Source of the DNA: a phage
Sequence record: NC_104726.1
Length of the DNA: 64,000 bases
Reading direction: 5' to 3' (one strand)
The translations under genes and the position numbers were made by a program. Shown here piece by piece: positions 1 through 64,000 of this stretch. The notes below the pieces were generated by a model, which was not told the DNA's origin, did no database searches, and worked only from the letters and a program-made list of their open reading frames with translations. Numbering within the stretch: position 1 is the first letter of the stretch; each line of letters starts with the position of its first letter.

Positions 1-1
1 C

Positions 2-1984
2 TTATTTGGTGTTATTCTTTGTATCAATCAGCTCACGGTATTCAATCATAGCAGGGGTGTCCCAATATTTCAAGCCTACATGCTTCAAAAGTGGGTATTT
101 CTTTTCCAATCTTGCAATATAGGCCTTCCCGCATTTAACTCGGTTGGCGATTAAGATTTTGGCACGATGATTTAGCTCACTGTGCTTCCACGTGGTGTTA
201 CCTTCCCACTTGTGGAAATGTGGCCGATAATTTCCAAAATCTTGCATGGGAATAATTTTCCCTAATTGTCTATACAGGCTGTCATAAGAAGTCTCATTTG
301 CTGCACGGGTCAGTAAGAATTTCCAAGCATCCTCTTTCAACAGGTGCTCCACATTCTTCTCTGTAACATACTGGCAATCAGGATCAGTCCAAAGCAGACG
401 AGATTCAGATACCAGATACAGATCTTCACCTTCAGGAATCTGAAGTGCCGCACGTACACGGTCATAATCTTGCTGGTAGATGTTACTCATCTGCCCCAGC
501 CAACAACTTCCACGTTGGATATCACCCTCATAAGGGATGCAGTGTTTAATCTTCCGGAACTCTGCCTTAGTAATACGCTCACGGCGGAAGTAACCATCCT
601 TCTCAAGTTTTTTAACCCAATAGCCTGGCTCATAATGAGTTTTTGTTTCACCTTTCTTCGCAGGTCGGCGAGGGAGCTCTGATAACAATTTGATCGTATC
701 TGCAAAGAACGGGTGGTGTGCCGCCTCTTTAAACTCTTTCACCAGATCAGTGTTCCGGCAATAGAAAACGTTGCGTCCGGTGATCTCGCTTAAGTAGTTA
801 CACTTATTTCGGTTATATTTGCCGTCTCCGTCGTTAAATACTAAATAAACTCCCCGTAAGAATTCTACCTTTCCGTAACAAGCGTAACCTATGCGGCCTT
901 TATTTAAGCCTCCAGCGAAGATCTCACAGTCCCCCAAATTTCCTAGGCCTGTCTCTTCCCATCGTTCCCACATAAAATTCTTACCGAAGATGTGCCCGAA
1001 CACTCCACTGTTCTTCATCATCTCGCGTGCTTCTGAGGATGTTTTTGCTGTCTCCAATTCCGCAACAACTTCTGCCCCACGTAAACGGATACCCTCTTTG
1101 ACAAAAGCCTCCAGGCGATCCTGGAATCCACCGTCGTCATGGCCCTCTATGGTCCATTCGCGCCCAGGGTTAATATTGCAATCCCCAATAGGAATCTCTA
1201 CACAGATTGCAGGGTAGTCTGTCAATGTTTCCAGGAATTTAGATCGGTAAGGTTGGTGACCCATTACCACGCGACTCTCGTCAGAGCTGGTATAACCTTT
1301 CAGGATAGTCATTTTCCAACCATCTTTCTCGTAGCGATACTGCGCCTCAACCTTGTCACCTTCCAGCATCTTACTGGTCATAGGGTCGGTAACGGTAAAC
1401 GGAAACTTTGCATAGCGTAGGCATGACGCAATAGCAGTGCGATATTTCAGAACATGCTCTTTCTTAACATGGAACTGAACTTTTACCCCGTTGTGCTCTT
1501 CAGTCTTCCGCTCACGGATCTTGGTAACGTTTGGGATACCCTGATCCAAGAACAATAGATATGTGCTTTCAACACCGTTGTGCACACTAATCACATCGAA
1601 AGTGTCCACCATGCTGAACGGGGCCTTTGAACCTACACCTTTATTACCTACCAGAGCGTTGCTGTTGCGCTTGGTTGACTCCCCGAGGTTCATGAAAGTG
1701 TTGCGGACCATCTCTTCTGACATACCCAATCCAACGTCCTGCACAAAGAAGTATGGTTCAAGGTCTGTAGGGGAGTGAATGATGATCGGTACATCACCCC
1801 GTCCAGACTCAACATGGGAGTCCACAGCATTGAAGATTGGTTCACGGCAGCTTGCCAGCACCTTATCTTCGTAAATCCCTTTAATGATTAGCCCAAAAGT
1901 CTCTTTGTTCAGAGAAATTGAGCCCCTGGTGACCTCCATATTTCCGGTTAGTACTGCTTTAGTTTCATTACTGTTTACAATCAT
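2..1984 (-). CDS. GHKL (Bergerat-fold) ATPase domain protein, 660 aa; C-terminal ~450 aa uncharacterised
   Basis: ATG at 1982-1984 preceded by AAGGAG; N-terminal motifs QDVGLGMSEEM, GNKGVGSKAPFS and NGVKVQF resemble the ATP-lid boxes of Hsp90/MutL/GyrB-type ATPases. Confidence 0.45.
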   Translation of the reverse strand: MIVNSNETKAVLTGNMEVTRGSISLNKETFGLIIKGIYEDKVLASCREPIFNAVDSHVESGRGDVPIIIHSPTDLEPYFFVQDVGLGMSEEMVRNTFMNLGESTKRNSNALVGNKGVGSKAPFSMVDTFDVISVHNGVESTYLLFLDQGIPNVTKIRERKTEEHNGVKVQFHVKKEHVLKYRTAIASCLRYAKFPFTVTDPMTSKMLEGDKVEAQYRYEKDGWKMTILKGYTSSDESRVVMGHQPYRSKFLETLTDYPAICVEIPIGDCNINPGREWTIEGHDDGGFQDRLEAFVKEGIRLRGAEVVAELETAKTSSEAREMMKNSGVFGHIFGKNFMWERWEETGLGNLGDCEIFAGGLNKGRIGYACYGKVEFLRGVYLVFNDGDGKYNRNKCNYLSEITGRNVFYCRNTDLVKEFKEAAHHPFFADTIKLLSELPRRPAKKGETKTHYEPGYWVKKLEKDGYFRRERITKAEFRKIKHCIPYEGDIQRGSCWLGQMSNIYQQDYDRVRAALQIPEGEDLYLVSESRLLWTDPDCQYVTEKNVEHLLKEDAWKFLLTRAANETSYDSLYRQLGKIIPMQDFGNYRPHFHKWEGNTTWKHSELNHRAKILIANRVKCGKAYIARLEKKYPLLKHVGLKYWDTPAMIEYRELIDTKNNTK

Positions 1985-2481
1985 TTATTGCGCTCCTTGT
2001 AGTAGATATGACTCCCGAATTGAGCTGTCCTCTGCATCTTTTTTGCCCATTTCGGTCGTACTTTGGTTGTATGGTAGTGTGTTGCTCCACCTGTTATGTC
2101 CATAGCCATGTATGCAACATGGTTGTTATTATAGACCTTTAGAAGCATCTTTGCAAGACTTTTAGCGTGATCCCATGAATCTTTTTCTGTCACCTTAAAA
2201 GTTTTGCCGTGGTTTGTCCACGAAAACTGGTTAGGTTGGTAGACAATCTTTCTTATAGTGTCTGGGTATTTGGGGTGAGATTTCCTGTTTAGTGTGGCAA
2301 ACCCTGATGCCAGCATACCCATCGTGCCATCCCCTCTAGCCTCCCTGTAGATATTGCATGCCAGAATGTTTTCCTTAGTATCTGAGGGCTTGCAAGTATG
2401 ATATACTTTTTGTTTTGGTGCTGCAACAACAGGCAGCGATAAAAATGCGCTCAAAATAATAGCAAAGATCTTAATTTTCAC
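1981..2481 (-). CDS. secreted SleB/CwlJ-like cell-wall hydrolase (candidate endolysin)
   Basis: GTG start at 2479-2481 with GGAG upstream; N-terminal signal-like segment MKIKIFAIILSAFLSLPVVAAP; motifs NIYREARGDG, QPNQFSW, GGATHYH, FGSHIYY typical of the SleB-type hydrolase family. Confidence 0.6.
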   Translation of the reverse strand: MKIKIFAIILSAFLSLPVVAAPKQKVYHTCKPSDTKENILACNIYREARGDGTMGMLASGFATLNRKSHPKYPDTIRKIVYQPNQFSWTNHGKTFKVTEKDSWDHAKSLAKMLLKVYNNNHVAYMAMDITGGATHYHTTKVRPKWAKKMQRTAQFGSHIYYKERNK

Positions 2482-2499
2482 AATAACTCCAAATAGAAA

Positions 2500-2519
2500 A
2501 TCCCCGCCGAAGCGGGGGA
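2500..2519 (-). terminator. hairpin CCCCGC-CGAA-GCGGGG followed by T-rich tract on minus strand
   Basis: Perfect 6-bp GC stem with 4-nt loop; minus strand continues ATTTTCTATTT; sits between genes 2531-2911 and 1981-2481. Confidence 0.4.
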
Positions 2520-2530
2520 GGTCTTAGAAA

Positions 2531-2911
2531 TTAATCGTAGTGTGCCAAAATCTCTCCATCGTTGCAAGTTCCCTCTACAAAGTTATGAAGATTCATGCAC
2601 TCATCTTGATAGAAGAATTTACCGCTTTTCAGCCGTAAGCCAAACAACTCCGCATCTCCACGATGGCAAGCCTCTACAAGTTCATAGATTTCATACGGCA
2701 ACTCTCCGTCGTCATGGAAGAACCCAGCCTTATCGTTGACATAGATGAAGAAATAATCACTGCTGTCGCAAGCGTCCAATATTTTAAACCAGATTTCATC
2801 TACATCTTTTTCTCGGATATCGATCACACAAGTGGAGCTGCATTCGTACTCCTTCTCCGGCTCCTCGGTCAATACCACCAGGTAGTTTCCCCGCTTACCT
2901 ACTTTAGCCAT
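2531..2911 (-). CDS. hypothetical protein (126 aa)
   Basis: ATG 2909-2911 with AAGGGGG upstream; no recognisable motif. Confidence 0.5.
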   Translation of the reverse strand: MAKVGKRGNYLVVLTEEPEKEYECSSTCVIDIREKDVDEIWFKILDACDSSDYFFIYVNDKAGFFHDDGELPYEIYELVEACHRGDAELFGLRLKSGKFFYQDECMNLHNFVEGTCNDGEILAHYD

Positions 2912-2920
2912 ACAACCCCC

Positions 2921-4105
2921 TTAAGCTTTAGCCAAAATGGCGCTAAACTCTTCACCAAACTCTTTTACAATCTTCATCAGGTTTGGGTATGCTTTGATCA
3001 GCTGAGCAACAATCTTGTCACGCCCTTTGCCGATAAGCAAGGCATTTCCTAAGGCATTAGGTTTCATCATCGCCATAAAGACTGAGAATACAAAATCTCG
3101 GTTCTCGTCCTTGAAGTTTTCCCAAAGGAAATCGAGGAAGTTTGCCACGCAGCTGACAAGATCTTCGTCTGAGATACTTGCATTTTCCATCATATTACGA
3201 ATAGCGATACAACCTTCAGATCCAAGAATCCACAAAATGTCTGGCTGCTTAGGACCTACGTATTCTTTGCAACCACCTGCCATAATCCGACCGATTTCAG
3301 GTAAATTGCGTTTCTTGGTGTGGTATGTCCAGATCTCTACCGCTGCAGTGTGACCAATAGCACCTTGCAGAAGAACACGGGCCATAGCGTCAGAAATAAT
3401 ACCGCTGTCAAAATCGTGCAAGATATCAGATGCAGCAACCCAAGATCGCGGTGTGGCAAAAGATGGACAATTAATCTCAGCCATGGCCTCATAATTATCG
3501 ATAGCTGATGGAACTCTTTTCAGATATCCAATTACAGAGGAGTGCACCCCATTAAGGAATGCGTAGTCCTCAATAAACACCTCTGCATTGCTTGTAACCT
3601 CTACAATGATAAAACGGTTAGCCAGAGGGGCTTCGAGCGCCGAAAGAACCGCACCATCTGTAGAACGGTTACCAGCAGCCACAAAAACAGAACCCTTAGG
3701 GAATGCATAGGTACCGCACTTGTGGTCAAGCATAATTTGCATTGCAACCTTTTGCAGGTAGTTATCTGCATGAGTGAGCTCATCCAGAAAGATAATTCCG
3801 CTCCAGTCAGGATCCGCAGGCCAAAATTCTGGAATTGCAAACACTGTACGTGTAGTTCCATCCGCCTCTACAGGGATAGGTAGCCCAGATAAGTCGGCAG
3901 GATCTTTATCTGACAGTCGCACGTCAACAAGGTTGTCATCTCGCTCACCGAACATATTATCAGCGATCTGCTTCATCACCTGGCTTTTACCCACACCCAT
4001 TGGTCCCAAAATTAGGACAGATCGGCTATGACGTTGGGCAAACTGAATAATAGCTGGCAACTCACGGACAGTGATTTGACCACTTTCGAATACGTTTCTT
4101 GACAT
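2921..4105 (-). CDS. MoxR-like AAA+ ATPase
   Basis: Walker A ILGPMGVGKSQ, Walker B IIFLDEL, sensor-like LEAPLANRFIIV; ATG 4103-4105 with GAGGA upstream. Confidence 0.65.
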   Translation of the reverse strand: MSRNVFESGQITVRELPAIIQFAQRHSRSVLILGPMGVGKSQVMKQIADNMFGERDDNLVDVRLSDKDPADLSGLPIPVEADGTTRTVFAIPEFWPADPDWSGIIFLDELTHADNYLQKVAMQIMLDHKCGTYAFPKGSVFVAAGNRSTDGAVLSALEAPLANRFIIVEVTSNAEVFIEDYAFLNGVHSSVIGYLKRVPSAIDNYEAMAEINCPSFATPRSWVAASDILHDFDSGIISDAMARVLLQGAIGHTAAVEIWTYHTKKRNLPEIGRIMAGGCKEYVGPKQPDILWILGSEGCIAIRNMMENASISDEDLVSCVANFLDFLWENFKDENRDFVFSVFMAMMKPNALGNALLIGKGRDKIVAQLIKAYPNLMKIVKEFGEEFSAILAKA

Positions 4106-4374
4106 TAGTAAAAGTCCTCTACTTGTGTGTAAGTGTTTTCAAAGTTTTCCAAAACAGATATCACATCGGATCTGTCAATATCATACGTGACTCTCCAGTT
4201 GTACGCAACCCTTTCTGCTGTTGCCTCTTCTGGCGCTAGTCGTCTGCTGGCATAAAAGAGTGTTGGAGTACACTTTCTTGCTTGCCCTCTAACTTTCCCA
4301 TAATAATATCTGTGAATATCTTTGTCAAAATTTAACTCTTTTTCTGCACGAAGTTCATATTGCTGGTATAACAT
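4105..4374 (-). CDS. hypothetical protein (89 aa)
   Basis: ATG 4372-4374 with AAGGAG upstream; stop overlaps start of downstream ATPase gene. Confidence 0.45.
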   Translation of the reverse strand: MLYQQYELRAEKELNFDKDIHRYYYGKVRGQARKCTPTLFYASRRLAPEEATAERVAYNWRVTYDIDRSDVISVLENFENTYTQVEDFY

Positions 4375-4418
4375 CTCTACTACTCCTTAAGCAGCATCCT
4401 TGCCGCCATTCCTGCCCA

Positions 4419-4799
4419 CTAAAATGCAGTCCGAATCCAGACAAGGTTCTTATCTGCCCAATCATAGAGGCAAGTCATTGCACTATTGAATTGCTCACAC
4501 GGAGGATAATCTTCTTCCATCTGACGCATAGCAGAGCCTTGTGGGTAAAGCTCCCGTGCTGCAAACCACGCGTCGTAGTCATCAACGGTGTCGAAGTAGT
4601 ATACAACATCCTCCAACTCAGGATCGAACTTTGAACTATCAGGATCCAGTTGTTCAGGGAACTTGGAGCGTAACTTGCCAGCCACAATACTTGCCAACTC
4701 GCTAACATGCTTATTGTCCCACTCCACTAGCTTCCCGTCTTCAGTGATGCGTCCTAACCACTGATCATGAAGGTCAACTGTTGTCTTCCACCGGGCCAT
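4419..4799 (-). CDS. hypothetical protein (126 aa)
   Basis: ATG start, operon context, acidic protein. Confidence 0.45.
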   Translation of the reverse strand: MARWKTTVDLHDQWLGRITEDGKLVEWDNKHVSELASIVAGKLRSKFPEQLDPDSSKFDPELEDVVYYFDTVDDYDAWFAARELYPQGSAMRQMEEDYPPCEQFNSAMTCLYDWADKNLVWIRTAF

Positions 4800-4801
4800 T
4801 A

Positions 4802-5059
4802 TCAGTCCACCTCTTCTTCTCGTTGTAGTTCAAGATACCCGTAGGTCTGGACATCTTCAAGGGTGTGGAACTCCCCATCTGCCGCTAATGCACGAACAAC
4901 TTGGCACAAAACCTTATGAGGAACTTCATCCAGACCAAGATTCAGTGCAGGGAACACCTTATCTAAGTCAACAAAATAAACGAACTGGAGCTCACCAGCT
5001 TCAAAAGGTGTATCTTCAATAAACATCTTCTCGGCATTAGTCAAGATCTGCACTTTCAT
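4802..5059 (-). CDS. hypothetical protein (85 aa)
   Basis: ATG 5057-5059 with GAGGAGG upstream. Confidence 0.45.
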   Translation of the reverse strand: MKVQILTNAEKMFIEDTPFEAGELQFVYFVDLDKVFPALNLGLDEVPHKVLCQVVRALAADGEFHTLEDVQTYGYLELQREEEVD

Positions 5060-5415
5060 TATTCTACCTCCTCTTCTTTTTCTTCGGCATTAGTTTCATG
5101 GCTACCCCACTCTGGAGTTTCCACCTCGATAGTAAACTCACGCACTACACGGTAATTGCCCATGAAGCGCTCCACTTCGTCAAGGCTTATGGAGAAGCCA
5201 TTGGCAACCAGGTCTGCAGCACCCTCTTCTACCAGGTAGTCCAGATTGGCTTCCAGAGCTTCAGGTTCAAACCCTGTCAATGCAATCAGATAACCTTTCC
5301 CTTCATCAGGGAGGACAATACATCCCAACTGATTTTCTTTAAAAAGGCAGTGACCATCATTGTTAATTGGGTGTTCATTGCAGTAAATAGCTGCACGATA
5401 AGTAACTTTAGACAT
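5059..5415 (-). CDS. hypothetical protein (~118 aa)
   Basis: Track start at 5436 is a TTG; the ATG at 5413-5415 has AAGGAG 9 nt upstream and is the likelier start. Confidence 0.45.
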   Translation of the reverse strand: MSKVTYRAAIYCNEHPINNDGHCLFKENQLGCIVLPDEGKGYLIALTGFEPEALEANLDYLVEEGAADLVANGFSISLDEVERFMGNYRVVREFTIEVETPEWGSHETNAEEKEEEVE

Positions 5416-5428
5416 CGGTAAGGTCTCC

Positions 5429-5701
5429 TTAGGCAATTGTCATTTTACATTCTTGAAATTTTAACACAAGACGGTGATTGTGTCTAGTGTCTAAAAAGAT
5501 TTTTTCAACCATCAGGCACACGGTATAACCGTCCATCTTGTTGACAACAAAATCTCCAGGATGAGGGAGGATGTCTCCCGGATTGGGGAAACATAGTCCA
5601 CTCAGAAAGGCATCGTCAGTGGTGGACTTAATAGATTTCCACACACTGTCTGCCTGAACATGTTCACCAACGTAATATACATTACCACATGCCTTCATCA
5701 T
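5429..5701 (-). CDS. hypothetical protein (~90 aa)
   Basis: Track start at 5707 is TTG; ATG at 5699-5701 preceded by GAGGG. Confidence 0.4.
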   Translation of the reverse strand: MMKACGNVYYVGEHVQADSVWKSIKSTTDDAFLSGLCFPNPGDILPHPGDFVVNKMDGYTVCLMVEKIFLDTRHNHRLVLKFQECKMTIA

Positions 5702-5703
5702 AG

Positions 5704-6603
5704 TCAAACCCTCGCATAAATTAAACTTGTATCAGTATACTTCTTTAATGGGTAAATATCCTGTCCATAGATGCAATCATTAAACACCTCATCTACCCAA
5801 AGGCTACACTTATATCCCATCATTTCTAAAACACCCATCTCTTCTTCGGTAAACTTATCACCGCTCTTGCAAGATGTCAATACCTCATTCTGAACTCTTG
5901 CTACCTCGAAGCGGTTATTGGCAATATCGCTATTGGCGATCAAATACTCACCTAGAGGGTGTGCGGCATTAAAGATGCACAGTGGACGGCTGACGTAATA
6001 GTCTCCGGGTGTATAAAAATTGTTGAGGTCTTTCACTAGAACATTCTTATCAGTCACTTCATTTATAACATCATGCATATCGCACATCTTTATATGTTTG
6101 AGGATTCCATCCCCCATCACAAAATAAAAACTTGCTGAGACACTTTCGGCATAGATCTTACTAGATCCGTTGTAGTTGTATTTTACTCGGATGCTAACGG
6201 GGGTTTTTCCTGTCGCGTTAGCCATCATCCAAAGAAATGGCAGCTCATACTTCTCCTCTGAGGAAACAAAAGGTGAGGTAGCCAGAGATCGAAAACCTCC
6301 AGAGAAGTTGAAAGTTACAGAACCGCTCCGGCGGTATGATACCGCGTATTCTACTTTTATATCGACGTACCCATTGGAATAGGTGTGTCCTTCATTATCT
6401 AAATATGTCCACTTATCAGACCCAGATACCAATCTACGCTCAATAACCTTCATCACTACAGGAATTAGTGGGTTGGTACAAACCGCTTTTGAAGTAGCTT
6501 TATCATCTAAAGCCTCGTAAATTGCAGAAAGGATGTCCCCAGCTGAAAGATTGGTTGTTATGTCCTGTTTCCACCGCGTACTAAAACTGTTAAGATTTGC
6601 CAT
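5704..6603 (-). CDS. hypothetical protein (299 aa)
   Basis: ATG 6601-6603 with GGAG upstream; first gene of the leftward unit reading out of the divergent promoter region. Confidence 0.5.
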   Translation of the reverse strand: MANLNSFSTRWKQDITTNLSAGDILSAIYEALDDKATSKAVCTNPLIPVVMKVIERRLVSGSDKWTYLDNEGHTYSNGYVDIKVEYAVSYRRSGSVTFNFSGGFRSLATSPFVSSEEKYELPFLWMMANATGKTPVSIRVKYNYNGSSKIYAESVSASFYFVMGDGILKHIKMCDMHDVINEVTDKNVLVKDLNNFYTPGDYYVSRPLCIFNAAHPLGEYLIANSDIANNRFEVARVQNEVLTSCKSGDKFTEEEMGVLEMMGYKCSLWVDEVFNDCIYGQDIYPLKKYTDTSLIYARV

Positions 6604-6643
6604 AAGTAAGTGCTCCTATGTTAGTTTTCTTTCGAATGGGTGC

Positions 6644-6672
6644 ACTATATCGGAGATTTATAGTAAAGTCAA
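6644..6672 (-). promoter_or_regulatory. sigma70-like promoter (TTGACT-N17-TATAGT) for leftward genes
   Basis: Minus-strand -35 at 6667-6672 and -10 at 6644-6649 with 17-nt spacer, upstream of gene 5704-6603. Confidence 0.4.
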
Positions 6673-6688
6673 CACGTTTTTGATGTTG

Positions 6689-6717
6689 ACATCTATTGAA
6701 ACAATTGATACGATTTC
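6689..6717 (+). promoter_or_regulatory. sigma70-like promoter (TTGACA-N17-TACGAT) for rightward genes
   Basis: -35 TTGACA at 6689-6694, -10-like TACGAT at 6712-6717, upstream of gene 6746-7723; back-to-back with the leftward promoter. Confidence 0.35.
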
Positions 6718-6745
6718 TTCACTTACAGAGCACGAGAGACAACTC

Positions 6746-7723
6746 ATGAATCTTGAAAAATATTATACACCAGAAGAGTTAGAGCGCCTGCTCAAAAAAT
6801 ATAGACGCAAACAGAATAATGCACGGAAACGAGATATAGAGTTCAACCTGTCATGGGAAGAATACCTCCTATTTGGTAAAAAACTTTTAGGAGATGGAGT
6901 ATGCGACTATACCCTTATACCTTTTGACATGCACACAGATGAAAACGGGCTGGGAAATCCTTTCTACCCATCTTTGGAGCGTATAGATGATGAAGGTCCT
7001 TACGCAATTGACAATTGTTGTGTGGTAGGGTTGAGGTGCAATGCTCTGAAAGACTGTCTGGTAGATAAAAAGACTGCAATCCTGATTAAAGACAAAACTG
7101 ATCGAAAAATTGTCCAGCAGATGATGCTCCACCTGAGCGAAGAGCGTATGGAGAAATTGAAAGGTGATTATACTTTTGAAGATTTCATCTTGCAATACGG
7201 GACAGAAGAAGATAAACTAGCACTATTTGACGAAGAGGAAGAAGATATGTCACCAATGCAGGACTTTAAAAATTTCATGGCTGATCGTGCAGCCAACAAA
7301 CACATTTCAGACATCGTGAACGAGACTGTGACAGAAGAAGTTGAAGAACAGAACTCTGAAGAGGAAAAAGAGCCTCAGGAGGTCGAAGAGGGGATTGCAG
7401 AAGAGGTTCCTGCACTGCCTGATGATGTTGAGATTGCTAAGGCTTACACTTTCTATTGTCAAACGTTCTACGATGCAGGTATGAAAGTTGATCTGTCGTT
7501 CAGCCAATTTAAGAGTTCGTATATTCGCAAATGCTGTGCTTTAACTGGTGAACGTCTCGGAGCTGGACTTAAACCACTGTTGGTGACCGACTGGAATAAA
7601 GGTTTCACTAAAGGAAACTTTATGGTAGTATCTCCAATTATGGAGAAAGCTATGACAGATCTTATGAAGACCACCCGCATGACAATGACCGAGTTGGCAG
7701 GTATTTTCAAACACGTTAAATAA
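6746..7723 (+). CDS. hypothetical protein with two Cys-containing repeat modules and an acidic linker
   Basis: ATG at 6746; track start at 6533 overlaps the opposite gene and promoter region; repeats around CDYTLIPFD...DNCCVVGLRCNALKDC and CCALTGERL...WNKGFTKGNFMVV; poly-acidic stretches EEEEDMSP and EEVEEQNSEEEKEPQEVEE. Confidence 0.5.
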   Translation: MNLEKYYTPEELERLLKKYRRKQNNARKRDIEFNLSWEEYLLFGKKLLGDGVCDYTLIPFDMHTDENGLGNPFYPSLERIDDEGPYAIDNCCVVGLRCNALKDCLVDKKTAILIKDKTDRKIVQQMMLHLSEERMEKLKGDYTFEDFILQYGTEEDKLALFDEEEEDMSPMQDFKNFMADRAANKHISDIVNETVTEEVEEQNSEEEKEPQEVEEGIAEEVPALPDDVEIAKAYTFYCQTFYDAGMKVDLSFSQFKSSYIRKCCALTGERLGAGLKPLLVTDWNKGFTKGNFMVVSPIMEKAMTDLMKTTRMTMTELAGIFKHVK

Positions 7724-7727
7724 TGAC

Positions 7728-7744
7728 AGGGGCCAATGGCCCCT
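7728..7744 (+). terminator. hairpin AGGGGCC-AAT-GGCCCCT after gene 6746-7723
   Basis: 7-bp perfect stem 5 nt after the stop at 7721-7723, followed by TCTGGAGTTTT. Confidence 0.3.
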
Positions 7745-7756
7745 TCTGGAGTTTTA

Positions 7757-9217
7757 ATGGATAGCAGAAGTTCAGAAATCATTACCTCACAGAAAGATGA
7801 TGCCCTGAGAATGTTGCAGGCTGCACGTATGTATCTCCTTGAAAAGCTGCCGTTTTATGGCACACTACTGTCAGGGTTGCAGTTCGTAGAAAACCACACA
7901 TGGTGCTCCACCATGGCAACCGACCATAAACGCATCTATTACAGTCCTGAGTTCATTATGGGATTGGCTGATGAACGCAAGGCTATTCTTAAGGCTTCTC
8001 TAACTGACGAGCAGTTTGAGATGGCTGAAGTTTTCTATTCCCCAAAATCTGTGAAAGAGGTGGCCTTCCTTCTGTCACATGAGGTGGGGCATATTATCTG
8101 TGATCACCTAGTCCGTGGTAAAAGCTTTGAGCCGGAACTGTTCAATATTGCTTGTGATCACGTTATCAACACAGGCCTTGTGGTTGACTTTAGCAAACCT
8201 CCTTGTGTTTTCTTCCCGAAGGGGAAAAGCACTACGTTCCTGAAAGGTAAGCCTTTTGGCTTCTTAGCCAGCTGCTACTGCGACATGAAGTTTCATGGAT
8301 GGATTGCTGAGAACGTTTATGCAGTTCTTGATAAGCAAAGAGATCAGAATAACGGTAAAAGTAAGAACGGTAAAGGTGAGAACTCTCAAAGTGATAAGCG
8401 ACAAACCGATGATCACATGAGTGGGAACGGTGGCACCAGTGATAATCTTGGAAAGGCTATGGGGTATGATCAGCCACAACCTGTAATCAGCCAATCTGAT
8501 AAAGATCAGGCCATGCAGGACTCTGGTGATATGCTGGAGGCAGCAATGCAAGCGTCCGGAGGCCGTTGCCCTGAGGCGGTGCGTGAGTTTGTCAAGAACA
8601 GAGGTAAACCTGTAATCAACTATATAGACATCATTAAGCAACGCATGTTGTCTAAAAGAAAGGCCGAACTGACCTACAGAAAACCTGGTCGCCGATCTGG
8701 GTCTTTGACCAGCACAATGCGAAAAGTTGGGGCTATAAACAAGAACCAGCACGTTATTGTTCCTGGTCGTAATCCGGAAAACACTATAGATATTGTGGTG
8801 GCTTTAGACGTTTCTGGCTCGATCTCTCAAAGAACTTTAAAGAAAATGTTCAATGAAATCACCGGATTGTGCAATCTGTATAAAGAGTTTAAGGTTACAA
8901 TGTTCTGTTGGTCAACTGAGGTTGGAGAGGTTAAAGTATACACTCGCGGCAACATAGACGAGATGATCAACTATGAGGTACACTCAACATGGGGCACAAC
9001 AGCTGCTTGCGTGTTCGAGTATCTGGATGCCAACATACCTAATGCAAAAGATGTCATCGTCCTGACCGACCTATACTTTGAGCATAACTTTGAACAAAAG
9101 GCTGTTGACAACAAGTGGAAAAAGTACGATACTTTATGGGTTCTCACCGAAGGGTATAATAAAAATTATATCCCTAGCTTTGGGAAAACTGTGGAATTAA
9201 TCGAGTACGCTAAGTAA
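7757..9217 (+). CDS. VWA-domain protein with N-terminal HExxH metallopeptidase-like domain
   Basis: HEVGHIICDH...NIACDHVIN zinc-binding-like motif; MIDAS-type VVALDVSGSIS; ATG 7757 preferred over track start 7736, which lies in the hairpin loop. Confidence 0.6.
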   Translation: MDSRSSEIITSQKDDALRMLQAARMYLLEKLPFYGTLLSGLQFVENHTWCSTMATDHKRIYYSPEFIMGLADERKAILKASLTDEQFEMAEVFYSPKSVKEVAFLLSHEVGHIICDHLVRGKSFEPELFNIACDHVINTGLVVDFSKPPCVFFPKGKSTTFLKGKPFGFLASCYCDMKFHGWIAENVYAVLDKQRDQNNGKSKNGKGENSQSDKRQTDDHMSGNGGTSDNLGKAMGYDQPQPVISQSDKDQAMQDSGDMLEAAMQASGGRCPEAVREFVKNRGKPVINYIDIIKQRMLSKRKAELTYRKPGRRSGSLTSTMRKVGAINKNQHVIVPGRNPENTIDIVVALDVSGSISQRTLKKMFNEITGLCNLYKEFKVTMFCWSTEVGEVKVYTRGNIDEMINYEVHSTWGTTAACVFEYLDANIPNAKDVIVLTDLYFEHNFEQKAVDNKWKKYDTLWVLTEGYNKNYIPSFGKTVELIEYAK

Positions 9218-9232
9218 GAGAGGATGTTATTT

Positions 9233-9490
9233 ATGGCAACAGAGGTAGTAATTAAAGCTGAACGCCCAGTTAAAAAAGCTATCAACACGTTCCCTGTGGG
9301 AACCATTGTGAGCATGATCACAGAGTCAGGTCGTGTATCTACGCTGCTGATTGTGAAATCTGCATGTTCTTCTTGTGTGTGGGCTTACGATCTGGACAAG
9401 AAAGAACTAAAATATTTTGTTGGGGAGCTGAAAGCAACCGAGCTCGATGCTCGTATCGAAGTATTTGGTGAAACTATGGAGGAAGAGTAA
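9233..9490 (+). CDS. hypothetical protein (~85 aa)
   Basis: AGAGAGG abuts the track ATG at 9224; ATG 9233 has proper spacing. Confidence 0.45.
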   Translation: MATEVVIKAERPVKKAINTFPVGTIVSMITESGRVSTLLIVKSACSSCVWAYDLDKKELKYFVGELKATELDARIEVFGETMEEE

Positions 9491-9753
9491 TGACCACGAA
9501 AATCACTATTGCAGAACCGAAAGCTAACACGCAACCTATCGAAAAATTTAAATGTGGTGAGGTGGTAACATTCACACCAGATAATGAAGATGCTAAGATT
9601 TTCGCAATGGTCACAGCTGAGTGGATGTGTGACAACACCACACAGGTTCTGCGTTTTGACACCTATCTTACCGATGAAATCAGGAACGACAAGATTGTGA
9701 CTGGTGTGGATACTGAGATTGTTTTCTACAAGAGCTTTTTAGAGGGTTTCTGA
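9490..9753 (+). CDS. hypothetical protein (87 aa)
   Basis: ATG with GGAGGAAGAG upstream; start overlaps upstream stop. Confidence 0.45.
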   Translation: MTTKITIAEPKANTQPIEKFKCGEVVTFTPDNEDAKIFAMVTAEWMCDNTTQVLRFDTYLTDEIRNDKIVTGVDTEIVFYKSFLEGF

Positions 9754-9754
9754 T

Positions 9755-9988
9755 ATGGCAAAAATTCGTAAATTATCTAGCAATCAGGTTGTGAAAGACT
9801 TTGAATCTGGAGAGATTCTTTATGTTCGTGATGCAGATGACGAAGGTGAAGATCTCGTTATGTTGGTGGGGCACGCTGAGGACGGATGCATCCAAGCTGT
9901 TTTTCTTGAAACAGCTATGGTGCACTGGATAGAGCTGGACCTGAAAGCACGAAAACCTAAAGCAGAAATCCTGATTTACGAAGATTAA
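9755..9988 (+). CDS. hypothetical protein (77 aa)
   Basis: ATG 9755 with AGAGGG upstream. Confidence 0.45.
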   Translation: MAKIRKLSSNQVVKDFESGEILYVRDADDEGEDLVMLVGHAEDGCIQAVFLETAMVHWIELDLKARKPKAEILIYED

Positions 9989-10003
9989 TAAAAGGAGAGA
10001 GCC

Positions 10004-10453
10004 GTGTTGAGCAAACGTGAATGCGACAGCATTAGCCTGAATTCTTATAAGAAACAATGGTTTGGGGTAGAAGTTTGCCGACTGCGGCTAGGCTCCTACC
10101 TGAACTTCGTTTATTATGAGAGCGACAGCCGTATCGTTTCTTATGAAGTGTTCTACACTAAGAACACCTTCGAACTACGCCGTAAAGTGGATGGCGGGAG
10201 AACTACCACCCAGAATAATTGGGAAACTATCCTCCCTACAGATGTTATAGGAAGTCCCCTGAATGTATCTGAAGATGAAAATCTTATGGTTCATGCTATG
10301 ATGGGACTTGACAGCTTAGAGCTGGCGATCTATGATATGTCCATCGAAGCAGTTAAGCTGGACTACATCGAAAACACTTTAGAGGAAGGTATCAAGAGGT
10401 TTCTCAGTGAGAAATTAAAAGACTACTTTCATAAGGAGCTATACCTATTATGA
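10004..10453 (+). CDS. hypothetical protein (149 aa)
   Basis: GTG start at 10004 with AAAGGAGAGAG upstream. Confidence 0.45.
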   Translation: MLSKRECDSISLNSYKKQWFGVEVCRLRLGSYLNFVYYESDSRIVSYEVFYTKNTFELRRKVDGGRTTTQNNWETILPTDVIGSPLNVSEDENLMVHAMMGLDSLELAIYDMSIEAVKLDYIENTLEEGIKRFLSEKLKDYFHKELYLL

Positions 10454-10695
10454 AGACCCGTAAAGAACGTAACAAAATTTTACCTGGAGCTCTCGAACAC
10501 CTGATGAAGTGCAGATCTATTTGGCACTCTGCCAAGGAAGGGCAGAAGGTGGTTGTGGTTAGTGACAATACCAACCCGTTTGGAGATTATACCACCATGA
10601 TGGCCCCATATGTCCGTGATGGCGTTGTAGAAGTGGTCCCTTACAACGGTCTGCATGAACGGCACTTTGAAAGCACTTTGTTAGTGGAGCTATAG
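10450..10695 (+). CDS. hypothetical protein (81 aa)
   Basis: ATG 10450 with AAGGAG upstream; overlaps upstream stop. Confidence 0.45.
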   Translation: MKTRKERNKILPGALEHLMKCRSIWHSAKEGQKVVVVSDNTNPFGDYTTMMAPYVRDGVVEVVPYNGLHERHFESTLLVEL

Positions 10696-10697
10696 TC

Positions 10698-11264
10698 ATG
10701 GCGGTCAATGTGGCTTACAACACAGGAAAGCTTGACAGAGACATTGGGTGTCTTGTCCTTTCAGATACAGAAGAGTATTGGGGTTATGGGTTGCTGTCAG
10801 ACCCACACCCGAGCAACCTTGTATCAACAGTGCTATACCGCTACGACCCTGTGCCAACGGTACACGACAAAGACATTCACGACCTTCGGATCAAGTGTCT
10901 GGAAGATCTGCTGAACAATGGTTGCAACAATCTGCGGGTAGCCAAGGAGAAGCTTACAAACATTCACAAAGAGGAAGTGATGAGCACTCTCAGTAAGAGA
11001 TCAGTGCACAAAAAGATGATGCTGAACTTTGCAATGGGTATCTACATGGACGGGTATAAGGGCGGGGACCCGATTCTCAAGCTTCGCTGCCCAACACTGT
11101 GGGAAAGGGTGGTTGACAGTAAGGACGGCACTGCCCTGCTTGAGCTTCACACTGCAGGTTGGATATGGCGGTATGTTGATGGATACCCTCTATGGGCATG
11201 TGGGCCTGGGGAATTTGTTGACAGGCCTAGTGCGGTGGTGGACTTGCTATTGCAGTTTGAATAA
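10698..11264 (+). CDS. hypothetical protein (188 aa)
   Basis: ATG 10698 with GGAG upstream. Confidence 0.45.
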   Translation: MAVNVAYNTGKLDRDIGCLVLSDTEEYWGYGLLSDPHPSNLVSTVLYRYDPVPTVHDKDIHDLRIKCLEDLLNNGCNNLRVAKEKLTNIHKEEVMSTLSKRSVHKKMMLNFAMGIYMDGYKGGDPILKLRCPTLWERVVDSKDGTALLELHTAGWIWRYVDGYPLWACGPGEFVDRPSAVVDLLLQFE

Positions 11265-11319
11265 AAGTGAGATATAAGGTGTTCATGCACCTACCAACAA
11301 TACAACAAGAGAGACTGAG

Positions 11320-11595
11320 ATGACGAAAGAAGAAGCTGACGTATTAGACTTTGCACTGGAGGCTACGCAAGAGGCTCTGGTGTTAGCTTGGAAAATGAAC
11401 CAGCGTGCTGCAGAATGCAACCGCCGAATCAATGAGATTCTTGGCATGTCTATGTATGATTTCACTATGCATGCCGGAGAGATTCCTGAATTAGCTGCTG
11501 AGATGAATGATCTTGACGATAAAATTAATATTATTCTGAAGACAGCAGAAACAACTCACCAAACCGCCCGTAAATTTATCAACGAGAAGGTGTGA
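11320..11595 (+). CDS. hypothetical protein (91 aa)
   Basis: ATG 11320 with AGAGAG upstream. Confidence 0.45.
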   Translation: MTKEEADVLDFALEATQEALVLAWKMNQRAAECNRRINEILGMSMYDFTMHAGEIPELAAEMNDLDDKINIILKTAETTHQTARKFINEKV

Positions 11596-11597
11596 AT

Positions 11598-12062
11598 ATG
11601 GACTACAGCTACTGCGGGGAAGAGGTCCCTTTTAACTACAGCAATCTTACCACAAGCAATCCATATGAGACTCGCCACGGTACGCACATCATTGCCATTG
11701 ACTTTGATGGAACGTTTAATGCGAGCCCTTTCATCTTCTCCCGCCTGATCAGGGATCTGAAGAAGGAGGGGTGGACAGTCTACCTTGTGACTTTCCGATT
11801 CATTACTCAAGACAATGTAGACATTGAGTATTGGCGCAAGGAGCTTGATGTTGGCGTGTTTTATACTGGAGGTGTTCAGAAGGCAGCCTATCTGGCGCAG
11901 TTTGATATCTACCCAGATATCTGGATTGATGATTCTCCGGCATGTATTCCGGCTAAAAATCAGTTAGAGTTTGCAATGAAGGAGATCGAGTATAAGTCTG
12001 AAGCTAAGCGGAACGGATGGCCATTTATTATTGAAGATTACCCAGATCCTGAACCGGAGTAA
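11598..12062 (+). CDS. HAD-superfamily hydrolase-like protein
   Basis: HAD motif I IIAIDFDGTF and distal acidic motif IWIDDSP; ATG 11598 with GAGAAGG upstream. Confidence 0.45.
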   Translation: MDYSYCGEEVPFNYSNLTTSNPYETRHGTHIIAIDFDGTFNASPFIFSRLIRDLKKEGWTVYLVTFRFITQDNVDIEYWRKELDVGVFYTGGVQKAAYLAQFDIYPDIWIDDSPACIPAKNQLEFAMKEIEYKSEAKRNGWPFIIEDYPDPEPE

Positions 12063-12067
12063 GAGCC

Positions 12068-12238
12068 ATGAGGCGAAGATATCATCACCTGATGTGGAAG
12101 TTATATCATGGTGCTGCTAAAGCTTACCGCACCGTGTTTGGTAATGACAATCACTGCATTATGTTACACCTTACCGCCATTGAACATCACAATGAGTGGA
12201 TTCGTGCAATCGTAATAGGTGACAAAGATTTTAAGTAA
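12068..12238 (+). CDS. possible small ORF (56 aa), not in supplied track
   Basis: ATG 12068 to TAA 12236-12238 in a 206-bp gap; weak ribosome-binding site. Confidence 0.2.
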   Translation: MRRRYHHLMWKLYHGAAKAYRTVFGNDNHCIMLHLTAIEHHNEWIRAIVIGDKDFK

Positions 12239-12268
12239 AGTATTGCTTTCTAGATGGAGACTGATTAA

Positions 12269-12649
12269 ATGTGCAAGTGTAAATCCTATAATTGGAAAGT
12301 GAAAGGTGCCAAGCATCAAAATGTTATCGTTGATGTGCCTAAAAAGCTCCGTGACGGCAAAAAACGTGTGTGCCTTGATAAGTGCATGGCTAAGCCTATC
12401 ATGAGTCTATGGGCGGCAGGATTGAAAACTCTAAACTGCTGCTGTGGTCATAACAAAGATGTTCCAAGTATCATTATCCCAGAAGATGCAGACCCTAAAG
12501 CTTATGCCAAAATACTGACCCGCTACCCCAGCACCTTCCTGATCGGAAAATGGTGTCACGATGAACTTCAATGGTGGGTAGCATACGGTAGTATAGGTAC
12601 TGCTTTTGGCTTTCCAGCTCTGTCAGAGCGCTACGTCAAAGTGTCATAA
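12269..12649 (+). CDS. hypothetical Cys-rich protein (126 aa)
   Basis: ATG 12269 with GGAGA upstream; multiple Cys clusters (CKCK, CLDKC, NCCCGH). Confidence 0.45.
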   Translation: MCKCKSYNWKVKGAKHQNVIVDVPKKLRDGKKRVCLDKCMAKPIMSLWAAGLKTLNCCCGHNKDVPSIIIPEDADPKAYAKILTRYPSTFLIGKWCHDELQWWVAYGSIGTAFGFPALSERYVKVS

Positions 12650-12754
12650 TCGATTTTAAGGCCTCAAAAGAGGCCTGTGCCTTCAATAACTCCACCCTCT
12701 CTTGTGATTACACCCACCTTTCAAAAAACTTCCCCAAAACGCTTAAAAATGTTG

Positions 12755-12784
12755 TTGACAGCACACACCTCAGTTTGCTATTCT
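12755..12784 (+). promoter_or_regulatory. sigma70-like promoter (TTGACA-N18-TATTCT)
   Basis: -35 TTGACA at 12755-12760 and -10-like hexamer at 12779-12784, in the 168-bp gap upstream of gene 12818. Confidence 0.3.
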
Positions 12785-12817
12785 CATTATCACAGATACA
12801 GAACGGAGTAACAAAAA

Positions 12818-13147
12818 ATGGCACATGTGAATATTAAACTACATTATCATGGTAGAAAACCAAAATATCCAATGCATAAAGTATTTTGGGGATTGCATAT
12901 CCAAGAAAAAGAAGGTATTGGTTACTGGTTTTGTGACCACGATAGACAATGGCATACCCATGAAGAAGTGTGCACTATGATGGAGCAGGGTATTAAATTT
13001 AATTTCTCAAACTATGATCATGGTGTTAATTGCATTCGAAAATTGAAACGATTTCTTAGAAAGAATCCTGAACTTAAAGGGCTTACATTCTTTATGTCTC
13101 ATAACTACATGGGGTATAGCGCTACTGTAACTGCAAGGATTAAGTAA
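12818..13147 (+). CDS. hypothetical protein (109 aa)
   Basis: ATG 12818 with GGAG upstream. Confidence 0.45.
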   Translation: MAHVNIKLHYHGRKPKYPMHKVFWGLHIQEKEGIGYWFCDHDRQWHTHEEVCTMMEQGIKFNFSNYDHGVNCIRKLKRFLRKNPELKGLTFFMSHNYMGYSATVTARIK

Positions 13148-13148
13148 T

Positions 13149-13367
13149 ATGAGCAAAGTAAAATTTGTTAAATTTAAAAATCCTAATGGAATAACAGCCC
13201 TTATGATGGGTGTACACTTTACACCGGGCAAAGAGTATGAGGCAGATGTATACAATGGGATAGATGGTAAAGGTGGGATAGGTGTGTGGACAAACCGTGG
13301 AGAAAGATACTTTATCAAGGATATAGATGCTCACTGGGGTATTTGGGAAGTTGTTGGAGATCTGTGA
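13149..13367 (+). CDS. hypothetical protein (72 aa)
   Basis: ATG 13149 with AAGGA upstream. Confidence 0.45.
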   Translation: MSKVKFVKFKNPNGITALMMGVHFTPGKEYEADVYNGIDGKGGIGVWTNRGERYFIKDIDAHWGIWEVVGDL

Positions 13368-13436
13368 TGATGAAATGAAATACTGTTTCTTCGGCAATAT
13401 GTAATATAGATTGGTTAAATATGGAGACTGATAGAG

Positions 13437-13637
13437 ATGGCTGATTTTTGTAAAGACTGTTCTGAAGAGTTGTTTGGTCGTGACTGCGGAGATCTGAAAG
13501 GATTGATCACTGAGGATCAGTGGAAGGAAGGCTATGCAGCACCTGTTATTTGTGAAGGCTGTGGTTACACCTATGTCGATCATGAAGGTAAGCGTGTCCA
13601 GCCGTCTGAAGATGGGTCGTGTTGGGAATATTACTAA
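13437..13637 (+). CDS. small zinc-ribbon-like protein (66 aa)
   Basis: CKDC...CEGC paired Cys motifs; ATG 13437 with GGAGA upstream. Confidence 0.45.
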   Translation: MADFCKDCSEELFGRDCGDLKGLITEDQWKEGYAAPVICEGCGYTYVDHEGKRVQPSEDGSCWEYY

Positions 13638-13641
13638 TTAT

Positions 13642-13675
13642 AAAAAGAAAGGGGCCGTCTGGCCCCTTTTTATTT
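13642..13675. terminator. bidirectional intrinsic terminator between convergent units
   Basis: GGGGCC-GTCT-GGCCCC hairpin flanked by an A-run upstream and a T-run downstream; convergent genes end at 13637 and 13684. Confidence 0.6.
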
Positions 13676-13683
13676 GCCTCCTG

Positions 13684-16600
13684 TTAACTAGGGAAGTTTG
13701 TATAAGCTTCGAGATGGTATTGCTGGTCACCAGGTAGCATAACACCTATGCTTGCAACACCTAATGTTCTACCACCAGGATTCCACTGAAACTTAAATCC
13801 AATCCAACCCGAGCTTCTGGCTGCATCAATGTTGTCACTGTACCCAAAAGTTGCTAGGCCATCAACACCTGCTCCGAAAAGCAGTTGTATCTGGTTCCTT
13901 GGTAGGCCAATAATTTCAGGTATGTAAGCACCGAAAAATGTAGGGTTGGTGGTTGTGGTCGGATTGTCCATGACCGGACCGGTAAAGACCCTCATATTGG
14001 ACGTTCCTGCAGGTCTAGGGTAAGCCCCGTCAAGAGGATTTCCTTCCCAAATAAACCACTGAGGTGCCATCTGTCTGACAGTAAACGATGTTGAAGACGT
14101 TTTGCGGCCTGCATCATCTCTAACTACAAACTTTATGGTGACATTCCCAGTAGCTTTAAATGTTACCAGCCCTGTGGTGGCATCCACTGTTGCAATGTTG
14201 GTATTACTACTTTCCCAAGTCTTTCTAATCCCGGATACGTTGGAAGGGGTGATAGAAGGTTCCTGCATCTGCAGTTTACCGCCCACAATCCCTATGCCGT
14301 TGCCCGGATTATACAGCACACCGACCTCGTCTATAATGTTCCCTGCTTTGAGACTATACTTCCTTGAGAAGTTGTAAGTTCCGTTATAAGTGTGTGTCCC
14401 TGAGAATGTGACATCTGCCTTCCCGTAAGAGATGCAAACCAACGCATACTTCCTGTCAGGCAACGTTTCTCCAGTCTCTGGGTGAGTTTTACCAATCTGG
14501 AACACGCTGGGGTCAGTAGAATCGTGGCTATCGCTGACAGAGCTTGGACCACCCATCAACTGAGGTAAGCAATTCCTTACCCACGTCCAGTTATTATCGC
14601 TAGAGAAGTCAACAGTCAAATCAAACACAACCCACTCATTTGGCTTCCACACAGGTGTTGCGATGGACTTGCCTACACCACCTCCTTGGAGTGTTGCCGA
14701 CTGCTCGGTGATCAGGGCCGCATAGGCCAGAGTTCCTAAACTCAGAGTCTGGCTTGCTGTCCTCACTACCTTAGAATCAGCATCTGTGAAGTTGTTGATG
14801 ATTTGGAATGTGCCATAAGTGTTTTTACAGGTAATTCTGGCGTTCAGCGTGTCAATCTTCCTCACATCTGCCATAGCAGTGTTAGACACAGAGAAGTCAG
14901 AAGCTTTAGCTGAGTTTGCCGCAACAGCAGGATCAACGTTAAGAGTTGCGTTGAACTGACAGGCAGGGGTAACCAGCAGCTTGTTATCACCTATTTGCTT
15001 CCATGAAATACTTTGGACAGGTAGATTCCATTTAATACCTGAGAAAACTTTAGCAACCCTTGGCCCCAAAGCTCCAGTCCTGTTGTCTTTACAGCACATA
15101 GACATGGTGATCGTTGACGGAGTTGCCTGACCGAACAATTCCTGTGCTTTTGCAGAGGACATAGTGTAGAAATTGTCCTTAACAAACTCATCAGCGGCTA
15201 AAGATCCGTCAGCCCTCCACCACTGGACCTGATACCCTGTTTTATCCCAGCCTCCAACCTGCTTCAAGTCCTCCCAAGAGATTTCCAGATCCCCCGTGGT
15301 AGGGTTGATTGCAGCAGTTCCTGGTGTACCGGATGACCACAATGGGATATCAAACCACGCAGGTTTAACAGATTGCACTGCATTAGGACCTATTGCAGCA
15401 GCAAGTTGTTGACCCATCAGCACGCGAGCATCTTTCACCAGGCCCCATTCTATCATAGACCCAGAGTAACCTTCTTTCTTGTAGGCAGAGGATCCGTTCA
15501 AATGGATGAGCCTGCTGCAGTCGAAGCCATACGCTCCACCACCGTTAGGATCTGCAAAGTTGGTTATGATTCTATCCCTAATATTTTTCCATGCCCTGCC
15601 CCCAATCTCATAGTCATGGTCATAACATCTTTGCAGTGTTGTCCAGCAAATGATCGCCATCCTTCTACCATCGCTGAATCCAAAGGCCTGATCGTTAAGC
15701 TCTCTCCACAAGTAGCAGTTAGTGGTCCACATGGCCCTATGAATGTTAAACCAGTTTATAGATTTGGCTGAGTTGTCCCACTGAGTCCCAGGTAATTCAG
15801 GCCATACTGCATTAACCAGCATGTCTTCTGTTCCTGCATCAACCAAGAACCCTCTCACCTTCTTACCCATGCCTACCCTATCTTTTGCAATCCAGCTGCC
15901 AAACAATCTCAGTTTTGGACCGTAGACAACATCTTCCGGATGCTCAAAAGAAACATATTTTAGGTATATTGTAGGGTCACCATAGGTGCCATCACAAACA
16001 GCTTTGTGCATGTTCTCGCCAAGGTCTAGACGAAGTCCTGTTACAACTTTAGACGTGTCGGTGAATTTGTCTGTTAAATCAAACTCATACCACCACCAAC
16101 CTGCACCCAACAATACTTTCTTACAACGCTGTGCGTCTGTATCAGATATTCTCTTATCCTCTGCAAAAGGTGAGTCAGCAAACTGATAGTGCAGAGCGAT
16201 CTCAAAAGGATGTGTGGATGTCCCGTTTTCTGCAAGAACTTGTTTACCTATCAGGTCGCACTTAATGATCATCACAACACGTTTGTATCCGTTTGTTACC
16301 GGAATTTGCATGGACATGGATGTCCCATCCATGTTTGATCTCAGTGCAGTCATGATGATATAAGGGTCAACGGCATTGCCCAGAGTCTCAGGACCGGGGA
16401 TTATCTTATACTTCTTGACCTGCCCCATGATGTAGTCACTGGCGTAAGTTGCCTCATTCAAGCAAGATCCTCCACCAGGTAACTCACCAGGTCCCCAGAA
16501 AAATGCGCCGTAACAGTTGTAGAACCACTTGTTAGGATCGTATTTATTCTTGAAGGTCTGAACCTCGTTGGCCTGTTTTGTCAAGAAAACCTGCGTATCT

Positions 16601-19311
16601 GTGAAGATTGCAGGGTTTACTCTCGCCTGACGTGGAGGGTACCCTGTTGATTGGTTAAACCACTGATTACAAGAGTAATCCCTCATATAGTCATAATCAG
16701 AGTATTTGTTTGCATCCTCGTTCCAACACATGTTCAGGTTGGTACCACCCATGCATACAATATATTCTGCGACATACTTATCACTTCTGGTAGGAATACC
16801 TATGAACCATCTGTTAACAGGTTCATCCCAAGCTGTGCGCTCATCTTTAACGCAGATAGCAATCCAGTCATGTGTTCCTGTTTTCTTGCACACATCTCGC
16901 TTCATACCATAGTAGAACTCTTTAGTATTCGGCTCAGGTGCATTTATCAGGTAACTCCATGCCTGATTTGCATAAGTTCCATTGGTGCGTGGATCATGAT
17001 CAAAGGCATACATGATGATCCTTTCCCCACCAAGATGTTCGCCAAGAGTAACTTTGACATTCACATCTCCGTAACCATTGCGAACAACATCCATATTATC
17101 AATAGAGATACCTCTGGGCGTGTAGGCAATTTTCAGCGAATTATCTTCACTAGTGCCGCCAAGTGTAATCCCTATGTTGTTTGTTGTCCCGTCGACATAT
17201 CTTACTGTAGCTTCCCAGCGTATTCCGAAATATCCTGCATCATGGCTGACAATTTTCAGTGTACGAGCTCCCGGGTGAGGTTTTCCAGGATCAGGCCAAG
17301 GGTCTGGGTGTTCGTGAACAGTCAACGACGTTCCGTTCTGCTCATTAACCTGCAACATTTTACCACCCTTGCCATTAGGATTGAACTCCCACAAGGCTTG
17401 TGTTTTCACAATATTGTCATACGTGGCGCGTCTTTGATCGTAGATCTCTTGGGTCACATCATAAGTGACTGATCCAGCATCCATTCTGTGGAGTCTGACC
17501 ATATACGATGTATCCCCTTCTACTGCAGGCTGGGTCCCATTCAGCCCAAAGTATACAGTATCGTTAACATGGAACTGCTTGTTTCTACCAACGGTATGCC
17601 ACTTGCCGTTGGACGGATACGCAGGAACTATAGTGTTCCAGTTCAAAGTCCTTGTCGTATAGGTTCTTCCAGTGCCATGCTTGTCATGGTAGGTGATCTT
17701 GATAGAATACAAACCACGTCTGTTGATGTTACGGTTATACTGGGTGACCACAACTTCGTTAGCACCACCATGGTTCCAGTTAGTGGAGAACTGATAGTTT
17801 GCATCTGTAACAACAGTGCCTGCAGCATTTACCAACTCAATCTTGTCAATAATGAACGTAGCACCCTCCGGCTGAGGTTTCAATTTCATCTTGACAGTAT
17901 CTCCGATGTAAATGTTGCTAACATTGCTCACACCATTGACATCAAAGATGTCTTCGATACCCCAGCTATCTACCGGGACATTTTTATACCAATTCTCCGG
18001 AATCTCTGTGAACCCTTGGCTGTTAAGTCTGCCGCCAAAGAGGTTATTAGATCCTGAAAAACTACCACGTGGTATTCCTGACCACCAAAGCTTTCCATTT
18101 ACCACACAGAATGTGCCTAAGAAACCTTCCCTGTGGATCCCTTGAAAATAAACGCTTTCTGTCCAGCTTACTGGCTCTGTCTGTTCAACAAACTTAGCTG
18201 TTGCCAGCGCTCTGTAATGAATAAAATTGGCCCTAGGACTATTATTAGCAGATTGAGCACCAATATCGTTACACAGGTTTCTGGAGAAACCACGGTACTG
18301 TTTTGTACCATTATTGAAGAAAATTCCACTAGTCCCGTACCCGCGAGCCATAATTACTTCATGGGTATAGGTGATGTTAAGGCTTCTCCACGTGTCGTCA
18401 CCCCAAACATCCTGACCATAAAACACATTAACAAGCTGTTGGTCATCAGGTTTGTGCATCCTTTCTGTGGCTATAATTGCACCATTAGGTCCACACATGA
18501 ACCCTTTCCATGTCTCGCCCACCGGGATGCCTTTAAACTGGTCAAGAGTCACATGCTCGGCTGGATAAACTAGTGTGTTTTTGCTGTTATTTCTTAAGAA
18601 ATCGTAACCTGCAATCCAGAATCCGTTAGGACCACCAAAAATAACCGAGTTGTCATGAACTTCACAATTAATTCTTGGATTTTTCCAAGGACCTGTCTCT
18701 GGACTTTCAGATGTTTCACCGATCTTAACTGGAGTAGCGTGTTGACTTTTGTCAACATGAAGAGAGCCGTAAGTATTATTGCCAGAGCCGTACAGGTGAA
18801 GCATACCATCAGCCTCTGGTGCAGCAATTACCCACACGGTATTGTTTACGCCACCCATTACTTCAACAAGTCTCTCAGGATGGGTGTCCAAATGCAACCC
18901 TGTTACGATCTGTTCCGGCAAAGGTGTCCACTCTCTGACACAAACATCGTTTCCACCTGCTGCCTCCGATCCGATAAGACCAGCTGTGCAACCAATATAG
19001 AAAAATTTATTATCGAATGTGCGGATTACAAATGCACGGTCAGCTCTCCAAACATGGTCTACGTTCCAAGCTGCCTCATTAGGATAGTTTATTGTATCAA
19101 GATCTCCAGTCCGACACTCTCCGAACCTATTATAGCCAGTAATATTAAGCTGACCATCATCAAAAAGTATAGCTAAGCTATTTACATAGGATACTGTGTT
19201 GCTTGTACCATCACTGTTGTCTATTGGGTATGACAGAACAGCAAGTTCCTTAATTCCACCCCTCTTATCGAGGAAATGACGACCAAGTTTTAGCAAAGGG
19301 ATTGGAAGCAT
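13684..19311 (-). CDS. giant virion/tail-associated protein (1875 aa) with Ig-like (Big_2-type) domain
   Basis: Single 5.6-kb ORF at the distal end of the late region; Big_2-like segment IATVDATTGLVTFKATGNVTIKFVV; FN3-like segments. Confidence 0.5.
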   Translation of the reverse strand: MLPIPLLKLGRHFLDKRGGIKELAVLSYPIDNSDGTSNTVSYVNSLAILFDDGQLNITGYNRFGECRTGDLDTINYPNEAAWNVDHVWRADRAFVIRTFDNKFFYIGCTAGLIGSEAAGGNDVCVREWTPLPEQIVTGLHLDTHPERLVEVMGGVNNTVWVIAAPEADGMLHLYGSGNNTYGSLHVDKSQHATPVKIGETSESPETGPWKNPRINCEVHDNSVIFGGPNGFWIAGYDFLRNNSKNTLVYPAEHVTLDQFKGIPVGETWKGFMCGPNGAIIATERMHKPDDQQLVNVFYGQDVWGDDTWRSLNITYTHEVIMARGYGTSGIFFNNGTKQYRGFSRNLCNDIGAQSANNSPRANFIHYRALATAKFVEQTEPVSWTESVYFQGIHREGFLGTFCVVNGKLWWSGIPRGSFSGSNNLFGGRLNSQGFTEIPENWYKNVPVDSWGIEDIFDVNGVSNVSNIYIGDTVKMKLKPQPEGATFIIDKIELVNAAGTVVTDANYQFSTNWNHGGANEVVVTQYNRNINRRGLYSIKITYHDKHGTGRTYTTRTLNWNTIVPAYPSNGKWHTVGRNKQFHVNDTVYFGLNGTQPAVEGDTSYMVRLHRMDAGSVTYDVTQEIYDQRRATYDNIVKTQALWEFNPNGKGGKMLQVNEQNGTSLTVHEHPDPWPDPGKPHPGARTLKIVSHDAGYFGIRWEATVRYVDGTTNNIGITLGGTSEDNSLKIAYTPRGISIDNMDVVRNGYGDVNVKVTLGEHLGGERIIMYAFDHDPRTNGTYANQAWSYLINAPEPNTKEFYYGMKRDVCKKTGTHDWIAICVKDERTAWDEPVNRWFIGIPTRSDKYVAEYIVCMGGTNLNMCWNEDANKYSDYDYMRDYSCNQWFNQSTGYPPRQARVNPAIFTDTQVFLTKQANEVQTFKNKYDPNKWFYNCYGAFFWGPGELPGGGSCLNEATYASDYIMGQVKKYKIIPGPETLGNAVDPYIIMTALRSNMDGTSMSMQIPVTNGYKRVVMIIKCDLIGKQVLAENGTSTHPFEIALHYQFADSPFAEDKRISDTDAQRCKKVLLGAGWWWYEFDLTDKFTDTSKVVTGLRLDLGENMHKAVCDGTYGDPTIYLKYVSFEHPEDVVYGPKLRLFGSWIAKDRVGMGKKVRGFLVDAGTEDMLVNAVWPELPGTQWDNSAKSINWFNIHRAMWTTNCYLWRELNDQAFGFSDGRRMAIICWTTLQRCYDHDYEIGGRAWKNIRDRIITNFADPNGGGAYGFDCSRLIHLNGSSAYKKEGYSGSMIEWGLVKDARVLMGQQLAAAIGPNAVQSVKPAWFDIPLWSSGTPGTAAINPTTGDLEISWEDLKQVGGWDKTGYQVQWWRADGSLAADEFVKDNFYTMSSAKAQELFGQATPSTITMSMCCKDNRTGALGPRVAKVFSGIKWNLPVQSISWKQIGDNKLLVTPACQFNATLNVDPAVAANSAKASDFSVSNTAMADVRKIDTLNARITCKNTYGTFQIINNFTDADSKVVRTASQTLSLGTLAYAALITEQSATLQGGGVGKSIATPVWKPNEWVVFDLTVDFSSDNNWTWVRNCLPQLMGGPSSVSDSHDSTDPSVFQIGKTHPETGETLPDRKYALVCISYGKADVTFSGTHTYNGTYNFSRKYSLKAGNIIDEVGVLYNPGNGIGIVGGKLQMQEPSITPSNVSGIRKTWESSNTNIATVDATTGLVTFKATGNVTIKFVVRDDAGRKTSSTSFTVRQMAPQWFIWEGNPLDGAYPRPAGTSNMRVFTGPVMDNPTTTTNPTFFGAYIPEIIGLPRNQIQLLFGAGVDGLATFGYSDNIDAARSSGWIGFKFQWNPGGRTLGVASIGVMLPGDQQYHLEAYTNFPS

Positions 19312-19330
19312 TGTGTTCTCCAGATAAGAA

Positions 19331-19352
19331 AACCGCCCCGTCAGGAGCGGTT
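19331..19352 (-). terminator. hairpin AACCGC...GCGGTT with T-rich tail on minus strand
   Basis: Located between genes 19360-21105 and 13684-19311. Confidence 0.3.
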
Positions 19353-19359
19353 AGATATA

Positions 19360-21105
19360 TTAACGTTGTGCAATTACTACGTCTACAATATCACCAACAC
19401 CACAATACGTTAATTGCAGCAAGGTAACACTGTTAGCCTTGTTGTTAATAACAGGTGTTGCCGACAGGATAGCATACTTATCGTGCAAAGTCACGTTGTG
19501 ACCTACAGCATCCTGAATGACATAGATAACTGCAGTGAATGGATAAGGTTTATCTTCCGCTGATGTCCCAGGCCACTGTCCTATTGTAAAATCCCCTTTC
19601 GCGTGGACAACATACATGCTGGCCTGCCCGTTAGGTGTCCATGTCCCACTGGACGCGTCAACCTCCTCTAAGTCAAAATCTACCTTTCCTGCGTGGAAAG
19701 TAGGGGCAGTAATGGTTTTACCCGCCTCAATTTCTTGAGAGGTGGTTATCTTACCACTGGAGTTAATGCCATTACAGACAAAGTTGACATTAGAGAAGTC
19801 TGGCAGCCACCCGGTCACTGTGCCGGATATTTCAAGGTTGTGAAGGTGGGTGGTGCCAGTCCCTGCGGCGTTTAAACTAACATCTCCATTTACCTGCAAG
19901 TTTCTGGTAATGTTGCAGTTTTCAGAGTTTGCAGTTGTTGCAGTTAAAGTGGTGGTGGTTAGCTCGGTAATTGTACCTTTATTGGCTGTAAGCCCTTCTC
20001 CTTCAAAAGTTGCACGCTCATTGACTCTTAGAGTATTCAGAGCTATATTTTGGATAGAGGCTGTACCTCGAATAACTACAGACCCGCCAACCTCCAAATC
20101 GCCATTTATCAATGCATCACCCGTGCTTTCAATATAGCTAGGGTAGATCATGGTGCCATCGACAGAGTATGTTATCCCTGTAACGGTACCTGTCACCTCA
20201 AGGTTCTTAACCCTGGTGGTCCCATCGACCTGCAATGTCGGTTCGGTTGCTGCCTTCATGGCATTACCACGAATGTACACGTAGTCAAAAAAGTTATTAC
20301 CCAGACCATCAAAATGCACATCGTTATTATTAGCCACTGGTTTCCCAGAAGTTATAGTGTCAGCTATAACCCTGTGGGTGGACACTTCATGAGGTTGCAG
20401 CTCTGTACTTCTCCAGTCTGCATGCTTAGGATCGCTCCACGCAAAAGTAAGTGTAGAAGTATTTGCCGTGAGGATTAGATTCCTAAAGCGTGCAGTAGAA
20501 TCTGCCCCATTAACAGGTCCATGTAAGGTAAGGGTGCCACCAACTATAGTGTTAGCGAGTTCTGTAAGACCTTTTACCACCAAAGACCCTACAGTAACTT
20601 TCATCCCCTCCATGGCTTTAAATATGCTATCAACATAGTCAACAACAAACTCTGTGTTTGCTATGGACTCTGACTTATCGTCCATTGGAGGTGTAGGTAC
20701 TCGTGGGTCACCTTCGAACCTCGGGCTGTTAAGTTTTGCGTAGTATTTTGCCATTACTGCAGAGTCGGTATATAATCTCCAGTTTGGAGATTGTGAAGGA
20801 TCTGCTGGCATTCTAACCGGGTTAGATTTTGATGCTGCGGGAGCGTACCACCACTGAGGGCCTGTGTCCCCTTTAAACTCGTACAGCTGGTTAAAAACTG
20901 TTGTGGATGCACCATACGCCCAAGGGATCGGTGGCGTTTTAAAATAAAGGTTGTCAAGCATGGCTTTTCGTACCGTAGGGATGGTGGTCCCATCCTCTAC
21001 GACAACTTCATCCACAGCGTTACCGTTGACAACCAAGTGCAAACGTTCAGAATCAACAATTACTTGATCTACCGCCTGCTCAAAGCTTGTCATGTCTTGC
21101 GCCAT
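19360..21105 (-). CDS. tail fibre / tailspike-like protein (581 aa)
   Basis: Position in the fibre cluster; Gly/Thr/Asn-rich beta-type sequence; assignment by context. Confidence 0.4.
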   Translation of the reverse strand: MAQDMTSFEQAVDQVIVDSERLHLVVNGNAVDEVVVEDGTTIPTVRKAMLDNLYFKTPPIPWAYGASTTVFNQLYEFKGDTGPQWWYAPAASKSNPVRMPADPSQSPNWRLYTDSAVMAKYYAKLNSPRFEGDPRVPTPPMDDKSESIANTEFVVDYVDSIFKAMEGMKVTVGSLVVKGLTELANTIVGGTLTLHGPVNGADSTARFRNLILTANTSTLTFAWSDPKHADWRSTELQPHEVSTHRVIADTITSGKPVANNNDVHFDGLGNNFFDYVYIRGNAMKAATEPTLQVDGTTRVKNLEVTGTVTGITYSVDGTMIYPSYIESTGDALINGDLEVGGSVVIRGTASIQNIALNTLRVNERATFEGEGLTANKGTITELTTTTLTATTANSENCNITRNLQVNGDVSLNAAGTGTTHLHNLEISGTVTGWLPDFSNVNFVCNGINSSGKITTSQEIEAGKTITAPTFHAGKVDFDLEEVDASSGTWTPNGQASMYVVHAKGDFTIGQWPGTSAEDKPYPFTAVIYVIQDAVGHNVTLHDKYAILSATPVINNKANSVTLLQLTYCGVGDIVDVVIAQR

Positions 21106-21114
21106 GATTTCTCC

Positions 21115-21381
21115 TTAAGCTTTTTGCTCTTCGTTTTTAACGTGGTCAGGGTGCTGGCAACCCCACCGGAGCGAGATGAATTTGCTAATAAGCTGGGGGC
21201 AAGCTACTGAAGGCGCGTATATCCACGCATACCATTCAGGAAGCGTATCATTATACCCCATATGAATAAACACCCCAGTCATCACCGCCATGCCTATGTT
21301 CGACCATAGCTTAGTTTGGGACACTTTCGTAGGGTCATCAGATGCCGCAACCAGTCCCCATAAAAACTGAGTTAGTTTCAT
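21115..21381 (-). CDS. small membrane protein, candidate holin (88 aa)
   Basis: Two predicted hydrophobic helices and a charged C-terminus (HPDHVKNEEQKA); ATG 21379-21381 with AGAGGG upstream. Confidence 0.3.
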   Translation of the reverse strand: MKLTQFLWGLVAASDDPTKVSQTKLWSNIGMAVMTGVFIHMGYNDTLPEWYAWIYAPSVACPQLISKFISLRWGCQHPDHVKNEEQKA

Positions 21382-21392
21382 TTACCCTCTTT

Positions 21393-22436
21393 TTAAGCAT
21401 AAGATATAGTGATCCATTGACCATTTACAAGTTTTTGGATAGCACCTGTCCAGTAATCACCTTGATAAGGGTGTTTATAAGCGTAGTTACCAGAGCACAT
21501 CACATGTCCAGGGTAGACTCTTGACTCTCTGTAGGTGGTTTTGAAACGGTTTGCTATCCTTACATCATCAACCCCTCTGCTGGGCATAGGGATAGTAAGG
21601 TTACCACTACTGTCTGCGCCGTTACCATTTACCCTGCGGACCACGTTTCTTCCACCAACTGTTGCATATTGACCCCTGACTGTTTCATCGTTACAATCAA
21701 CTCTTCCACCTATTTGAGCGCTTCCGCAGGATTGTTGTCCGTTAACAGTGGCTCTTGGTATCGTGACCGCATTGGCATTTGCAGAGGAACTTTTTGCATC
21801 GTTGCATTCAAGATTTCCTTGGATGGCCAGTCTTGCACGGTTGGCAGTTATAGCATTGAGCTTCATAGCCGAAAACACAGGCTGCCCACCAGAAGGTTGA
21901 AATCTCCAACGGAACCCGTCTATTTGGTGAGAAGGATCATCAAGGTCTGTGCCGTCAGCACCACCGATGTTGTCCATAATCCAGAAATCCATCGTCGTCT
22001 TGTCTGGAGTTATGGTGGTATATATTGCCGCATTGTCTGTTGACGCAGATGCAAACTCGATTCTTTGAAGACCTAAAGTTTGAGTCTGAGTCATTATGTC
22101 TCCAGACTTGTCAACATACAGATCGTCCATTTCTTCAGGCGAGTATACATTGAGAACTTGACGTGCAGCAGCTTTGTCTGGAACGTCTGCTAGATTATTA
22201 GTGACCCTTAAGAATCTATTATCCCATCCTGGGACAACATCTTCTGTTAGATGCTTTAACCACGCAGAAAGCATGTGAAGTTCAAAGTTAACAACTTCAC
22301 ATGCCACTCTTTGTGTCATATCCCAACCTTTCAATCTCTCTTCTTTTTTTGGTTGAGACTTATTCAACTCTCCCGTATTTTCAAGCACAACATCCTGATT
22401 GGCCCAAATATCAAGAGGGATAACTGGTTTAGTCAT
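21393..22436 (-). CDS. tail fibre protein, paralog A (347 aa)
   Basis: Homologous N- and C-termini with gene 23451-24491; C-terminal IQKLVNGQWIT resembles the C-terminus of P2 H-type fibres. Confidence 0.6.
   Translation of the reverse strand: MTKPVIPLDIWANQDVVLENTGELNKSQPKKEERLKGWDMTQRVACEVVNFELHMLSAWLKHLTEDVVPGWDNRFLRVTNNLADVPDKAAARQVLNVYSPEEMDDLYVDKSGDIMTQTQTLGLQRIEFASASTDNAAIYTTITPDKTTMDFWIMDNIGGADGTDLDDPSHQIDGFRWRFQPSGGQPVFSAMKLNAITANRARLAIQGNLECNDAKSSSANANAVTIPRATVNGQQSCGSAQIGGRVDCNDETVRGQYATVGGRNVVRRVNGNGADSSGNLTIPMPSRGVDDVRIANRFKTTYRESRVYPGHVMCSGNYAYKHPYQGDYWTGAIQKLVNGQWITISYA
21408..21437. repeat. 30-nt exact repeat copy 1 (3' end of fibre gene A)
   Basis: AGTGATCCATTGACCATTTACAAGTTTTTG, identical to 23466-23495. 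Confidence 0.8.
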
Positions 22437-22525
22437 CGCGTTCTCCTGAGAAAATTCCTTAGGACTATTTTAACACTTTAGAGAACAAAATGCAAGAACG
22501 GAGTCCTTTCCGTTCTGACCTTTGT

Positions 22526-22840
22526 TTACCTTTTACTATGCTCTACGAGCATGTGCAAAATCTTTTGTACATCAGCTCGGATACCGGAGACATCTGTCCT
22601 GACATCCTGCTTAAGGTCGTTAATATCGGCCTCTAGCTTGCTTAACCGGGTCTCGATAACGGAATCAAGTTTATCTTTTGTAACCATACTGTTTTTCACT
22701 AAGATGAGGTCTTTCTCCAGTTCATCCAACCTCTTGGAAATGCCTTTCCATTTGGTGTGCCACTGGTTGAAAGCCCATACACAGATCGGGACAACGGTAC
22801 CCATGCAGATACCGTACAATGCCGCCAAATCCAACTCCAC
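22526..22840 (-). CDS. membrane-anchored coiled-coil protein (104 aa)
   Basis: GTG start with AGGAGG upstream; N-terminal hydrophobic helix then charged heptad-like region. Confidence 0.35.
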   Translation of the reverse strand: MELDLAALYGICMGTVVPICVWAFNQWHTKWKGISKRLDELEKDLILVKNSMVTKDKLDSVIETRLSKLEADINDLKQDVRTDVSGIRADVQKILHMLVEHSKR

Positions 22841-22851
22841 AACACCTCCTC

Positions 22852-23436
22852 TTAGAGGGTAGGTCGCTCCGGGAAGAAAATGTCAGGGGCTTTAGATGTA
22901 TCTATTTCAAGAAGTTTTACCCTGTACATTTTCAAATCTCTGATGTTACGTTTCTGGTCATCAGTAAGATCATATTCAAGGTCAATCATGTCTTGATAGG
23001 CACCAATTCTAGCAGTAGCCCAAGCAAGTTCTGTCTCTATGACACCCTCTGCCTGTTGAACAAAGAATTCATTATCTGTGACAAATTCATCACCAACTAA
23101 ACGCAAAGCGTCGTGGTGAAGCATAATGTTTTCTGGTACCTCTTCTTTTTTGGCGATAACCACACGAAGACCTGGAGCAGGCCATAAGGCATCAGGTTCT
23201 TCTGTAGATGTCTTAAGAATTCCCTTCTCGTCAACAAGTAGGAAGATACAACCCGGATTTTCTTGTCGTAATGTTCGTGACTGCACATACCAATCGCCAT
23301 CATCATTACGTAAAAAATACCCAGTGTATGCGGTGTAATCCTCAACCTCTTGAGGGGTCAGCTCCTTGGTTTCCTTGTTGGAGTGGTATTCGCCAGATCC
23401 CGGTTGGTAAAGTTTAAACTCTTGAAGTATTTTCAT
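22852..23436 (-). CDS. tfa: tail fibre assembly chaperone (lambda Tfa / P2 G-like)
   Basis: C-terminus KMYRVKLLEIDTSKAPDIFFPERP closely matches the lambda Tfa C-terminal motif; sits immediately downstream of a fibre gene. Confidence 0.7.
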   Translation of the reverse strand: MKILQEFKLYQPGSGEYHSNKETKELTPQEVEDYTAYTGYFLRNDDGDWYVQSRTLRQENPGCIFLLVDEKGILKTSTEEPDALWPAPGLRVVIAKKEEVPENIMLHHDALRLVGDEFVTDNEFFVQQAEGVIETELAWATARIGAYQDMIDLEYDLTDDQKRNIRDLKMYRVKLLEIDTSKAPDIFFPERPTL

Positions 23437-23450
23437 GCTAGTCCTCCGAT

Positions 23451-24491
23451 CTATGCATAATTAACAGTGATCCATTGACCATTTACAAGTTTTTGTAAAG
23501 GTCCTGCCCAGTAGGTTGAACCACGCATCTCTTTTTTGTCACCGAAATGCCAGCCTGTGACAACGTAGCCGTTGCGGATTGGAGATTCAGAAACTCCGTC
23601 AACAAGTCTTGCACCGATTCTGATGTCTTGCACACCTGTCTGCGGGATAGTGATTGTTACATCACCGTTACCGTTAGCCGTCACTCCATTCACAGAGCGC
23701 ACCACATTTCTGTTACCGACAACACAGTGCTGACTTCTTACAACCATACTGTCACAACTTGCACCGCCATTAACATACACTGACCCAGTCGTCAACTGAC
23801 TAGCCACATTACAGTTGGTGAATGTTGCTGTATTGCTGATAGTAAGGTTATTGCACCTCATGTTATCGACAACTTCAACATTGCCTACCACTTTCAACAG
23901 CGCACGGTTAGCCGTGATCGCGTTAAGGTACATCAAAGTGAACTCTGGATTAATATCCGGCTGAGTTGGCTGGAATCTCCAACGAAACGCATCTACCGTA
24001 GATGTACCACCATCATCAAACGACCCAGTATTATCACTTAACCCAAAGTCGAGAGTTGTCTTATCTGGGCCAATAGTTGTCTCTATCCAAGCCTTATCTG
24101 TCTCGGCAGCTTTAAAGTTGATACGCTGCAAACCCAATGGGCCTGTCATTGTATCACCTGTAACTTTTACATACCTGGCGTCTGCCTCTTCCTTAGTAAT
24201 AATCCCAAGGTTTCTACGGGCAACAGGAATGTTCAAAAGATCACTCAAGTTATTATCACGTACCAGATAACGGCCTTCTTGAGCGGGGATCTGCTCGTCA
24301 GCGATGTATTTTGCCCAAGTCCCGAGCATATTGAAAATATAGTTAAGTTCTTCACATGAGGGCTTTTGACCAAGATCCCAACCTTTTCTCCACAAATCAT
24401 CAATCGGGCGTAGCCTGTTCTGTCTGTGGGTGTTAGGCAGAACCTGATCCTCCTCTGCCCAAATCTCTAATGGAAAACTAGGTTTTGACAT
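23451..24491 (-). CDS. tail fibre protein, paralog B (346 aa)
   Basis: N-terminus PLEIWAEEDQVLPNT and C-terminus QKLVNGQWITVNYA parallel paralog A; central region divergent. Confidence 0.6.
   Translation of the reverse strand: MSKPSFPLEIWAEEDQVLPNTHRQNRLRPIDDLWRKGWDLGQKPSCEELNYIFNMLGTWAKYIADEQIPAQEGRYLVRDNNLSDLLNIPVARRNLGIITKEEADARYVKVTGDTMTGPLGLQRINFKAAETDKAWIETTIGPDKTTLDFGLSDNTGSFDDGGTSTVDAFRWRFQPTQPDINPEFTLMYLNAITANRALLKVVGNVEVVDNMRCNNLTISNTATFTNCNVASQLTTGSVYVNGGASCDSMVVRSQHCVVGNRNVVRSVNGVTANGNGDVTITIPQTGVQDIRIGARLVDGVSESPIRNGYVVTGWHFGDKKEMRGSTYWAGPLQKLVNGQWITVNYA
23466..23495. repeat. 30-nt exact repeat copy 2 (3' end of fibre gene B)
   Basis: Identical to 21408-21437. Confidence 0.8.
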
Positions 24492-24503
24492 TTTATCTCC
24501 TGA

Positions 24504-26576
24504 TTATGAGAAGTCTGGCGGGACAACATCTTCTACATACCCTTTCAGAGCAACCTGCCCCATATGAAGCACGGTAGAATCTCTAGCGGTAACAGTGATG
24601 CTGTCAGACATTACTTGCGGGTATGCCCACACATACTGTTTTACCTCAGGGTATCTATACTCTATAGTTGCCATGTTTCCGCAAATACATCTCCATAAAA
24701 ATTCTTGGTAATTCCTGGTTGGGTCGTAACCATATACCGGAGCAAGCTCTTTACTAGGAACGAACCCTGCAAGGTATTGTATTTCAGACGGTTGCCAACC
24801 TAACTTAACGATAGGTATGTTTACAGACTCTTTTGCCTTTTCAATACCTCCCTGCATCACCCAATCGTAGCACTCAGTGCAGAAGAAATCAAGAGCACCT
24901 GCTTCTTTTTTATATTGGTCAGCAAGGTTCAGCTTTTGCGTAAGCTCGGTTTCCATAATGGTTGGGAAAAACAGCAGAGCTGTCATCTGAGCTGATGCAG
25001 CGTGTGCCTTTATTGCCTTTGAAATAGCCGCAATACGAGCGCCAAGCTTACCACGACAAAATGCTACATACTTGTCGTAAACACCGCCAGTTTTAGGATC
25101 GTCAATAGTCCCAATATCTAATGCATACTCACCTGTCTCATCATAAAACGCCTGTTTTGTAGGGTAATCATAAATACAAGGTCTACGAGTATCGGTATTG
25201 AACCACCACCACGGTTCACCAACCTGCATAATCACTGGCAGGTTGTTTCTCATAGCGGCTGATGCAAAATTCTTAAATACTGCAGTAAGGAAATTCATGC
25301 CCTCTTCAATGGTTGGAGACAGGAGGTAGCTACAAGGTGTATACCCTGTTTTAGCGTAGTTATCGTTCCAGTCTCTTTGGGTCCATTCCAACGGGCAGGC
25401 ATCGCTGTAAAGCTCAAAACTTACAGACTGCATAACGTCGAAGTTATGTCGTTTGGCATTGTACATAAAATCATCATGCCATTTATAAGCTGCAGCGTTT
25501 AGCGCCCCTGTTCTGTTTATAGACCATTGGGTTCCTGACCATGTGTAGTCATAATAATGACTCATACCAACATAGTGGTTTATGGTTCCGGTATAGCCCA
25601 GACGCTTGATATTGTTCAACACTCTTAAAGGAGATACGTTCCACATATCGTCATATGCGGTGCAGATCCCGACGTCGTGCTCTTTAACCTGAATATTGTT
25701 AAGTTGCATCATTTTCCAGCCCGTGTCTGGCTGAAGCAGATCTAGGCGCAACTCACACTCTACATTTTCCGTTCTCGGGTCTGTGCTATTACTTACCCAG
25801 TCTTTAGGCATAAGCGGTATTAAAATCCTTCTCACCTGCCGAGGATCAACACCCATCATGTTGTTGTTCTGATCCATCCCGACGCAGTCCTCGAAATCAA
25901 TATGAATCTCTGCAACATTCTTATCCTCTGAGATGCTGACAGCATATTGAGCTAAAGGAACATAGATGATTGTGCCATCAACAAGGTCTACAGTCATAAT
26001 CATCTTTTCAGGAGTGGAGAAGTTGCTGGCATTGGTTATTGACATTCTGAACCAAAGCTTGGTGTTTCTCATCTCATAGTGATCATCAAACCCAATACCG
26101 AAATGGTCATACTTGTCAACTGTTTCCCAAATGCACCCAGCCATACCTCCATATGTTCTTGACACTAAACGGTTAATACAACAGTTGTCGTCTGCAACAA
26201 TACAGGTACTTTCAGTCTGCTGAGTGGTTGTAACCCAATACCTTGGGTGAAACATTCTCTCCTCAACAGTATCCCAAGATATCCTGTCAAGATTCTCATC
26301 TGAAACTATTGTACATTTCGCCCTTTGTGTTCCAATCATCACCCCTTGAGATTTTGATGAAAACTCCATAAAGAAGCTTCTTGGCAACCTGTTGGGTAAT
26401 TTGTCAACAATTTCTACGGGGATCTCAATACTGGTTGCCCCAATTGGGATAGTTACATCGCCCTCAACATGATTATAATCCCTACCAGGAACGGCAGTAT
26501 CCTGAACTGTTCGGTAGTGAAACTGTGCAGCCATTGTAGAGTAATCACGGTAAGGTTTAAAAACAGCTGTTGCCAT
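24504..26576 (-). CDS. tail fibre / baseplate-attached protein (690 aa)
   Basis: Follows the J-like and I-like baseplate genes in P2-like order; N-terminal Calx-beta-like segment. Confidence 0.4.
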   Translation of the reverse strand: MATAVFKPYRDYSTMAAQFHYRTVQDTAVPGRDYNHVEGDVTIPIGATSIEIPVEIVDKLPNRLPRSFFMEFSSKSQGVMIGTQRAKCTIVSDENLDRISWDTVEERMFHPRYWVTTTQQTESTCIVADDNCCINRLVSRTYGGMAGCIWETVDKYDHFGIGFDDHYEMRNTKLWFRMSITNASNFSTPEKMIMTVDLVDGTIIYVPLAQYAVSISEDKNVAEIHIDFEDCVGMDQNNNMMGVDPRQVRRILIPLMPKDWVSNSTDPRTENVECELRLDLLQPDTGWKMMQLNNIQVKEHDVGICTAYDDMWNVSPLRVLNNIKRLGYTGTINHYVGMSHYYDYTWSGTQWSINRTGALNAAAYKWHDDFMYNAKRHNFDVMQSVSFELYSDACPLEWTQRDWNDNYAKTGYTPCSYLLSPTIEEGMNFLTAVFKNFASAAMRNNLPVIMQVGEPWWWFNTDTRRPCIYDYPTKQAFYDETGEYALDIGTIDDPKTGGVYDKYVAFCRGKLGARIAAISKAIKAHAASAQMTALLFFPTIMETELTQKLNLADQYKKEAGALDFFCTECYDWVMQGGIEKAKESVNIPIVKLGWQPSEIQYLAGFVPSKELAPVYGYDPTRNYQEFLWRCICGNMATIEYRYPEVKQYVWAYPQVMSDSITVTARDSTVLHMGQVALKGYVEDVVPPDFS

Positions 26577-27262
26577 TAACCCTCCTGTCTAGTTGCGTTT
26601 ACTGTAATACTTTCACAATAAATGGTTGTGGTGTCCCAATCAGGTCTTACGTCAGGAACATATAGCAAAGTAGCCAGCCCACCAACTCCGAATTGGTTTT
26701 CTTCCCACACTGATCCGAAGCCAAGAGCTGTAGAGTCCCCTTCAAAACCAAAAGCTTGCCCTTGCGATTCTGTAAGACGCAAATGACAAGGCAATGGTAG
26801 CATATCTAAGATCTGATCGATAGACTGCAATATGTCAAAGCAAGTTTTTCTAATATTTATGTCAAACCTGAAGTTGTCTCCTTTCCACGTATCGAAATTG
26901 TCTCTTCCGAACAATTGTCGCAAGGTGGAGATGACATCTTCGCGAGTCCCGCCCCTTGATGCTGCGGCCTGCTGAATAATTAGTGTGGCACGAAAATCAG
27001 CATCTGAAAGTCCATTCCTAAGAATACCAAGTTGATTACCAACTTCGTCAAGGTATCTTCCGCTGGCATTGTTAAGCAATCTTCCTTCAGCCAAACCTAC
27101 CAGCATCTTATCAACATCCTCCAACCTTTTAAGGTATACGGTTAAGAATGTGACTAAATTAACCTTCTCAGCCAGAAAATCTCCAGGCAGGTAGTCAAGA
27201 CCTCCCTGAACAAAATCTGGCAGAGTGTGGATGTGGTTAACATCCGACTTAATCTCTGCCAT
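26576..27262 (-). CDS. baseplate/tail protein I-like (XkdU/DUF2313-like)
   Basis: Motif RYLDEVGNQLGILRNGLSDADFR and position immediately after the baseplate J-like gene. Confidence 0.5.
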   Translation of the reverse strand: MAEIKSDVNHIHTLPDFVQGGLDYLPGDFLAEKVNLVTFLTVYLKRLEDVDKMLVGLAEGRLLNNASGRYLDEVGNQLGILRNGLSDADFRATLIIQQAAASRGGTREDVISTLRQLFGRDNFDTWKGDNFRFDINIRKTCFDILQSIDQILDMLPLPCHLRLTESQGQAFGFEGDSTALGFGSVWEENQFGVGGLATLLYVPDVRPDWDTTTIYCESITVNATRQEG

Positions 27263-27273
27263 ATCTCGCCGCC

Positions 27274-28764
27274 TTAAATAGTTTGTTGGAAAGTTATATT
27301 ACTTTCGTCGAGGTCAAACACCTCGGTCATGTTCGCAACAATATCGTTTGTAGTGTAAGCTTCATCAGAAGCTCCTACGGATTTAACTTGAATTACCAGT
27401 CTATTAAATCTGCCTATTGACACAGCAGCGGATGCAGCACCGACCAATTGGATATTGTATAACGTATCTGCAACATCCAGTCCGTTAACAACCTGCAAAA
27501 GAGCCTCTATAATGGCATCTTTTTCGGTTGTAGAAAGCGCAGCACCGGAGTAGGTAATTCTTACATCTAGGCGGTAGGTGTTTGCCTTGGAGTAATAAAT
27601 TCTTTCAGTTTGACCGTCAGATGTAGTGACATCGTAGAAAATATTACCATAAGTCCTGTTCGTACAGGCTATAGTTTGGTAAAGTGCTTGGCAAATGTCC
27701 TCCGTTGCACCACCAAACACAACCACTTGGAACTTGTAAGGAGGTATACCTTTAGCATCAGTTTTATCGGTGTTGTTGGAGAACACCCTCACTTTCTCAA
27801 CACCTTTCACCTCGCTTACAGCGCTAAGGATTGCAGGACGGGTAGCCTTAGATGTTAACTGTTTTGTGCTGGAAGCTCTTAAGCGATACTCTGAGTCTTT
27901 CTCAACATCCCTGCCCTCATTGAATCTTTCTCGGTTGGTAAGCTTGATAAATCCACTGGGAGTAGGTGACATTGTTGTCACGGTTTCTGCCTCTCTTGAC
28001 AGCTCACCAGCCTCGTTAGCGATAACATCCAGGGTGATAGTTCTTTCCCCTACAATCGGGGATACTCTGAAATCTACTCTACTATTAAGTCCAACTTGAT
28101 CAAGATTCGAATTGTACCCTATCCACAACGTTCCTGTCAACATATCGACCTGAATCAAATCGTCGTTCAACAGGGTTGTATTATCGACAATGAATTGCTT
28201 AATCTCTCCGTAAAAGCTTGGCAAATCAGAAGAGTCCAGAGACTTATCTGTTAAAACCAGACTTTTTGTTTTGATACTTCCATCTGTCTGGTTGGTAATT
28301 TGAAAGTTGTATTTACCAATCCTTAGGTCTGGAGCATTTATTCTGTGAGCAATAAGATTCCCTGCTACTTGCACATCGTTGCTAAGAACAAAGTTGCCAC
28401 TGTCCAGCGTATAAGTTTTGGAATCATAAATCATATTGTACGGCACAGTTGTGTTGATTGTCAACTGGCAGGTACCTGATGATTTAGAACGGCCTCTTCG
28501 GTAAATACCCTGTCTTCCAAGAAGCTCATCCAGGTAAATACCTTCTGCCCCATACAGCGTCTGTGATGCGTATACAGATGCTGCCATAAGAATAAGTTGA
28601 TACTCTCGCTCGTTGAAGATAGTGGTCAGCTTATCTGCAACGGAGTTACTCTGTACGTTGAAGTTTTCGCCAAAAGCACGGATCAGGCTTTGCTTAGTTT
28701 CAACGATTAGGTCATTTAGGGTTGGTATAACGAAACCAGCCTCTGTCAATCCATACTTAGCCAC
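27274..28764 (-). CDS. baseplate J-like protein (P2 J / Mu gp47 / T4 gp6 family)
   Basis: N-terminal signature incl. AEGIYLDELLGRQGIYRRG; GTG start with GGAGGAG upstream. Confidence 0.65.
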   Translation of the reverse strand: MAKYGLTEAGFVIPTLNDLIVETKQSLIRAFGENFNVQSNSVADKLTTIFNEREYQLILMAASVYASQTLYGAEGIYLDELLGRQGIYRRGRSKSSGTCQLTINTTVPYNMIYDSKTYTLDSGNFVLSNDVQVAGNLIAHRINAPDLRIGKYNFQITNQTDGSIKTKSLVLTDKSLDSSDLPSFYGEIKQFIVDNTTLLNDDLIQVDMLTGTLWIGYNSNLDQVGLNSRVDFRVSPIVGERTITLDVIANEAGELSREAETVTTMSPTPSGFIKLTNRERFNEGRDVEKDSEYRLRASSTKQLTSKATRPAILSAVSEVKGVEKVRVFSNNTDKTDAKGIPPYKFQVVVFGGATEDICQALYQTIACTNRTYGNIFYDVTTSDGQTERIYYSKANTYRLDVRITYSGAALSTTEKDAIIEALLQVVNGLDVADTLYNIQLVGAASAAVSIGRFNRLVIQVKSVGASDEAYTTNDIVANMTEVFDLDESNITFQQTI

Positions 28765-28844
28765 GTCACTCCTCCGGTATGAAAATCTCTACAAGGTATT
28801 TTACCAAATTTTGTAACAATAGTCAATCTGAGCATAAAAATAAA

Positions 28845-28860
28845 CCCCGCCGAAGCGGGG
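28845..28860 (-). terminator. hairpin CCCCGC-CGAA-GCGGGG with T-run on minus strand
   Basis: Just downstream of the stop of gene 28870-32469; minus strand continues TTTATTTTTAT. Confidence 0.5.
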
Positions 28861-28869
28861 CTTTAAAGG

Positions 28870-31800
28870 TTAGTCGTGAGACTCGTTCCAAGGTCCTTGG
28901 AAACTAGAGTTAGAACGGCTTACCACAACAGTAGGACAGGATATTGCGACCCCTGTTACAGAAGACGTTGACCATGGTGTGTAGATTTCAACAACAATAT
29001 CTATGGTTTGTTCACCAAGACCCGTTATCCCTACCGCACACATGCCGTTGTTGTCGTTTCCGTACTTCTTACCTGCAAGGATTTGATGTCCGGCTATCCA
29101 AACGTTAAGCTGGGAGCTGGCAAGAGTACCATTCAGTTTAAAGAAGAATGTTACGTTCTTACCCTGACCTGAAACGTTATCTACGTATCTCCACCTCCAA
29201 CGGCAAACCCTTTGCCGGGAGTTATATACTGGAGCACAATCTCCGTAAGTCCTGTGTGCAACAATTGCACCTTCGAACTGGTTAGCGCGGATAACAGAAG
29301 CTTCTACACGACCACGGAAGGTACCTCCGGTTGCATCTATGGTGCCTCTAAAGCTACCATTATTGGCATAAACATCCCCACGGAAGGTACCACTAGTGGC
29401 GTTAACTGCCCCTGTGAAGTTACCAGAACTGGCGTTGATGTTGCCTTTCACCCACACATCCATAAATTGGGCGTGCCCGTTCTTGTTAATATACCAACCG
29501 TATTTATGGTACCCGTTGCCATCGTAGTTGTTTGACGAAATTTCTTGTGCGATCTTGGCAGAGGAGATCGTGCCATTCTCTATAAAAGCGTCTTTCAAGA
29601 ACGCTTGGTTGTTCTTGATTGCGAAAGCAAGGGTTGCTGTTCCATTTCCGGGGTTGTATACCGCAAAATTGTTTGCACTAACCATGAAGTAGGATTGAAC
29701 TTGGCCCCCAGACCCTTCCATCCCCAGCTGGATACCTGCAACATATTTATTCCCTGCGGAGTCTACCTGAATCTTAGCTCCCCACTGAGCATCTATTTTA
29801 CCCTCAAGTGTTGTTACAGCTTTAGAGGTATTAGATACTGTAGCCCTGAGCTCATCAATATTACCCATTTCGTCAACAATTTCTTGTTTTGCAGAGGTAA
29901 GTTCTTGACGGATCGCTGTGGCTGTATTATTAACAAGATCAACTGTTGTACTATTAGTTTCTTGAATAGATGCTTGCAGATTGGCAACCTCTTTCTGCAC
30001 ATCATCTTCCAGCTTGGTGATCTTCCCTGTAGCTGCCACCAGATCCTGCTTAATAGCTTCCGTTGTCTTATTTAGCAGATCGGTTGTTGCCTTGTTGGTT
30101 TCTTGAATAGAGGAGTTAAGTTTGCTCTCAGTGTTCTTCAACTCTTCCCGCAGAGTACCTTGAGTTGCAGTTATTTGCTCACTCAATGCTTGAGTTTTAC
30201 GATTAACAAGATCAACGGTTGATCTATTTGTTGTCTCGATTAGTGACCCAAGCCTACCAGACTCTGCTGCAAGTTTATCGTCAAAGGATTGCTGAGCTGC
30301 TACCAGCTTACTGTTAAGGGCAGAAATTTCTCCATTAACCCCTGTAAATTTTTCTGTCGTCTCTCTGACAACACCCTCTATTGTATCCCCAAGCTCTTCA
30401 AAAATGCTAGTAACACGGTCATTGACTGCACCAACATTTTTATCCATTTCCTTGACTGCATTATCAAGATTGGCGGTAAGCTCTTTATAAGTCTCTGTCT
30501 TTTTGAACTCCGCATCAATCTGTGGCATAAGATCTTCTATGGATGTGTAACAGTGGGCTGCACACTCCACAAAAGCAGATGAACCAAAAGCATTTGTTGT
30601 CCTGATATACCAATAATAAACCTTATCGTTCTGCAGACCTTCAGATGTCCAAGTTGAACCAACACCCATACGGGTGGCGTTTGAAGTAACGGTTGCATCA
30701 CTGGTGTCGGGCAACCTTGTCATACCGGATGTCCAAAAGTCATACTGGGTGCTAACACTTGCTAAATCCCTACTATGCGGAATCAAGGTGATAGCAAAGT
30801 ATCCTTGCTTAACCTCTACAGAAACCGGAGCTTCAGGTGCCTGAATGTTAAACTCACAGTACGCTTCTGGAGATACACCACCTTTATAAGATGTTGCAAC
30901 CACGGTTGCTGTGTATGACCCTTTGGTCAAACCTTCTACTCTGACAAACTGCTCAACTGTCTGTGCTGTCCAAACAATCTCTCCGTTCTTTCTTACCTGC
31001 ACAATATTTTGAGCGTAAGTCCCAACGTTGTCCCAGGCCAAAACACCGTGAGTTACTTCCCCAGCTTGGAGAACGGAGTATCTGAAGTTTTGCGGCTGAG
31101 CTACACCGGACGGGGATATCGGAATATCTACATCGCCGGAATCCGGAAGTTGCCCTGTGGCATCATTCCACTCTTTAGCATCTTGACGAAGTTTTACCTT
31201 GACACCACCCTTTTTGGTAAACTCCCATTCAAGAACTCTCATTTCTTGGCCCACTATACCAATACTTGGGAGGTCCATTGTAACATAACGGCCAGGCTTA
31301 AATTTAAAACCTCGCATATTGCAGGTGACTTCAATAATCCTGCCAGCTCTAGCACGTCTTAGGAAGATTGCAGAAACACGCTGAGCTTGATAAGGACTGG
31401 TAACAAAGCGATAGTCTATATCGATTATCTTTCTTTCTCCATCCTTCTCTATCCACTCTGGGACAAACACTGATGGAAAATCTGTTTCAGAATACCCTTT
31501 GGTAGGACTGGTGAATCTGCCAGTTATTGTGTTGGATCTTTTGTCAAATGAGGCTTCCGGATAGATCTTGACCTCACCACAGACACAATCCTCACTTAGT
31601 GTCATTGTTGCCGGGCCATAGTATGCACCAACCAGCAAACCATACTTACCAGCTACATAGCTGAGATCTGCACCACAAGCTTTCAGCATTTCTGCCATAA
31701 TGCTTGCTGGGGCCTCATCCATGTCAAACTCACCGTTAATGGTGTAACGTCGCTCACTGGTTCCGTCAGCGTTTTTTACCGCCTCGTCGCATATGTTGGC

Positions 31801-32469
31801 AGCCTCCTTGAAGGACTCCCAGTTAATGGTTTCGTCAGGACATTTAAGGTACGTTCTTAAATAGTCTAGGATCACCAAGGCCGCGTTATTGGTATACACC
31901 TCTTTACTGATACGAGGATCATAGCATTTTTTACCAACCTTGACAAGTGTAACGTTTGGCAACCCAAAAGGAAACTTGTTAGGGTCAAACCTGAAGCTGG
32001 CACGTAGCCAACTGATCCCTCTACCTATCATGTCAGGTGACCATGATGGGCAGTGTGTACCCATGAAAGGATCAGATGTTTTTCTGTCGTTATGTAGCTC
32101 CCACGATACCAGATCTCCATACGAGGAAATAGGATTACCGTCGATAAGTATATCTTCTATACCTTCCAGAGGGTGATTGGCAAGAACAATAGCACAATGG
32201 AGGGTTCTGTCGCTATCCTGCTCCAAAAACGCAAGCAATCCAGATGTGCGTGTCTTTCCATACACTACAGAGCAAGGTGCAGCAGAAGATCTGAGAAGCT
32301 TTTGTCTATCTTGCTGACTTCTGTAAGATTTGTTGCCCTCAAAAATCTTATCCAGAGTTCTGGTGGTAACAGTGTTCAGGCTGTCAGCCAGAGCTGCCTT
32401 GGATGCGTTCCAGTCATAACTTGAAGATCTTGCAGAAGCAACGATGTTATCAATCATTGCAATTGGCAT
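28870..32469 (-). CDS. host-specificity / central tail fibre protein, lambda J-like (1199 aa)
   Basis: Segments NKYVAGIQLGMEGSGGQVQSYFMVSANNFAVYNPGNG and FN3-like APEAPVSVEVKQGYFAITLIPH parallel lambda J; long coiled-coil and C-terminal Gly-rich repeats. Confidence 0.7.
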   Translation of the reverse strand: MPIAMIDNIVASARSSSYDWNASKAALADSLNTVTTRTLDKIFEGNKSYRSQQDRQKLLRSSAAPCSVVYGKTRTSGLLAFLEQDSDRTLHCAIVLANHPLEGIEDILIDGNPISSYGDLVSWELHNDRKTSDPFMGTHCPSWSPDMIGRGISWLRASFRFDPNKFPFGLPNVTLVKVGKKCYDPRISKEVYTNNAALVILDYLRTYLKCPDETINWESFKEAANICDEAVKNADGTSERRYTINGEFDMDEAPASIMAEMLKACGADLSYVAGKYGLLVGAYYGPATMTLSEDCVCGEVKIYPEASFDKRSNTITGRFTSPTKGYSETDFPSVFVPEWIEKDGERKIIDIDYRFVTSPYQAQRVSAIFLRRARAGRIIEVTCNMRGFKFKPGRYVTMDLPSIGIVGQEMRVLEWEFTKKGGVKVKLRQDAKEWNDATGQLPDSGDVDIPISPSGVAQPQNFRYSVLQAGEVTHGVLAWDNVGTYAQNIVQVRKNGEIVWTAQTVEQFVRVEGLTKGSYTATVVATSYKGGVSPEAYCEFNIQAPEAPVSVEVKQGYFAITLIPHSRDLASVSTQYDFWTSGMTRLPDTSDATVTSNATRMGVGSTWTSEGLQNDKVYYWYIRTTNAFGSSAFVECAAHCYTSIEDLMPQIDAEFKKTETYKELTANLDNAVKEMDKNVGAVNDRVTSIFEELGDTIEGVVRETTEKFTGVNGEISALNSKLVAAQQSFDDKLAAESGRLGSLIETTNRSTVDLVNRKTQALSEQITATQGTLREELKNTESKLNSSIQETNKATTDLLNKTTEAIKQDLVAATGKITKLEDDVQKEVANLQASIQETNSTTVDLVNNTATAIRQELTSAKQEIVDEMGNIDELRATVSNTSKAVTTLEGKIDAQWGAKIQVDSAGNKYVAGIQLGMEGSGGQVQSYFMVSANNFAVYNPGNGTATLAFAIKNNQAFLKDAFIENGTISSAKIAQEISSNNYDGNGYHKYGWYINKNGHAQFMDVWVKGNINASSGNFTGAVNATSGTFRGDVYANNGSFRGTIDATGGTFRGRVEASVIRANQFEGAIVAHRTYGDCAPVYNSRQRVCRWRWRYVDNVSGQGKNVTFFFKLNGTLASSQLNVWIAGHQILAGKKYGNDNNGMCAVGITGLGEQTIDIVVEIYTPWSTSSVTGVAISCPTVVVSRSNSSFQGPWNESHD

Positions 32470-32894
32470 TAATACCTCCAGACATCAACAACGATAGAAT
32501 CTTTCATATCGAACATAAAGACCCCTTTATCACCTTTCGCCCAAATCTGGTTGTTCCAGAACACACCAGCGGTGAGCCCGTTCAGACCATCGAAGATAAC
32601 AATATCGCCACGCTGAACCTGTTTAGGAGTATCTAGTCGAGTCATAAAGAGATCAAAAATAGTAGGCAGGTGTGTGGTTTTGAAACGGAGCATGCACCAT
32701 CTTTTGCTTTCCAACTCTGTTTTATACGTTCCTTCGAAGTTAGAAAGAAAATCTGTTCCGTATTGGGCATCAACACACTTAGCTGCAAAGGTGCAGCAAT
32801 CGTGGAATCCCCATTCAAAAGGTATGGTGGCCTCTTCGTCAAACACTTTCCACAATCTTTCTTGCCAATCCACTAAACGAGGGTGTGTGCTCAT
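32469..32894 (-). CDS. NlpC/P60-like tail assembly protein (lambda K-like), ~141 aa
   Basis: WGFHDCCTF Cys motif and GDIVIF; ATG at 32892-32894 with GGGAGG upstream (track start is a TTG). Confidence 0.4.
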   Translation of the reverse strand: MSTHPRLVDWQERLWKVFDEEATIPFEWGFHDCCTFAAKCVDAQYGTDFLSNFEGTYKTELESKRWCMLRFKTTHLPTIFDLFMTRLDTPKQVQRGDIVIFDGLNGLTAGVFWNNQIWAKGDKGVFMFDMKDSIVVDVWRY

Positions 32895-33445
32895 TAAACC
32901 TCCCAAATGATCGGGCGGCTCGCCACCTGATCCACATATTTAAAAAATCTGTCATTATCGTTTCTTGAGCTGTGGCTTTCCTCCGTGTACCGATAAGGAA
33001 AACCTCTTAACCAACTGTTGAAGATGGAAGAGATGGATATGGACAAAGCACTGTTCTCACCTGTCTGAATAGCCATATCTGTTATAAGGCCGTCAAACAA
33101 GCCATTAGTTGTAACAGGCAGACCATTCTCCATAGCGGTAATATACAACGTGGCACGACAACCAGAATACTCCGTCTTCAGTAGATCACCAACATACTTA
33201 GGATCAAACCCGTTCAATGTTGCTACCACAGATCCGAAGTTGGTGGCATCTTTCTCAGACACAGCAGTTAATGTTGCTGATCCACCTATCCCTATAAAAT
33301 GTTGCCCCTCAATTACTACAACACCAGTGCCTGAGCACACCCTGACAGTTCCTGTCGGTAGCTCCAGCTTTGCAGCAATTAAGATCTCAACACCATCAAG
33401 CTCCAGCTTTTCAAGAAATAAATTATCTAATGGCGCTCTGATCAT
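32894..33445 (-). CDS. tail tip protein (lambda L-like / GTA g13-like), ~183 aa
   Basis: Position in an M-L-K-J-like order; ATG at 33443-33445 with GAGGA upstream (track start is a TTG). Confidence 0.35.
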   Translation of the reverse strand: MIRAPLDNLFLEKLELDGVEILIAAKLELPTGTVRVCSGTGVVVIEGQHFIGIGGSATLTAVSEKDATNFGSVVATLNGFDPKYVGDLLKTEYSGCRATLYITAMENGLPVTTNGLFDGLITDMAIQTGENSALSISISSIFNSWLRGFPYRYTEESHSSRNDNDRFFKYVDQVASRPIIWEV

Positions 33446-33446
33446 C

Positions 33447-34037
33447 TTAGAAATCCTCAAAGAAGGTGATAACTATATTATCACCTTTTTGCATAGCATC
33501 GACTTTTTGCTTAATTTTATAAATATCTCTGATATGAAACCTACCCTTTGGGGATTGAGTTATTATCTTCATAGTATCCCCTGCGGCAATAGGTTTTCTA
33601 AGTCTTGGAGATATGCTTATAACAGCAGACCCAACACCATCGCTGCGCACTGGAGCTGTTACCACTTTCAACTCATCATTGACAGATATTTTATCCCCAG
33701 CTCTGGCTATGTCTCTGTTTGGCTCCCACCCAACCGTCTTCAAAAAATCGTCGTTACCAGTAGGCCCAAGGGCGATTGGCTCATTAGCTGTAACTGAGTG
33801 ACCGTAAGTTTTAATAAGAAAGATGTTTCCATCTTTATACACCTGATCAACAAAGCTCTTAAGCTCTAGCAACTGTGACTCGCTGATATTGGAAACCGTC
33901 AAAGTGCCTTTCCAGTTAGGTGTGGCATAGGTTACTTTTTGCGTTTTACCTGTAAACGGACTTTTAAACGTAACAATATCTGCCAGCAGCTCCAATCTAA
34001 TATCTGGAAGGTATCTAGGCCTTTCCCATAAAAACAT
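33447..34037 (-). CDS. distal tail protein (lambda M-like / GTA g12-like), 196 aa
   Basis: Position upstream of L/K/J-like genes; ATG 34035-34037. Confidence 0.35.
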   Translation of the reverse strand: MFLWERPRYLPDIRLELLADIVTFKSPFTGKTQKVTYATPNWKGTLTVSNISESQLLELKSFVDQVYKDGNIFLIKTYGHSVTANEPIALGPTGNDDFLKTVGWEPNRDIARAGDKISVNDELKVVTAPVRSDGVGSAVISISPRLRKPIAAGDTMKIITQSPKGRFHIRDIYKIKQKVDAMQKGDNIVITFFEDF

Positions 34038-34109
34038 TGTGCCTCCAGGTTAAACAATCATGATAGTTATTTTACCAGATTTTAAGTTAATACGCAATAC
34101 AAACAAAAA

Positions 34110-34129
34110 GCCCCCGCCGAAGCGAGGGC
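34110..34129 (-). terminator. imperfect hairpin GCCCCCGC-CGAA-GCGAGGGC with T-run on minus strand
   Basis: Downstream of tailspike gene 34137-37955; minus strand continues TTTTTGTTTG. Confidence 0.4.
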
Positions 34130-34136
34130 AAAACAG

Positions 34137-37100
34137 TTACTTCAGTTTCTCTTGCAACCCAGTAACAACCTCTGTCAATTTTTTAACCTGCTCCTCAAGG
34201 GCGGTTATTTTATCGTCCTGTTCCCTGCAAACCTGGACAAGCAAGCCTGTTACGGCTGCGTAATCCACGCTATAGAATCTTTCCTCTGTTATCAAAGGAG
34301 TTCCATCTTGATCAGAGTTTGGGATTTCCTTTCTTTGCACGAAAGAGCTAACTGCTTCCGGCAGCGCTTCAAGCACTTCTTGTGCTATAACACCTGCATA
34401 AGGCATACCGTTCTCTTTAAGAGTGTAAGTATAACCCTTCATCTTCCGGATAGCTTCTAACGCATCAGGAATAACAGCTATGTTGTCTTTCAGGTCTCTG
34501 TCAGAGCTCTGATTGACAGATGTGCAATTCACTGCACCGTTTACAGAAAGATATCTTGATTTATCCGGCAAGGTACCGCAATGCCATACCCAATTTGCTT
34601 GAGACTCGTCAAGAACCTTAAACTCTAACACGTTTGGACGAGCCCCTGTGCTGCCGTTACCCCAATAATGCATATGGGCGGCATTAGCAGGCATGTTGCC
34701 ACCGTTATTAGTAACATGGCTTCCAGAAATATACACCTTTAACTCTGGGGTAGGTATTTCCCCTTCTGGGGTTGTTCCTCCATACCTGAAGCTAACACCA
34801 TTACCACCTGTTTGGGTCCACGGTCCCCAAGTGAAGACCTGTTTCACCATATTCCCATAACGTGTAAATCTATCGCCATGATAGGTAATATACTCTTGAA
34901 CACACCCATTACCATTATTGGCGTTATTTTGCAACACAATAAGTGTTCCGGCCTCATTTACGGGATAATGACGATCATATGTTGCATCATTATTTGCAGG
35001 CTGATGGTAAATACCTTCCCACAATCCGTGATAGGTGTTAAGGTCTGAAGTACCAAGACCCTGACCCCTGTGTTGCATAGCCTTATTCCAGGGATGGTGA
35101 TTACCACCTTCTATAGACCTGGTATACAAGTTACTTTGTCTGCCAGCAATCTGGAAAGCGTAGTTTCCAGAGAATCCTACAGATAAACCGCCTACAACCA
35201 TGGTATCTTGTGGGCCGTTAACATTACCAGCTATTATTTTTGACGGGTTGTTAGGCCCAAACTGGTTGTTCCAGTCTGCACCCGTGTGGCATACAAAACC
35301 ACCAGGAGCTGAGAAAGTGCCATCTTTGTTGAAATTGTAGAACTTATGAGCTGTACCTACAACATCGCGAACGATAACTTGACCAGCTTCCGGAGTAGAT
35401 CTGAACTCTGCCTGGCCTTGCAGTCTTGCACCATTACCACATTTAGAGGTAAAGGTGTTGTTGATCAGATCCTCTGTTCCTTCCGATGCAGCTTGGAACC
35501 CTGCGTTAGAGAACAGTGCTTTTCTAGTGGTCTGACTGCCAGGACAAATGTAGTCAATACCGTCTGCCCATAGCTCGACTTTTGGCATATTCATTTTGCT
35601 CATCACAGCATAGCGTTCAGCAGTGCCTATATAGTGCCACTGTGTGCCGCCACCAGTGTAGAACCCTGAAGTCCCTTTGAAGTCAACAATAGGTCTGGTG
35701 TTGGTATTATTATCTCCAAGAACAGCAAGATTCAAATCTGCTGACTGGAGAGGTGCAACGAACTTAACACCGTCCTGATTGTCTGTTACAGAGCCAACCT
35801 GGTAATCTTGCTCCCTGGTAAACACCTCGACAACATTTCTACTTGCGTATATGCTGACAGGGAAAGCACGCGCCTCTGCATAGAAAGCAACATATTCTTG
35901 TTTACCCCTTGTTGGAGCAACCATCCCAAGAAGTGCTTTTTCATTCTGGTAGAAATTTACTACCCCGTAGAAAGAGTCTCCTCTGTTTGTCCAACCACCA
36001 GTTCTATAGTGACACTGTAAGGTCGCACAGTTCATAGGGTCATTTCCAGATGAAGACCTGGTGACTATAGTAATATCTGTACCTGTCGAAGGGGCGTAAT
36101 ACGGATCTGTTCTAACGATGATTGGGTAGTATTTCCCATCTTCCATCCCTGCGGTTCTTGGCAGTGTTAAGAAGTCTTTTACACCTGCTGCTATAGGAAC
36201 TTTGAACAGATTCTGAGCGTCTGCTAAAGTTGTAGCCCCAGTGCCACCTGCGGCTTGAGGTAGAGGTTCCCACTTGGCCTTCCGGTTGTTATAAACACCC
36301 CATTCAAGCGTTCCTTCACCTTGCTCGTCCATACCGCCATCCCAGACAACCATCTTGGCGGCTTTCTTGGACCCCCAGAAACCTCTTTCTGCCCCTGAAC
36401 TACGGATCCACTCTCCAAGTCCCCAGTTTGCCAGCTGACCGTTCAGATCACCAACCTGCATATATTTAGGACAATCTAAGACCCCATCCTCACGGAAGCC
36501 TAAATAGCTATGAGTTTCAGATCCTTTTGCGCCTTTGTGCAGGTGGATTGTCAACCAAGCCTTATTGTCGTTTCTTACCTCAGAGTAGATCCTATACCCA
36601 TGCTCAAGGACACCGTCAGCGCCGTATTTATCCCCATGGAGAATACCTGATGGAGACTTAACCTCAGAAGTGCTTTGAGATAGGTAAAGGTTCCCGAAGG
36701 TAGGGGTATTTCTAGACCCGAGACCGATGTGCGATCTAAAGGTATCATCGTTACGAGGTCTGACCATCGGCTGCCATGCAGTCCACTGATTTGTGTTGGC
36801 CTGATAGGTTCTCAAATACCAAACATCTACGTTAGAGAATGGATAGTATTCCTGACGACAACCTGTACCGCCGTTAGCATTGTTCTGCCAGACAATCAAG
36901 TGACCAGCACCAGAACCTGCAGGGTAACCATTTGCCTCAGTTGCATAAGCAGTCATCGGCTGGTAGTATACACCATCCTGATTACCAGTCAAGTTATTGA
37001 TATTGAAATTTGGCTCAAGGGCTGCACGTTGCTTATAGAAAGCACCGATATTGATACGGACCCCAGCGGCATCTCTAGCCCCTGTGCCGCCTTGCTCTAT

Positions 37101-37955
37101 AGCAAGAGGTTGCCACGAAGCTGTTTGTTGGTTCCACATACCCCAACGGCCTGTTGCATCAAGCTGCAAGTACCCTGCCGTATTTAAATCATCTCCAGCA
37201 CGGATAACTGTTCTTGTTGGGTTGTTTGCCTCTAGGCGTTTAAATTCATCACGAAGTGCTATTCTTTTCGTTGTTGCTACACCGTTGGTTACTGCAATGG
37301 TGTACATGGCTCCGGTGGTAGCGCCACGGAAAATACCATCAACAGTTGTAGTATCACGACGAGATACCACACCGTTCAGAAATTTTTCACCAGCTGCTAC
37401 AGAAGGGTAGTTGGTAGTTCTTCCCTCTTCAATAACTGCAGGGCCAACAAAGTTATCAAGGTGAATAACATCGCCTACAGTGTGCACTGTACCAAAATCT
37501 ACACGCTGTGCAAGTGCTTTGGCATCGTTAGCTGTCTGAACAGTAACATCCATTACATCCTGGACAGACTGCCCTTCGGCTGTCATGATCATAGATGCGC
37601 CAATGGTAGATTCCAGCTCCTCCCTTAAGGACGGGTCAGTATATACCATCCATGCAGCATCAGTGATCCCACCATCGGAGTACGGTGAAGACAGTGCAGG
37701 AACAGTGTGCGGAAATTCGCCTTTCCAACGTAGGTAGAGGTCTTCCTCTTCGAAGTAGGCAAAATCCATTGGGCCGTTTAACTTACCACCTTCCTTAAAG
37801 GAGATTACATGAGAAACAGTCCCATCCACATGGACAACATCGCCAATTTTTACACGACGGGTCAGGTCTGGTTGTTGAACAACCAGGTAATCATCCTCTG
37901 TCACTGCGGTAGTGGCAGGAAGAGATTCAATTCTGACAACTTTAATATCAGCCAT
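34137..37955 (-). CDS. tailspike / tail fibre with C-terminal intramolecular chaperone (peptidase S74-like) domain, 1272 aa
   Basis: C-terminal SDRDLKDNIAVIPDALEAIRKMKGYTYTL...GVIAQEV matches the auto-cleaving chaperone domain of endosialidase/T5 L-shaped-fibre type proteins; N-terminal domain shared with gene 40590-41258. Confidence 0.6.
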   Translation of the reverse strand: MADIKVVRIESLPATTAVTEDDYLVVQQPDLTRRVKIGDVVHVDGTVSHVISFKEGGKLNGPMDFAYFEEEDLYLRWKGEFPHTVPALSSPYSDGGITDAAWMVYTDPSLREELESTIGASMIMTAEGQSVQDVMDVTVQTANDAKALAQRVDFGTVHTVGDVIHLDNFVGPAVIEEGRTTNYPSVAAGEKFLNGVVSRRDTTTVDGIFRGATTGAMYTIAVTNGVATTKRIALRDEFKRLEANNPTRTVIRAGDDLNTAGYLQLDATGRWGMWNQQTASWQPLAIEQGGTGARDAAGVRINIGAFYKQRAALEPNFNINNLTGNQDGVYYQPMTAYATEANGYPAGSGAGHLIVWQNNANGGTGCRQEYYPFSNVDVWYLRTYQANTNQWTAWQPMVRPRNDDTFRSHIGLGSRNTPTFGNLYLSQSTSEVKSPSGILHGDKYGADGVLEHGYRIYSEVRNDNKAWLTIHLHKGAKGSETHSYLGFREDGVLDCPKYMQVGDLNGQLANWGLGEWIRSSGAERGFWGSKKAAKMVVWDGGMDEQGEGTLEWGVYNNRKAKWEPLPQAAGGTGATTLADAQNLFKVPIAAGVKDFLTLPRTAGMEDGKYYPIIVRTDPYYAPSTGTDITIVTRSSSGNDPMNCATLQCHYRTGGWTNRGDSFYGVVNFYQNEKALLGMVAPTRGKQEYVAFYAEARAFPVSIYASRNVVEVFTREQDYQVGSVTDNQDGVKFVAPLQSADLNLAVLGDNNTNTRPIVDFKGTSGFYTGGGTQWHYIGTAERYAVMSKMNMPKVELWADGIDYICPGSQTTRKALFSNAGFQAASEGTEDLINNTFTSKCGNGARLQGQAEFRSTPEAGQVIVRDVVGTAHKFYNFNKDGTFSAPGGFVCHTGADWNNQFGPNNPSKIIAGNVNGPQDTMVVGGLSVGFSGNYAFQIAGRQSNLYTRSIEGGNHHPWNKAMQHRGQGLGTSDLNTYHGLWEGIYHQPANNDATYDRHYPVNEAGTLIVLQNNANNGNGCVQEYITYHGDRFTRYGNMVKQVFTWGPWTQTGGNGVSFRYGGTTPEGEIPTPELKVYISGSHVTNNGGNMPANAAHMHYWGNGSTGARPNVLEFKVLDESQANWVWHCGTLPDKSRYLSVNGAVNCTSVNQSSDRDLKDNIAVIPDALEAIRKMKGYTYTLKENGMPYAGVIAQEVLEALPEAVSSFVQRKEIPNSDQDGTPLITEERFYSVDYAAVTGLLVQVCREQDDKITALEEQVKKLTEVVTGLQEKLK

Positions 37956-37990
37956 TCTTTCTCCTGAAAGGGGGCAAACAGCCCCCTATG

Positions 37991-40588
37991 TTAAAGGTAC
38001 AATCCACGGTATTGAGCATAAAGGCCCAGACCGCGAAGGATTTCGCCAGAGTGATAGCCAACCGGATCAGAAACTGCCCAGCAGCCGTTTAAAACATTAT
38101 CCCCATTAATGAAGTGGTGCTTTTGCAGTAGCTTCACACAGGCTTCTACAACAATATCTATTTGAGGTATTGTCTCTGAATACCCGCACAGACCTAGCCA
38201 GCAGCAACCTGCAAGCCATTCACCTACCACCCACATCCTGTCTCCTCTGTCCTGATAAGAATATCCCCCAGAGGTGTTAAAGTCTGTAGGTAGATTTCCT
38301 GAATGAGATGACTGGAATCTGTTGAGGAACCATGCCCATTTCTGGCAGAACAGGAACAGTCTTTCATCAACAGGTTCTTTATGTTTCTTGAGCTCATATA
38401 TTGTGCGGCACGCAGCAACAAAAGATCTTGACTGGAGCTTAGAGTTATCTACCATCTCCCACCAACCAGTCAACCCTTCATTACCTCTCTGCCATACATA
38501 ACGTGAGGCAACTGGACCCTCTGTCTTAAATGTATTATTATACCAGACTTGAGCGTCATACAGAAAGCCTATTGTATTTGACAATCTATGGCGATCTATG
38601 TTTTCTGCACCCATGCAGTAGACTGCTGGGTATTGCATGCCTGGGTAGGGCCAATTTGGCCTTTCCTCTAAGAGATAGTTTTCCTTATCTATCACCTTTC
38701 CGGCAGGGAACACACCTGGTGTGTGCCTGTATGCACCTTGCTTGTAGTTTCTGACATAGCAATCACCAACCTTAGCGGTTGATTCTGTCTTGCTTGCCAT
38801 CCATACGCTAAACCAGATTAGATAAGCATCCCTATCTGCAATATAGAATTGCGGCAGTGTGTTGACGCAATATAGATCAAACAAGCCATTACCTATCTGC
38901 CTGTCGCTTAGGCTGAAATCTACAGAGGTGAGTCCCTTAGGATTAGCAAAGAAAGGTTTAATCTCTTCTTCAGTGTGATGAGGTTGTGTCGGATCTAGTT
39001 TGAAATCTCCTAGAGTAAGAGTTTCTGTTATCCATTGTCCATTAGTGGCATATAGATCAGCATACCATAACCACCTGTCTTTGTCAAGAAATTTGACCCT
39101 TACCATCTCATCATCTGATCGATAAGTTACTGAGTTTAAAGAAATCTCTCTTCCAAAATTGAAAGTTACTTTGCCTCTTGCTATATTACAACGGGTGAAG
39201 TTGTCAGAGTGGTTGTAAATGTCAGTATCGTACTGCATACTAACACTGGCACCACCGCTCACGGCAATGTTTTCCTCTTTAGGTAAGAGGTACGGATTAC
39301 CGTCTTTACCAACTACCTCTACGAAATCAGTAACCTTGGCAACTATTTCTGTTACCTCTGCCCCTCCAAAAGGAACCCCTATCCTGTACTGTTTTTTGTT
39401 ATTGTTGCCATCATTAAGGATGAAATGTGGCTGGAACAGAACCCCTTCTCCTCCGAAATTCATAACAATTTCAGCATCTCTGCCTATTTTGTATGTAGTC
39501 CCTTTTTGAATTATTTCGCAAGGCTGGCGTGCGTTCATTCTAAAATTGATATACCCGTCACTGTCCCTACTCATGACAGGAACTGTTCCTGCAACAAGAC
39601 AAGTACCATCTGTGAACGGTGCCTTAATCAACGTGGTCTTTCTAAACAGTTTGTCGTAGGCGTTTATGTCACTGAAATTAAGCAACTTGTTGTAAGACTG
39701 TTTAAACGCGGTGTAATACTTTTCTTCACCTGTCAAGGTGTAGAGTTGATAACAAGCGTCACACCACATTTCTTCCCCGTCCAACTCTGGGGCCTGATTA
39801 TCTGCAACCACGTTTATAGGATTTACAATTACAGGGGATCCAGCAGGTATCACCGATCCACCCTGCTCTTGAGGTAATCTTACACAATAGGTCACCTTGT
39901 GGCTTCCTGTAACACCCTTATCTTGTAATTGGATTGTGCCGAACTCTATAGACGTATGCCCACTGTCGGCTATGCTCCCGTTATCCCAATAGCGGTTACC
40001 ATCCCATGCTATGTACCACTCAACCCACCAACTTAATCCGGATGTTGTCCAATCTGGGTTAGCATCTGTGCCACCGTAAACATCAGAGTCTACAGTGTTT
40101 CTTCCTAACACACCGTTATACGCTTGGAATGCCTTGTCCAGGTATTCCCCCCATGTCGGAGATCCAGCTGGGATTTTTCCTCTACCGTTGGTAAAAGACA
40201 CTACCACATCTTTAAACCCACCGTGTGATGGAACCCCATCTGTGGATAGAGGGTAGTGGGACAATCTTTGCATTTTACTTTCTACGGCATATGCACCCAG
40301 AAGATGACTATTGTAAGCTTCCCAAGCATCTTTTGCCCTATCCAGATAGAAATCGCTTTTCGATGCCCTGTATGCTTCAATGTATCCCAGAATCAACACA
40401 GCTTGGGACTCATGCATTGCCCAATCGTTATTTATCTTATTACCTGCCCACCCTGCAGCTATAAGACCATCAGGGTTTACTAGCTTATTTTGTGTAGGTG
40501 TGTTGGTAATACCTGTGTTGTTATCGAGGCACTTCCTGTGCCCCTCAATCATCTGAAATACGTTATCAATGTTGTGTTGAATACGCAT
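37991..40588 (-). CDS. tail-associated protein, possible alpha/alpha-toroid glycoside hydrolase-like enzyme (865 aa)
   Basis: ATG 40586-40588 with AGGAG upstream, 2 nt after the stop of the adaptor-like gene; Trp/aromatic-rich motifs; fold assignment by impression only. Confidence 0.35.
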   Translation of the reverse strand: MRIQHNIDNVFQMIEGHRKCLDNNTGITNTPTQNKLVNPDGLIAAGWAGNKINNDWAMHESQAVLILGYIEAYRASKSDFYLDRAKDAWEAYNSHLLGAYAVESKMQRLSHYPLSTDGVPSHGGFKDVVVSFTNGRGKIPAGSPTWGEYLDKAFQAYNGVLGRNTVDSDVYGGTDANPDWTTSGLSWWVEWYIAWDGNRYWDNGSIADSGHTSIEFGTIQLQDKGVTGSHKVTYCVRLPQEQGGSVIPAGSPVIVNPINVVADNQAPELDGEEMWCDACYQLYTLTGEEKYYTAFKQSYNKLLNFSDINAYDKLFRKTTLIKAPFTDGTCLVAGTVPVMSRDSDGYINFRMNARQPCEIIQKGTTYKIGRDAEIVMNFGGEGVLFQPHFILNDGNNNKKQYRIGVPFGGAEVTEIVAKVTDFVEVVGKDGNPYLLPKEENIAVSGGASVSMQYDTDIYNHSDNFTRCNIARGKVTFNFGREISLNSVTYRSDDEMVRVKFLDKDRWLWYADLYATNGQWITETLTLGDFKLDPTQPHHTEEEIKPFFANPKGLTSVDFSLSDRQIGNGLFDLYCVNTLPQFYIADRDAYLIWFSVWMASKTESTAKVGDCYVRNYKQGAYRHTPGVFPAGKVIDKENYLLEERPNWPYPGMQYPAVYCMGAENIDRHRLSNTIGFLYDAQVWYNNTFKTEGPVASRYVWQRGNEGLTGWWEMVDNSKLQSRSFVAACRTIYELKKHKEPVDERLFLFCQKWAWFLNRFQSSHSGNLPTDFNTSGGYSYQDRGDRMWVVGEWLAGCCWLGLCGYSETIPQIDIVVEACVKLLQKHHFINGDNVLNGCWAVSDPVGYHSGEILRGLGLYAQYRGLYL

Positions 40589-40589
40589 C

Positions 40590-41258
40590 TTAGATAGCTC
40601 CTGCGATAATCAGTGCCCCGTACCAAGTTAACCCGTTGTCGTAGGTTTCCAACTTGAAAATGTCTGTTGCACCAGCTGTAAATGTTAGGATAGGATCTCT
40701 TCCGTAGGACCATTTAACATTACCAGGCCAATAGACTTTGTTGCCGCCAGAGGTCTGAGTAATGCATACGGTTATAGTTCTCGCCACCCCTTCAAGACCT
40801 TCTGTTTGATTTTCAAAAGAGATTGTGGTATTTGAAGTTAGTCGAACCTTAAAGGTATCCGCAACTTCAAGATCCATATCAAGCTGACCACCGATAGATC
40901 CGTAATCAACTATTCTGCCAGAAGAAGTTGCAGCAAGCTCACCAAAAACAGACCAGGCGTTTGCAGACACACCCCCAGCACCCTCTACAGTGGAGTCTGG
41001 GAGGATTATTTTAGGATAATCCCCGTTCCACGTGTAGTAGCGCTTAGTTTCTGGATCATAAGCAAAGTCCTTCTTGCTCTTAAGATAACCACCCTCTGTG
41101 AAATAGACTATTTTAGTAATGCTGAGATCGTTGACAACATCATCAATCTTAGCCTTTCTTGTCCCATCAGTCTGGTTGACAACCAAGAAGTCATCACTCA
41201 GGACTGTTTCTGCATCTTCAAGATCTGGAATTGGTATTGTAGGATAAGCTACAGCCAT
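40590..41258 (-). CDS. tailspike N-terminal (particle-attachment-like) domain protein, 222 aa
   Basis: N-terminus IPDLEDAETVLSDDFLVVNQTDGTRKAKIDDVV parallels the N-terminus of tailspike 34137-37955. Confidence 0.45.
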   Translation of the reverse strand: MAVAYPTIPIPDLEDAETVLSDDFLVVNQTDGTRKAKIDDVVNDLSITKIVYFTEGGYLKSKKDFAYDPETKRYYTWNGDYPKIILPDSTVEGAGGVSANAWSVFGELAATSSGRIVDYGSIGGQLDMDLEVADTFKVRLTSNTTISFENQTEGLEGVARTITVCITQTSGGNKVYWPGNVKWSYGRDPILTFTAGATDIFKLETYDNGLTWYGALIIAGAI

Positions 41259-41267
41259 GATTTCTCC

Positions 41268-41984
41268 TTAGTTAACATCAATAGCACGACCAGACTGGTT
41301 GGCAATAGCCTCATCATTGGAGGTAGCAATAACACCAGAGTATTCGCGCTCATCTGGAGCAAGCGTCCAGGTATTGCGGTTAATGGTTTGTTCTGCCTCA
41401 GTCATCAGCAGATCTTTATCCTGAGTCAACAGAGAGCCTACAGGGATCGGGTTTTCCATCTCAGGACCAGCATACTGGTTCCACCATGTGGCATCTCCGG
41501 TTCTAGGCAATCTGAAGTTGATCAGGTAGTACAGTTTATTAGCCCACTTAATCCAACCCTCATCATCACAGAGAGAGGTTGTCCCAGAATCAGGTTGTGG
41601 GTAGGTAAACTGATCAAGACCTACGAAAGCCAGCCTTACAATCTCGTTCTCTTTGGTAACAACCTCAAAGAACGCTTGGTATGTTCTCGATCTTCGATCC
41701 ATGGTAGACTGGAAGTTTACGATGTTTAGCACATCCGGCTCTTGTCTTGCCACTTCCATAATCTTGTTATCAAGAACAGTCTTCATGACCTTCTTACTGA
41801 GAAAGTCCATATAAGGGAAGCCAAACAACTCGTCAAAGTACCAGCTCCCCTTCCACGTATTAAACCTCATCCACAAGCGCTGGCGCAGACTTACCTGGTT
41901 TGAATCTATCAACTCAAGACCTTTGTCTATCGCCAAATCGCCTGTCTGTGGGTCCATCAATATATCACTATAAAGCGTAGCCAT
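41268..41984 (-). CDS. baseplate wedge protein (gp25/W-like)
   Basis: Motif SLRQRLWMRFNTWKGSWYFDELFGFPY; lies between the spike-like and J-like genes. Confidence 0.4.
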   Translation of the reverse strand: MATLYSDILMDPQTGDLAIDKGLELIDSNQVSLRQRLWMRFNTWKGSWYFDELFGFPYMDFLSKKVMKTVLDNKIMEVARQEPDVLNIVNFQSTMDRRSRTYQAFFEVVTKENEIVRLAFVGLDQFTYPQPDSGTTSLCDDEGWIKWANKLYYLINFRLPRTGDATWWNQYAGPEMENPIPVGSLLTQDKDLLMTEAEQTINRNTWTLAPDEREYSGVIATSNDEAIANQSGRAIDVN

Positions 41985-41996
41985 GAAAGCCCTCTA

Positions 41997-42674
41997 TTAG
42001 TGCGGTCCACTTGTCTCGCCATCAGGGCAAGAGTGGGTATGACCTTTATATTCTGCATAGAATGAATCCAAATCCACACCAGCAGCAGTTATAATTCTAC
42101 CAGATGGGTCTATTGTGGCACCATTCATTCTGATATTTCCATCCACAGCAGCTCGCAAATTGGCAGCCCCGTTAGTAAAAGAGAACTCCCCGCTGCTGTC
42201 GCACCGTAGTGTTCCACCCGGTGTCTGAAGCTCAAAATCGCCAGAAGGTGTCAGTTTAAAATAAACCCTATCATTCCATAACTCTACGTTATCAGGATCG
42301 ATCTGTAAAGCGTTTGAGTCTGAATGAACGGAGGTGATTGCCCACCCTGGAAACAGGCCGTGAGTTTGTTGATCGTCGTTATTGTTTTCATTCCTCTCTG
42401 AAAACTGCAATCCTACAACATCTCCGGCCTTAATAGGAAGTGTTAACCTTGCCTTTCCGCTGTTTGCAGACATTACCTGAATTGGAACGTCATAGATAAG
42501 AGGGTATCTCTCCACATCTCCGTCATCAAACGTGGTTTCAGCTATTGGCTGCACGGCTGCAGAAGGGATACTGTAGTCTACACTGACAACTCTGGCCCTG
42601 ATACTGGTGTGGTAGTCCCTCATTATTTTTTCTATAAAGGATCTTACAGCAGCATCTTTCCTATTTATTGCCAT
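41997..42674 (-). CDS. baseplate central spike protein (P2 V-like)
   Basis: C-terminus YKGHTHSCPDGETSGPH resembles the P2 V C-terminal tip motif. Confidence 0.5.
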   Translation of the reverse strand: MAINRKDAAVRSFIEKIMRDYHTSIRARVVSVDYSIPSAAVQPIAETTFDDGDVERYPLIYDVPIQVMSANSGKARLTLPIKAGDVVGLQFSERNENNNDDQQTHGLFPGWAITSVHSDSNALQIDPDNVELWNDRVYFKLTPSGDFELQTPGGTLRCDSSGEFSFTNGAANLRAAVDGNIRMNGATIDPSGRIITAAGVDLDSFYAEYKGHTHSCPDGETSGPH

Positions 42675-43678
42675 TATACCTCCTCAGTTTTGTCAACAAC
42701 TCCACCCACTGTTTCCCCAAGGCCAAGCTCTGTAGTGTAATCACCACCTTCTATGGTGCCCTTATGATGTACCGTGATCACCTTATAGAAGCCTGTATAT
42801 TGCTTGCTTTTAAGATAAATAGTGGACTCTGGGAGGATAGCTCCGTTAAGGCATGTGGTTACAGTAAGGCCAACATCCTCTCTCGGGTTTTTCTTTTTCT
42901 TTTTAGATGTCGAACCACCTTTGGCAGCAGCTTTAGCTTTTCGTTTTTTAGCAGGTTCTGGGTTTTTAGGGGTAGGAGATCCGTGCATCCCAGACTCTGC
43001 ACTTATTTCAAACACAGAGTCTTTGAACCTTTTCCCAACCTTGGTCCAATACAAAGCCCCATCCTGAACGCTAAATGTTGAGTTGGTCAGCCTTGCAAAC
43101 CTGCGGAGGTTCTCTGCAGTGTTTCCAGAGAAAGCCATAGAGTATTGTAGAGTCTGGTTTCCAAAACCCACAACCCTACCTTTTGGCAAGTTCATATCCT
43201 TCAGTAGGTCATTAAGCACAGAGTTCAGAGGTGTGCCTTTCTGATAAGATCTTGTGCTTTGGCACTTAATGATGTTCTCAGTGCCATCCCCAAAGATGAA
43301 CTTAGTTTTTCTGGTCGGACCTTCCCACCTGTCTTCAACAAACTCCACAGTTCCGGAGAATATCAACTGGTTCTCATTATCATAGCCAGCTTCAAACATA
43401 ACTGCAAGGGCATCAGCCTGATGCATATCCAGATAGTTAACTGTATCGTCAGACAGGTTGTAAACTGTCACATAACCTTTGTTTGGCTCTTTGGTATTGT
43501 CCTTTTGTATGTCAAACTCTATATTGGCAGCACCAGTGTCTGAGCTAACTTCATAAACTCCGGAATCACTCTCCCCTTTCTTTTCAACAGATTTTGGGAT
43601 ATTGGTTTTTGATTTACCGCCATGTTCTACAGGACGACCAAACAATAATCGCCATGTTCTACGTCTGTACTCTGCCAT
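42674..43678 (-). CDS. baseplate hub-like structural protein (334 aa)
   Basis: Position between tape measure and spike genes; Lys-rich segment KKRKAKAAAKGGSTSKKKKK. Confidence 0.35.
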   Translation of the reverse strand: MAEYRRRTWRLLFGRPVEHGGKSKTNIPKSVEKKGESDSGVYEVSSDTGAANIEFDIQKDNTKEPNKGYVTVYNLSDDTVNYLDMHQADALAVMFEAGYDNENQLIFSGTVEFVEDRWEGPTRKTKFIFGDGTENIIKCQSTRSYQKGTPLNSVLNDLLKDMNLPKGRVVGFGNQTLQYSMAFSGNTAENLRRFARLTNSTFSVQDGALYWTKVGKRFKDSVFEISAESGMHGSPTPKNPEPAKKRKAKAAAKGGSTSKKKKKNPREDVGLTVTTCLNGAILPESTIYLKSKQYTGFYKVITVHHKGTIEGGDYTTELGLGETVGGVVDKTEEV

Positions 43679-44058
43679 TATTCTAACCCTTGCTGTTCCT
43701 TGTAAAGATCAACCGGGGTGCCGTATACAAGTTGTAGCTCAGATCTCGCCCCAAGGTTATATCTTCCAACCCTACCCCAATATTGATCGTCTTTAAACGA
43801 CAGCGCCATCAGTCTACCTTTCGGTAAATCATCTCTGTAATGCAGTCCGTCTAAAATATCTTGACAAGCTGTTACTTTTCTGGTTACTAAAGGGCTGTCA
43901 CCTACTGGACCAAGAGATAACCACCAGGACTCATCCCTCTCATTCCATTGCATACGCATTTCATACGTTTCATTGTCTAAAACAACACGCATGGTTTGAT
44001 CAGGAAAGCCGTCAATGTCCCACACAAAGGTGATTATGCACCAATCTTTAAGCTCCAT
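43678..44058 (-). CDS. tail/baseplate structural protein (126 aa)
   Basis: Operon context only. Confidence 0.35.
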   Translation of the reverse strand: MELKDWCIITFVWDIDGFPDQTMRVVLDNETYEMRMQWNERDESWWLSLGPVGDSPLVTRKVTACQDILDGLHYRDDLPKGRLMALSFKDDQYWGRVGRYNLGARSELQLVYGTPVDLYKEQQGLE

Positions 44059-44070
44059 TATACGCTCCCC

Positions 44071-44982
44071 TTATTTCCCGTTAACTTTGTTGTAGTTCCC
44101 CTGCTCAGATGGGACTATGGTAGAAGGTCTTCCATATTCCTGATAATACCAATCCGCAGCCGATTGGGTAACACCGTTTTCATCTGTCCACATCATGGAT
44201 TTGTATGGCTGCCACTCCTCTGCAGCATTTGTGGATGCAGTGTCTGCGAATGCTCCTGTGTCCCTCTTGTTACCTACGTTACTACCATTCTTACAGTCGT
44301 TGACAGCACCTTTTTGCTGGGTTTTGCCTACTTTCTTAGGATTGCTGTATACAGTTGCATTAACAACCTTATTCAAGTAGAATGTGCGGAACTCTGTAAG
44401 TTCTACATCAAACACCATTGCAGCGCCTTCACCAACAGACTTGTTGGCAGAAAGACTGGTTATGATGTAGTTCTCAAGAAGTCTCTCCTCGGTAACCAAA
44501 GAAACCAACTGTCGTTTATTGATAATCTCAGTCAAAGCCTCCAATGCAGCGCCTGGTCGCATAGATGCTGCAGGGTTTTTAGAGTCAGTATTCCTGTCGA
44601 TGTAGTTTTGCTCATAGATTATGTGTGGGGACGTATTTACCCTACCAGTAAAAGAAAACACACCATCTTTAATTACAGCGTGGTCTGACAGGGTAGATTT
44701 ATCTTCCACCGCAAACCCAGTCTTATCAACAGAATGTTTGAAAGAGTAATTCTCAACCTGATCGAAGATAATGGCAAGATCGTTAGTAAAGTTTTTACCC
44801 TTCATCTCCGTATTGCGACCACCATAGTTAAGACCGCTGACAAACATAGTGTACTTTACATCGCTTTCAGTTTGCTGCTCTGCCTTTTCAGCCTTTGGAG
44901 ATTTAACCTCTTGAGGCTTGTACAGGTCTTTTTCATCAACTATATTGCTTGGCATAACCTCTCCAGGACACTCCGATACCAT
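44071..44982 (-). CDS. tail structural protein following the tape measure gene (303 aa; alternative start at 44955)
   Basis: ATG at 44982 lacks a ribosome-binding site; ATG at 44953-44955 has GGAGAGG upstream. Confidence 0.4.
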   Translation of the reverse strand: MVSECPGEVMPSNIVDEKDLYKPQEVKSPKAEKAEQQTESDVKYTMFVSGLNYGGRNTEMKGKNFTNDLAIIFDQVENYSFKHSVDKTGFAVEDKSTLSDHAVIKDGVFSFTGRVNTSPHIIYEQNYIDRNTDSKNPAASMRPGAALEALTEIINKRQLVSLVTEERLLENYIITSLSANKSVGEGAAMVFDVELTEFRTFYLNKVVNATVYSNPKKVGKTQQKGAVNDCKNGSNVGNKRDTGAFADTASTNAAEEWQPYKSMMWTDENGVTQSAADWYYQEYGRPSTIVPSEQGNYNKVNGK

Positions 44983-45032
44983 CTAGATATTGTATCATAA
45001 AATAGCCGTTTTTACAACACCGATAAAATAAA

Positions 45033-45048
45033 GGGGGCCGGAGCCCCC
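45033..45048 (-). terminator. hairpin GGGGGC-CGGA-GCCCCC downstream of the tape measure gene
   Basis: Minus strand continues TTTATTTTATC; possible attenuator between tape measure and baseplate genes. Confidence 0.4.
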
Positions 45049-45059
45049 TGCACAGTTTA

Positions 45060-47399
45060 TTACCAAAGGTCGGTAGACATGAAGTTGATATCTTTATTGT
45101 TCTCCCACTCAAGTTTTGCATCAAATATTTTGTTAAACTCACCCTCATCTATTGAAATCGTGATTTTCCCATCACTGATCTCTAAAGGTAGCATTTCCAT
45201 AGTTCTTAATTGAGAAGCAAAACCAGGACCACCTGGCAACGGAAGAGTCCCGCCCGGTAAGGTGTCCAAAGGATTGACAAACCCGTTACCACCCGATATG
45301 ATATCTTTGCGAATCATATCGCTGATAGTATCCAACTGCTGATTTCTTTCACTTAGTGGGTTGAAACGGTCATTAAATAATTCCCCGGCACTCAGTATTG
45401 TACCGATAATGCCCAGCTTACCGAGAAGACCAACTTTGCCACCAGGTGTCTTGAGGCCACCTCCCCCTTTTCCTGCCGGAGCGCCACCACCACCAGATCC
45501 TTCTGTAGTAGCTGCACCTGCTACTCCAGCCGCCCCCCTTAGAGAGCTAAGGAATTTAAAGGTTTTTACAAGCATGGATGCCATGACAAAACCTTTTGTT
45601 AGGGCGTTCACTACCAGCATGATGGCAGCAGCAAACCCTGCCCATTTAGCATAGCTAAAGGTGTCATGAAGCTCTTCAGAATATTCCTTCGTCTTAGCTG
45701 TTATGAATCCCCATTTGATTCCCCATTCAAGGAAAAACATACGGATCTTGACTATAGTGTTGTTTAGTTCACCAACTACCCAGTTAAGACCTCTCACAAA
45801 CCCGCTAACAAAATCACCAGATGCATCCCACACAAATTGCAGAGTCTCACCAGTGCGGATCAGTGTATAATAGAACTCTGTTAGTTCGTCAGACCAACGG
45901 GTGAACAGTTTCTGACGAGTCAGTTCGATGAAGGTTTTCAGTCTGTTTTCTGCCAGCACGTTAGACTTCTGCATTCTTTCATAACCAGCTGCAGATGCCT
46001 CGTTCATGTACTTAGCCACATACTTCATGATCTTGGCTGTTTTAACCTCACCTTTCTTCATCATGTCCATGAACTGATCCATGGAGAGTTCAGAAAGACC
46101 AAAAGCCTCTTTGGTAGCCTTGATAAAAGGTTCGTATGCACCAGGTAATGCTTCAGCAAGTTGTTGCTTCAGTTCTTCGGACATTACTTGCCCTTTACCG
46201 AGCATCTGTTGGATTGCCATAATACCGCGCTGGTATTTTACCTCATCAGCACCATAAGCAGCAGCATACTGGGAGTATGCAGAAAACAGCTCATGCACTT
46301 CCTGATTTGTCATCTGGTTTTTGGCGTTTACCGACATCTGGGCGTAACCTTGAAGACCAGATTTGAGATCAAAACCAAGACGCATAGCCTCTTGCTGGAC
46401 AAACGCAACCTCACTGTTGGCTTTGTTTGGATCTCCAGTAACAGCAGTAAGAGCAGCACTTGCCCCCTCCATCATGTGACCGGATCTGTTAACCGCAGCA
46501 AATCCAGAAAAAGCTGTATACGCAGCTGTTGCATTAATAACAGATCTACGTAAGTCTCTCATGGCATCGCCTAGTGTAAGCGTTTGGCTGGTGGCACTTT
46601 TAAATCCAGACTGCAGCGCTGACAGGTGGGCGTTAAAGGTTGACTTTTTCATCTCCCCGCGAGCAAACCTAGACTCTAACTCTGAGTATCCTGGCAAGCT
46701 TCCACGGAATCCGGCCCCATACTTGGCAGAAAGTCTTATCGCGGAGTTGTAGAGGTGGGTTCTTCTTGCCTCACGATCCGACATAAGCCTATTATCCATA
46801 CCAGCTTTACTGTCTCTTCTTAGCTGTCTATGATAACGATTCATAGCGGCTGTCTGAGCTTTCACAAGGTTAGGGTCGGAAGCCACACCACCCATATTAG
46901 GGTTACCGGGGATATATTTGAAAGATTTGGCATTAGCCAAAACTCTTGCCTTAGGTGCCTTATAACCACCGTAAGACACTGGTGCAGATTTGGCAGCCTT
47001 TTTGGCCTCTTTAGCTTGCTGCTGGTAGAACTTACGCATCCTAGCCATTTCTGGATTTTTAGCGGTAAGATTACCTACAGCTTGTTTACGTCTCGCATTC
47101 TCCCTACGTTCTATTGCAGCCCTTACTGCAGCCTCTTTCTTGGCCTGCGCTACGCTCTCCCTATGCAGCTTAGCATTTGCCTGAGATTGCTGTCTGGCAA
47201 CCCGCTGCATTGTCTGCTGGGTTTTAACAGCTACCGCCTGCCATCTACTCATGGGGTTGGCTGAGTTAAAATCTTCGCCCAGTTTCCTGAACTCTCTCCC
47301 AATACTGCGAATTTTCTCTACAGCTTTTTTGTAGGAGGAGTTCTCTATCTCAAAGCCAATCTTGTTGACTGTTGTGGCAACTATTTTGTTTGTAGCCAT
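45060..47399 (-). CDS. tail tape measure protein (779 aa)
   Basis: Long Ala/Lys/Gln-rich helical protein with C-terminal Gly-rich region; follows the chaperone genes; ATG with GAGGAAA upstream. Confidence 0.75.
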   Translation of the reverse strand: MATNKIVATTVNKIGFEIENSSYKKAVEKIRSIGREFRKLGEDFNSANPMSRWQAVAVKTQQTMQRVARQQSQANAKLHRESVAQAKKEAAVRAAIERRENARRKQAVGNLTAKNPEMARMRKFYQQQAKEAKKAAKSAPVSYGGYKAPKARVLANAKSFKYIPGNPNMGGVASDPNLVKAQTAAMNRYHRQLRRDSKAGMDNRLMSDREARRTHLYNSAIRLSAKYGAGFRGSLPGYSELESRFARGEMKKSTFNAHLSALQSGFKSATSQTLTLGDAMRDLRRSVINATAAYTAFSGFAAVNRSGHMMEGASAALTAVTGDPNKANSEVAFVQQEAMRLGFDLKSGLQGYAQMSVNAKNQMTNQEVHELFSAYSQYAAAYGADEVKYQRGIMAIQQMLGKGQVMSEELKQQLAEALPGAYEPFIKATKEAFGLSELSMDQFMDMMKKGEVKTAKIMKYVAKYMNEASAAGYERMQKSNVLAENRLKTFIELTRQKLFTRWSDELTEFYYTLIRTGETLQFVWDASGDFVSGFVRGLNWVVGELNNTIVKIRMFFLEWGIKWGFITAKTKEYSEELHDTFSYAKWAGFAAAIMLVVNALTKGFVMASMLVKTFKFLSSLRGAAGVAGAATTEGSGGGGAPAGKGGGGLKTPGGKVGLLGKLGIIGTILSAGELFNDRFNPLSERNQQLDTISDMIRKDIISGGNGFVNPLDTLPGGTLPLPGGPGFASQLRTMEMLPLEISDGKITISIDEGEFNKIFDAKLEWENNKDINFMSTDLW

Positions 47400-47453
47400 G
47401 GTTTCCTCATAATAAAAAGGGCCAGATCCCAGAAAAGGAATCCGGCCCTTAGA

Positions 47454-48187
47454 TTATCCTCTCCTGCGCTTAGCTTTCGCAGCAGCTGCGGCAGCCTTCT
47501 GCTCCCGCTCCATTTCCCTGTTTTGGACGGTATCTAGGAATTCTTCGATATCAAGATACTCACAGAGCTTCAAGAAATACGCCATATCTGCAAGATTTAG
47601 CGATTCAAAATTTTCCCCTTTGAAATTCTTGAGCACCCTGCACCAAAGAAAGTCGAACCAGTTAAGTGAACTGTTCTTAGCTGCCCACTCACTGGCCCTC
47701 ACAACAACCTTGCTTATTCCTGCTCTTCCGGAGTCTGATCCAGGTTGTTCACCTGCTGAATCATACCCATCTGCTGTAACATCTCCAGAAGGCTTCCTAA
47801 ACCGTCTTGTGTGAAAAAACAGCCGTAGTTAACCTCCAGAACCTTACCTGCCAGCTTAATCATCTCCAGCAGATGCCCTGCAAACACAACATCCGGGTTA
47901 AGCTTATCCACACCATCTACGGTAATATCTTCGAACAAGATTTTAAATAGCTCTTCAATAGAGTTATCATCAAGTTCTTGGAACAGGTAAGCCAGAGCAG
48001 TAGGAAGGACCTCTGCCATGTTCTGACCGCCTGAGATAATAGATCCACCGATAGCACCTAGCGGGACAGCCACAATCTTACCGATTTTAGGCATGTTTTT
48101 CATTGCTTTCATCGGTCCCCAGTGGGTGATCACAAAGTTGTGCCCTGCTAAATCAATCTCTGTTGTAGGTCTAAAGTTTATAGCCAT
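47454..48187 (-). CDS. tail assembly chaperone frameshift fusion product (GT-like), via -1 frameshift near 47813-47819
   Basis: -1 frame is open from the heptamer T-TTT-TTC to the stop at 47454-47456. Confidence 0.45.
47714..48187 (-). CDS. tail assembly chaperone (G-like)
   Basis: Immediately upstream of the tape measure gene; contains the slippery site; overlapping -1 frame ORF downstream. Confidence 0.6.
   Translation of the reverse strand: MAINFRPTTEIDLAGHNFVITHWGPMKAMKNMPKIGKIVAVPLGAIGGSIISGGQNMAEVLPTALAYLFQELDDNSIEELFKILFEDITVDGVDKLNPDVVFAGHLLEMIKLAGKVLEVNYGCFFTQDGLGSLLEMLQQMGMIQQVNNLDQTPEEQE
47813..47819 (-). other. putative -1 programmed ribosomal frameshift slippery heptamer (U UUU UUC)
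   Basis: In-frame as tgT TTT TTC within the chaperone ORF; classic X XXY YYZ pattern. Confidence 0.45.
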
Positions 48188-48230
48188 TTTATAGCATCCT
48201 TATTAGTCATGTTGTGCACCATATTTGTGT

Positions 48231-48259
48231 ATTTTACCATGATTATGGTGCATTGTCAA
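48231..48259 (-). promoter_or_regulatory. near-consensus sigma70-like promoter (TTGACA-N17-TAAAAT) upstream of chaperone/tape measure genes
   Basis: Minus-strand -35 at 48254-48259, -10 at 48231-48236; flanked by inverted repeat TGCACCATA (48215-48223) / TATGGTGCA (48245-48253). Confidence 0.45.
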
Positions 48260-48311
48260 TTTAACCTTTCAAGCAATTCAAGAACGTGTGTCAAAACCAT
48301 AAAAGCAAAAA

Positions 48312-48331
48312 GCCCCACCCGAAGGTGAGGC
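48312..48331 (-). terminator. hairpin GCCTCACC-TTCG-GGTGGGGC with T-run, downstream of tube gene
   Basis: Minus strand reads the hairpin followed by TTTTTGCTTTTAT. Confidence 0.5.
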
Positions 48332-48349
48332 TTATGCTAAAGTGTGCCC

Positions 48350-48823
48350 TTAGATAATACCTGCAAGACCTGCGAGGCCAGTAAGAGCACCAGTGATGTT
48401 ATCACGGTTGAGCCATGCATCCAGAATACCGATATCCCAGTCCAGTTGACCTACTTCGGTTCCGTAAGTCAGGTCAGGCTGTTTCTGGATCCAACCGATT
48501 GTAGAAATACCAGGGCCCTGGCTACCTTCCAGCAGAACCGGGAAGAATACCAGGCCAGTAATCGATGCCTGTTTCTGCCAGTCAGAAAGGTAAGCGTTCC
48601 ATACAGAAGTGTTCTGCAAAGATACAGTCATAACACCAGATTGGTTACGAGACAGGGCCGCAGACATTTCTCCATCCACACCAAAGTGAGGGTAGATGTT
48701 GTCTTCGTTTCTTGAAACAACGATCTTGGTGTCAGCAGCGAAGCCAGTGACACGCTGCTGCATCAGGTACAGTTTGACCTTTTTAGGGTCATAAGCATAA
48801 GGAGTTAAAATTTGAGTTTCCAT
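48350..48823 (-). CDS. tail tube protein (157 aa)
   Basis: Small protein immediately downstream of the sheath-like gene and upstream of the chaperone/tape measure genes. Confidence 0.5.
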   Translation of the reverse strand: METQILTPYAYDPKKVKLYLMQQRVTGFAADTKIVVSRNEDNIYPHFGVDGEMSAALSRNQSGVMTVSLQNTSVWNAYLSDWQKQASITGLVFFPVLLEGSQGPGISTIGWIQKQPDLTYGTEVGQLDWDIGILDAWLNRDNITGALTGLAGLAGII

Positions 48824-48833
48824 CTAGTCTTCC

Positions 48834-50210
48834 TTATTCAGTCATTGCAACAGCATTGGTGGATTTAGAACCAACTTTGTCAAGAAGGACGTTGATCCGG
48901 ATACGAACGAAGTGCAGGGCGTTGTTATACACCAGTTCTACTTTCACACCTTCCAGAACACGAGCAGCTAACTGATTGGTTGGGATTTCTGCACGTTTAG
49001 GAACTGTGATGATCGGGTCGTAGAATACATTATTGTCTTCGTCGAAACCTGTCAGGATCGCACCATTCTTAATGCCAGTGTTGATCGGGTTGTTCATCAG
49101 AACAGACTTGATAACCGGAAGATCATCATCAGACATCTTCATGCTTAAACCCATGTTAGAGCGGCGATGCATGTACCCAAACATAGATTCTTCAGATCTG
49201 AACTTGATCCAGTGTGCAAAACGAATAGCGTCTGCATACTGACCTGAAGCACACTTACCTTCCCAGAAAGCGCCAACACCGTTAATCATTCTGTAGAAGT
49301 TAACGTGGTTTTCCCAAATAGCCATACGCTGAGTTAAAGTCAGAGATGGTGCAATCACACCAGGCATCTGTTTTAAATGCAAGCTGTCGCCATAGGACGG
49401 ATCGTTAGATGCCATAGCGCCTATGATACCACCCTCTGGAAAATCTTTATCAGCACGAGGGTCGTACATGCCAACACTGTCATATTGTGCAGCCATCAGT
49501 TTGGTGGCGATGTTATTATCTTTACCAGTCACATCTTCTGCAGTAGAGTAGACATGCAGTTTGTAGTTAGCCTGAGCCCACTTAGCACATGCTTCAATAT
49601 CTGTGTGGTCTTCATGGCACAGGAAGTACCAATTATCCCGCTCAGCATTGATCTTGTCGATCACGGTAGAAGGTTTTTCAGCATTGGCGATATTTTTGAT
49701 TGTATAGTTACCAGTGTGATAACCAACAGTACAGTCACCAGTGATGGTGATAACACCATCGGCAGCCTCTACAGTGATATCGTCCAAGTTATCATCTGCT
49801 TCGATCTTAGTCTTCATTGACTCTGCAATCTGAGTTGCACCTGTTCCACCAGAGATAGGTACTATCAAAGAAGTATTGTAGCTACCTTTTGCAATAGTCA
49901 TTACGACATCGGTATCGGCTGCGGCAGCAATACCTTTAAAATCTACAGTGGTTTTTTCTTTAGCCTGTCTGCCGATCATAACATATTGTGGAGGGAATAC
50001 ACCACCAAAAGCTTTTGCTGCAAACTCATACGCTGCAGAGCCTTGTGCGAAACCATCTTCCACCATCTGATCCAGCTCAGCATATACGCGAGCTCTCTCA
50101 GTAAAGTTGTTGTGGATAGCGATGAACAGGGGAGTTTCGAAACCTACAGTGTCAATAGGCTGGGTTCCGAGGTTAACTGTAACATCTACCACTTTATCTA
50201 AATATGGCAT
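48834..50210 (-). CDS. tail sheath-like protein (458 aa)
   Basis: Size and position (sheath-tube-chaperone-tape measure order); assignment by context. Confidence 0.5.
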   Translation of the reverse strand: MPYLDKVVDVTVNLGTQPIDTVGFETPLFIAIHNNFTERARVYAELDQMVEDGFAQGSAAYEFAAKAFGGVFPPQYVMIGRQAKEKTTVDFKGIAAAADTDVVMTIAKGSYNTSLIVPISGGTGATQIAESMKTKIEADDNLDDITVEAADGVITITGDCTVGYHTGNYTIKNIANAEKPSTVIDKINAERDNWYFLCHEDHTDIEACAKWAQANYKLHVYSTAEDVTGKDNNIATKLMAAQYDSVGMYDPRADKDFPEGGIIGAMASNDPSYGDSLHLKQMPGVIAPSLTLTQRMAIWENHVNFYRMINGVGAFWEGKCASGQYADAIRFAHWIKFRSEESMFGYMHRRSNMGLSMKMSDDDLPVIKSVLMNNPINTGIKNGAILTGFDEDNNVFYDPIITVPKRAEIPTNQLAARVLEGVKVELVYNNALHFVRIRINVLLDKVGSKSTNAVAMTE

Positions 50211-50282
50211 TTGTTTCCTCTTAATATCTGTGCACGGATATCAAACACGCAGTGTAATCATTACACTACACAATTATAACGA

Positions 50283-50834
50283 TTACTGACCACTGTCTGT
50301 AACCGCTTTACCAGAATTGGGTGAAGGGAAGTGTGTGGTTATTTCAGCCTTAATTCCCTGAAGATCCTCAAAAGCCCCAATGTCTGTTTCAACAAACCTT
50401 ACGTTAAATGTCAGCATTACAGTGGCTCTATTTTCATACGTCTGCTTATTCAACGGCACTCTTTGAGGTGAGATTGTTGAATTGTTAGAGTAGGCAAAGC
50501 ACGATCCTAGAGGGAAATACTTGTCATAAAACATTGGAAGGTTTATTGCTTGCAATACTCTGCTAAGTGCAACATATGCCCTGCCACGATAAGCTGTTAA
50601 CAGATAAGTAACAGTGTAGCTGTGGGTGACGTAAGCATTACCCTCCGCATCTTGAAACTCATTATCTTCCCAAGTGGTGGGATTGATCGCCAAGGTTTGT
50701 AAAAGTACAAACTCACCTTCCGGCTTCGGTATGGTGGAGCTTTCTGCCAGAACTACAGTTCTTCCTGTGGCAACCTTGACGAGCTTAGCAATGGTTGTTT
50801 CAAGATCAGAAAAAACTTTTTCGAAAGCTTCCAT
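50283..50834 (-). CDS. tail completion / neck protein (183 aa)
   Basis: Position between head and sheath genes. Confidence 0.35.
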   Translation of the reverse strand: MEAFEKVFSDLETTIAKLVKVATGRTVVLAESSTIPKPEGEFVLLQTLAINPTTWEDNEFQDAEGNAYVTHSYTVTYLLTAYRGRAYVALSRVLQAINLPMFYDKYFPLGSCFAYSNNSTISPQRVPLNKQTYENRATVMLTFNVRFVETDIGAFEDLQGIKAEITTHFPSPNSGKAVTDSGQ

Positions 50835-51259
50835 CAGTTCTCTCCTTCAGGCTCTTCTACCACAAAAAATCTATATCTCCCACCACCAGAGGTAACATAT
50901 GCATCGCATTTTAAAACGGTAAACCATTTCAAGTCACCACGGATGTCAGGTAGCTGAATTTGGTCAGCCATTGCATATGTTCCTTCGTCCGGACTATACA
51001 ACTTGGTTGAGGAGTAAACTGTAAAAGCCTCGTACTGTCTGTCACCTTCAGGGTTTATTTGAGAGGAGTAATCTTTAGCTGCCCTTCCTGTCAACGGCTG
51101 CACAACACACTCTAAGACATCAAACTCTTCATACTCAAGCTCTAACCCCTCGTTGACAAAAGGACCACCAACTGTTTTGTTATACACTCTGTGGCGACCT
51201 TTGAATGTTTTACGAGGTATCAGTCTGTTCTTTCCTATCAGCTTATAACCTGCTGCCAC
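50834..51259 (-). CDS. neck / head-tail joining protein (141 aa)
   Basis: GTG start with AAGGGGGG upstream; context. Confidence 0.35.
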   Translation of the reverse strand: MAAGYKLIGKNRLIPRKTFKGRHRVYNKTVGGPFVNEGLELEYEEFDVLECVVQPLTGRAAKDYSSQINPEGDRQYEAFTVYSSTKLYSPDEGTYAMADQIQLPDIRGDLKWFTVLKCDAYVTSGGGRYRFFVVEEPEGEN

Positions 51260-51276
51260 TCAACCCCCCTTATTTT

Positions 51277-51735
51277 TTACTGTCCGATTTTAAAGGTTGC
51301 AGATTCAAGCAGCACATCGTAATGCCGCATAGCCTCGTTGAAGCCCTTTTCTTGTGCCCACTGCTCACTAACAGTAGGATTACTAAACTGACCAGCCTCA
51401 ATAACAAACTGGATAGCTTTGGCCCCTGTGTCCCCCATCTGCTTAAGAATAGCCTCTGCACTTGACCCTCTAGCCATAGCTCTCAACAATTTTTCTGTCA
51501 AGGTCTGTAGTTGAGTGCTGTGAAATGCAAAGGCTGTCTCCATGAAATTGCGAACAGGCAGCCCGTTCCAACCGAAGTTGTGAATAGCTGCCAATGTTGC
51601 CATATTTAAGCCTGACGGGTGAGGTTCGTCATAAAAGCCGTAGGTTATTGTTTTACTTTCAAGTCTCACAAGTTCTTTGTAGAAGCGATCTAAACGCTTT
51701 AGGTTGAACCTTGTTTGACATTTAACCTTTAGCAT
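51277..51735 (-). CDS. neck / head-tail connector protein (~152 aa)
   Basis: ATG 51733-51735 with GAGGGA upstream (track start 51747 is a GTG without a ribosome-binding site). Confidence 0.35.
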   Translation of the reverse strand: MLKVKCQTRFNLKRLDRFYKELVRLESKTITYGFYDEPHPSGLNMATLAAIHNFGWNGLPVRNFMETAFAFHSTQLQTLTEKLLRAMARGSSAEAILKQMGDTGAKAIQFVIEAGQFSNPTVSEQWAQEKGFNEAMRHYDVLLESATFKIGQ

Positions 51736-51788
51736 TATATCCCTCACTAATGTATTTTACCACAAAGATACATCAAAAGCAACAATTT

Positions 51789-52409
51789 TTAAAAACTGCG
51801 TTTGCGCCTTGGGTGGCGAGGAGGTTGGTTATTTAGACCACTGATAGGTGTAATACCCTGGACATCGAACGGTCCGTTGCTGTTTTCATTAAATTTAACC
51901 CGAATTCCTTCGTCTACACGAACACCACCAATGATAATCATTCTGCTGTAAGCATCTAGCTCAGAATCTACATAGTCGGGGTGTGCCAGCAGCCAATCAA
52001 GGAAATCTTTCCATTGAGCGTAGGAAGATCCACCACGAATCTCTATAGTCTCATCACCTATTTTTTCCAGACGGGAAGTTATACTTGCATTACCGCTGGA
52101 CACTTCCTGCATCATCAGCCACCGCACAAGTTGCACAAGCACATTGTACTTAAGCAGAGGTAGCTTATCAGGATCTGCCGGATAATTTAGTTTCAACTTC
52201 TCCATGTCAAGGAATGTTTTAATTACCTCATCAGGGAGAGTTTCCTCATCAACATTGCCGAGCAACAACCTCATAATATTAATAAGAGATTGGTCTGGAT
52301 CAGGTTCCGGAAGTACAGGATCTTCTTTTGGTGGTTCTTCTGGGGTATCGACTACACCATCATGGTTAGGCGGTGACGGGATAATCTCTTCATCTTCATA
52401 CCATGCCAT
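51789..52409 (-). CDS. head completion / adaptor protein (~206 aa)
   Basis: ATG 52407-52409; track start at 52466 is a TTG; acidic Pro-rich N-terminus. Confidence 0.35.
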   Translation of the reverse strand: MAWYEDEEIIPSPPNHDGVVDTPEEPPKEDPVLPEPDPDQSLINIMRLLLGNVDEETLPDEVIKTFLDMEKLKLNYPADPDKLPLLKYNVLVQLVRWLMMQEVSSGNASITSRLEKIGDETIEIRGGSSYAQWKDFLDWLLAHPDYVDSELDAYSRMIIIGGVRVDEGIRVKFNENSNGPFDVQGITPISGLNNQPPRHPRRKRSF

Positions 52410-52468
52410 TTGAAAATACCTCGTAAAAATAAAGCCCCATTCCTGATTTGGAAGGGGCCTTAACAAAA

Positions 52469-53296
52469 TTATGCCAGTGCAGCCTCAAAATCTTTCATCA
52501 TATTTTGGAAAGTTTTTGCCTTACTTAAGGTAACACCGTACTCTTTAGCGAAGGTTTGGAGTGCATCTTTTGAACCACTTTTGTCATCTTCGTTGTTAAG
52601 AGCTGCGGCCTGTTTAAGGATTTCATCCTTATTCTCAATGGCTAAAAATGAGGAAGAGGATACAGTCACATCTTGCGGATCTGCTACAGTAACTTCACCG
52701 TCACCACCAGGTTCAGTAGGACCTACAGGCGGCTCCGGCTCTGGTTCAGGCGGTGGAGCTATCGTAGAAACCAGTCCAAGATTTACAACCTGAGAACGTT
52801 TCTTAGGCCACTCAATGGTGAAAGTTTGGGTATCTTCTTCATAAACAATGTTGCATTGCTCATCGTTTATGGTCACTTTTTTAGGCATCCCTACAGGGTC
52901 CCATAGATGCCCCTCTGCCACGGAAACTTGGAAAGCAGCATCTACCTCTTTAAACACTGACGGGGTGAGGGTGATATTGACATCCCCGCTTTGCAGTGTT
53001 AAAGTGCTTTCATCAAGGTTCTCTGTGAAGAACAGAAGAATAACACCCATACGGATAGTTGAAATACCAGTATCAATTGGCAGGCCTGTATGTTTTGCAA
53101 TCTTCTCAAAGAAGTCTACAATCGTTCTACATGGATAGTGAACACTGCCAATAACGAATTCTGTTGGTGGCAGCAGGGCTGATAAACCAACATTGATTTC
53201 TGGGTTATATTGTGCTAAAAATTGATAAAAACTTAACTGATTGTTGAAAACTCTTAATAGCGGATCATACTCAACTGGATATACGGCTCTCTTCAC
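52469..53296 (-). CDS. virion structural protein (275 aa)
   Basis: GTG start with AGGAG upstream; first gene after the capsid terminator; Pro-rich linker PPPEPEPEPP. Confidence 0.4.
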   Translation of the reverse strand: MKRAVYPVEYDPLLRVFNNQLSFYQFLAQYNPEINVGLSALLPPTEFVIGSVHYPCRTIVDFFEKIAKHTGLPIDTGISTIRMGVILLFFTENLDESTLTLQSGDVNITLTPSVFKEVDAAFQVSVAEGHLWDPVGMPKKVTINDEQCNIVYEEDTQTFTIEWPKKRSQVVNLGLVSTIAPPPEPEPEPPVGPTEPGGDGEVTVADPQDVTVSSSSFLAIENKDEILKQAAALNNEDDKSGSKDALQTFAKEYGVTLSKAKTFQNMMKDFEAALA

Positions 53297-53329
53297 GGGA
53301 CACTCCTGTTAAACCCTAATAAATAAAAA

Positions 53330-53353
53330 GGGGAGGGGGAGAACCCCCTCCCC
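53330..53353 (-). terminator. strong intrinsic terminator after the major capsid gene
   Basis: GGGGAGGGGG-AGAA-CCCCCTCCCC hairpin; minus strand continues TTTTTATTTATT. Confidence 0.6.
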
Positions 53354-53377
53354 ATATGGGATGAATCACATCAGTGA

Positions 53378-54388
53378 TTAGTCACCAGCTTTCAGAGTTA
53401 CTTTAACAACCAGCTCTGGGCGGGTGTTAACTGCCAGCATAGAAGTTTCAGATTCAATCTTCTCTTCACGCAGGTATGCAGAGTGTTTATACCACATATA
53501 CAGTTCCTGTGCTGGAGTGTTTGCTTCGTTAACATCGTCTGCCGGAGCAAAGTGCAGTTGGAACATCTGATCAATACCCATCGGCAGAATGCGAGCTTCT
53601 TTCTTAGGAATATTGCCAGAGATATCTTCGATAAAGGTGATACCTTTATGTTCGAACACACGATAAACGCTGTCCTGACCGCCAGCACCCAGACGACGAC
53701 GCAGAGGTTCCTGAGCAGAACCGTAGTAGGTGTATGCCAGTTCTACCAGCGGGTGATGGGTAATAGCACTGAAGAACTCTGGTGAGCACAGGGCTACAAT
53801 ACGATAGCCAGCTGCATTATCGCCAGCTTGCAGCGCGATGTGCAGACGAGCTTCTTCCAGAACCTCCATAGGATCCTGATCTGCTTTTGCAGGGTCGATC
53901 TCAACAGATTTCTGAGACACACCCCATAGAGTGTAGTAATCATACTGGCAGGTAGCGTCACCAGGTGCATAGGATTTACCCAGAATAGCCTGGAACAGAG
54001 CTTTCTCACGCAGTGCTTCATGAGAAACACGGATACGACGAACAACGCGGGTTACTACGTCCTGAACAGTTTTCGGAGCATCAGGAGTGAAGTAACGACG
54101 GAAGTTCTGAACATCTGCGGCAGTGATGCCTTTGTCCAGAGGGAAGAACGGGATGTTCAGGTTTTTAACCTGAGCACGTTCACTACCAACGTAGTTACGC
54201 TCACCACCACGACGGCGTGCCGGAATGTCGGTTACAACTTCATCAACACGCTCGATCTGAGCAATTGTTGAGGTGCCGAGACGAGTTTCGAACAGATCCA
54301 TACCGGTAATCAGGCGAAATTGACGCGGAACAAGGTCCAGGGTAGCACCTAAATCGACAATGCCAAATTCATCTTTACGAGTAATCAT
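53378..54388 (-). CDS. major capsid protein (336 aa)
   Basis: Position after portal/protease/scaffold/decoration genes, followed by a strong terminator. Confidence 0.6.
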   Translation of the reverse strand: MITRKDEFGIVDLGATLDLVPRQFRLITGMDLFETRLGTSTIAQIERVDEVVTDIPARRRGGERNYVGSERAQVKNLNIPFFPLDKGITAADVQNFRRYFTPDAPKTVQDVVTRVVRRIRVSHEALREKALFQAILGKSYAPGDATCQYDYYTLWGVSQKSVEIDPAKADQDPMEVLEEARLHIALQAGDNAAGYRIVALCSPEFFSAITHHPLVELAYTYYGSAQEPLRRRLGAGGQDSVYRVFEHKGITFIEDISGNIPKKEARILPMGIDQMFQLHFAPADDVNEANTPAQELYMWYKHSAYLREEKIESETSMLAVNTRPELVVKVTLKAGD

Positions 54389-54439
54389 TTATTTCTCCAA
54401 AGTAAAACTTAAATATTTTCCCGAACAATTTAGGGCTTA

Positions 54440-54826
54440 TTATTCAACAAGAGTCTGGACGTGAACTTTGTTACCTAAAGCTTCCAACTTATCCAGAATT
54501 CTTTGGTCTGCTTTAGCTCCATCTGCACCTAACAGCATGTCTTTTGCAAAGGTAACACCATGGACGGCAACAACCAGGTTATAGGATTGACCTACTTCTA
54601 AAGGTTTTGCAAGATGAACCGTACCAGCATCTTTGACAAGAGCACGGTCAACAAGAACGCCGTACACATCAGAACCGTCTGCGTTAGCGATGGTACCTGT
54701 TTTTGTTACAACAGTGCCAGCGTGGTGATGCTCTGTCAGTGTTACCTTAATCTCTTTAAAATTGTAGCCAGCATCGCTAGAATCAACTTTGCCGAGCACG
54801 ATATCAGAATATTGAGCGGTAATCAT
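54440..54826 (-). CDS. head decoration protein (128 aa)
   Basis: Small Gly/Val/Ala-rich protein directly upstream of the capsid gene. Confidence 0.4.
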   Translation of the reverse strand: MITAQYSDIVLGKVDSSDAGYNFKEIKVTLTEHHHAGTVVTKTGTIANADGSDVYGVLVDRALVKDAGTVHLAKPLEVGQSYNLVVAVHGVTFAKDMLLGADGAKADQRILDKLEALGNKVHVQTLVE

Positions 54827-54846
54827 TTATTTCCCCCGTTAATGTC

Positions 54847-55824
54847 TTATTTGTTAGATTCTGCACGTGCACGAGCAAGTGCTTTTGCAACGTTTTCAGC
54901 AAGAATTTCTTCTGCGGATTTTGCAATATCATCCACAACAGGTTCGCCATCATTACCATGTTCAGTGGTGGCAAACTCTTCTTTAGTTTTATGCACCTCT
55001 GCTTCCAGCTCTTCAATTTTTGCTTGAGCTTTCTCCAGCATAGCTACGATAGGTTCGTTAGCTTTTTCCAGCATGAAGTCAACTAGGGTTGCGTGATCTT
55101 CTTCACCAACAAAGCTTAAAGCTTGAGCCTTAGTCAGCATTTTAGCTTTTTCAACTTCAACCTGGGCCTTGATGATTTCTTCAGCTTTACTCTGGGTTGC
55201 TTTCAGCTCTTCTACTTGCTTCAGCAGATCCAGATACTCTTTAGTTTTGGTTACGTCCACCGGATTCTCCTCGGTATTTGCGGATTTTGCAACATCATCC
55301 ACCTCGGTAGTTTTATCCACCTCAGCAGGTTCCTGTACCGCCTTGATCAGGTTCCCTTCTTTATCGAAGAGATCAGCGGTTACTTGTTCAAAAATCTGTT
55401 GTGTTTTTAACAGGCTGTACTGATCTACCACACTAAGCTGCTTGCCTTCTTTTGCAGCCTTATGAATGGTCACGTTATCACAACGCTCTTCCAGCCATGC
55501 AATACAAGACTCTGCGTCAGCTTGCGCCCATTCCCAATCAGGATGCTCTTTAGCCCAAGCCTCCTCTTCAATCTCAAAACCAAGCATGTGTGCAAGTGCT
55601 TTAGCATCATCATACCACATATCGAAGAAACGACGCAGGTATTCTTCAAAACTAAGCTCCACAGTAACTTGGCGAAGTGCCTTAACAATATCGTCTGTTA
55701 ACTGCTCAGGCTTAAGATCACTCTTCATCAAAAGAGATACAGGTCTATTGTTAGCGCTATAGCCTTGCGCCTTGTGGCACAGGGCAATCCCCTTCTCTTT
55801 AATAGTAATCGTTTTTTCAGACAT
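54847..55824 (-). CDS. capsid scaffolding protein (325 aa)
   Basis: Highly charged, coiled-coil-rich protein between the protease and decoration/capsid genes. Confidence 0.45.
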   Translation of the reverse strand: MSEKTITIKEKGIALCHKAQGYSANNRPVSLLMKSDLKPEQLTDDIVKALRQVTVELSFEEYLRRFFDMWYDDAKALAHMLGFEIEEEAWAKEHPDWEWAQADAESCIAWLEERCDNVTIHKAAKEGKQLSVVDQYSLLKTQQIFEQVTADLFDKEGNLIKAVQEPAEVDKTTEVDDVAKSANTEENPVDVTKTKEYLDLLKQVEELKATQSKAEEIIKAQVEVEKAKMLTKAQALSFVGEEDHATLVDFMLEKANEPIVAMLEKAQAKIEELEAEVHKTKEEFATTEHGNDGEPVVDDIAKSAEEILAENVAKALARARAESNK

Positions 55825-56243
55825 TATTCATTGCCCTCTTCTACAACACTGATCCCGAAGTTTACGTTGGTAATTTCACCAGTTTCTTCATCAACATTAC
55901 CTGTTGCCTGAATGCTTAGGCCACCAACAATGCCAGCCTTCTTAGCTTCCCATAGTTCAGGATTATTGTATTTAACTTTAGCAACCCAAGAGCCAGCCTT
56001 GATGACCTGCTCAGTGCCAATTACTACAACATCAAACTCTTCTTGAATCCACGTTTTTTCAATGGTGAAAGCATCTGTAGAGGTCAAGTGGAAAAGGTTC
56101 TCAGAAACTAGGCCTGCGGCGTATGCTGCGTCCCAGTTATCTTTAGCCTTTTTGATGGTGTCTTTACTCATCCACTCACCGTGAGCATCTTTAGTGTCAG
56201 GCTCGTAGATGATTTCGTAGGAAATCATTTCTTCCTGTGGCAT
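55824..56243 (-). CDS. putative prohead protease (XkdF-like), ~139 aa
   Basis: Motifs DAHGEWMSKD and GIVGGLSIQATG; track start at 56399 overlaps the portal gene; ATG 56241-56243 has GGGGAA upstream. Confidence 0.4.
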   Translation of the reverse strand: MPQEEMISYEIIYEPDTKDAHGEWMSKDTIKKAKDNWDAAYAAGLVSENLFHLTSTDAFTIEKTWIQEEFDVVVIGTEQVIKAGSWVAKVKYNNPELWEAKKAGIVGGLSIQATGNVDEETGEITNVNFGISVVEEGNE

Positions 56244-56310
56244 ATTATTCCCCATGTGGATTATTTTATCACGCCAAAGGAGGTTTTGCAACCCCCTGTG
56301 TTGATAATTT

Positions 56311-57867
56311 TTAATTTTCCATGTTGGATATGGAATTATCTCTGGTTGATGACATCTTAGAAGTGCCGTTACCAGTGGATCCTGCAGCCATTCCATCACC
56401 AGCCCTGCTGATGTCCTGGCCCAAGAGCTTCATCAGCTCTTCCTGATCCATGTCCTCGTCAAATCTTTCATCAAACCCGCCTACTTCAAGAATCTTATTA
56501 ATTACTGCAGGAGTTTTTGGCAAGTAACCTACAGCACCGATCCTCTGGACAAACTTGGAGAAGCTCTCCATATCCACTTCTTCAATCAGACCAGGTTTCA
56601 GTTTAGGCATATCATCATCTTCAAGGATGATACCATTCAATGCCAGAAGCTGTGGAATAAGATCTTTATTGAAGGCCTCAGTGATAATATCTATATCACG
56701 CTGAACAAAATGACCATGGATAGACTGTTTTGACTCAGACAGAGAGAAAGATCCAACGTTATCGTTACCGAGGTTAATAAAGCCAGCACCGAAACGGTCA
56801 AGAATCGCCTTCTTACGGGCATCGATCAAATCTTTAGTGGAATATTGCTTACCCATACCGTCAACCCCCTTCAGGGTCATGGAGTAAAGCTCTTTACCAG
56901 ACTTATCTCTATCAGACGGAAGTATAAAGAAACTTTGCTCACCACTATGGGCGTTTGCTGCGTCAAGCATAAGGTCTGCAACCATTCTCCCTTCCATTGA
57001 ATTCGGGTCAATGCTGGCCTTGTTCAAAATATTGGAAGGAATTTTCAGCTCAAGCACACCACCAAGGTCTTTGGAACAGCCAACAACCTCAAGGTTTTCA
57101 ATCAGAACTTTCTCACGGAAAGATCTGTAGCAACCTATCATCGGTGACACACCTGCAGGGTTAGATTCTGTTCCTGACAGGGTCATGAGCATAAGCTTTT
57201 TAGCAGGGATGAAAATTTCAGGCTCATTAAAGCCTTTTGAAGGCATTGCAGCAAGAGGTCCAGCCCAGCGTGCATTCTGAGTGTTTAGAAATGCATTAGG
57301 TGACTGATAAATACCTGTCAGTGTTCTACTATTCTTGTCAAAGACAAACGGCTCTGATCTGGACAAACTGGCCTGAGGTCGGAATGCAATTTTATCAATA
57401 AGAAGCATCCCGGCATATTTACCTTCTTTCTCTCTGCGGTATACTTTCTCAAACAGTGAAAAACCATACTCGTTAAAGGTAGCTGCGCTTCTTGCAATAT
57501 CTCGAAGAGTTTGTTGGTTTGCCAAATTACGCAAAGAATACTCTATAAGCTCGGCAGCTTTCTTAGAGTCTTCACTTTTAACATTATAAAGGATCTTAAA
57601 ATCATTAAATGCTTTCGTGATGAAAACATATTTTGTATCTAAGGCAGTAGCAACTGTGGAATCACATTTCATAGTCTCCACTGTAGCAATCAGCTGAGGC
57701 CAACGCAATTCCTCAACCATCATAGATTGCGATTCTGCCATAATTTGGGAAAGTGCGCCAGAACCGATCTCACTCATACGAACATTATGAGTTGGTGCGC
57801 CTGCGTTCCCAGATTTATTCACAGTTTTGGCTGTGGCGTTGTGTTTCCTGCGGTTCTTTTTGGACAC
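56311..57867 (-). CDS. portal protein (518 aa)
   Basis: Size and position directly downstream of the terminase large subunit; GTG start with GAGGGG upstream. Confidence 0.6.
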   Translation of the reverse strand: MSKKNRRKHNATAKTVNKSGNAGAPTHNVRMSEIGSGALSQIMAESQSMMVEELRWPQLIATVETMKCDSTVATALDTKYVFITKAFNDFKILYNVKSEDSKKAAELIEYSLRNLANQQTLRDIARSAATFNEYGFSLFEKVYRREKEGKYAGMLLIDKIAFRPQASLSRSEPFVFDKNSRTLTGIYQSPNAFLNTQNARWAGPLAAMPSKGFNEPEIFIPAKKLMLMTLSGTESNPAGVSPMIGCYRSFREKVLIENLEVVGCSKDLGGVLELKIPSNILNKASIDPNSMEGRMVADLMLDAANAHSGEQSFFILPSDRDKSGKELYSMTLKGVDGMGKQYSTKDLIDARKKAILDRFGAGFINLGNDNVGSFSLSESKQSIHGHFVQRDIDIITEAFNKDLIPQLLALNGIILEDDDMPKLKPGLIEEVDMESFSKFVQRIGAVGYLPKTPAVINKILEVGGFDERFDEDMDQEELMKLLGQDISRAGDGMAAGSTGNGTSKMSSTRDNSISNMEN

Positions 57868-57900
57868 AAGCTTTACCCCTCAAAACAGTATAACAAAATA

Positions 57901-57918
57901 GCCCTCGTGTTAGAGGGC
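57901..57918 (-). terminator. hairpin GCCCTC-GTGTTA-GAGGGC between terminase and portal genes
   Basis: Minus strand reads the hairpin followed by TATTTTGTTATACTGTTTTG. Confidence 0.35.
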
Positions 57919-57969
57919 TAGTATCTCCGATTACTCTATTCTACCACATCTAATTAAGATTGGCAACAC

Positions 57970-58774
57970 TTAGATAAAACGCTTGAACATAGAAGGTGAT
58001 GAGATTGATGGAATCACACAAGGAAGTGCTACCTCCTCTTTCTCCAGGAAATTAATCGCAGAAGCTACACAGTCTGCCCAGTCGTCTTTTCTGTTAAATG
58101 TTGATCTTTCCCCGTTGAATTTTTCAAGTTCAGTCAGAAATGCTTCCAGAGTATCAGGATGGAAACTGGATTTTACAATTCTCACCATTCCTTGTTGGGC
58201 AAGATTGGCAAAAGGTGAGAACCTTGTCAGTTTAGATTTGTTGGAAGGCATTGGGTCTTCTTCAACCCTAAACCCTTCGGCGAGCAGGGATCTGGAGGAG
58301 GTTAAGAACTCACTCTTACCTGCCTGCCCTGGGTCCACAGAGAAGACGATTATGCAATCATCACCATCGAACTGCGCCTGTTTCCTGATGATCACATCTC
58401 GTTCACCAGCCTTTTTACAGAACTTGCCTTCCAATCCTGTGGAATACCTCCCGTCATCCACGTTCTCAGGACAATAATCACCTGACAGGTAATAAAAGCC
58501 GTCGCTATCTTTACTTACCTTAATACTGGCAGTAAAGTCAGGAAATTTATTACCGGAAGTTCTCTCGGTTCCTGCCTTATCCCATGCCCTGCAAGATACT
58601 GATCCAAGGGGTACTCTATCGGCATCACGAAGGAAAGATCTTTGAAAATAGTTTGCACCCTCAGGCTTTGCAAACCAGTTACCATGGAGAAGCTGAGCTT
58701 TTTCCAGCTCTGGTAGACCTTCGAGGAAAGCAAGGTATTCTGGGTTGTCTCTCAAACAGACAGGATTATCGAAT
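57970..58774 (-). CDS. terL: terminase large subunit, exon 3 (nuclease domain)
   Basis: AQLLHGNWFAKPEGANYF and KDDWADCVASAINF are terminase nuclease-domain motifs; in-frame TAA at 58777-58779 bounds the 5' side; no ATG at the ORF start. Confidence 0.7.
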
Positions 58775-59753
58775 CCTTATATTCAAAGGTGGTCGCAACA
58801 CCACCCTCCGCACCATTACGTGCCGCTGCATGTTACCATGCAGAGTAGACTATATCACCACCCATCTCAGGGTGCTTCGCTTTTCGAGCGCCATAGGCTT
58901 GCGCCCTACTCCCTCTCGGGATAGTCGTTGAACTACATTACCAATCGTAATTGTTTGAAATATAGGTGTAAGTCTTACGGTCTTTTATTCCTTTAACAAC
59001 ACTAAAACTTACGCCCCACTTCTTAGCTATTTTATTTACACACAAAACCCTATCACTAAGATCCTCGCAGATACCTATTATCTTGTGCTCACTTATCCTA
59101 TTAGAGGTTGGCACTTTTCTAAAGTTAAACTCTTTAGAAATATCTGGGTATACTGAGCCATTCTTTATACCACTTACAAGTGGTTGATTGACACCAAACA
59201 TTTCACAAATGTCTTTTACCCTTGCACCTTGCTCTAACAGTCTACATATTTCAAGAGCAGTGGCATCATCTAGGGACCTGTATTTATTGACATAGTCCTT
59301 TTTAAGTCCCATTTCATGAGCATGATGTGTGTTTTCCTCAGGTGTTGTCCACTCAAGGTTCCATGCGGCGTTATTCAACTTATTGCCATCAAGGTGATTT
59401 ACTTGAGTTTTCACGCTGGGATTATCATTATCAACAAAAGTCATAGCAATCACTCTGTGAACGAGCACTTGGAACTTTTTACCGTCCTCGCACAAAGTTA
59501 CCATAGCATAGCCAGTCTTTTTCTGCACATTAGGATGGAGGAATTTATTAGAATACAGACTGTAAATTCTGCCATCGTATGTAGCACAATAATGATTGTA
59601 GCCTAAAAAGCCTAAATTTTTCATTTCAAACATCTCCCTACTACAGGTTCGGAAGGGTAATTATAGCTGCTGATTGTCCGTTTAGCAATCGGATTTTCCA
59701 GCAATTAACGAAGTTATTCGACGTGCATTTCTGCACGAAGCCACTATCATTTA
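58775..59753 (-). mobile_element. group I-like intron 2 in terL (979 nt), carrying an HNH endonuclease ORF
   Basis: Begins UAAAUGAUAGUGG after exon-terminal U, ends ...UAUAAGG; core-like blocks GTTCAACGACTA (58920-58933) and AGATATAGTCTACTCTG (58841-58856) on the minus strand; boundaries inferred from frame restoration. Confidence 0.55.
58938..59633 (-). CDS. HNH homing endonuclease (intron-encoded), 231 aa
   Basis: Motif VNHLDGNKLNNAAWNLEWTTPEENTHHA; C-terminal helix-turn-helix-like repeats; ATG 59631-59633. Confidence 0.75.
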   Translation of the reverse strand: MFEMKNLGFLGYNHYCATYDGRIYSLYSNKFLHPNVQKKTGYAMVTLCEDGKKFQVLVHRVIAMTFVDNDNPSVKTQVNHLDGNKLNNAAWNLEWTTPEENTHHAHEMGLKKDYVNKYRSLDDATALEICRLLEQGARVKDICEMFGVNQPLVSGIKNGSVYPDISKEFNFRKVPTSNRISEHKIIGICEDLSDRVLCVNKIAKKWGVSFSVVKGIKDRKTYTYISNNYDW

Positions 59754-60073
59754 ATGGTTGCGCCTATGAACGAGAATGACAACGGTCTTGGCTTGATCTC
59801 TACGCCAAGTCCGTTAACCGTGGTGTATTTCTCTATCAACTCTTCTTTAGAATCTCCCCATATAAATTCACCGTCGCGTCGGATAAAATATCTTTTCTTA
59901 CCGCATTTCTCCGGATCTGGATACCCTTCATCGTCCAACCACCATCTAACCAGTTTGGCAAGCATGTGTTCTGAATCTGGGTTACAGCTGATAACCATTC
60001 TTGATGGATACTTTGACTGAGATCGCAGACGAGACATCAGATAGTCTATCTGCTCCCATTCGAATTGTGTCGT
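59754..60073 (-). CDS. terL: terminase large subunit, exon 2
   Basis: Encodes ...EWEQIDYLMSRLRSQSKYPSRMVISCNPDSEH...FIGAT; bounded by in-frame TAG (60074-60076) upstream and TGA (59747-59749) downstream. Confidence 0.6.
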
Positions 60074-60390
60074 CTATGTTCGGGCAAGGTCGCTAGTCTT
60101 GCCCCGCCATTTTTCAGGCAGCTGCATGTCTCCATGCAGACCAGACTATATCTTATAAGCGACAACAACCGCTTACCCTCCCGTTTCGAATCGCTTGATT
60201 CTACGTCTTTCGACTAGTCGTTGAACGTTCATCCTCTCGGATGCTTCGCTGCGGATTATCTAAATTAACACACTGTTACCATACCTTCGATCTCTCTTCG
60301 AAGCCTCTATCATGTTACCATGACAGGTTGGTGGTGTCAATAATAAAGATTTCCCCGCAATTAGGGAGGTTTTACGAGAGCTACAAATTA
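60074..60390 (-). mobile_element. group I-like intron 1 in terL (317 nt), no ORF
   Basis: Starts UAAUUUGUAGCUCUC right after the Walker B codons, ends ...ACAUAG; contains AATTGCGGGGAAA, AATCCGCAGC, GTTCAACGACTAGTC and AAGATATAGTCTGG blocks on the minus strand. Confidence 0.6.
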
Positions 60391-60816
60391 ACCCTCATCG
60401 AAGCAAACCATGGTGTACTCAAGCCCTTGATGGTTAAGCTTATCTTGTACATACTCCATGTGGCAGTATTTTACAACAGCTCCCTTTTTGCTTCTATCCC
60501 ACTTACCAGTGTTAGGATCAAACCGTGGAAAAATGAACTTATGATCCTTCTCTCTGAACTTTGGCTTAATGTTTTCAGGCAGATCACTATAAATAGCTAC
60601 TGCTTTAGGCCATAGTCCACCCTCACCCTCCAACTGTGGAGTTGTTCTTCGGAACATAACCACAGAGCTGTGGGGGTCATCAATAATTTTAAGCGGCATC
60701 AACTGCAAAAGGAACGACTTGCCAGACCCTGCGGCACCGCCGATTACCAAAATATCTGCATCGTTTTCGAGGATCATCTTCTGCTTTTCAGAACACGGTC
60801 CGTAAATCTTAGACAT
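60391..60816 (-). CDS. terL: terminase large subunit, exon 1 (ATPase Walker A/B)
   Basis: Walker A GGAAGSGKS, Walker B MVCFDEG; ATG 60814-60816 with AAAGGAGAGAGG upstream. Confidence 0.75.
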
Positions 60817-61103
60817 TAACCTCTCTCCTTTGGAAACAGTGTTCTAATATAGTCTTGCAAAATGATCAATTTAGCTCTATCATTGCTACAAGACAGATTA
60901 TTATCCCTCATAATGCCAGAATTCACCGCATCTGGCGCACCTTTCTTTAAAGGTATAGCTTTAGCAGGTGGTTTCATGGCACCTTCCGGGGGTTTAACAA
61001 TCAACCTTCCTACATCTGGAGGGTCAATCTTGTATTCTTTCTCAACACTGGTTGCACACCCACATAATAACAAGCACGCAATAAACAGTGTAGCAACTCT
61101 CAT
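60816..61103 (-). CDS. o-spanin (outer-membrane lipoprotein, Rz1-like)
   Basis: Signal/lipobox-like FIACLLLCGC, Pro-rich DPPDV...KPPEG...KPPAKAIP, C-terminal PKERG resembling the lambda Rz1 C-terminus; start overlaps the i-spanin stop. Confidence 0.6.
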   Translation of the reverse strand: MRVATLFIACLLLCGCATSVEKEYKIDPPDVGRLIVKPPEGAMKPPAKAIPLKKGAPDAVNSGIMRDNNLSCSNDRAKLIILQDYIRTLFPKERG

Positions 61104-61498
61104 CGATCCTCCTGATTGATACTCTCATTATAAATATCTATAAGCTGATCAGGGAGTGTTGACTTCTTACCTTCAGGTGATTGGAGGTAGATAATCTGCT
61201 TTTCTTTACCTGCCTTCTCAGCCATGTTTAATTTATCCTGTAGGTCAGAAAGAGATTTTTCAAGGTTTTTAACCTCCTCTGCGTGGCCCATTTTAATTTT
61301 GTCGGCCTGCTTTTGTTGCTGATCAAGGATCCGTTCCCACTTTAACTCTGTTGCTGACACACCCTCTTGGTAGGCATCATTAAGCTTAGAGTTAAACCAA
61401 TACACGGCCCCAAGATAAGCTGTACCTATAGCCGCTGCAAAAACTAAACCTTTTATGATCCCTCTATACCTACTCAGCCATGTTAAACCTGAAATCAT
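61100..61498 (-). CDS. i-spanin (inner-membrane spanin, Rz-like)
   Basis: N-terminal hydrophobic helix then charged coiled-coil periplasmic domain; paired with the downstream lipoprotein gene. Confidence 0.6.
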   Translation of the reverse strand: MISGLTWLSRYRGIIKGLVFAAAIGTAYLGAVYWFNSKLNDAYQEGVSATELKWERILDQQQKQADKIKMGHAEEVKNLEKSLSDLQDKLNMAEKAGKEKQIIYLQSPEGKKSTLPDQLIDIYNESINQEDR

Positions 61499-61522
61499 TT
61501 TAAGGCTCCAGAAACGAAAAAA

Positions 61523-61551
61523 CCCCGCAGCTATACAGCTAACGGGGCGGG
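61523..61551 (-). terminator. GC-rich hairpin with T-run on minus strand
   Basis: CCCGC...GCGGG stem enclosing an AGCT-palindromic loop; minus strand continues TTTTCGTTTCTGG. Confidence 0.4.
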
Positions 61552-61603
61552 TTAAAATTGAGTAACCTAAATAGATCGAAACTAACTAAAAGGAGACTAA
61601 TAC

Positions 61604-61873
61604 TTATCGAGGCACTCGGTGGATGATTCTAACAGTAACTGCATTTTCATTCATCAAGTATGCATCTACATCTCTGTAAATATAAAACTTCTGCTCACTA
61701 TCAACAACACAAGCTACTGCCCCTTCAGAGTTGTCTTCAAAAAAGACCACCACTGCATCGCAGCTGAGTTCATGATATGACTCTCGAAGATTTACAGCCA
61801 GAGGATTGAAATCGTCACGAAAATCTACGGTATGGGTTGGATTTACACGCTCTACAATTTTAAGTGTATACAT
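61604..61873 (-). CDS. hypothetical protein (~89 aa)
   Basis: ATG 61871-61873 with AGGAA upstream; the longer track ORF (to 61963) would overlap tRNA-Pro. Confidence 0.4.
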   Translation of the reverse strand: MYTLKIVERVNPTHTVDFRDDFNPLAVNLRESYHELSCDAVVVFFEDNSEGAVACVVDSEQKFYIYRDVDAYLMNENAVTVRIIHRVPR

Positions 61874-61919
61874 TTTAAAGGTTCCTTTTGTTTGTATATG
61901 TTTAAAGTATAACTGAAAG

Positions 61920-61996
61920 TGGTCTCCACGGAGTGATTCGAACACTCGACCTCCTGATCCCAAATCAGGCGCTCTACCAAGCTGAGCTACGCGGAG
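61920..61996 (-). tRNA. tRNA-Pro (anticodon TGG)
   Basis: Manual cloverleaf: acceptor CTCCGCG/CGTGGAG, anticodon loop TTTGGGA, T-loop TTCGAAT, encoded CCA. Confidence 0.75.
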
Positions 61997-62007
61997 TATT
62001 TACTATT

Positions 62008-62082
62008 TGGTGGCCCTGGGTGGAATTGAACCACCGTCTGGCGATTATGAGTCGCTTGCTTGAACCTTCCAGCTACAGGGCC
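62008..62082 (-). tRNA. tRNA-Met or Ile2 (anticodon CAT)
   Basis: Acceptor GGCCCTG/CAGGGCC, anticodon loop CTCATAA, T-arm GGTGG-TTCAATT-CCACC, CCA. Confidence 0.7.
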
Positions 62083-62083
62083 T

Positions 62084-62159
62084 TGGTGCTGATGGCAGGA
62101 CTTTAACCTACAACCTATTGATTACAAATCAATTGCACTACCGATTTTGCTACATCAGC
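62084..62159 (-). tRNA. tRNA-Thr (anticodon TGT), non-canonical T-loop
   Basis: Acceptor GCTGATG/CATCAGC, anticodon loop TTTGTAA, T-loop TTAAAGT (A where C56 is expected), CCA. Confidence 0.6.
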
Positions 62160-62164
62160 AAAAA

Positions 62165-62263
62165 GGTGCTAGGTGATGGAATCGAACCACCTATGTATTC
62201 AACGACTACCTCGTCTATTTTCAGGATTAAAAATCCTCGCCCTTGCCAAAGGGCTTACCTAGC
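62165..62263 (-). tRNA. atypical 99-nt tRNA-like gene (anticodon ambiguous)
   Basis: Perfect 7-bp acceptor GCTAGGT/ACCTAGC, D-stem GCCC/GGGC, T-arm GGTGG-TTCGATT-CCATC, but 47 nt between D and T arms and no encoded CCA. Confidence 0.4.
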
Positions 62264-62361
62264 TCAGTATGTTGACCATGTTGCTAGTCGGCGATGACGA
62301 CTGTAACATTTGATAATCCGGTTCTGCTTCCGACTTTCGCTTAATTACAAGGTCAACAATG

Positions 62362-62452
62362 TGGCGGAGAGTAATGGAATCGAACCATCATCGAGTCATC
62401 CTCAACGGGACGGTTTTCAAGACCGCTTGAGCACCATTGCTCCCTACCCTCC
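62362..62452 (-). tRNA. tRNA-Ser (anticodon TGA), long variable arm
   Basis: Acceptor GGAGGGT/ACTCTCC, anticodon loop CTTGAAA, T-loop TTCGATT, CCA. Confidence 0.7.
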
Positions 62453-62566
62453 TTTATAAATAATACTGATAATGACACTGATTTTCGAGCAGTTAGTGAC
62501 TAGTATAAACGACGATAAATATCAATGCCATTATCTGTATTATTTATGCATCTAAAAATATAAATT

Positions 62567-62653
62567 TGGTGGGGAGTGGTGGAGTCGAACCACCCGAGTC
62601 GCAATGACAATAGATTTACAGTCTACACCGCTACCTCTACGGGATAACTCCCC
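62567..62653 (-). tRNA. tRNA-Tyr (anticodon GTA), long variable arm
   Basis: Acceptor GGGGAGT/ACTCCCC, anticodon loop CTGTAAA, T-loop TTCGACT, CCA. Confidence 0.75.
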
Positions 62654-62657
62654 AATT

Positions 62658-62732
62658 TGGCACCCCGTACTGGACTCGAACCAGTGTCAACGGCTTAGAA
62701 GGCCGCTGCTTTATCCACTAAGCTAACAGGGC
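62658..62732 (-). tRNA. tRNA-Arg (anticodon TCT)
   Basis: Acceptor GCCCTGT/ACGGGGT (two G-U pairs), anticodon loop CTTCTAA, T-loop TTCGAGT, CCA. Confidence 0.7.
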
Positions 62733-62790
62733 ACTGGGTGGCTTTCTTTTACACCTTAGCCGCCAGAAAAGGTGGGAGACCATGTTTACA

Positions 62791-62819
62791 ATATTACACT
62801 GTTAAGCAAAGTTTGTCAA
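62791..62819 (-). promoter_or_regulatory. near-consensus sigma70-like promoter (TTGACA-N17-TAATAT) upstream of the tRNA cluster
   Basis: Minus-strand -35 at 62814-62819, -10 at 62791-62796, AT-rich upstream tract; about 60 nt upstream of tRNA-Arg. Confidence 0.55.
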
Positions 62820-62828
62820 GAAAATATT

Positions 62829-63167
62829 TTAACTATTGCCAACAGGCTGTATTTCTGTGGTGAATGGCATAAAAGGTGCTGGTTTTTCAGCCTCTTCTAC
62901 TACCACCTCTTCCTCTTCACCAAACATCTCATCATATTCTTCCTGCATTCGGTCTGCCTTATCAAGAACATACTCTGCAATGCTTTGACGAATATTTTGT
63001 TTGGTTTTCGGGTCCAACATCAGCTCTCTTAAAACTTTGTGAGCTTCTGGAACCATCGCTATAAAAGATTCCTTCATATCAAGGATGTTCTTCTCTAGCT
63101 GAATGGCGTTGGACTCCTCTTTCAGAGGTCTGCCTCTACGGCGACGCTTTTTAGTTGTATCCGCCAT
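62829..63167 (-). CDS. small basic-N/acidic-C protein, possibly DNA-binding (~112 aa)
   Basis: ATG 63165-63167 with GGAGGAAA upstream; N-terminus MADTTKKRRRRGRP; track start at 63287 lacks a ribosome-binding site. Confidence 0.45.
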   Translation of the reverse strand: MADTTKKRRRRGRPLKEESNAIQLEKNILDMKESFIAMVPEAHKVLRELMLDPKTKQNIRQSIAEYVLDKADRMQEEYDEMFGEEEEVVVEEAEKPAPFMPFTTEIQPVGNS

Positions 63168-63195
63168 GTTTCCTCCATTATCACGTGATAGGTGG

Positions 63196-63224
63196 ATTTT
63201 ATCATAGCAAATACTGATTGTCAA
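63196..63224 (-). promoter_or_regulatory. near-consensus sigma70-like promoter (TTGACA-N17-TAAAAT)
   Basis: Minus-strand -35 at 63219-63224, -10 at 63196-63201, about 30 nt upstream of ATG 63167. Confidence 0.5.
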
Positions 63225-63511
63225 GTTCGCCGCAGGGTGGTATTCCCTGCGACTTGTCCAGCGTCCTGGACCAGCAAGACCCAACAAGTGGGTTACCAGA
63301 GCCCATTACCGCACTTTGGCTCGACCTTATTACAGGTTGGCTGGGGTCACATCGTCATGTGCTGGCTGCCCCTACCATTTTAAGTGTGGTACACTATCAA
63401 GCCCTCTAAGGGGAACTCAGCCTTCTCCGAACCCTGTTTCAAAGCATCCGGAGATAAAGCCATCAAATTCATCTTTAAATTGGATATTCATCATGATACA
63501 CGAAAACAACC

Positions 63512-63754
63512 TCATTGTAAAGCACAAATAAATAAAACATACTTAATTTGTTTGTTATCAGGCTCAGGGTAGAAGTAGAAGATCTTGCTATCACCGATCT
63601 GAACACCACCATCCCAACAGCATAGCCCATAACCCGTATTCATACAAGCTAAGTCGTTGGCAAAATCTATTGCATCATCCAGTGCACGAAATTCACCTTC
63701 ATCTTCTAAATAATCCTCATTCATGGAACGAAAAACGAGCTTAACCTTAAACAT
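63512..63754 (-). CDS. hypothetical protein (80 aa)
   Basis: ATG 63752-63754; acidic, Cys-containing. Confidence 0.4.
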   Translation of the reverse strand: MFKVKLVFRSMNEDYLEDEGEFRALDDAIDFANDLACMNTGYGLCCWDGGVQIGDSKIFYFYPEPDNKQIKYVLFICALQ

Positions 63755-63830
63755 AGCATTACCTGTAGACCTCGTAAGTTAAAATTGCATCACATCATAT
63801 TGCAGATCTTATCAGGTAACACTATTTTTG

Positions 63831-64000
63831 TCAACAGATTCCGGCCTTATACTTCCTGTCTGCGTATTCTTTAATCGCAACCTCATCTGCATTAGTGACC
63901 AGGTCTTCAAAGTAACCCTCAAGCTCCTCGTCAATGTCAGGAGACCAGCTCTTTTTCCTGTCAGTGTGAATTGCAGACTTGTTGAACTTATTACAGTTCT
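63831..64000 (-). CDS. partial CDS, 3' end only (continues beyond window)
   Basis: Open frame from the window edge to TGA at 63831-63833 encoding ...KSWSPDIDEELEGYFEDLVTNADEVAIKEYADRKYKAGIC. Confidence 0.3.
   Translation of the reverse strand, partial: NCNKFNKSAIHTDRKKSWSPDIDEELEGYFEDLVTNADEVAIKEYADRKYKAGIC

Follow-up and report, generated by a model that had tools for sequence, protein, structure and literature searches.

This myovirus carries two tail-end gene sets, an ordinary contractile baseplate and a siphovirus tail-tip module, and the most plausible account is that the second, in origin a siphovirus tip complex, now serves on the baseplate as an accessory device for receptor binding. 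DNA delivery falls to the contractile-tail baseplate, which is complete and conventional. Transposon data from the literature suggest that the extra tip set is an optional host-range device, not a DNA-injection tip. Late-region DNA of a Vequintavirus (an rV5-like myovirus of E. coli) makes up the window (the whole 64,000-nucleotide stretch analysed, from NC_104726.1), which across its entire length is approximately 97% identical in nucleotide sequence to Vequintavirus genomes, Bas57 and JES2013 among them. As the first-pass annotation of this DNA had proposed, the co-occurrence of both architectures in a contractile-tail phage is unusual among sequenced phages, though it is constant in the genus Vequintavirus. 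The gene content is already public, and the combination is named as such in the RefSeq annotation.

The contractile baseplate and its receptor-binding cassette

Genes of the baseplate, the cassette and the four-gene block are all encoded by the minus strand, and their stated coordinates are confirmed. The core baseplate proteins are:

44071..44982, minus strand, tube initiator, 303 aa (Pfam Dit_like PF21821, E 2.5e-22)
43678..44058, minus strand, baseplate plug/spacer protein, 126 aa (Pfam Pam3_gp18, E 2.9e-18)
42674..43678, minus strand, baseplate hub of the gp27/Mu gp44 class, 334 aa (phrog_196, E 2e-83)
41997..42674, minus strand, central spike of the P2 gpV / phi92-spike type, 225 aa (PF18352 spike N-domain, E 1.4e-9)
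41268..41984, minus strand, gp25/W-like sheath initiator with a C-terminal extension, 238 aa (phrog_120, E 6e-21, residues 6-116)
27274..28764, minus strand, wedge protein of the P2 gpJ / T4 gp6 class, 496 aa (Baseplate_J PF04865, E 3.9e-9)
26576..27262, minus strand, second wedge protein, P2 gpI position, 228 aa (phrog_4056)

The core proteins other than the tube initiator are one-to-one orthologues of phi92 gp136-139, gp145 and gp146, whose positions have been solved by cryo-EM (PMC13450770, PMC11972413). Identity is 40% for the plug protein (gp136, the phi92 plug), 39% for the hub (gp137), 27% over the full length of the spike, 25% for the sheath initiator (gp139), 31.5% for the 496-aa wedge protein (gp145) and 29% for the 228-aa wedge protein (gp146, partner in the wedge heterotrimer). 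Pfam Dit_like and annotation are the only basis for naming the 303-aa tube initiator (its Bas57 counterpart is annotated "tail tube initiator"); phi92 gp135, which was given this role by cryo-EM (PMC13450770, PMC11972413), is incomplete in the stretch compared. The P2-like gene order claimed by the first-pass annotation is upheld by profiles for the spike, gp25/W-like and Baseplate_J proteins, while its "I-like" label for the 228-aa protein reflects position and role only, because no Pfam family was found for it at E <= 0.1.

Throughout this phage group, a receptor-binding cassette of variable content separates the sheath-initiator gene from the wedge genes. After the gp25-like gene come genes for proteins of 222, 865 and 1272 aa and then the block of 196, 183, 141 and 1199 aa, which agrees with the earlier placement of tailspike genes and a lambda-like block between the gp25-like and J-like wedge genes. 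The fibre genes are:

40590..41258, minus strand, 222-aa fibre adaptor with a Tail_spike_N domain (PF18668, E 2e-10)
37991..40588, minus strand, 865-aa lateral fibre/spike protein, orthologue of phi92 gp141
34137..37955, minus strand, 1272-aa fibre with an intramolecular chaperone (Tail_spike_N and Peptidase_S74)

The C-terminus of the adaptor is 42% identical to that of phi92 gp140, and the 865-aa protein, for which a Pfam search gave no match, is 35% identical to gp141 over 928 columns. Segments of the 1272-aa fibre are 35-38% identical to CAjan gp20 and the yong3 fibre, and it appears to be a mosaic with side fibres of Queuovirinae siphoviruses. Phi92 likewise has a variable fibre cassette at this place, and it shares, in unchanged order, orthologues of the plug, the hub, the spike, the sheath initiator, the two wedge proteins, the short tail fibre and the chaperone. 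However, the phi92 stretch compared contains no siphovirus-type Dit/L/K/J block, and other spikes (endosialidase, colanidase) occupy its cassette. The published description of the phiTE baseplate mentions no such block (PMC13450770, PMC11972413).

The siphovirus-type tail-tip block

The block (28870-34037) lies within the myoviral baseplate operon, ~11 kb away from the tape measure gene, and all four of its ORFs are intact:

33447..34037, minus strand, siphovirus-type distal tail protein (Dit), two-domain T5 pb9 type, 196 aa
32894..33445, minus strand, gpL-like / DUF2163-type second hub protein, 183 aa
32469..32894, minus strand, DUF6950 protein, positional gpK analogue, 141 aa (PF22262, E 4e-33)
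28870..32469, minus strand, J/pb3-type hub and central fibre, 1199 aa (Phage_Tail_Tip, Ig_J_second, lambda J match)

In homology, gene order and fold, these are siphovirus tail-tip proteins. Their counterparts in the Queuovirinae (Seuratvirus CAjan gp15-gp18; Hafnia phage yong3) form an identical set of four genes, arranged alike and near-equal in size. The block is collinear with CAjan gp15-18 over its full length at 32, 40, 44 and 52% identity, the last two being the DUF6950 protein to gp17 and the 1199-aa protein to gp18 (over 774 aa). The 1199-aa protein comprises a hub (residues 1-~460), FN3/Ig domains (470-655), a coiled coil (655-890), Phage_Tail_Tip (878-1017), a beta-repeat and a lineage-specific C-terminal domain (~1060-1199) seen in Vequintavirus only; Queuovirinae J proteins share this plan, including the long coiled coil. 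It matches lambda J directly (PDB 8iyk_J, E 1e-26) as well as Pfam Phage_Tail_Tip (3e-38) and Ig_J_second (2e-30), and its N-terminal profile finds T5 pb3 at E 3.9e-18 and, more weakly, lambda J at E 2e-5, with an hhalign probability of 95.9% for the N-terminal hub. The similarity to the J C-terminal region noted earlier is real, but it extends to the N-terminal hub and excludes the extreme C-terminal, LamB-binding receptor domain of lambda J, which has no counterpart here.

The earlier description of the block as lambda M-L-K-J applies loosely. J is homologous in its hub, FN3/Ig and tail-tip domains, and the gpL and gpM folds of the lambda tip (gpM-gpL-gpK-gpI-gpJ; PDB 8iyk) are recovered. 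However, the three small proteins (196, 183 and 141 aa) have no sequence-level (BLAST) similarity to M, L and K, their equivalence being seen only at the fold level or in weak profile matches, and the block's nearest relatives are Queuovirinae/T5/T1-type tips and not that of lambda. Structure models give Dit and the gpL-like protein confident native folds. Weak NLPC_P60 matches in 5/9 DUF6950 family members (best E 0.037), MepS/Spr as top PDB profile matches of the DUF6950 protein (E about 0.1) and a local hhalign match to lambda K at a conserved DC motif hint at a weak NlpC/P60 relationship (E 0.04-0.1). Unlike lambda, the block lacks gpI, and its K analogue is without the MPN domain of lambda K, as 141 aa leaves no room for an MPN/JAB domain. 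With only two cysteines, the gpL-like protein is unlikely to have a gpL-type Fe-S site. Dit is of the two-domain T5 type, whereas lambda gpM lacks the second domain. In T5 (pb9 Dit, pb3 hub; PDB 4jmq, 7zhj), hub, central fibre and receptor binder are split as pb3, pb4 and pb5, whereas here a single protein bears hub, fibre and tip.

Compared with the Queuovirinae, the Vequintavirus block differs in location and in three protein features. The siphoviral block is the end of a tail tube and starts directly after the tape measure gene in every relative compared where that end is in view (in two Lokivirus genomes, which have an extra ~900-aa gene between Dit and the gpL-like gene, the tape measure gene is outside the stretch compared), whereas the Vequintavirus block stands behind its own promoter-like site. 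Besides the different C-terminal domain, the hydrophobic J N-terminus has been lost from the myoviral copy (19-aa Kyte-Doolittle maximum 0.31 versus 1.7-2.3 in 8/8 siphoviral homologues), and Dit is disproportionately diverged (Dit/J identity ratio 0.68 versus 0.97 among siphoviruses, seven genomes). Homologues of the J hub and Dit at >=90% identity are found in Vequintavirus only; the next best are from siphoviruses of about 40-85 kb, and the J hub alone also finds Vibrio phages of ~126 kb, weakly and in part (23% identity, with 58% of the query covered). We infer that the block came from a Queuovirinae-like siphovirus lineage.

Four signals surround the block:

34110..34129, minus strand, intrinsic terminator (GCTTCGGC tetraloop hairpin and T-run) closing the upstream fibre operon
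34068..34097, minus strand, promoter-like site of the four-gene block (TTGCGT, 17 nt, TGGTAAAAT)
28842..28863, minus strand, intrinsic terminator (GCTTCGGC tetraloop again) closing the four-gene block
28797..28826, minus strand, promoter-like site of the wedge operon (TTGACT, 17 nt, TGGTAAAAT)

A terminator paired with a promoter-like site flanks the block at either end, and the two pairs match. The block is accordingly predicted to be a separate transcription unit, and the TTGCGT/TGGTAAAAT site is probably its promoter. The exact 10-mer TGGTAAAATA occurs in 4 copies in the window, each on the coding strand; per the ORF list, 3 are in gaps upstream of genes, and the fourth (51753-51762) is inside a 41-nt gap upstream of a 156-aa ORF (51277-51747).

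Virion content and conditional requirement

Mass spectrometry of purified rV5 virions found the J-like orthologue, gp37, through 4 peptides (4.2% coverage), among 19 proteins in total (PMC3606486). Its peptide GYSETDFPSVFVPEWIEK is identical in the 1199-aa protein. Dit, the gpL-like protein and the DUF6950 protein were not detected among those 19 proteins (PMC3606486). In HIDEN-SEQ transposon data on Bas54, all four block genes are non-essential on K-12 (48/50, 28/35, 17/18 and 180/221 TA sites hit), while on the uropathogenic strain CFE311 they become required, with insertions strongly depleted (log2FC -6.4, -5.1, -5.3 and -6.4, adjusted p 0.00000) (10.1101/2025.11.20.689424). For this conditional essentiality the source is a single preprint with a single clinical strain, the supplement sheet "CFE303" being a duplicate of the CFE311 table (10.1101/2025.11.20.689424). 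The core baseplate genes flanking the block are always essential, with only 0-3% of TA sites hit in the hub (0/56), spike and 496-aa wedge (3/109) genes (10.1101/2025.11.20.689424). The gp25-like C-terminus and the 222-, 865- and 1272-aa proteins behave oppositely to the block: genes 0024-0027 are enriched on CFE311, the 222-aa adaptor is needed on K-12 but tolerates insertions on CFE311, and the sheath initiator tolerates them only in its ~last 35-68 codons and on CFE311 only (10.1101/2025.11.20.689424). The block functions independently of the 222/865/1272-aa fibre set.

These data contradict the idea that the block is a functionless, horizontally acquired remnant kept by linkage, which we regard as highly improbable. 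It is dispensable on the laboratory host and missing from sister groups (phi92 and one Klebsiella relative lack it), as a decaying passenger would be. However, it is strongly required on CFE311, its product is in virions, it has its own promoter-like site and a terminator of the phage's own type, and it is open and highly conserved in each Vequintavirus sampled. Nucleotide matches of 90-99% cover >=80% of the region in 112 records, including the gpL-like and DUF6950 genes, and tblastn with Dit, three J-like segments and the wedge gene gave 90-100% amino-acid identity in >100 Vequintavirus genomes.

It is unlikely, though less markedly so, that the J-like protein is the sole virion component of the block, a trimeric lateral fibre attached via its N-terminal domain, and that the Dit-like, gpL-like and DUF6950 proteins are assembly chaperones, scaffolds or largely dispensable relics. 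Mass spectrometry saw only gp37 of the block proteins, the BASEL annotators name the J-like protein a lateral tail fibre, and transposons in the small genes may exert polar effects on the J-like gene, in which case the CFE311 depletion would not show that each small gene is required by itself. Against this, the four ORFs are intact and conserved across >100 Vequintavirus genomes, Dit and the gpL-like protein have the confident native folds predicted above, and small low-copy proteins would be missed in a run that found only 19 proteins. In siphoviruses, moreover, the J hub is unstable without its partners (lambda tail assembly pathway).

Proposed placement of the tip complex

In the accessory-device reading that we favour, the unit would encode a whole tip complex, in which Dit forms a ring, the gpL-like protein is a hub, the NlpC/P60-like protein is an assembly factor and the J/pb3-type protein supplies hub and central fibre. 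The four proteins would assemble together as in siphoviruses, but the complex would no longer end a tail tube and would probably have lost any channel or tape-measure-binding role. Instead, it would hang peripherally on the baseplate as an accessory adhesin, its long coiled-coil fibre and lineage-specific C-terminal domain presumably binding a receptor displayed by some hosts only. One point against this arrangement is that a hexameric Dit ring would need lateral docking on the baseplate. Another is that cryo-EM of Bas49 and Bas54, which resolved 3/9 annotated fibres, does not report the J-like complex among them.

An alternative is a truly hybrid tip, with Dit6-L3-J3 on the tail axis surrounding or capping the gpV-like spike. 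Receptor binding by the J-like fibre would then open the cap, in the manner of T5 pb3, and gate or trigger penetration. Every component of a closed siphoviral tip is kept, including the cone-forming hub domains, 3-fold J and L over a 6-fold Dit equal the 3-fold spike/hub under a 6-fold tube initiator, and the arrangement accords with the composite tip of the first-pass annotation. We nevertheless consider it improbable. Block-disrupted phages are fully infective on K-12, which wild-type phage with the block infects too, so a cap must be harmless whether present or absent. In addition, the solved phi92 and phiTE baseplates have an exposed spike and an occupied tube-like hub face (PMC13450770, PMC11972413), no central cone is reported in the Bas54 and Bas49 maps, and the hydrophobic segment of the J N-terminus is gone.

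The first-pass proposal of a composite adsorption device is supported. Profile and fold searches strengthened the tail-tip reading of the block and did not reassign it to unrelated functions, the J-like orthologue is a virion protein, and the Bas54 pattern on K-12 and CFE311 fits such a device. The branched complexes of Ackermannviridae and the phi92 "Swiss army knife" similarly present alternative receptor-binding arms for different hosts on one contractile baseplate. Those arms are tailspikes or fibres attached via adaptor domains, whereas the Vequintavirus arm would be a whole tail-tip complex with hub-class proteins.

Baseplate genes and the fibre cassette

The region at 26576-42674, all of whose genes lie on the minus strand, matched 125 phage records, 112 of which cover at least 80% of it at 90–99% identity. 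These are nearly all E. coli myoviruses of the genus Vequintavirus (rV5-like), among them Bas57 MaxTheCat, JES2013 and rV5. On profile and orthologue evidence, the window encodes a complete contractile-tail baseplate of the 'simple' (P2/Mu/phi92) class, and the annotation of near-identical genomes includes sheath and tube genes. By BLASTP, phi92 gp136, 137, 138, 139, 145 and 146 are one-to-one orthologues of the window's baseplate proteins, and gp140, 141, 142, 147 and 148 likewise have one-to-one orthologues in the window. Cryo-EM has assigned the roles of tube initiator, plug, hub, spike, sheath initiator and wedge heterotrimer in phi92 (PMC13450770), and the related phiTE baseplate follows the same plan (PMC11972413).

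Baseplate genes, fibre cassette and four-gene block, with the family match or feature that identifies each
Tube initiator, 303 aa: Pfam Dit_like, E 2.5e-22
Plug, 126 aa: Pam3_gp18, E 2.9e-18
Baseplate hub, 334 aa: phrog_196, E 2e-83
Spike, 225 aa: spike N-domain PF18352, E 1.4e-9
gp25-like sheath initiator, 238 aa; 41268-41984, minus strand: phrog_120, E 6e-21
Adaptor, 222 aa: Tail_spike_N, with a gp140-like C-terminus
Protein of 865 aa: gp141 orthologue
Fibre, 1272 aa; 34137-37955, minus strand: Tail_spike_N and Peptidase_S74 chaperone
Four-gene block; 28870-34037, minus strand: Dit (196 aa), gpL-like (183 aa), DUF6950 (141 aa; 32469-32894) and J-like (1199 aa; 28870-32469) proteins
Wedge protein, 496 aa, 3' of the cassette: Baseplate_J, E 3.9e-9
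Second wedge protein, 228 aa: phrog_4056

The first-pass annotation had read a P2-like gene order here, and this holds: along P2 V-W-J-I-H-G the window has the spike, the gp25-like gene, the cassette, the Baseplate_J gene, the second wedge gene, a 690-aa gene, a short fibre gene and a Caudo_TAP chaperone gene, the cassette splitting W from J in an otherwise P2 order. The 'I-like' label of the 228-aa protein is right as to position, but no Pfam family at E ≤ 0.1 backs it.

The product of the 690-aa gene (24504-26576), which lies 3' of the wedge genes, combines a Calx-beta domain with domains of the N4 gp65 'non-contractile tail sheath' type (TIM barrel, E 1e-79). This protein is 42% identical to its phi92 orthologue gp142, falls in the essential class in the relative Bas54, and is probably what binds the N4-type glycan/ECA receptor that the BASEL papers discuss. 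At 21393-24491, the Caudo_TAP chaperone gene (194 aa) sits between two short tail fibre genes, paralogues of 346 and 347 aa that are each related to phi92 gp147.

In all phages of the group that were compared, a variable fibre cassette separates the sheath-initiator gene from the wedge genes; in phi92 it holds gp140-144, an endosialidase included, and in a Klebsiella relative a colanidase and a 1357-aa protein. The block's four genes had no counterpart in BLASTP against the phi92 proteins. Lambda-type tip genes adjoin the tape measure gene on its 3' side and end a non-contractile tube, and the block departs from this pattern, with six myoviral baseplate genes and three fibre genes separating it from the tape measure gene (45060-47399).

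Homology of the block to siphovirus tail tips

The block is a whole siphovirus tail tip, with which it shares homology, folds and gene order. Its 196-, 183-, 141- and 1199-aa proteins have collinear counterparts, alignable over their full length, in the siphovirus CAjan (Seuratvirus, Queuovirinae): gp15 (Dit), gp16, gp17 ('putative peptidase') and gp18 ('central tail fiber J'), at 32, 40, 44 and 52% identity (E 1e-27, 2e-45, 5e-45 and 0). The four genes are thus orthologous and their order is conserved. The same order is found in Hafnia phage yong3, Serratia phage Serbin, two Vibrio siphoviruses and Pseudomonas phiPSA1, where the block lies directly 3' of the tape measure gene; the exception is Vibrio phage 1.056.O, in which a 780-aa coiled-coil protein of no given name occupies the tape-measure position. 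In two Lokivirus genomes, an extra gene of ~900 aa separates Dit from the gpL-like gene, the tape measure gene lying outside the stretch compared. A recent transfer of the block is unsupported: its G+C is that of its surroundings, and its identities to siphoviruses are only 32–58%.

The 1199-aa protein matched lambda J (8iyk_J, E 1e-26, phmmer) and the Pfam families Phage_Tail_Tip (3e-38), Ig_J_second (2e-30) and Ig_J (3e-5). As a nine-sequence profile, its first 480 residues found the T5 baseplate hub protein pb3 (E 3.9e-18) and lambda J (E 2e-5) by hmmsearch, and hhalign aligned the hub with lambda J residues 115-482 (probability 95.9%). From these Pfam, phmmer, profile and hhalign results, we classify the protein as a full-length J/pb3-class hub with its central fibre. 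The similarity to the C-terminal region of lambda J noticed earlier is real but was too narrowly drawn, as the N-terminal hub shares it. The alignment to lambda J stops near residue 1036-1046, and no C-terminal receptor-binding domain of the lambda (LamB-binding) type follows; the C-terminal ~175 residues (1025-1199) have full-length matches in Vequintavirus only (91–99% identity). The N-terminus also differs: all eight siphoviral J-like proteins open with an Ala/Gly/Ile-rich hydrophobic segment of ~45 aa, whereas the window protein keeps the MPxAxI start with a polar N-terminus (19-aa Kyte-Doolittle maximum 0.31, versus 1.73–2.34 in 8/8 siphoviral homologues). Compared with rV5 gp37, it is 99–100% identical in the hub, FN3, tip and C-terminal domains, and only 55–76% identical in the coiled-coil stalk (residues ~650-900), with indels of 4, 18, 11 and 47 aa that leave it 80 aa shorter. 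The variable part within the genus is the stalk, not the tip.

For Dit, the gpL-like protein and the DUF6950 protein, neither phmmer nor profile hmmsearch gave significant matches to PDB sequences, so a comparison of folds was needed. As a query, the single Dit sequence retrieved near-identical proteins only, and an alignment was required to find its homologues. Lambda M, L, K and I gave nothing significant against the window proteins (BLASTP, hhalign), the sole signal being a faint local match to K. The Dit of the block is of the two-domain type, and the 183-aa protein belongs to the gpL class of hub proteins. Lambda gpL has a C-terminal four-cysteine Fe-S cluster site; the 183-aa protein has two cysteines only. 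No ORF for a gpI lies between the DUF6950 and J-like genes, which abut at 32469, and lambda I had no BLAST match in the region.

The 141-aa gpK analogue matched a single Pfam family at E ≤ 0.1, DUF6950 (E 4e-33). NLPC_P60 matches were weak and confined to five of nine DUF6950 family members (best E 0.037), MepS/Spr were the top PDB profile matches (E about 0.1), and the short local match to lambda K falls at the conserved DC motif (hhalign probability 11%). Lambda gpK consists of MPN/JAB and NlpC/P60 domains, and the 141 aa of the window protein leave no room for MPN. Apart from one truncated sequence, the whole family alignment conserves a 'WG..DC' and an RGD(V/I)V motif. In NlpC/P60 proteins, the catalytic histidine is expected after the second (RGD-V) motif, and the DUF6950 family alignment has none there. 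Judged from the alignment, the 141-aa protein may be an NlpC/P60 member that is atypical or has no catalytic activity. An 'M-L-K-J' module, as the first-pass annotation had called the block, therefore describes its architecture well but is loose as a family assignment, given the lack of gpI, of MPN room in the K analogue and of M, L or K sequence matches, the two gpL-like cysteines and the two-domain Dit.

The ratio of Dit identity to J identity was 0.56–0.77 (mean 0.68) between the window and siphoviruses and 0.77–1.18 (mean 0.97) among siphoviruses, in a small sample; the gpL-like/J ratio showed a smaller effect (0.75 versus 0.93) and DUF6950 none. By this measure, Dit is disproportionately diverged relative to the J hub. 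As Dit is the component of a siphovirus tip that touches the tail tube, its excess divergence, in this small sample, fits a changed docking partner.

In tblastn searches, Dit and J hub matches of at least 90% identity came from Vequintavirus only. Below these was a gap down to <60% identity, where almost all records are genomes of ~32–85 kb; those inspected are siphoviruses, led by Queuovirinae at 55–58% for the J hub. The only other large genomes listed were Vibrio phages of ~126 kb, whose matches to the J hub were weak and partial (23% over 58% of the query). The tail-tip domain matched 1769 records, and in an evenly spread sample (n = 60) the genomes >100 kb were Vequintavirus only. A scan of IMG/VR with the J hub gave five loci only. 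Within the collection searched, the combination of the block with a contractile tail looks peculiar to one genus.

Separately, the 1272-aa cassette fibre is a mosaic in which several segments are 35–38% identical to the side fibres of CAjan (gp20) and yong3, whose genes lie just downstream of J. The acquisition may have included some of the siphoviral host-recognition region that lies beyond the four genes.

Virion presence, host-dependent requirement and transcription

Mass spectrometry of rV5 virions found gp37, the J-like orthologue, by four peptides (PMC3606486), and the gp37 peptide GYSETDFPSVFVPEWIEK is identical in the window's J-like protein. Only 19 proteins were detected in those virions (PMC3606486), so the absence of the three small block proteins from the list says little. 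In cryo-EM maps of Bas49 and Bas54, only three of the nine annotated fibres were resolved, the J-like block not among them (PMC12143355). The same study describes a Vequintavirinae fibre class and a Tempevirinae fibre that share an N-terminal region 'common in central tail fibers' (PMC12143355).

The transposon study (HIDEN-SEQ) of Bas54 compared a laboratory host, K-12, with the uropathogenic strain CFE311. On K-12, few TA sites were disrupted in the essential genes for the hub (0/56), spike (1/41), gp25-like protein (2/42), Baseplate_J wedge protein (3/109) and second wedge protein (2/39). The block was different: Dit (48/50), DUF6950 (17/18) and the J-like gene (180/221) were classed non-essential, and the gpL-like gene (28/35) 'intermediate' (10.1101/2025.11.20.689424). 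On CFE311 relative to K-12, insertions in the four block genes were lost (log2FC -6.42, -5.06, -5.29 and -6.44; adjusted p 0.00000), whereas those in the gp25-like, 222-aa, 865-aa and 1272-aa genes were enriched (+6.5, +4.2, +3.7 and +3.9; 10.1101/2025.11.20.689424). The gp25-like insertions tolerated on CFE311 but not K-12 fall in the last ~35-68 codons only. In phiTE, the C-terminus of the sheath initiator connects to the helical bundle at the N-terminus of a long fibre in a 'rip-chord bundle' (PMC11972413). By analogy, this suggests that the C-terminal extension of the sheath initiator may anchor the 222-, 865- and 1272-aa fibre set.

In our reading, the phage has two alternative baseplate arms: arm A, comprising the sheath-initiator tail and the 222-, 865- and 1272-aa proteins, is needed on K-12, and arm B, the siphovirus-type block, is required on CFE311 and functions independently of arm A. 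The conditional-essentiality data come from one preprint and one strain, and insertions within the block may be polar. The sheet 'resampling_K-12_vs_CFE303' in supplementary file 9 (Data S6/S7) carries the CFE311 numbers and the same console line (B54_2_311), so the supplement provides no CFE303 comparison (10.1101/2025.11.20.689424). With possible polarity, and with so few virion proteins detected, it is possible that the J-like protein acts as a lone fibre and the three small proteins are its chaperones. A decaying passenger or pseudogene block is contradicted by its conservation, by the presence of the J-like protein in virions and by its conditional essentiality.

The block appears from its flanking sequence to be its own transcription unit, with putative terminator and promoter sites recognised as consensus matches. 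Located 3' of the 1272-aa gene is a GC-rich hairpin (34110-34129) that has a GCTTCGGC tetraloop together with a T-run, an almost identical hairpin (28842-28863) lies 3' of the J-like gene, and each is followed by TTGnnn, 17 nt and TGGTAAAAT.

Terminator and promoter-like pairs, each a near-identical GCTTCGGC-tetraloop hairpin followed by TTGnnn-17-TGGTAAAATA
28797-28863, coding strand
34068-34129, coding strand

The window has four exact copies of the 10-mer TGGTAAAATA, all of them in coding-strand orientation: one 5' of the Dit gene, one 5' of the wedge gene, one in the gap ahead of another tail gene (48230-48239) and one at 51753-51762. Allowing up to one mismatch, there are 19 matches, against 6.3 expected by chance. 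The pairs are probably the phage's own late-operon punctuation.

A siphovirus tip as a proposed accessory adhesin

We propose that the four block proteins would assemble together as in siphoviruses, a J hub trimer together with a gpL-like trimer, the NlpC/P60-like protein helping and a Dit hexamer capping the complex. The product would end no tube, having lost its channel function, and would be attached at the baseplate periphery, where it would act as an accessory adhesin. The coiled-coil stalk, with the lineage-specific C-terminal domain, would reach a receptor found on some hosts, penetration being left to the spike, hub, sheath and tube. An alternative in which the block surrounds the spike as a coaxial cap is less likely, since the block is dispensable, the spike of relatives is exposed and no cone has been reported.

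A stronger form of the peripheral adhesin is that the Dit ring, gpL-like hub and J cone stay intact on the baseplate as a conformationally active 'sensor', whose receptor-induced opening, like that of T5 pb3 or lambda J, is signalled to the wedges. We regard this as rather unlikely. Were it true, each virion would hold two mechanistically different triggers of sheath contraction, chosen by the host, and the whole machine of one tail type would be re-used as a peripheral organ of another.

Siphovirus tips and myovirus baseplates are usually treated as alternative solutions to one problem. Here both are encoded for one virion, the myoviral set injecting and the siphoviral set apparently demoted to an optional host-range organ. 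Structural confirmation would mean that whole multi-protein tail assemblies, beyond fibre domains, move between tail types and are re-purposed, that a Dit/hub/J complex assembles and functions without a tape measure protein or tail tube, and that Vequintaviruses, which are common therapeutic candidates, carry a modular arm that could be swapped for retargeting. Bas54 is a tractable system for this, with a transposon library, a block-requiring host (CFE311) and existing cryo-EM data sets.

At the level of sequence, the block is not new: its genes are already in >100 public genomes with J and Dit names, the 196-aa protein is annotated as 'distal tail protein', and the original rV5 record notes that gp37-gp40 are similar to the siphovirus PY54. 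The alternative-fibre behaviour is likewise already in a 2025 preprint, without the siphovirus-tip interpretation (10.1101/2025.11.20.689424). An explicit statement that Vequintavirus carries a complete siphovirus tip re-used by a myovirus did not appear in the literature searched, whose coverage was incomplete, so that its absence there is not proof. Among the public records, at least 18 of the MG0656xx series (e.g. H23, H26 and H28) are named 'Campylobacter phage' with Campylobacter jejuni as host; in the regions searched, their proteins are 93–100% identical to those of rV5-like E. coli phages, and it looks as if the host labels are wrong or the isolates contaminated.

Follow-up and report, generated by a model that had tools for sequence, protein, structure and literature searches.

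A small tail protein most likely plugs a large putative sugar-cutting enzyme onto the tail of an rV5-like phage via the plug of the neighbouring fibre

Analysis of a window of phage DNA (NC_104726.1, the whole stretch of 64,000 nucleotides that was analysed) indicated that a small protein of 222 aa most likely plugs a large putative sugar-cutting enzyme onto the tail by means of the plug that is also used by the neighbouring fibre. The window is of the Vequintavirus type, i.e. from an rV5-like myovirus infecting E. coli, and the three open reading frames concerned, whose coordinates had been given correctly in a first-pass annotation and which all lie on the minus strand, are homologues of rV5 gp43 (222 aa), gp42 (865 aa) and gp41 (1272 aa). 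The nucleotide identity of the locus to rV5 and MaxTheCat is 96-97%, and the 222-aa protein matched phrog_7760 over its full length (E 7.8e-120). The three genes probably encode two lateral arms, one in which gp43 carries gp42 and one in which gp41 occupies a like site. The genes themselves were known already; the new point is that the adaptor and the putative enzyme move together, as one unit, between many phages unrelated to one another. The features of the locus are as follows.

40590..41258, minus strand: 222-aa adaptor, homologue of rV5 gp43 / BASEL bas57_0024 (ORF; nucleotide identity; phrog_7760)
40935..41258, minus strand: attachment module of the adaptor, aa 1-108, with an N-peptide motif of ~40 aa and Tail_spike_N (BLASTP; PF18668 at aa 51-105)
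40593..40925, minus strand: C-terminal gp43C domain, aa 112-222, beta-sandwich, onto which the 865-aa protein is proposed to dock
40586..40602, minus strand: coupled junction with AGGAG (40602-40598), gp43 stop TAA (40592-40590) and gp42 ATG (40588-40586), from the sequence
37991..40588, minus strand: 865-aa virion protein, predicted to be glycosidase-like with an (alpha/alpha)6 barrel, homologue of rV5 gp42 / phi92 gp141
37970..37986, minus strand: GGGGGC-tgttt-GCCCCC, a GC-rich hairpin with TTTC behind it, located after the gp42 stop and ahead of the gp41 ribosome-binding site, from the sequence
34137..37955, minus strand: lateral tail fibre of 1272 aa, homologous to rV5 gp41 and variable among Vequintaviruses (phrog_6578)
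37641..37955, minus strand: aa 1-105 of the fibre, forming its attachment module, a paralogue of the adaptor module (BLASTP; PF18668)
34140..34505, minus strand: chaperone / Peptidase_S74 region, aa 1151-1272, with a coiled-coil tail (PF13884; SDRDLK; PDB 6f45)
34110..34129, minus strand: terminator-like hairpin GCCCTCGC-ttcg-GCGGGGGC plus TTTTTGTTTG, directly past the fibre gene (terminator scan)

In rV5, gp41, gp42 and gp43 were all detected in the virion by mass spectrometry (PMC3606486), and the homologue S144 ORF17 is likewise a virion component by mass spectrometry (PMC7432712). At an amino acid identity of at least 99%, gp43 was found in 96 phage records, the figure for gp42 and gp43 being about 95, whereas gp41 reached this level in only 2 records (tblastn), many others having 80-95%. 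On the sequence comparisons, this contrast fits a constant tool beside a variable fibre.

The 222-aa and 1272-aa proteins had been proposed to share an N-terminal domain, and formal alignment bore this out: residues 8-105 of gp43 and 7-105 of gp41 were 38% identical over 99 aa (BLASTP, E 3e-18), and Pfam PF18668 (Tail_spike_N) matched the 222-aa protein with 41.0 bits and the 1272-aa protein with 40.7 bits, both above the gathering cut-off of 25. No attachment module of this type was found in any other ORF of the window. Matches of the module among PDB sequences were the N-regions of tailspikes, namely 9occ gp13, CBA120 TSP3/4 and 4qnl, the last of which we take to be G7C gp63.1. A P22-tailspike-like N-terminus had already been reported for gp43 (PMC3606486). 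The N-peptide motif was also present in the ESCO13 adaptor, in the 224-aa and 712-aa proteins of GAP31-like phages and in phiEa104 gp71/gp72. A GAP31-like phage keeps the trio, the 224-aa adaptor and the 712-aa spike being 47% identical over 103 aa, and the third gene of SSE121, annotated 'colanic acid degradation', retains the same N-terminus. The Tail_spike_N module would attach gp43 and gp41 to another tail protein. Since the module is common to both, two like docking sites are suggested rather than the anchoring of gp41 by gp43.

The first-pass annotation had described the 222-aa protein as lacking a distal part, which did not hold, because residues ~112-222 form a conserved domain of their own of ~110 aa, termed gp43C, which is distinct from gp41 and conserved widely. 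The 157-aa Phapecoctavirus adaptor consists of the N-peptide and gp43C and nothing more. In fold comparisons, the best Foldseek match of gp43C was the Pa223 capsid spike, which stands free as a trimer, and the matches included glycan-binding domains of CpaA and StcE (also PMC8825819, Table 2); TSP4-N was among the fold matches of the gp43 model. As a candidate docking domain, gp43C looks more like XD1 than like XD2/XD3, and no sequence homology of gp43C to XD2/XD3 was found.

Comparison across phages showed that gp43C and gp42 constitute a near-obligate two-gene cassette. The gene next to a close gp43C domain encoded a gp42 homologue in 40 of 41 loci, and a gp43C ORF preceded gp42 in 65 of 66 gp42 loci. 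In the latter count the end of the gp43C ORF lay at -3 to +58 nt from the gp42 match, with two loci at 225 nt because their match starts at residue 57. The numbers of phage records were similar for the two halves (535 and 524), and the two identity matrices correlated weakly (r about 0.3). The region ahead of gp43C fell into 13 unrelated N-terminal classes, and every anchor-swap breakpoint in these lay upstream of gp43C, never between gp43C and gp42. An N-terminal anchor was never present in the gp42 homologues of the cassette form; in other lineages, gp42-like domains carry a tail anchor in cis, as fusions with proteins of the Dit/gpM-like, Collar and J-like kinds. In the Serratia phage Kaonashi (Autographiviridae), a 'tail fiber' of 269 aa combines Pfam Phage_T7_tail with gp43C, its gene is overlapped by that of a 930-aa gp42 homologue, and the pair fills the gp17 slot, the only tail-fibre slot. 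In BP63, S144 and SPN3US the cassette adjoins head-tail connector genes, so its position in the virion may differ between phages.

The 865-aa gene had been said to follow the 222-aa gene at 2 nt, with its own ribosome-binding site, and the gp43/gp42 junction agrees with this: it reads AGGAG-CTATCTAAG-ATG, in which a single base (40589) separates the stop TAA from the ATG and AGGAG lies 9 nt upstream of the latter. Related loci have the same abutting or overlapping layout, with distances of -4 to +1 nt in most cases. The short T-run of the GC-rich hairpin behind gp42 (37970..37986) explains why the terminator scan passed over it.

Thus, gp42 has the features of the distal protein in an in-trans adaptor system, being without an anchor and encoded by a gene linked to that of the adaptor. 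The earlier suggestion that the short protein anchors the 865-aa protein in a branched apparatus is supported, strongly though indirectly, by this linkage (65/66 and 40/41 loci), by anchor swapping, by the anchorless state of gp42, by the cis fusions of gp42-like domains to tail anchors, and by the presence of the proteins in virions (PMC3606486). Points against it are the weak correlation of the identity matrices, the lack of gp43C-gp42 fusions, the moderate confidence of the gp42 model, which has no CAZy or Pfam match, and the neighbourhood of connector genes in BP63, S144 and SPN3US. Alternatively, gp43 could work on its own, as a short fibre or a lectin that binds a host glycan with its C-terminal sandwich, with gp42 joining the virion elsewhere, e.g. 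through its conserved N-terminal helix, and the adjacency of the genes reflecting co-regulation and co-transfer. The CpaA and StcE domains (PMC8825819) and the free-standing Pa223 spike among the fold matches are consistent with such a lectin, as are the lack of fused gp43C-gp42 proteins among 149 representatives and the N-terminus of gp42 (G16, G26), which is conserved in all homologues. This alternative is nevertheless unlikely: it leaves unexplained why the breakpoints in all 13 classes lie upstream of gp43C, it would make the 269-aa fibre of Kaonashi the entire receptor-binding protein with an unanchored 930-aa protein in the same slot, and elsewhere gp42-like domains need a tail anchor fused in cis.

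Enzyme-like features had been noticed in the 865-aa protein. The modelled fold of gp42 is an (alpha/alpha)6 barrel of the glycosidase type, in a model of moderate confidence (pLDDT 70, pTM 0.54) that also contains carbohydrate-binding-like beta-sandwich insertions at ~aa 100-260 and 329-613. Residues E60, D270, D502, D609 and E849 were invariant across 15 diverse gp42 homologues and are candidate catalytic residues only. Pfam families did not match the gp42 of the window even at E <= 10, no CAZy match was obtained, and the sole GH match among its homologues was to GH76 (E 0.005) in one of seven aligned sequences. PDB profile searches with gp42 matched only a 34-residue hairpin repeat. Its identity to the six-hairpin (alpha/alpha)6 glycoside hydrolases (GH8, GH48, GH76, GH88, GH105; AGE-type epimerases) is 10-14%, and it differs from them by its large beta-sandwich insertions and by matching no Pfam family; its TTEGQ and A-x-D-[AG]-E motifs presumably resemble GH8 motifs. 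The gp42-type family of putative enzymes spans 362 clusters at 50% identity and is thus widespread, with neither a Pfam family nor a sequence relative among solved structures.

A further explanation is that gp42 is a large assembly chaperone or a transient 'cap' of a gp43 trimer and no working virion enzyme. Fibre chaperones are typically encoded right behind a fibre-like gene and translated in coupling with it, as gp42 is, and the joint transfer of a fibre tip and its chaperone as a module is described in PMC10579305. However, this explanation is quite improbable, as proteins of 865-1169 aa are far above the size of known fibre chaperones, which are usually absent from virions, gp42 matches neither Caudo_TAP nor another chaperone family, and the real Caudo_TAP chaperone of the window is located elsewhere (22852-23436). 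The predicted glycosidase-type barrel with its invariant acidic residues and CBM-like insertions, the fusion of gp42-type domains to tail anchors, and the detection of gp42 as a virion component in rV5 (PMC3606486) and S144 (PMC7432712) also argue against it. Finally, that gp43 arose by duplication of the fibre gene and has decayed to a truncated remnant, with an attachment domain only and no role of its own, would agree with its shortness and with only the first ~105 residues being common with gp41, but is very improbable given its conservation of at least 99% in 96 phage records, its occurrence in virions, its widely conserved C-terminal half unrelated to gp41, and the retention of the two-module design in other genera.

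The 1272-aa protein had been labelled a tailspike, and the results favour a fibre instead: GGTGA fibre motifs occur at aa 289 and 570, its distal portion forms a mosaic with fibres of the T5-like and lambdoid kinds, some tblastn records share only aa 1-1049, and no enzymatic beta-helix was detected in gp41. The S74-type chaperone module assigned to its C-terminus was confirmed by a match to PF13884 (Peptidase_S74) at aa 1151-1202 of 1272 (E 8.7e-14, 52 bits against a cut-off of 22) and by Ser1151 and Lys1156. In the S74 chaperones of K1F endoNF and T5 pb1, the catalytic Ser stands at the start of the domain and a Lys five residues on; position 1 of the S74 profile coincides with S1151-D-R-D-L-K1156 of gp41. 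PDB 6f45 matched gp41 aa 1139-1265, and the C-terminus of rV5 gp41 was described as K1F-endosialidase-chaperone-like, with an HHpred match to 3GW6 (PMC3606486). Thus, gp41 is like the T5 pb1 / K1F endosialidase type in its C-terminal Pfam domain with a Ser...Lys pair at the start, and its shaft shows mosaicism with the long tail fibres of the T5-like kind, while its N-terminal anchor differs.

In the proposed apparatus, both arms would plug in through the same N-terminal module. The first arm would be gp41, a long fibre that varies with host range and whose S74 chaperone probably promotes folding of the trimer before cutting itself off at Ser1151, with release of the C-terminal ~120 residues. 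The second would be a two-protein unit, in which the 222-aa protein acts as a minimal adaptor of exactly two modules, aa 1-108 and gp43C, the latter holding the anchorless 865-aa protein, whose presumed target, to be bound or cut, is a conserved surface glycan. Translational coupling of gp43 and gp42 would favour matched amounts. A more far-reaching reading, offered tentatively and as a whole, is that gp43C and gp42 form a self-contained plug-and-play cassette for receptor recognition, combining a new docking domain with a glycanase that has an (alpha/alpha)6 fold, is not trimeric and belongs to an undescribed family, that this cassette has moved among at least 13 anchors, on myovirus baseplates, on the tail of a T7-type podovirus, on a siphovirus anchor resembling a major tail protein, in jumbo phages and in prophages, and that it is the 'fibre II' of rV5/phi92-type phages.

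The closest systems are rV5 gp41/gp42/gp43 and phi92 gp140/gp141, of Vequintavirinae and relatives, which are direct orthologues; the small gene of Salmonella phage SPFM19 is annotated 'Phi92_gp140'. Among the papers examined, none names gp43/gp140 as the carrier of gp42/gp141. One protein docked to the tail likewise carries others in the branched complexes of CBA120 (TSP1-4) and G7C (gp66/gp63.1), and the CBA120 TSPs and 4qnl have the same Tail_spike_N 'head' module as gp41 and gp43. In those complexes the partners are beta-helix trimers on gp10-like XD2/XD3 jellyrolls, whereas the protein carried here is predicted to be an (alpha/alpha)6 barrel. In podoviruses of the SP6/K1-5/K1E and KP32 types, an enzyme with a gene of its own is borne by a short protein whose N-domain attaches to the tail. 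The Kaonashi homologue is like these in its T7 gp17-type N-domain and genomic slot. The rV5 adaptor uses another anchor, on a myovirus baseplate, and its docking domain (gp43C) and the fold of the enzyme are unrelated to theirs.

Few broad-host-range coliphages are commoner than those of the rV5, phi92 and phAPEC8 types, which also serve in therapy cocktails, and the assignment of their genes to their several fibres is not settled (BASEL paper, phi92 cryo-EM paper). Among the tail proteins of phi92, gp141 is entered as a 'glycosidase', and the 2026 phi92 cryo-EM paper gives no gene for fibre II and nowhere mentions gp141. An assignment in which gp43 carries gp42 beside gp41 would help to read existing low-resolution fibre densities. 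Furthermore, the cassette is conserved and its anchor is freely exchanged, which makes it a natural candidate for engineering: a swap of the ~100-residue anchor could put a putative glycan-targeting enzyme on another phage.

The three open reading frames of this locus align as homologues of gp43 (222 aa; 40590-41258), gp42 (865 aa; 37991-40588) and gp41 (1272 aa; 34137-37955) of Escherichia phage rV5, and megablast found 96-97% nucleotide identity across the entire 7.1 kb to rV5 and to about 120 further Vequintavirus genomes. All genes of the region are carried on the minus strand, within a contractile-tail morphogenesis cluster whose transcription order is tape measure, tube initiator, hub, spike, a 238-aa baseplate protein (a homologue of rV5 gp44) and gp43-gp42-gp41, followed downstream by a siphovirus-like tip cassette and then by wedge proteins (homologues of rV5 gp35/gp36).

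Features surrounding the gp43, gp42 and gp41 genes
37970-37986, minus strand: second GC hairpin (GGGGGC/GCCCCC and TTTC), between the gp42 and gp41 genes
34110-34129, minus strand: strong terminator-like hairpin with a T-run, directly 3' of the gp41 fibre gene
28870-34037, minus strand: siphovirus-style tail-tip cassette inside the contractile-tail baseplate cluster
33447-34037, minus strand: distal-tail-protein-like gene of the tip cassette
32894-33460, minus strand: tail protein of the tip cassette
32469-32906, minus strand: DUF6950 gene of the tip cassette
Within the tip cassette, minus strand: 1199-aa lambda-J-like protein with Phage_Tail_Tip and Ig_J domains
24504-26576, minus strand: 690-aa protein with an N4 gp65-type non-contractile-tail-sheath TIM-barrel and N-domain, and a Calx-beta domain
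13684-19311, minus strand: 1875-aa open reading frame with Ig-like matches as its sole Pfam matches (aa ~1680-1735)

The hairpin at 37970-37986 might attenuate read-through into the gp41 gene. The 690-aa protein is the deacetylase-type receptor-binding protein tied to the NGR polysaccharide receptor in a 2026 preprint, and the 1875-aa open reading frame, whose Ig-like Pfam matches are Big_2 (over threshold) and a weaker NUP210-like one, is presumably another lateral fibre. In the BASEL phage MaxTheCat the counterparts of gp43, gp42 and gp41 are annotated as 'sialidase domain protein', 'lateral tail fiber protein with glycosidase domains' and 'lateral tail fiber protein', respectively. About 20 GenBank 'Campylobacter phage' records with C. 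jejuni as host (MG0656xx: C7, C9, A112b, A116, A142 and others) are 96-100% identical to 34137-41258 and are probably mislabelled or contaminant assemblies.

The first-pass annotation had proposed that gp43 and gp41 share an N-terminal domain, and on pairwise alignment this observation is correct far beyond chance (38% identity over 99 residues, E 3e-18), with Pfam Tail_spike_N over threshold in both proteins and the module absent from all other open reading frames of the window by BLAST and motif scan. The proposed S74 intramolecular chaperone of gp41 was likewise recovered as a Peptidase_S74 match at residues 1151-1202, beginning S1151-D-R-D-L-K1156, and the gp42 gene, reported to follow that of gp43 closely with its own ribosome-binding site, starts one base after the gp43 TAA with its own AGGAG 9 nt upstream. 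The rV5 genome paper had described an endosialidase-chaperone-like C-terminus in gp41 and a P22-tailspike-like N-terminus in gp43, and rV5 virions contain gp41, gp42 and gp43 by mass spectrometry (PMC3606486). The N-terminal half of the AlphaFold2 model of gp43 is unusable (pLDDT about 30-40), so that sequence comparison is the sole basis for the shared module.

The view that gp43 simply lacks a distal part did not hold, since residues ~112-222 form a separate domain, gp43C. As read from its alignments, gp43 is a two-module adaptor rather than a truncated fibre: what it has in common with gp41 is residues 1-108, several small 'tail fiber' PHROG profiles match the C-terminal half only, and tblastn matches in Phapecoctavirus genomes are limited to residues 109-222. 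The 157-aa adaptor of ESCO13 consists of an N-terminal peptide of ~40 residues and gp43C, nothing more, and the motif of this peptide is common to gp43, gp41, the ESCO13 adaptor, a 224-aa/712-aa pair of a GAP31-like phage and gp71/gp72 of Erwinia phage phiEa104.

In the gp43 model (pLDDT 54 overall), residues 112-222 are predicted at ~75 as a beta-sandwich, whose top Foldseek match was the Pa223 spike (E 3.8e-4); solved structures gave no significant match, with lectin OAA at E 0.4. Fold matches of gp43C include gp9, CpaA and StcE, overlapping the likenesses that the TSP4-N paper gives for the XD1 domain, namely T4 gp9, T4 gp10, CpaA and StcE (PMC8825819). For this reason the model places gp43C probably in the XD1-type sandwich class, within the structural repertoire of fibre-attachment regions. 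TSP4 and gp10 bind their partners through domains other than XD1, which gp43C resembles, and in CpaA and StcE this fold binds glycans, so the fold neither proves nor excludes docking.

The linkage of gp43C to gp42 was followed by locus scans and tblastn, as a word-indexed homologue search was nearly blind to these proteins (6, 4 and 7 matches). Immediately upstream of each of three distant gp42 homologues (25-28% identity; two from metagenome contigs, one from a Burkholderia prophage) lies a gene whose product ends in a homologue of gp43C (phmmer E 1e-20, 3e-20 and 2e-12) and has an unrelated N-terminus. A forward scan of viral contigs with the gp43C alignment gave 72 loci, 41 close and 31 weaker. 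A gp42 homologue was the next gene, its start mostly overlapping or abutting the preceding stop, in 40 of the 41 close loci, a count that includes two (L023 and L044) resolved through the reverse scan, and other genes lay downstream in the 31 weaker ones. The reverse scan, with the gp42 alignment, found an open reading frame ending in gp43C just upstream in 65/66 evaluable loci, the single exception being a weak partial gp42 match. In the phage database the two proteins matched 535 and 524 records. With many near-duplicates among the loci, independent cases are counted instead as distinct N-terminal parts before gp43C, which BLAST clustering grouped into 13 classes. Co-variation of gp43C with gp42 was weak (Spearman 0.31 for the pairwise-identity matrices of 15 pairs, whose comparisons are non-independent so that a p-value is meaningless) and forms no part of the argument here.

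Examples from the 13 classes of N-terminal part fused to gp43C
Tail_spike_N type: Vequintavirus, GAP31-like
Bare N-peptide: Phapecoctavirus, SPN3US
Coiled-coil types: BP63, GAP52
Fibre-like type: phiEa104
SPRY-containing type: Burkholderia
Major-tail-protein-like type: ~30-kb prophage-like contigs
T7 gp17 N-terminal domain: Serratia phage Kaonashi

Several loci show further arrangements. Contig L011 (3639-5324) and ~60 similar contigs of ~30 kb encode 561-563-aa adaptors, built of a major-tail-protein-like N-domain (phrog_158), fibre repeats and gp43C, followed by a 940-952-aa enzyme, an arrangement suggestive of prophage fibres that bear an enzyme and are mounted on a tail protein of siphovirus type. 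Distant gp43C-like C-terminal domains (L045-L077) have unrelated genes downstream, for example genes for a 145-aa and a 147-aa protein in nine contigs, and the domain may be a general carrier for different partners. In Salmonella phage BP63 (locus L078, 3336-6916) the cassette has head-tail connector genes on one side and the sheath gene on the other, and in SPN3US (L079, 3500-6991) a few genes separate it from the head maturation protease gene upstream. Neither position is within the baseplate cluster, and in these phages the cassette may build appendages of the neck or collar. The S144 paper puts ORF16/17 in a similar position (PMC7432712). In phiEa104 (L080, 3050-4558), gp71 (502 aa) lies just upstream of the adaptor gp72, with which it has an N-terminal peptide in common, and carries the beta-sandwich domain common to the middle of the gp42 family (aa ~480-580; phrog_23426).

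The only 'tail fiber' gene of the podovirus Kaonashi (Autographiviridae) encodes 269 aa, consisting of Phage_T7_tail and gp43C, and sits between the internal-core transglycosylase and holin/terminase genes, overlapped by the gene for a 930-aa gp42 homologue. T7-like phages depend on a fibre that binds the receptor, and the simplest reading of the Kaonashi genes is that its fibre would be the 269-aa adaptor plus the 930-aa enzyme. That gp43 is instead an independent lectin-like short fibre, with gp42 attached elsewhere, is rather unlikely: this reading does not fit Kaonashi and leaves unexplained why all recombination breakpoints lie upstream of gp43C.

An exhaustive profile search gave 362 representatives of the gp42 family. 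Among the 149 matches listed, 36 have a longer N-terminal region before the enzyme domain, and none has gp43C ahead of it in one protein. In the cases examined, the extra region is a cis-fused tail anchor, of lambda gpM/Dit-like type in P0076 and P0117, tail Collar in P0109 and J-like Phage-tail_3 in P0079. An N-terminal anchoring domain is absent from all cassette-type gp42 homologues. These cis-fused anchors identify the gp42-type enzyme as a tail-mounted module, anchored in cis or, in cassette form, probably in trans. The 293-aa metagenomic protein P0074 has the first ~190 enzyme-family residues followed by gp43C, inverting the order in which the two genes usually lie, and may reflect a rearrangement or a misassembly. 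Fifteen diverse homologues keep the acidic residues E60 (TTEGQ), D270 (A-x-D-[AG]-E), D502, D609 and E849; the TTEGQ and A-x-D-[AG]-E motifs are putatively GH8-like. Searches for a glycoside hydrolase family, by Pfam at E <= 10 with seven homologues and by PDB profiles with two alignments, returned generic six-hairpin repeat matches only. It is quite improbable that gp42 is a chaperone or cap, as its size, fold, presence in virions and cis-fused relatives contradict such a role.

The first-pass label 'tailspike' for gp41 is better replaced by fibre, because GGTGA fibre motifs occur twice in gp41, tail fibre is its best label in both PHROG and GenBank, and the mosaicism of its shaft and tip involves T5-like long tail fibres, lambdoid side fibres and other lateral fibres. 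It is far more variable among Vequintaviruses than its neighbours (2 records at least 99% identical, against ~95 for gp42 and gp43), and some phages have only residues 1-1049 in common. Strongly allelic fibre genes have been recorded in BASEL phages, and gp41, judged by position, should be one of them. The third gene of related genera retains the N-terminus common to gp41 and gp43 and differs in its distal part; a 712-aa spike-like protein is 47% identical over 103 aa to its own adaptor, and the SSE121 protein is annotated 'colanic acid degradation'. A decayed, truncated duplicate of a fibre gene is a hardly credible origin for gp43, given its conservation and presence in virions.

We propose that the virion would carry two arms with one kind of plug. 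One arm would be the variable gp41 fibre, its folding aided by the S74 chaperone, which the motif suggests would then be cut off at Ser1151. The other would be the conserved gp43 adaptor, whose gp43C would carry gp42, a putative glycan-binding or glycan-cutting barrel; linkage, anchor swapping and fold point to this second arm. Cryo-EM work on phi92 described fibre II as attached at the base of fibre I, left its gene unassigned, and weighed gp140 (the gp43 counterpart) alone, gp141 (the gp42 counterpart) being absent from the text. A gp140-gp141 unit is thus a reasonable, if speculative, candidate for fibre II.

The three genes were already known, as were the S74 module and a tailspike-like N-terminus, and adaptor-built branched receptor-binding complexes are an established principle from CBA120, G7C and K1-5/SP6. 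Neither gp43 as the carrier of gp42 nor gp43C with an (alpha/alpha)6 enzyme as a portable cassette was found in the literature searched; Schwarzer et al. 2012, on phi92, lies outside that coverage and may have priority for gp140 carrying gp141. The portable cassette is present in myoviruses, podoviruses, jumbo phages and prophages, with Escherichia, Pseudescherichia, Brenneria, Pseudomonas, Acinetobacter and Burkholderia as hosts.

Follow-up and report, generated by a model that had tools for sequence, protein, structure and literature searches.

The terminase large subunit gene of an rV5-like Vequintavirus is very probably assembled from three exons by removal of two group I introns

We conclude, with high confidence, that the terminase large subunit (TerL) of an rV5-like Vequintavirus is encoded by a single pre-mRNA with two group I introns, from which a protein of 515 residues would be made by splicing. 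The gene occupies positions 57970-60816 on the minus strand of the window, a term used here for the whole stretch of DNA that was analysed, 64,000 nucleotides in length. We document the folds of the two introns, their exact junctions, the alleles of relatives that lack them, and the identity of the spliced product. The two-intron arrangement is not itself a discovery, as it was already known and was published for Escherichia phage rV5 in 2013.

Organization of the terminase locus

From the list of open reading frames (ORFs), three collinear coding pieces of TerL were recognized on the minus strand at 60388-60816 (142 aa), 59747-60037, and 57970-58755, which bears out the three segments described in an earlier reading of the letters (hereafter, the original prediction). 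A further ORF at 58938-59633 is free-standing, and the locus as a whole is flanked by the genes for the o-spanin (60816-61103) and the portal protein (56311-57867). The junctions between exons 1 and 2 and between exons 2 and 3 were placed by alignment to the intron-less alleles of phages ime and FV3, with phage PDX used as well at junction 1, and the features of the locus are then as follows.

60391-60816, minus strand: TerL exon 1, 142 codons, with the Walker A and Walker B motifs of the packaging ATPase; last base U60391 (ORF and Pfam Terminase_6N)
60071-60390, minus strand: group I intron 1, 320 nt, without an ORF; terminal G60071 (Rfam RF00028 and a 320-nt gap against intron-less alleles)
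59754-60070, minus strand: TerL exon 2, 317 nt, with the remaining ATPase domain; last base U59754
58775-59753, minus strand: group I intron 2, 979 nt, whose P6 loop contains an endonuclease ORF; terminal G58775
58938-59633, minus strand: HNH homing endonuclease ORF of intron 2, 231 aa (Pfam HNH_3 and a match to PDB 1U3E)
58932-59667, minus strand: long-range P6/P6a stem of intron 2, which closes the ORF loop (computed duplex)
57970-58774, minus strand: TerL exon 3, 805 nt with the stop codon counted, encoding the last part of the ATPase domain and the RNase H-like nuclease domain (ORF and Pfam Terminase_6C)
57892-57920, minus strand: terminator-like hairpin of the intrinsic type 3' of TerL, UAGCCCUC-N6-GAGGGCUA followed by UUUUGUU (read from the sequence)

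The placement of the Walker motifs in exon 1 and of the nuclease domain in exon 3, likewise part of the original prediction, is borne out by our analysis. Here, exon 1 contains GAAGSGKS as Walker A and MVCFDE as Walker B, and a Pfam search with the spliced protein matched Terminase_6N (E 6e-20) over residues 25-294 and Terminase_6C (E 5e-6) over residues 394-489. An N-terminal Walker A/B ATPase and a C-terminal nuclease domain are joined in one polypeptide, which is the hallmark of a T4-like TerL. As for the hairpin downstream of the gene, its homologous position in rV5 is annotated as a Rho-independent terminator.

Relationship to rV5

The TerL region of the window aligns along its whole length with that of rV5, at 97.5% DNA identity over 3.2 kb, and over 100 further Vequintavirus records match it at 96-99% identity. 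Tail genes of the window, taken over 20 kb, show a similar closeness to Vequintavirus records, none of which is identical. Judging by these matches, we assign the source of the window to an rV5-like coliphage of the genus Vequintavirus.

In the rV5 records (GenBank DQ832317 / NC_011041), TerL is given as a three-part join ("ORF64ABC") and ORF65 as an HNH homing endonuclease. The accompanying paper has a section named "Introns in terminase", with the gene in three segments (Kropinski et al. 2013; Virol J 10:76; PMC3606486), and the introns were inferred there from BLASTX and expert advice, D. Shub being thanked with regard to the intron location. Moreover, the genome announcement of phage LL12 has introns predicted in TerL and in the DNA polymerase, and TerL is annotated as joins in the BASEL phages. 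The window shares with rV5 the gene itself, both insertion sites, and the HNH ORF, with a DNA identity of 96-99% for the individual parts and a spliced protein that is 100% identical. The difference between them amounts to a nucleotide divergence of about 2.5%, which includes a G at position 60074 of the window where rV5 has A.

Intron 1

When compared with the Rfam model of the group I catalytic intron (RF00028; gathering threshold of 50 bits), intron 1 gave a score of 84 bits (E 6e-20) with the full model (1-253) covered. Its P1 helix is formed by 8 bp between 60389-60396 and 60376-60383 (GAGGGU/UA with UAGCUCUC, the slash here and below marking a splice or insertion site) and includes the wobble U60391.G60381; in the intron-less alleles, a C or an A is found where the window has U60391. 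The P8 hairpin lies at 60155-60176, and here we checked the pairing and noticed that it is kept despite sequence change, with GUGAAUGUG and CACAUUCAU in phage HdK5 as against GUAAGCGG and UCGCUUAU in the window. The first codon of the intron is TAA. In terms of sequence, intron 1 matches the T4 td intron at 81% over approximately 79 nt in the P7-P9 region and the phiKZ introns at 73% over 187 nt.

Intron 2 and its HNH endonuclease

At the gathering threshold, Rfam reported intron 1 alone in the window, and intron 2 fell below it because the 696-nt HNH ORF splits the RNA core. In E-value mode, run on 58600-59900 and on the whole window, RF00028 matched intron 2 in two sub-threshold halves, the 3' one at 31.2 bits and the 5' one at 24.4 bits, and brought up no other group I intron anywhere in the 64 kb. 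The covariance-model search that the original prediction had proposed as a check was therefore clear-cut in the case of intron 1, which lies above threshold, while the two halves of intron 2 were resolved by way of its orthologue in phage RudolfGeigy. This copy is without an ORF, measures 268 nt, and scored 95.6 bits against RF00028, and the RNA parts of intron 2 in the window are identical to it at 88/88 (5') and 155/159 (3') positions. Taken with the score of intron 1, this upholds the proposal that both inserts are group I introns.

The P1 helix of intron 2 has 6 bp, with 59752-59757 (CCAU/UA) pairing with 59741-59746 (UAGUGG) and U59754 taking part in a U.G wobble. Further inside, 59656-59667 (GCUAUAAUUACC) and 58932-58942 (GGUAAUGUAGU) make up an 11-bp P6 stem of -8.7 kcal/mol, with the stop codon of the HNH ORF situated in its 3' strand. 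This long-range stem occupies the position of a short P6 hairpin in RudolfGeigy, and though the two sequences differ, the pairing is retained. TGA is the second full codon of the intron. The alignment of ime and FV3 with the window opens a gap of exactly 979 nt at 58775-59753, in full agreement with the limits first proposed for this insert; in these intron-less genes, the insertion site reads GCAACAAT/ATTCGAT. Intron 2 is 72% identical over 230 nt to an intron of Bacillus phage SPR, and it is similar to introns from SPbeta-like phages of Bacillus, from T7-like DNA polymerase genes, and from nrdD genes in other Vequintavirus.

The HNH endonuclease ORF inside intron 2 did not figure in the original prediction. 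Its 231-residue product matches Pfam HNH_3 (E 1.7e-6; 28 bits versus a cut-off of 24.8), and there are weaker helix-turn-helix matches slightly under their curated cut-offs. Residues 11-154, with the HNH motif region included, align to I-HmuI (PDB 1U3E; E 3e-11), an HNH nicking enzyme encoded in the DNA polymerase intron of Bacillus phage SPO1, and both an HNH motif and an N-terminal I-HmuI similarity are thus present. I-HmuI differs in being only 174 residues long, whereas the ORF in the window has a longer C terminus, along with the weak helix-turn-helix matches. Translation of the ORF may actually begin at the second ATG, at 59624, whose distance from a GGGAG Shine-Dalgarno sequence is more favourable.

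Splice junctions and the spliced product

In both introns, the terminal U of the exon is paired with a G of the internal guide as a U.G wobble, and the P1 helices of 8 and 6 bp agree with what had been predicted, namely that each insert follows an exon-terminal U and carries a guide able to pair with the exon end. The in-frame stops with which both inserts had been said to open were also found, TAA as the very first codon of one and TGA near the start of the other. At the 3' ends, the terminal G60071 and G58775 are conserved across all five or six of the aligned intron-bearing relatives. Both inserts therefore display the set of features that marks a group I intron: the core fold (in the case of intron 2, by way of RudolfGeigy), the P1 U.G wobble, the omega G, and a continuous ORF on excision. 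Judged by eye, neither intron has more than a weak P10 (3-4 bp, out of register) with its 3' exon, and this pairing was no help in choosing a splice site. On inspection, we rejected a shift of either splice site by one base, which leaves an intron without its final G or a mismatch to the intron-less alleles. The reading of the inserts as inteins was rejected as well because of the in-frame stop codons.

Removal of 60071-60390 and 58775-59753 yields a coding sequence of 1548 nt for 515 residues, and the uninterrupted TerL coding sequence in ime and FV3 is likewise 1548 nt. In an exact-sequence look-up, the 515-residue protein proved identical to rV5 TerL (ABI79304.1), and at junction 1 it reads DEG/TQF, as does every intron-less homologue. 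Next to the junctions, no exon difference alters an amino acid (GGC to GGT, ACG to ACA, and CAG to CAA; ACA to ACC at intron 2), and two of these substitutions give rise to the U.G wobble or make P1 stronger, in line with what flank co-conversion or adaptation would be expected to produce.

Alignment of the conceptually spliced protein to intact terminases, another check put forward at the outset, gave matches in a single piece. Of 1250 phage records matched by tblastn, 1191 contain at least 80% of the protein at a single location, and the uninterrupted alleles described above point the same way. More distant one-piece matches were to a Salmonella phage (69%), Felix O1-like phages (34%), and Vibrio phage ICP1 (34%), and a sequence search of the PDB returned no relative of the spliced TerL. 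Chance is excluded as an explanation of the inserts by the Rfam E-value of intron 1 (6e-20) together with the precise intron-less alleles.

Alternative explanations

The original prediction had intron 1 at 60074-60390 (317 nt), from which would follow a 516-residue TerL with an extra Thr (DEGTTQF), a version that we hold to be very unlikely. Position 60074 is indeed a G in the window (…CAUAG/ACG ACA CAA), and this is why the wrong 3' site was chosen. The 1551-nt frame left by that excision is open, and so the claim that removal restores a single frame was sound in this respect, but the correct product is 1548 nt and 515 residues rather than 516 codons. A group I intron must end in G, and because G60071 is invariant, we place the 3' splice site after it. 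Here, in rV5, RudolfGeigy, HdK5, and naswa, G60071 is conserved and position 60074 is A, with intron 1 ending as …CAUAAACG/ACACAA or …CAUGAACG/. Moreover, the gap in the ime and FV3 alleles at 60071-60390 is 320 nt, not 317, and the intron-less alleles and PDX, all without these 320 nt, encode DEGTQF. The 516-residue sequence was absent from a collection of 15 billion proteins by exact-sequence look-up, whereas the 515-residue sequence is the annotated protein of rV5. As for the further claim that both inserts end in G, it holds as given for G58775, whereas the true terminal G of intron 1 is at 60071 instead of 60074.

Slightly less probable again is a split gene without splicing, in which at least one insert would be an endonuclease insertion that does not splice, with TerL put together from separately translated fragments, comparable to NrdA/mobE of phage Aeh1. 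Such phage cases do exist, as non-splicing HNH-containing insertions are known for Aeh1 nrdA and for one site in phage CB7 (both cited in PMC7344957), and automated annotations give the fragments of TerL as separate terminase proteins. Yet the group I core is complete in both inserts, each of which also has its U.G wobble and terminal G, and inspection of exons 2 and 3 revealed neither a start codon nor a Shine-Dalgarno sequence at the junction. Intron 1, moreover, has no ORF and is therefore not an endonuclease insertion. That the terminase gene is simply broken, as a pseudogene or an assembly artefact, might be suggested by a reading frame interrupted with in-frame stops, but we give this next to no weight. 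The same architecture is found in many independently sequenced and viable phages, rV5 and the BASEL isolates included, and conservation of the exons is 97-99%, with an identical protein as their product. TerL is, besides, essential for tailed phages.

Comparison with other phage introns

As group I introns, the inserts of the window have P7-P9 core sequence in common with the phage IA2-type introns of T4 td, phiKZ, SPbeta-like phages, and T7-like DNA polymerase genes. An ORF looped out of a peripheral helix, as in intron 2, is also seen among the IA2-type introns. Their hosts, however, are genes of nucleotide metabolism or polymerases, whereas the host gene in the window is TerL, and the endonuclease of the T4 td intron is of the GIY-YIG type (I-TevI), unlike the HNH enzyme found here. 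Both introns of the window are ordinary group I introns of the phage type.

Within the same subfamily (Vequintavirinae), the Pectobacterium phages CB7 and phiTE (Certrevirus) have an orthologous TerL with 58% identity, whose gene is interrupted at Walker B by a group I-like, HNH-bearing intron (35.2 bits). For the TerL intron of CB7, splicing was established by RT-PCR with sequenced products (PMC7344957). The intron of phiTE and CB7 separates the D codon of Walker B from the E codon, and as we mapped the one in phiTE to 6 nt upstream of the intron 1 site of the window, it is a separate insertion into the same Walker B motif. It also differs in having an HNH ORF, of which intron 1 has none, and CB7 and phiTE are without a second intron. 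The sole earlier TerL group I intron cited by the rV5 authors (PMC3606486) is a single intron in a siphovirus of a Gram-positive host.

Natural variation and proposed mechanism

Among phages that are approximately 98% identical, introns 1 and 2 are present or absent independently of each other, and six allelic states can be told apart.

Neither intron: ime, FV3, Murica, FFH2
Intron 1 only: naswa, slur16
Intron 2 only: PDX, ECML-10
Both introns: rV5, this window
Intron 1 with 564 nt inserted in the P8 loop, coding for a protein of the endonuclease VII family (Pfam E 2e-21): HdK5, navn, MaxBurger, APECc02
Intron 2 without the HNH ORF: RudolfGeigy

By approximate counts, intron 1 is found in about 52 and intron 2 in about 31 of the roughly 118 records with this TerL. 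The types of intron seen at TerL in the Vequintavirinae are ORF-less, HNH-bearing, and endonuclease VII-bearing.

For the splicing of TerL in the window, we propose that the gene would be transcribed as a single pre-mRNA holding two phage IA2-like group I introns, each of which would fold into a P1-P9 core and bind exogenous guanosine. Cleavage would then occur after the exon-terminal U in the P1 U.G wobble (U60391 and U59754), and the exons would be ligated after the terminal G (G60071 and G58775) to give a 1548-nt mRNA and the 515-residue TerL. Translation of unspliced RNA would halt at the stop codons near the start of each intron and give nothing but truncated products. Both this guanosine-initiated self-splicing in vivo and an HNH-driven homing are what we infer from the sequences. 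In the latter, the I-HmuI-like HNH enzyme would presumably cut or nick the intron-less TerL of co-infecting relatives, whose repair would copy the intron in. On the side of homing, it may be noted that intron presence or absence varies at about 98% identity and that the synonymous flank changes are consistent with co-conversion. Intron 1 of the window, for its part, may have lost an endonuclease or may never have had one, with relatives having an endonuclease VII gene in the P8 loop.

Biological implications

In automated pipelines, TerL of these phages comes out as two to five "terminase family" fragments or as hypothetical proteins. TerL commonly serves as a marker in phylogenetics and in the prediction of packaging type. 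With the correct 3' site of intron 1 at 60071, the protein becomes the 515-residue one that is common to the intron-less relatives.

A tentative reading, which we think doubtful rather than probable, is that TerL of the Vequintavirinae, from Walker B into the ATPase sequence downstream of it, serves as an active hot spot for several independent group I introns, which would compete with one another and pass from phage to phage during co-infection. It draws on the six allelic states at about 98% identity and on the third intron located 6 nt away in Certrevirus. The efficiency of splicing might, in addition, gate the timing or the amount of terminase production. Neither of these readings changes the identity of the element in the window. 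Lastly, the relatives with every combination of intron and endonuclease make for a ready system in which homing, and the gain and loss of endonucleases, may be followed in near-identical phages.

Intron content in related phages

Group I intron 1 of the terminase large subunit gene (TerL) has 564 nt inserted into its P8 loop in the phages HdK5, navn, MaxBurger and APECc02, and this insertion encodes a 196-residue endonuclease VII-family protein (Pfam E-value 2e-21). The P8 stem of the insertion-bearing introns differs in sequence from that of the window, while its pairing is kept. Intron 2 of RudolfGeigy has a short P6 hairpin in place of the HNH ORF, and this ORF-less form may be ancestral or may have arisen when the endonuclease was lost.

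HdK5 TerL locus, 1329-1919 (near window 60162): endonuclease VII-family insertion in intron 1 (Pfam)
RudolfGeigy TerL locus, 1745-2012: ORF-less intron 2, 268 nt
PV435126 91469-91600, OR062943 18204-18335 and OK272482 56541-56613: intron 2-like sequences or intron 1 piece in other Vequintavirus genomes
Window 59624-59650, minus strand: start region of the HNH ORF, read from the sequence

Intron-related sequences also occur outside TerL. The nrdD genes of other Vequintaviruses contain intron 2-like sequences, and for a 78-nt piece of intron 1 (nucleotides 107-184) there is a match at an unannotated position elsewhere in JLBYU08 and Av-05. Within the 64-kb window, the search gave no additional group I match. 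As for the HNH ORF of intron 2, translation could begin at a first ATG at 59633 or at a second at 59624, and because a Shine-Dalgarno-like GGGAG lies 10 nt from the second versus 1 nt from the first, the protein may comprise 228 residues instead of the annotated 231.

Neighbouring genes and database records

Window 60814-60818 and 61100-61103: gene overlaps among i-spanin, o-spanin and TerL
Window 62165-62263, minus strand: tRNA-like gene, 99 nt (ARAGORN 'tRNA-???'; Rfam tRNA, 35.5 bits)

The i-spanin (61100-61498) and o-spanin (60816-61103) genes overlap by 4 nt (ATGA), and o-spanin and TerL by 1 nt (TAATG), which suggests that the lysis genes are translationally coupled to the beginning of the packaging gene. 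The naswa and ime records wrongly label o-spanin 'putative large terminase subunit'. The tRNA cluster at 61920-62732 comprises seven genes by ARAGORN, among them the tRNA-like gene, which was called with a 4-base anticodon, scores only 35.5 bits and appears to have a long variable arm; in rV5, no tRNA is annotated at the matching place between trnT and trnS.

Moreover, 18 MG0656xx records in the phage collection (e.g. MG065662 and MG065635) are named 'Campylobacter phage', with Campylobacter jejuni given as host. These show 97-98% identity to E. coli Vequintaviruses, both over TerL and over 20 kb of tail genes; probably, the stated hosts are incorrect or the samples were contaminated.

Intron insertion at the Walker B motif

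phiTE TerL locus, 581-1550: HNH-bearing, group I-like intron (35.2 bits)

This intron of the Certrevirus phiTE differs from both window introns. It splits Walker B between its D and E codons, 6 nt upstream of where intron 1 sits in the window, and therefore Walker B looks like a recurrent target for intron insertion.
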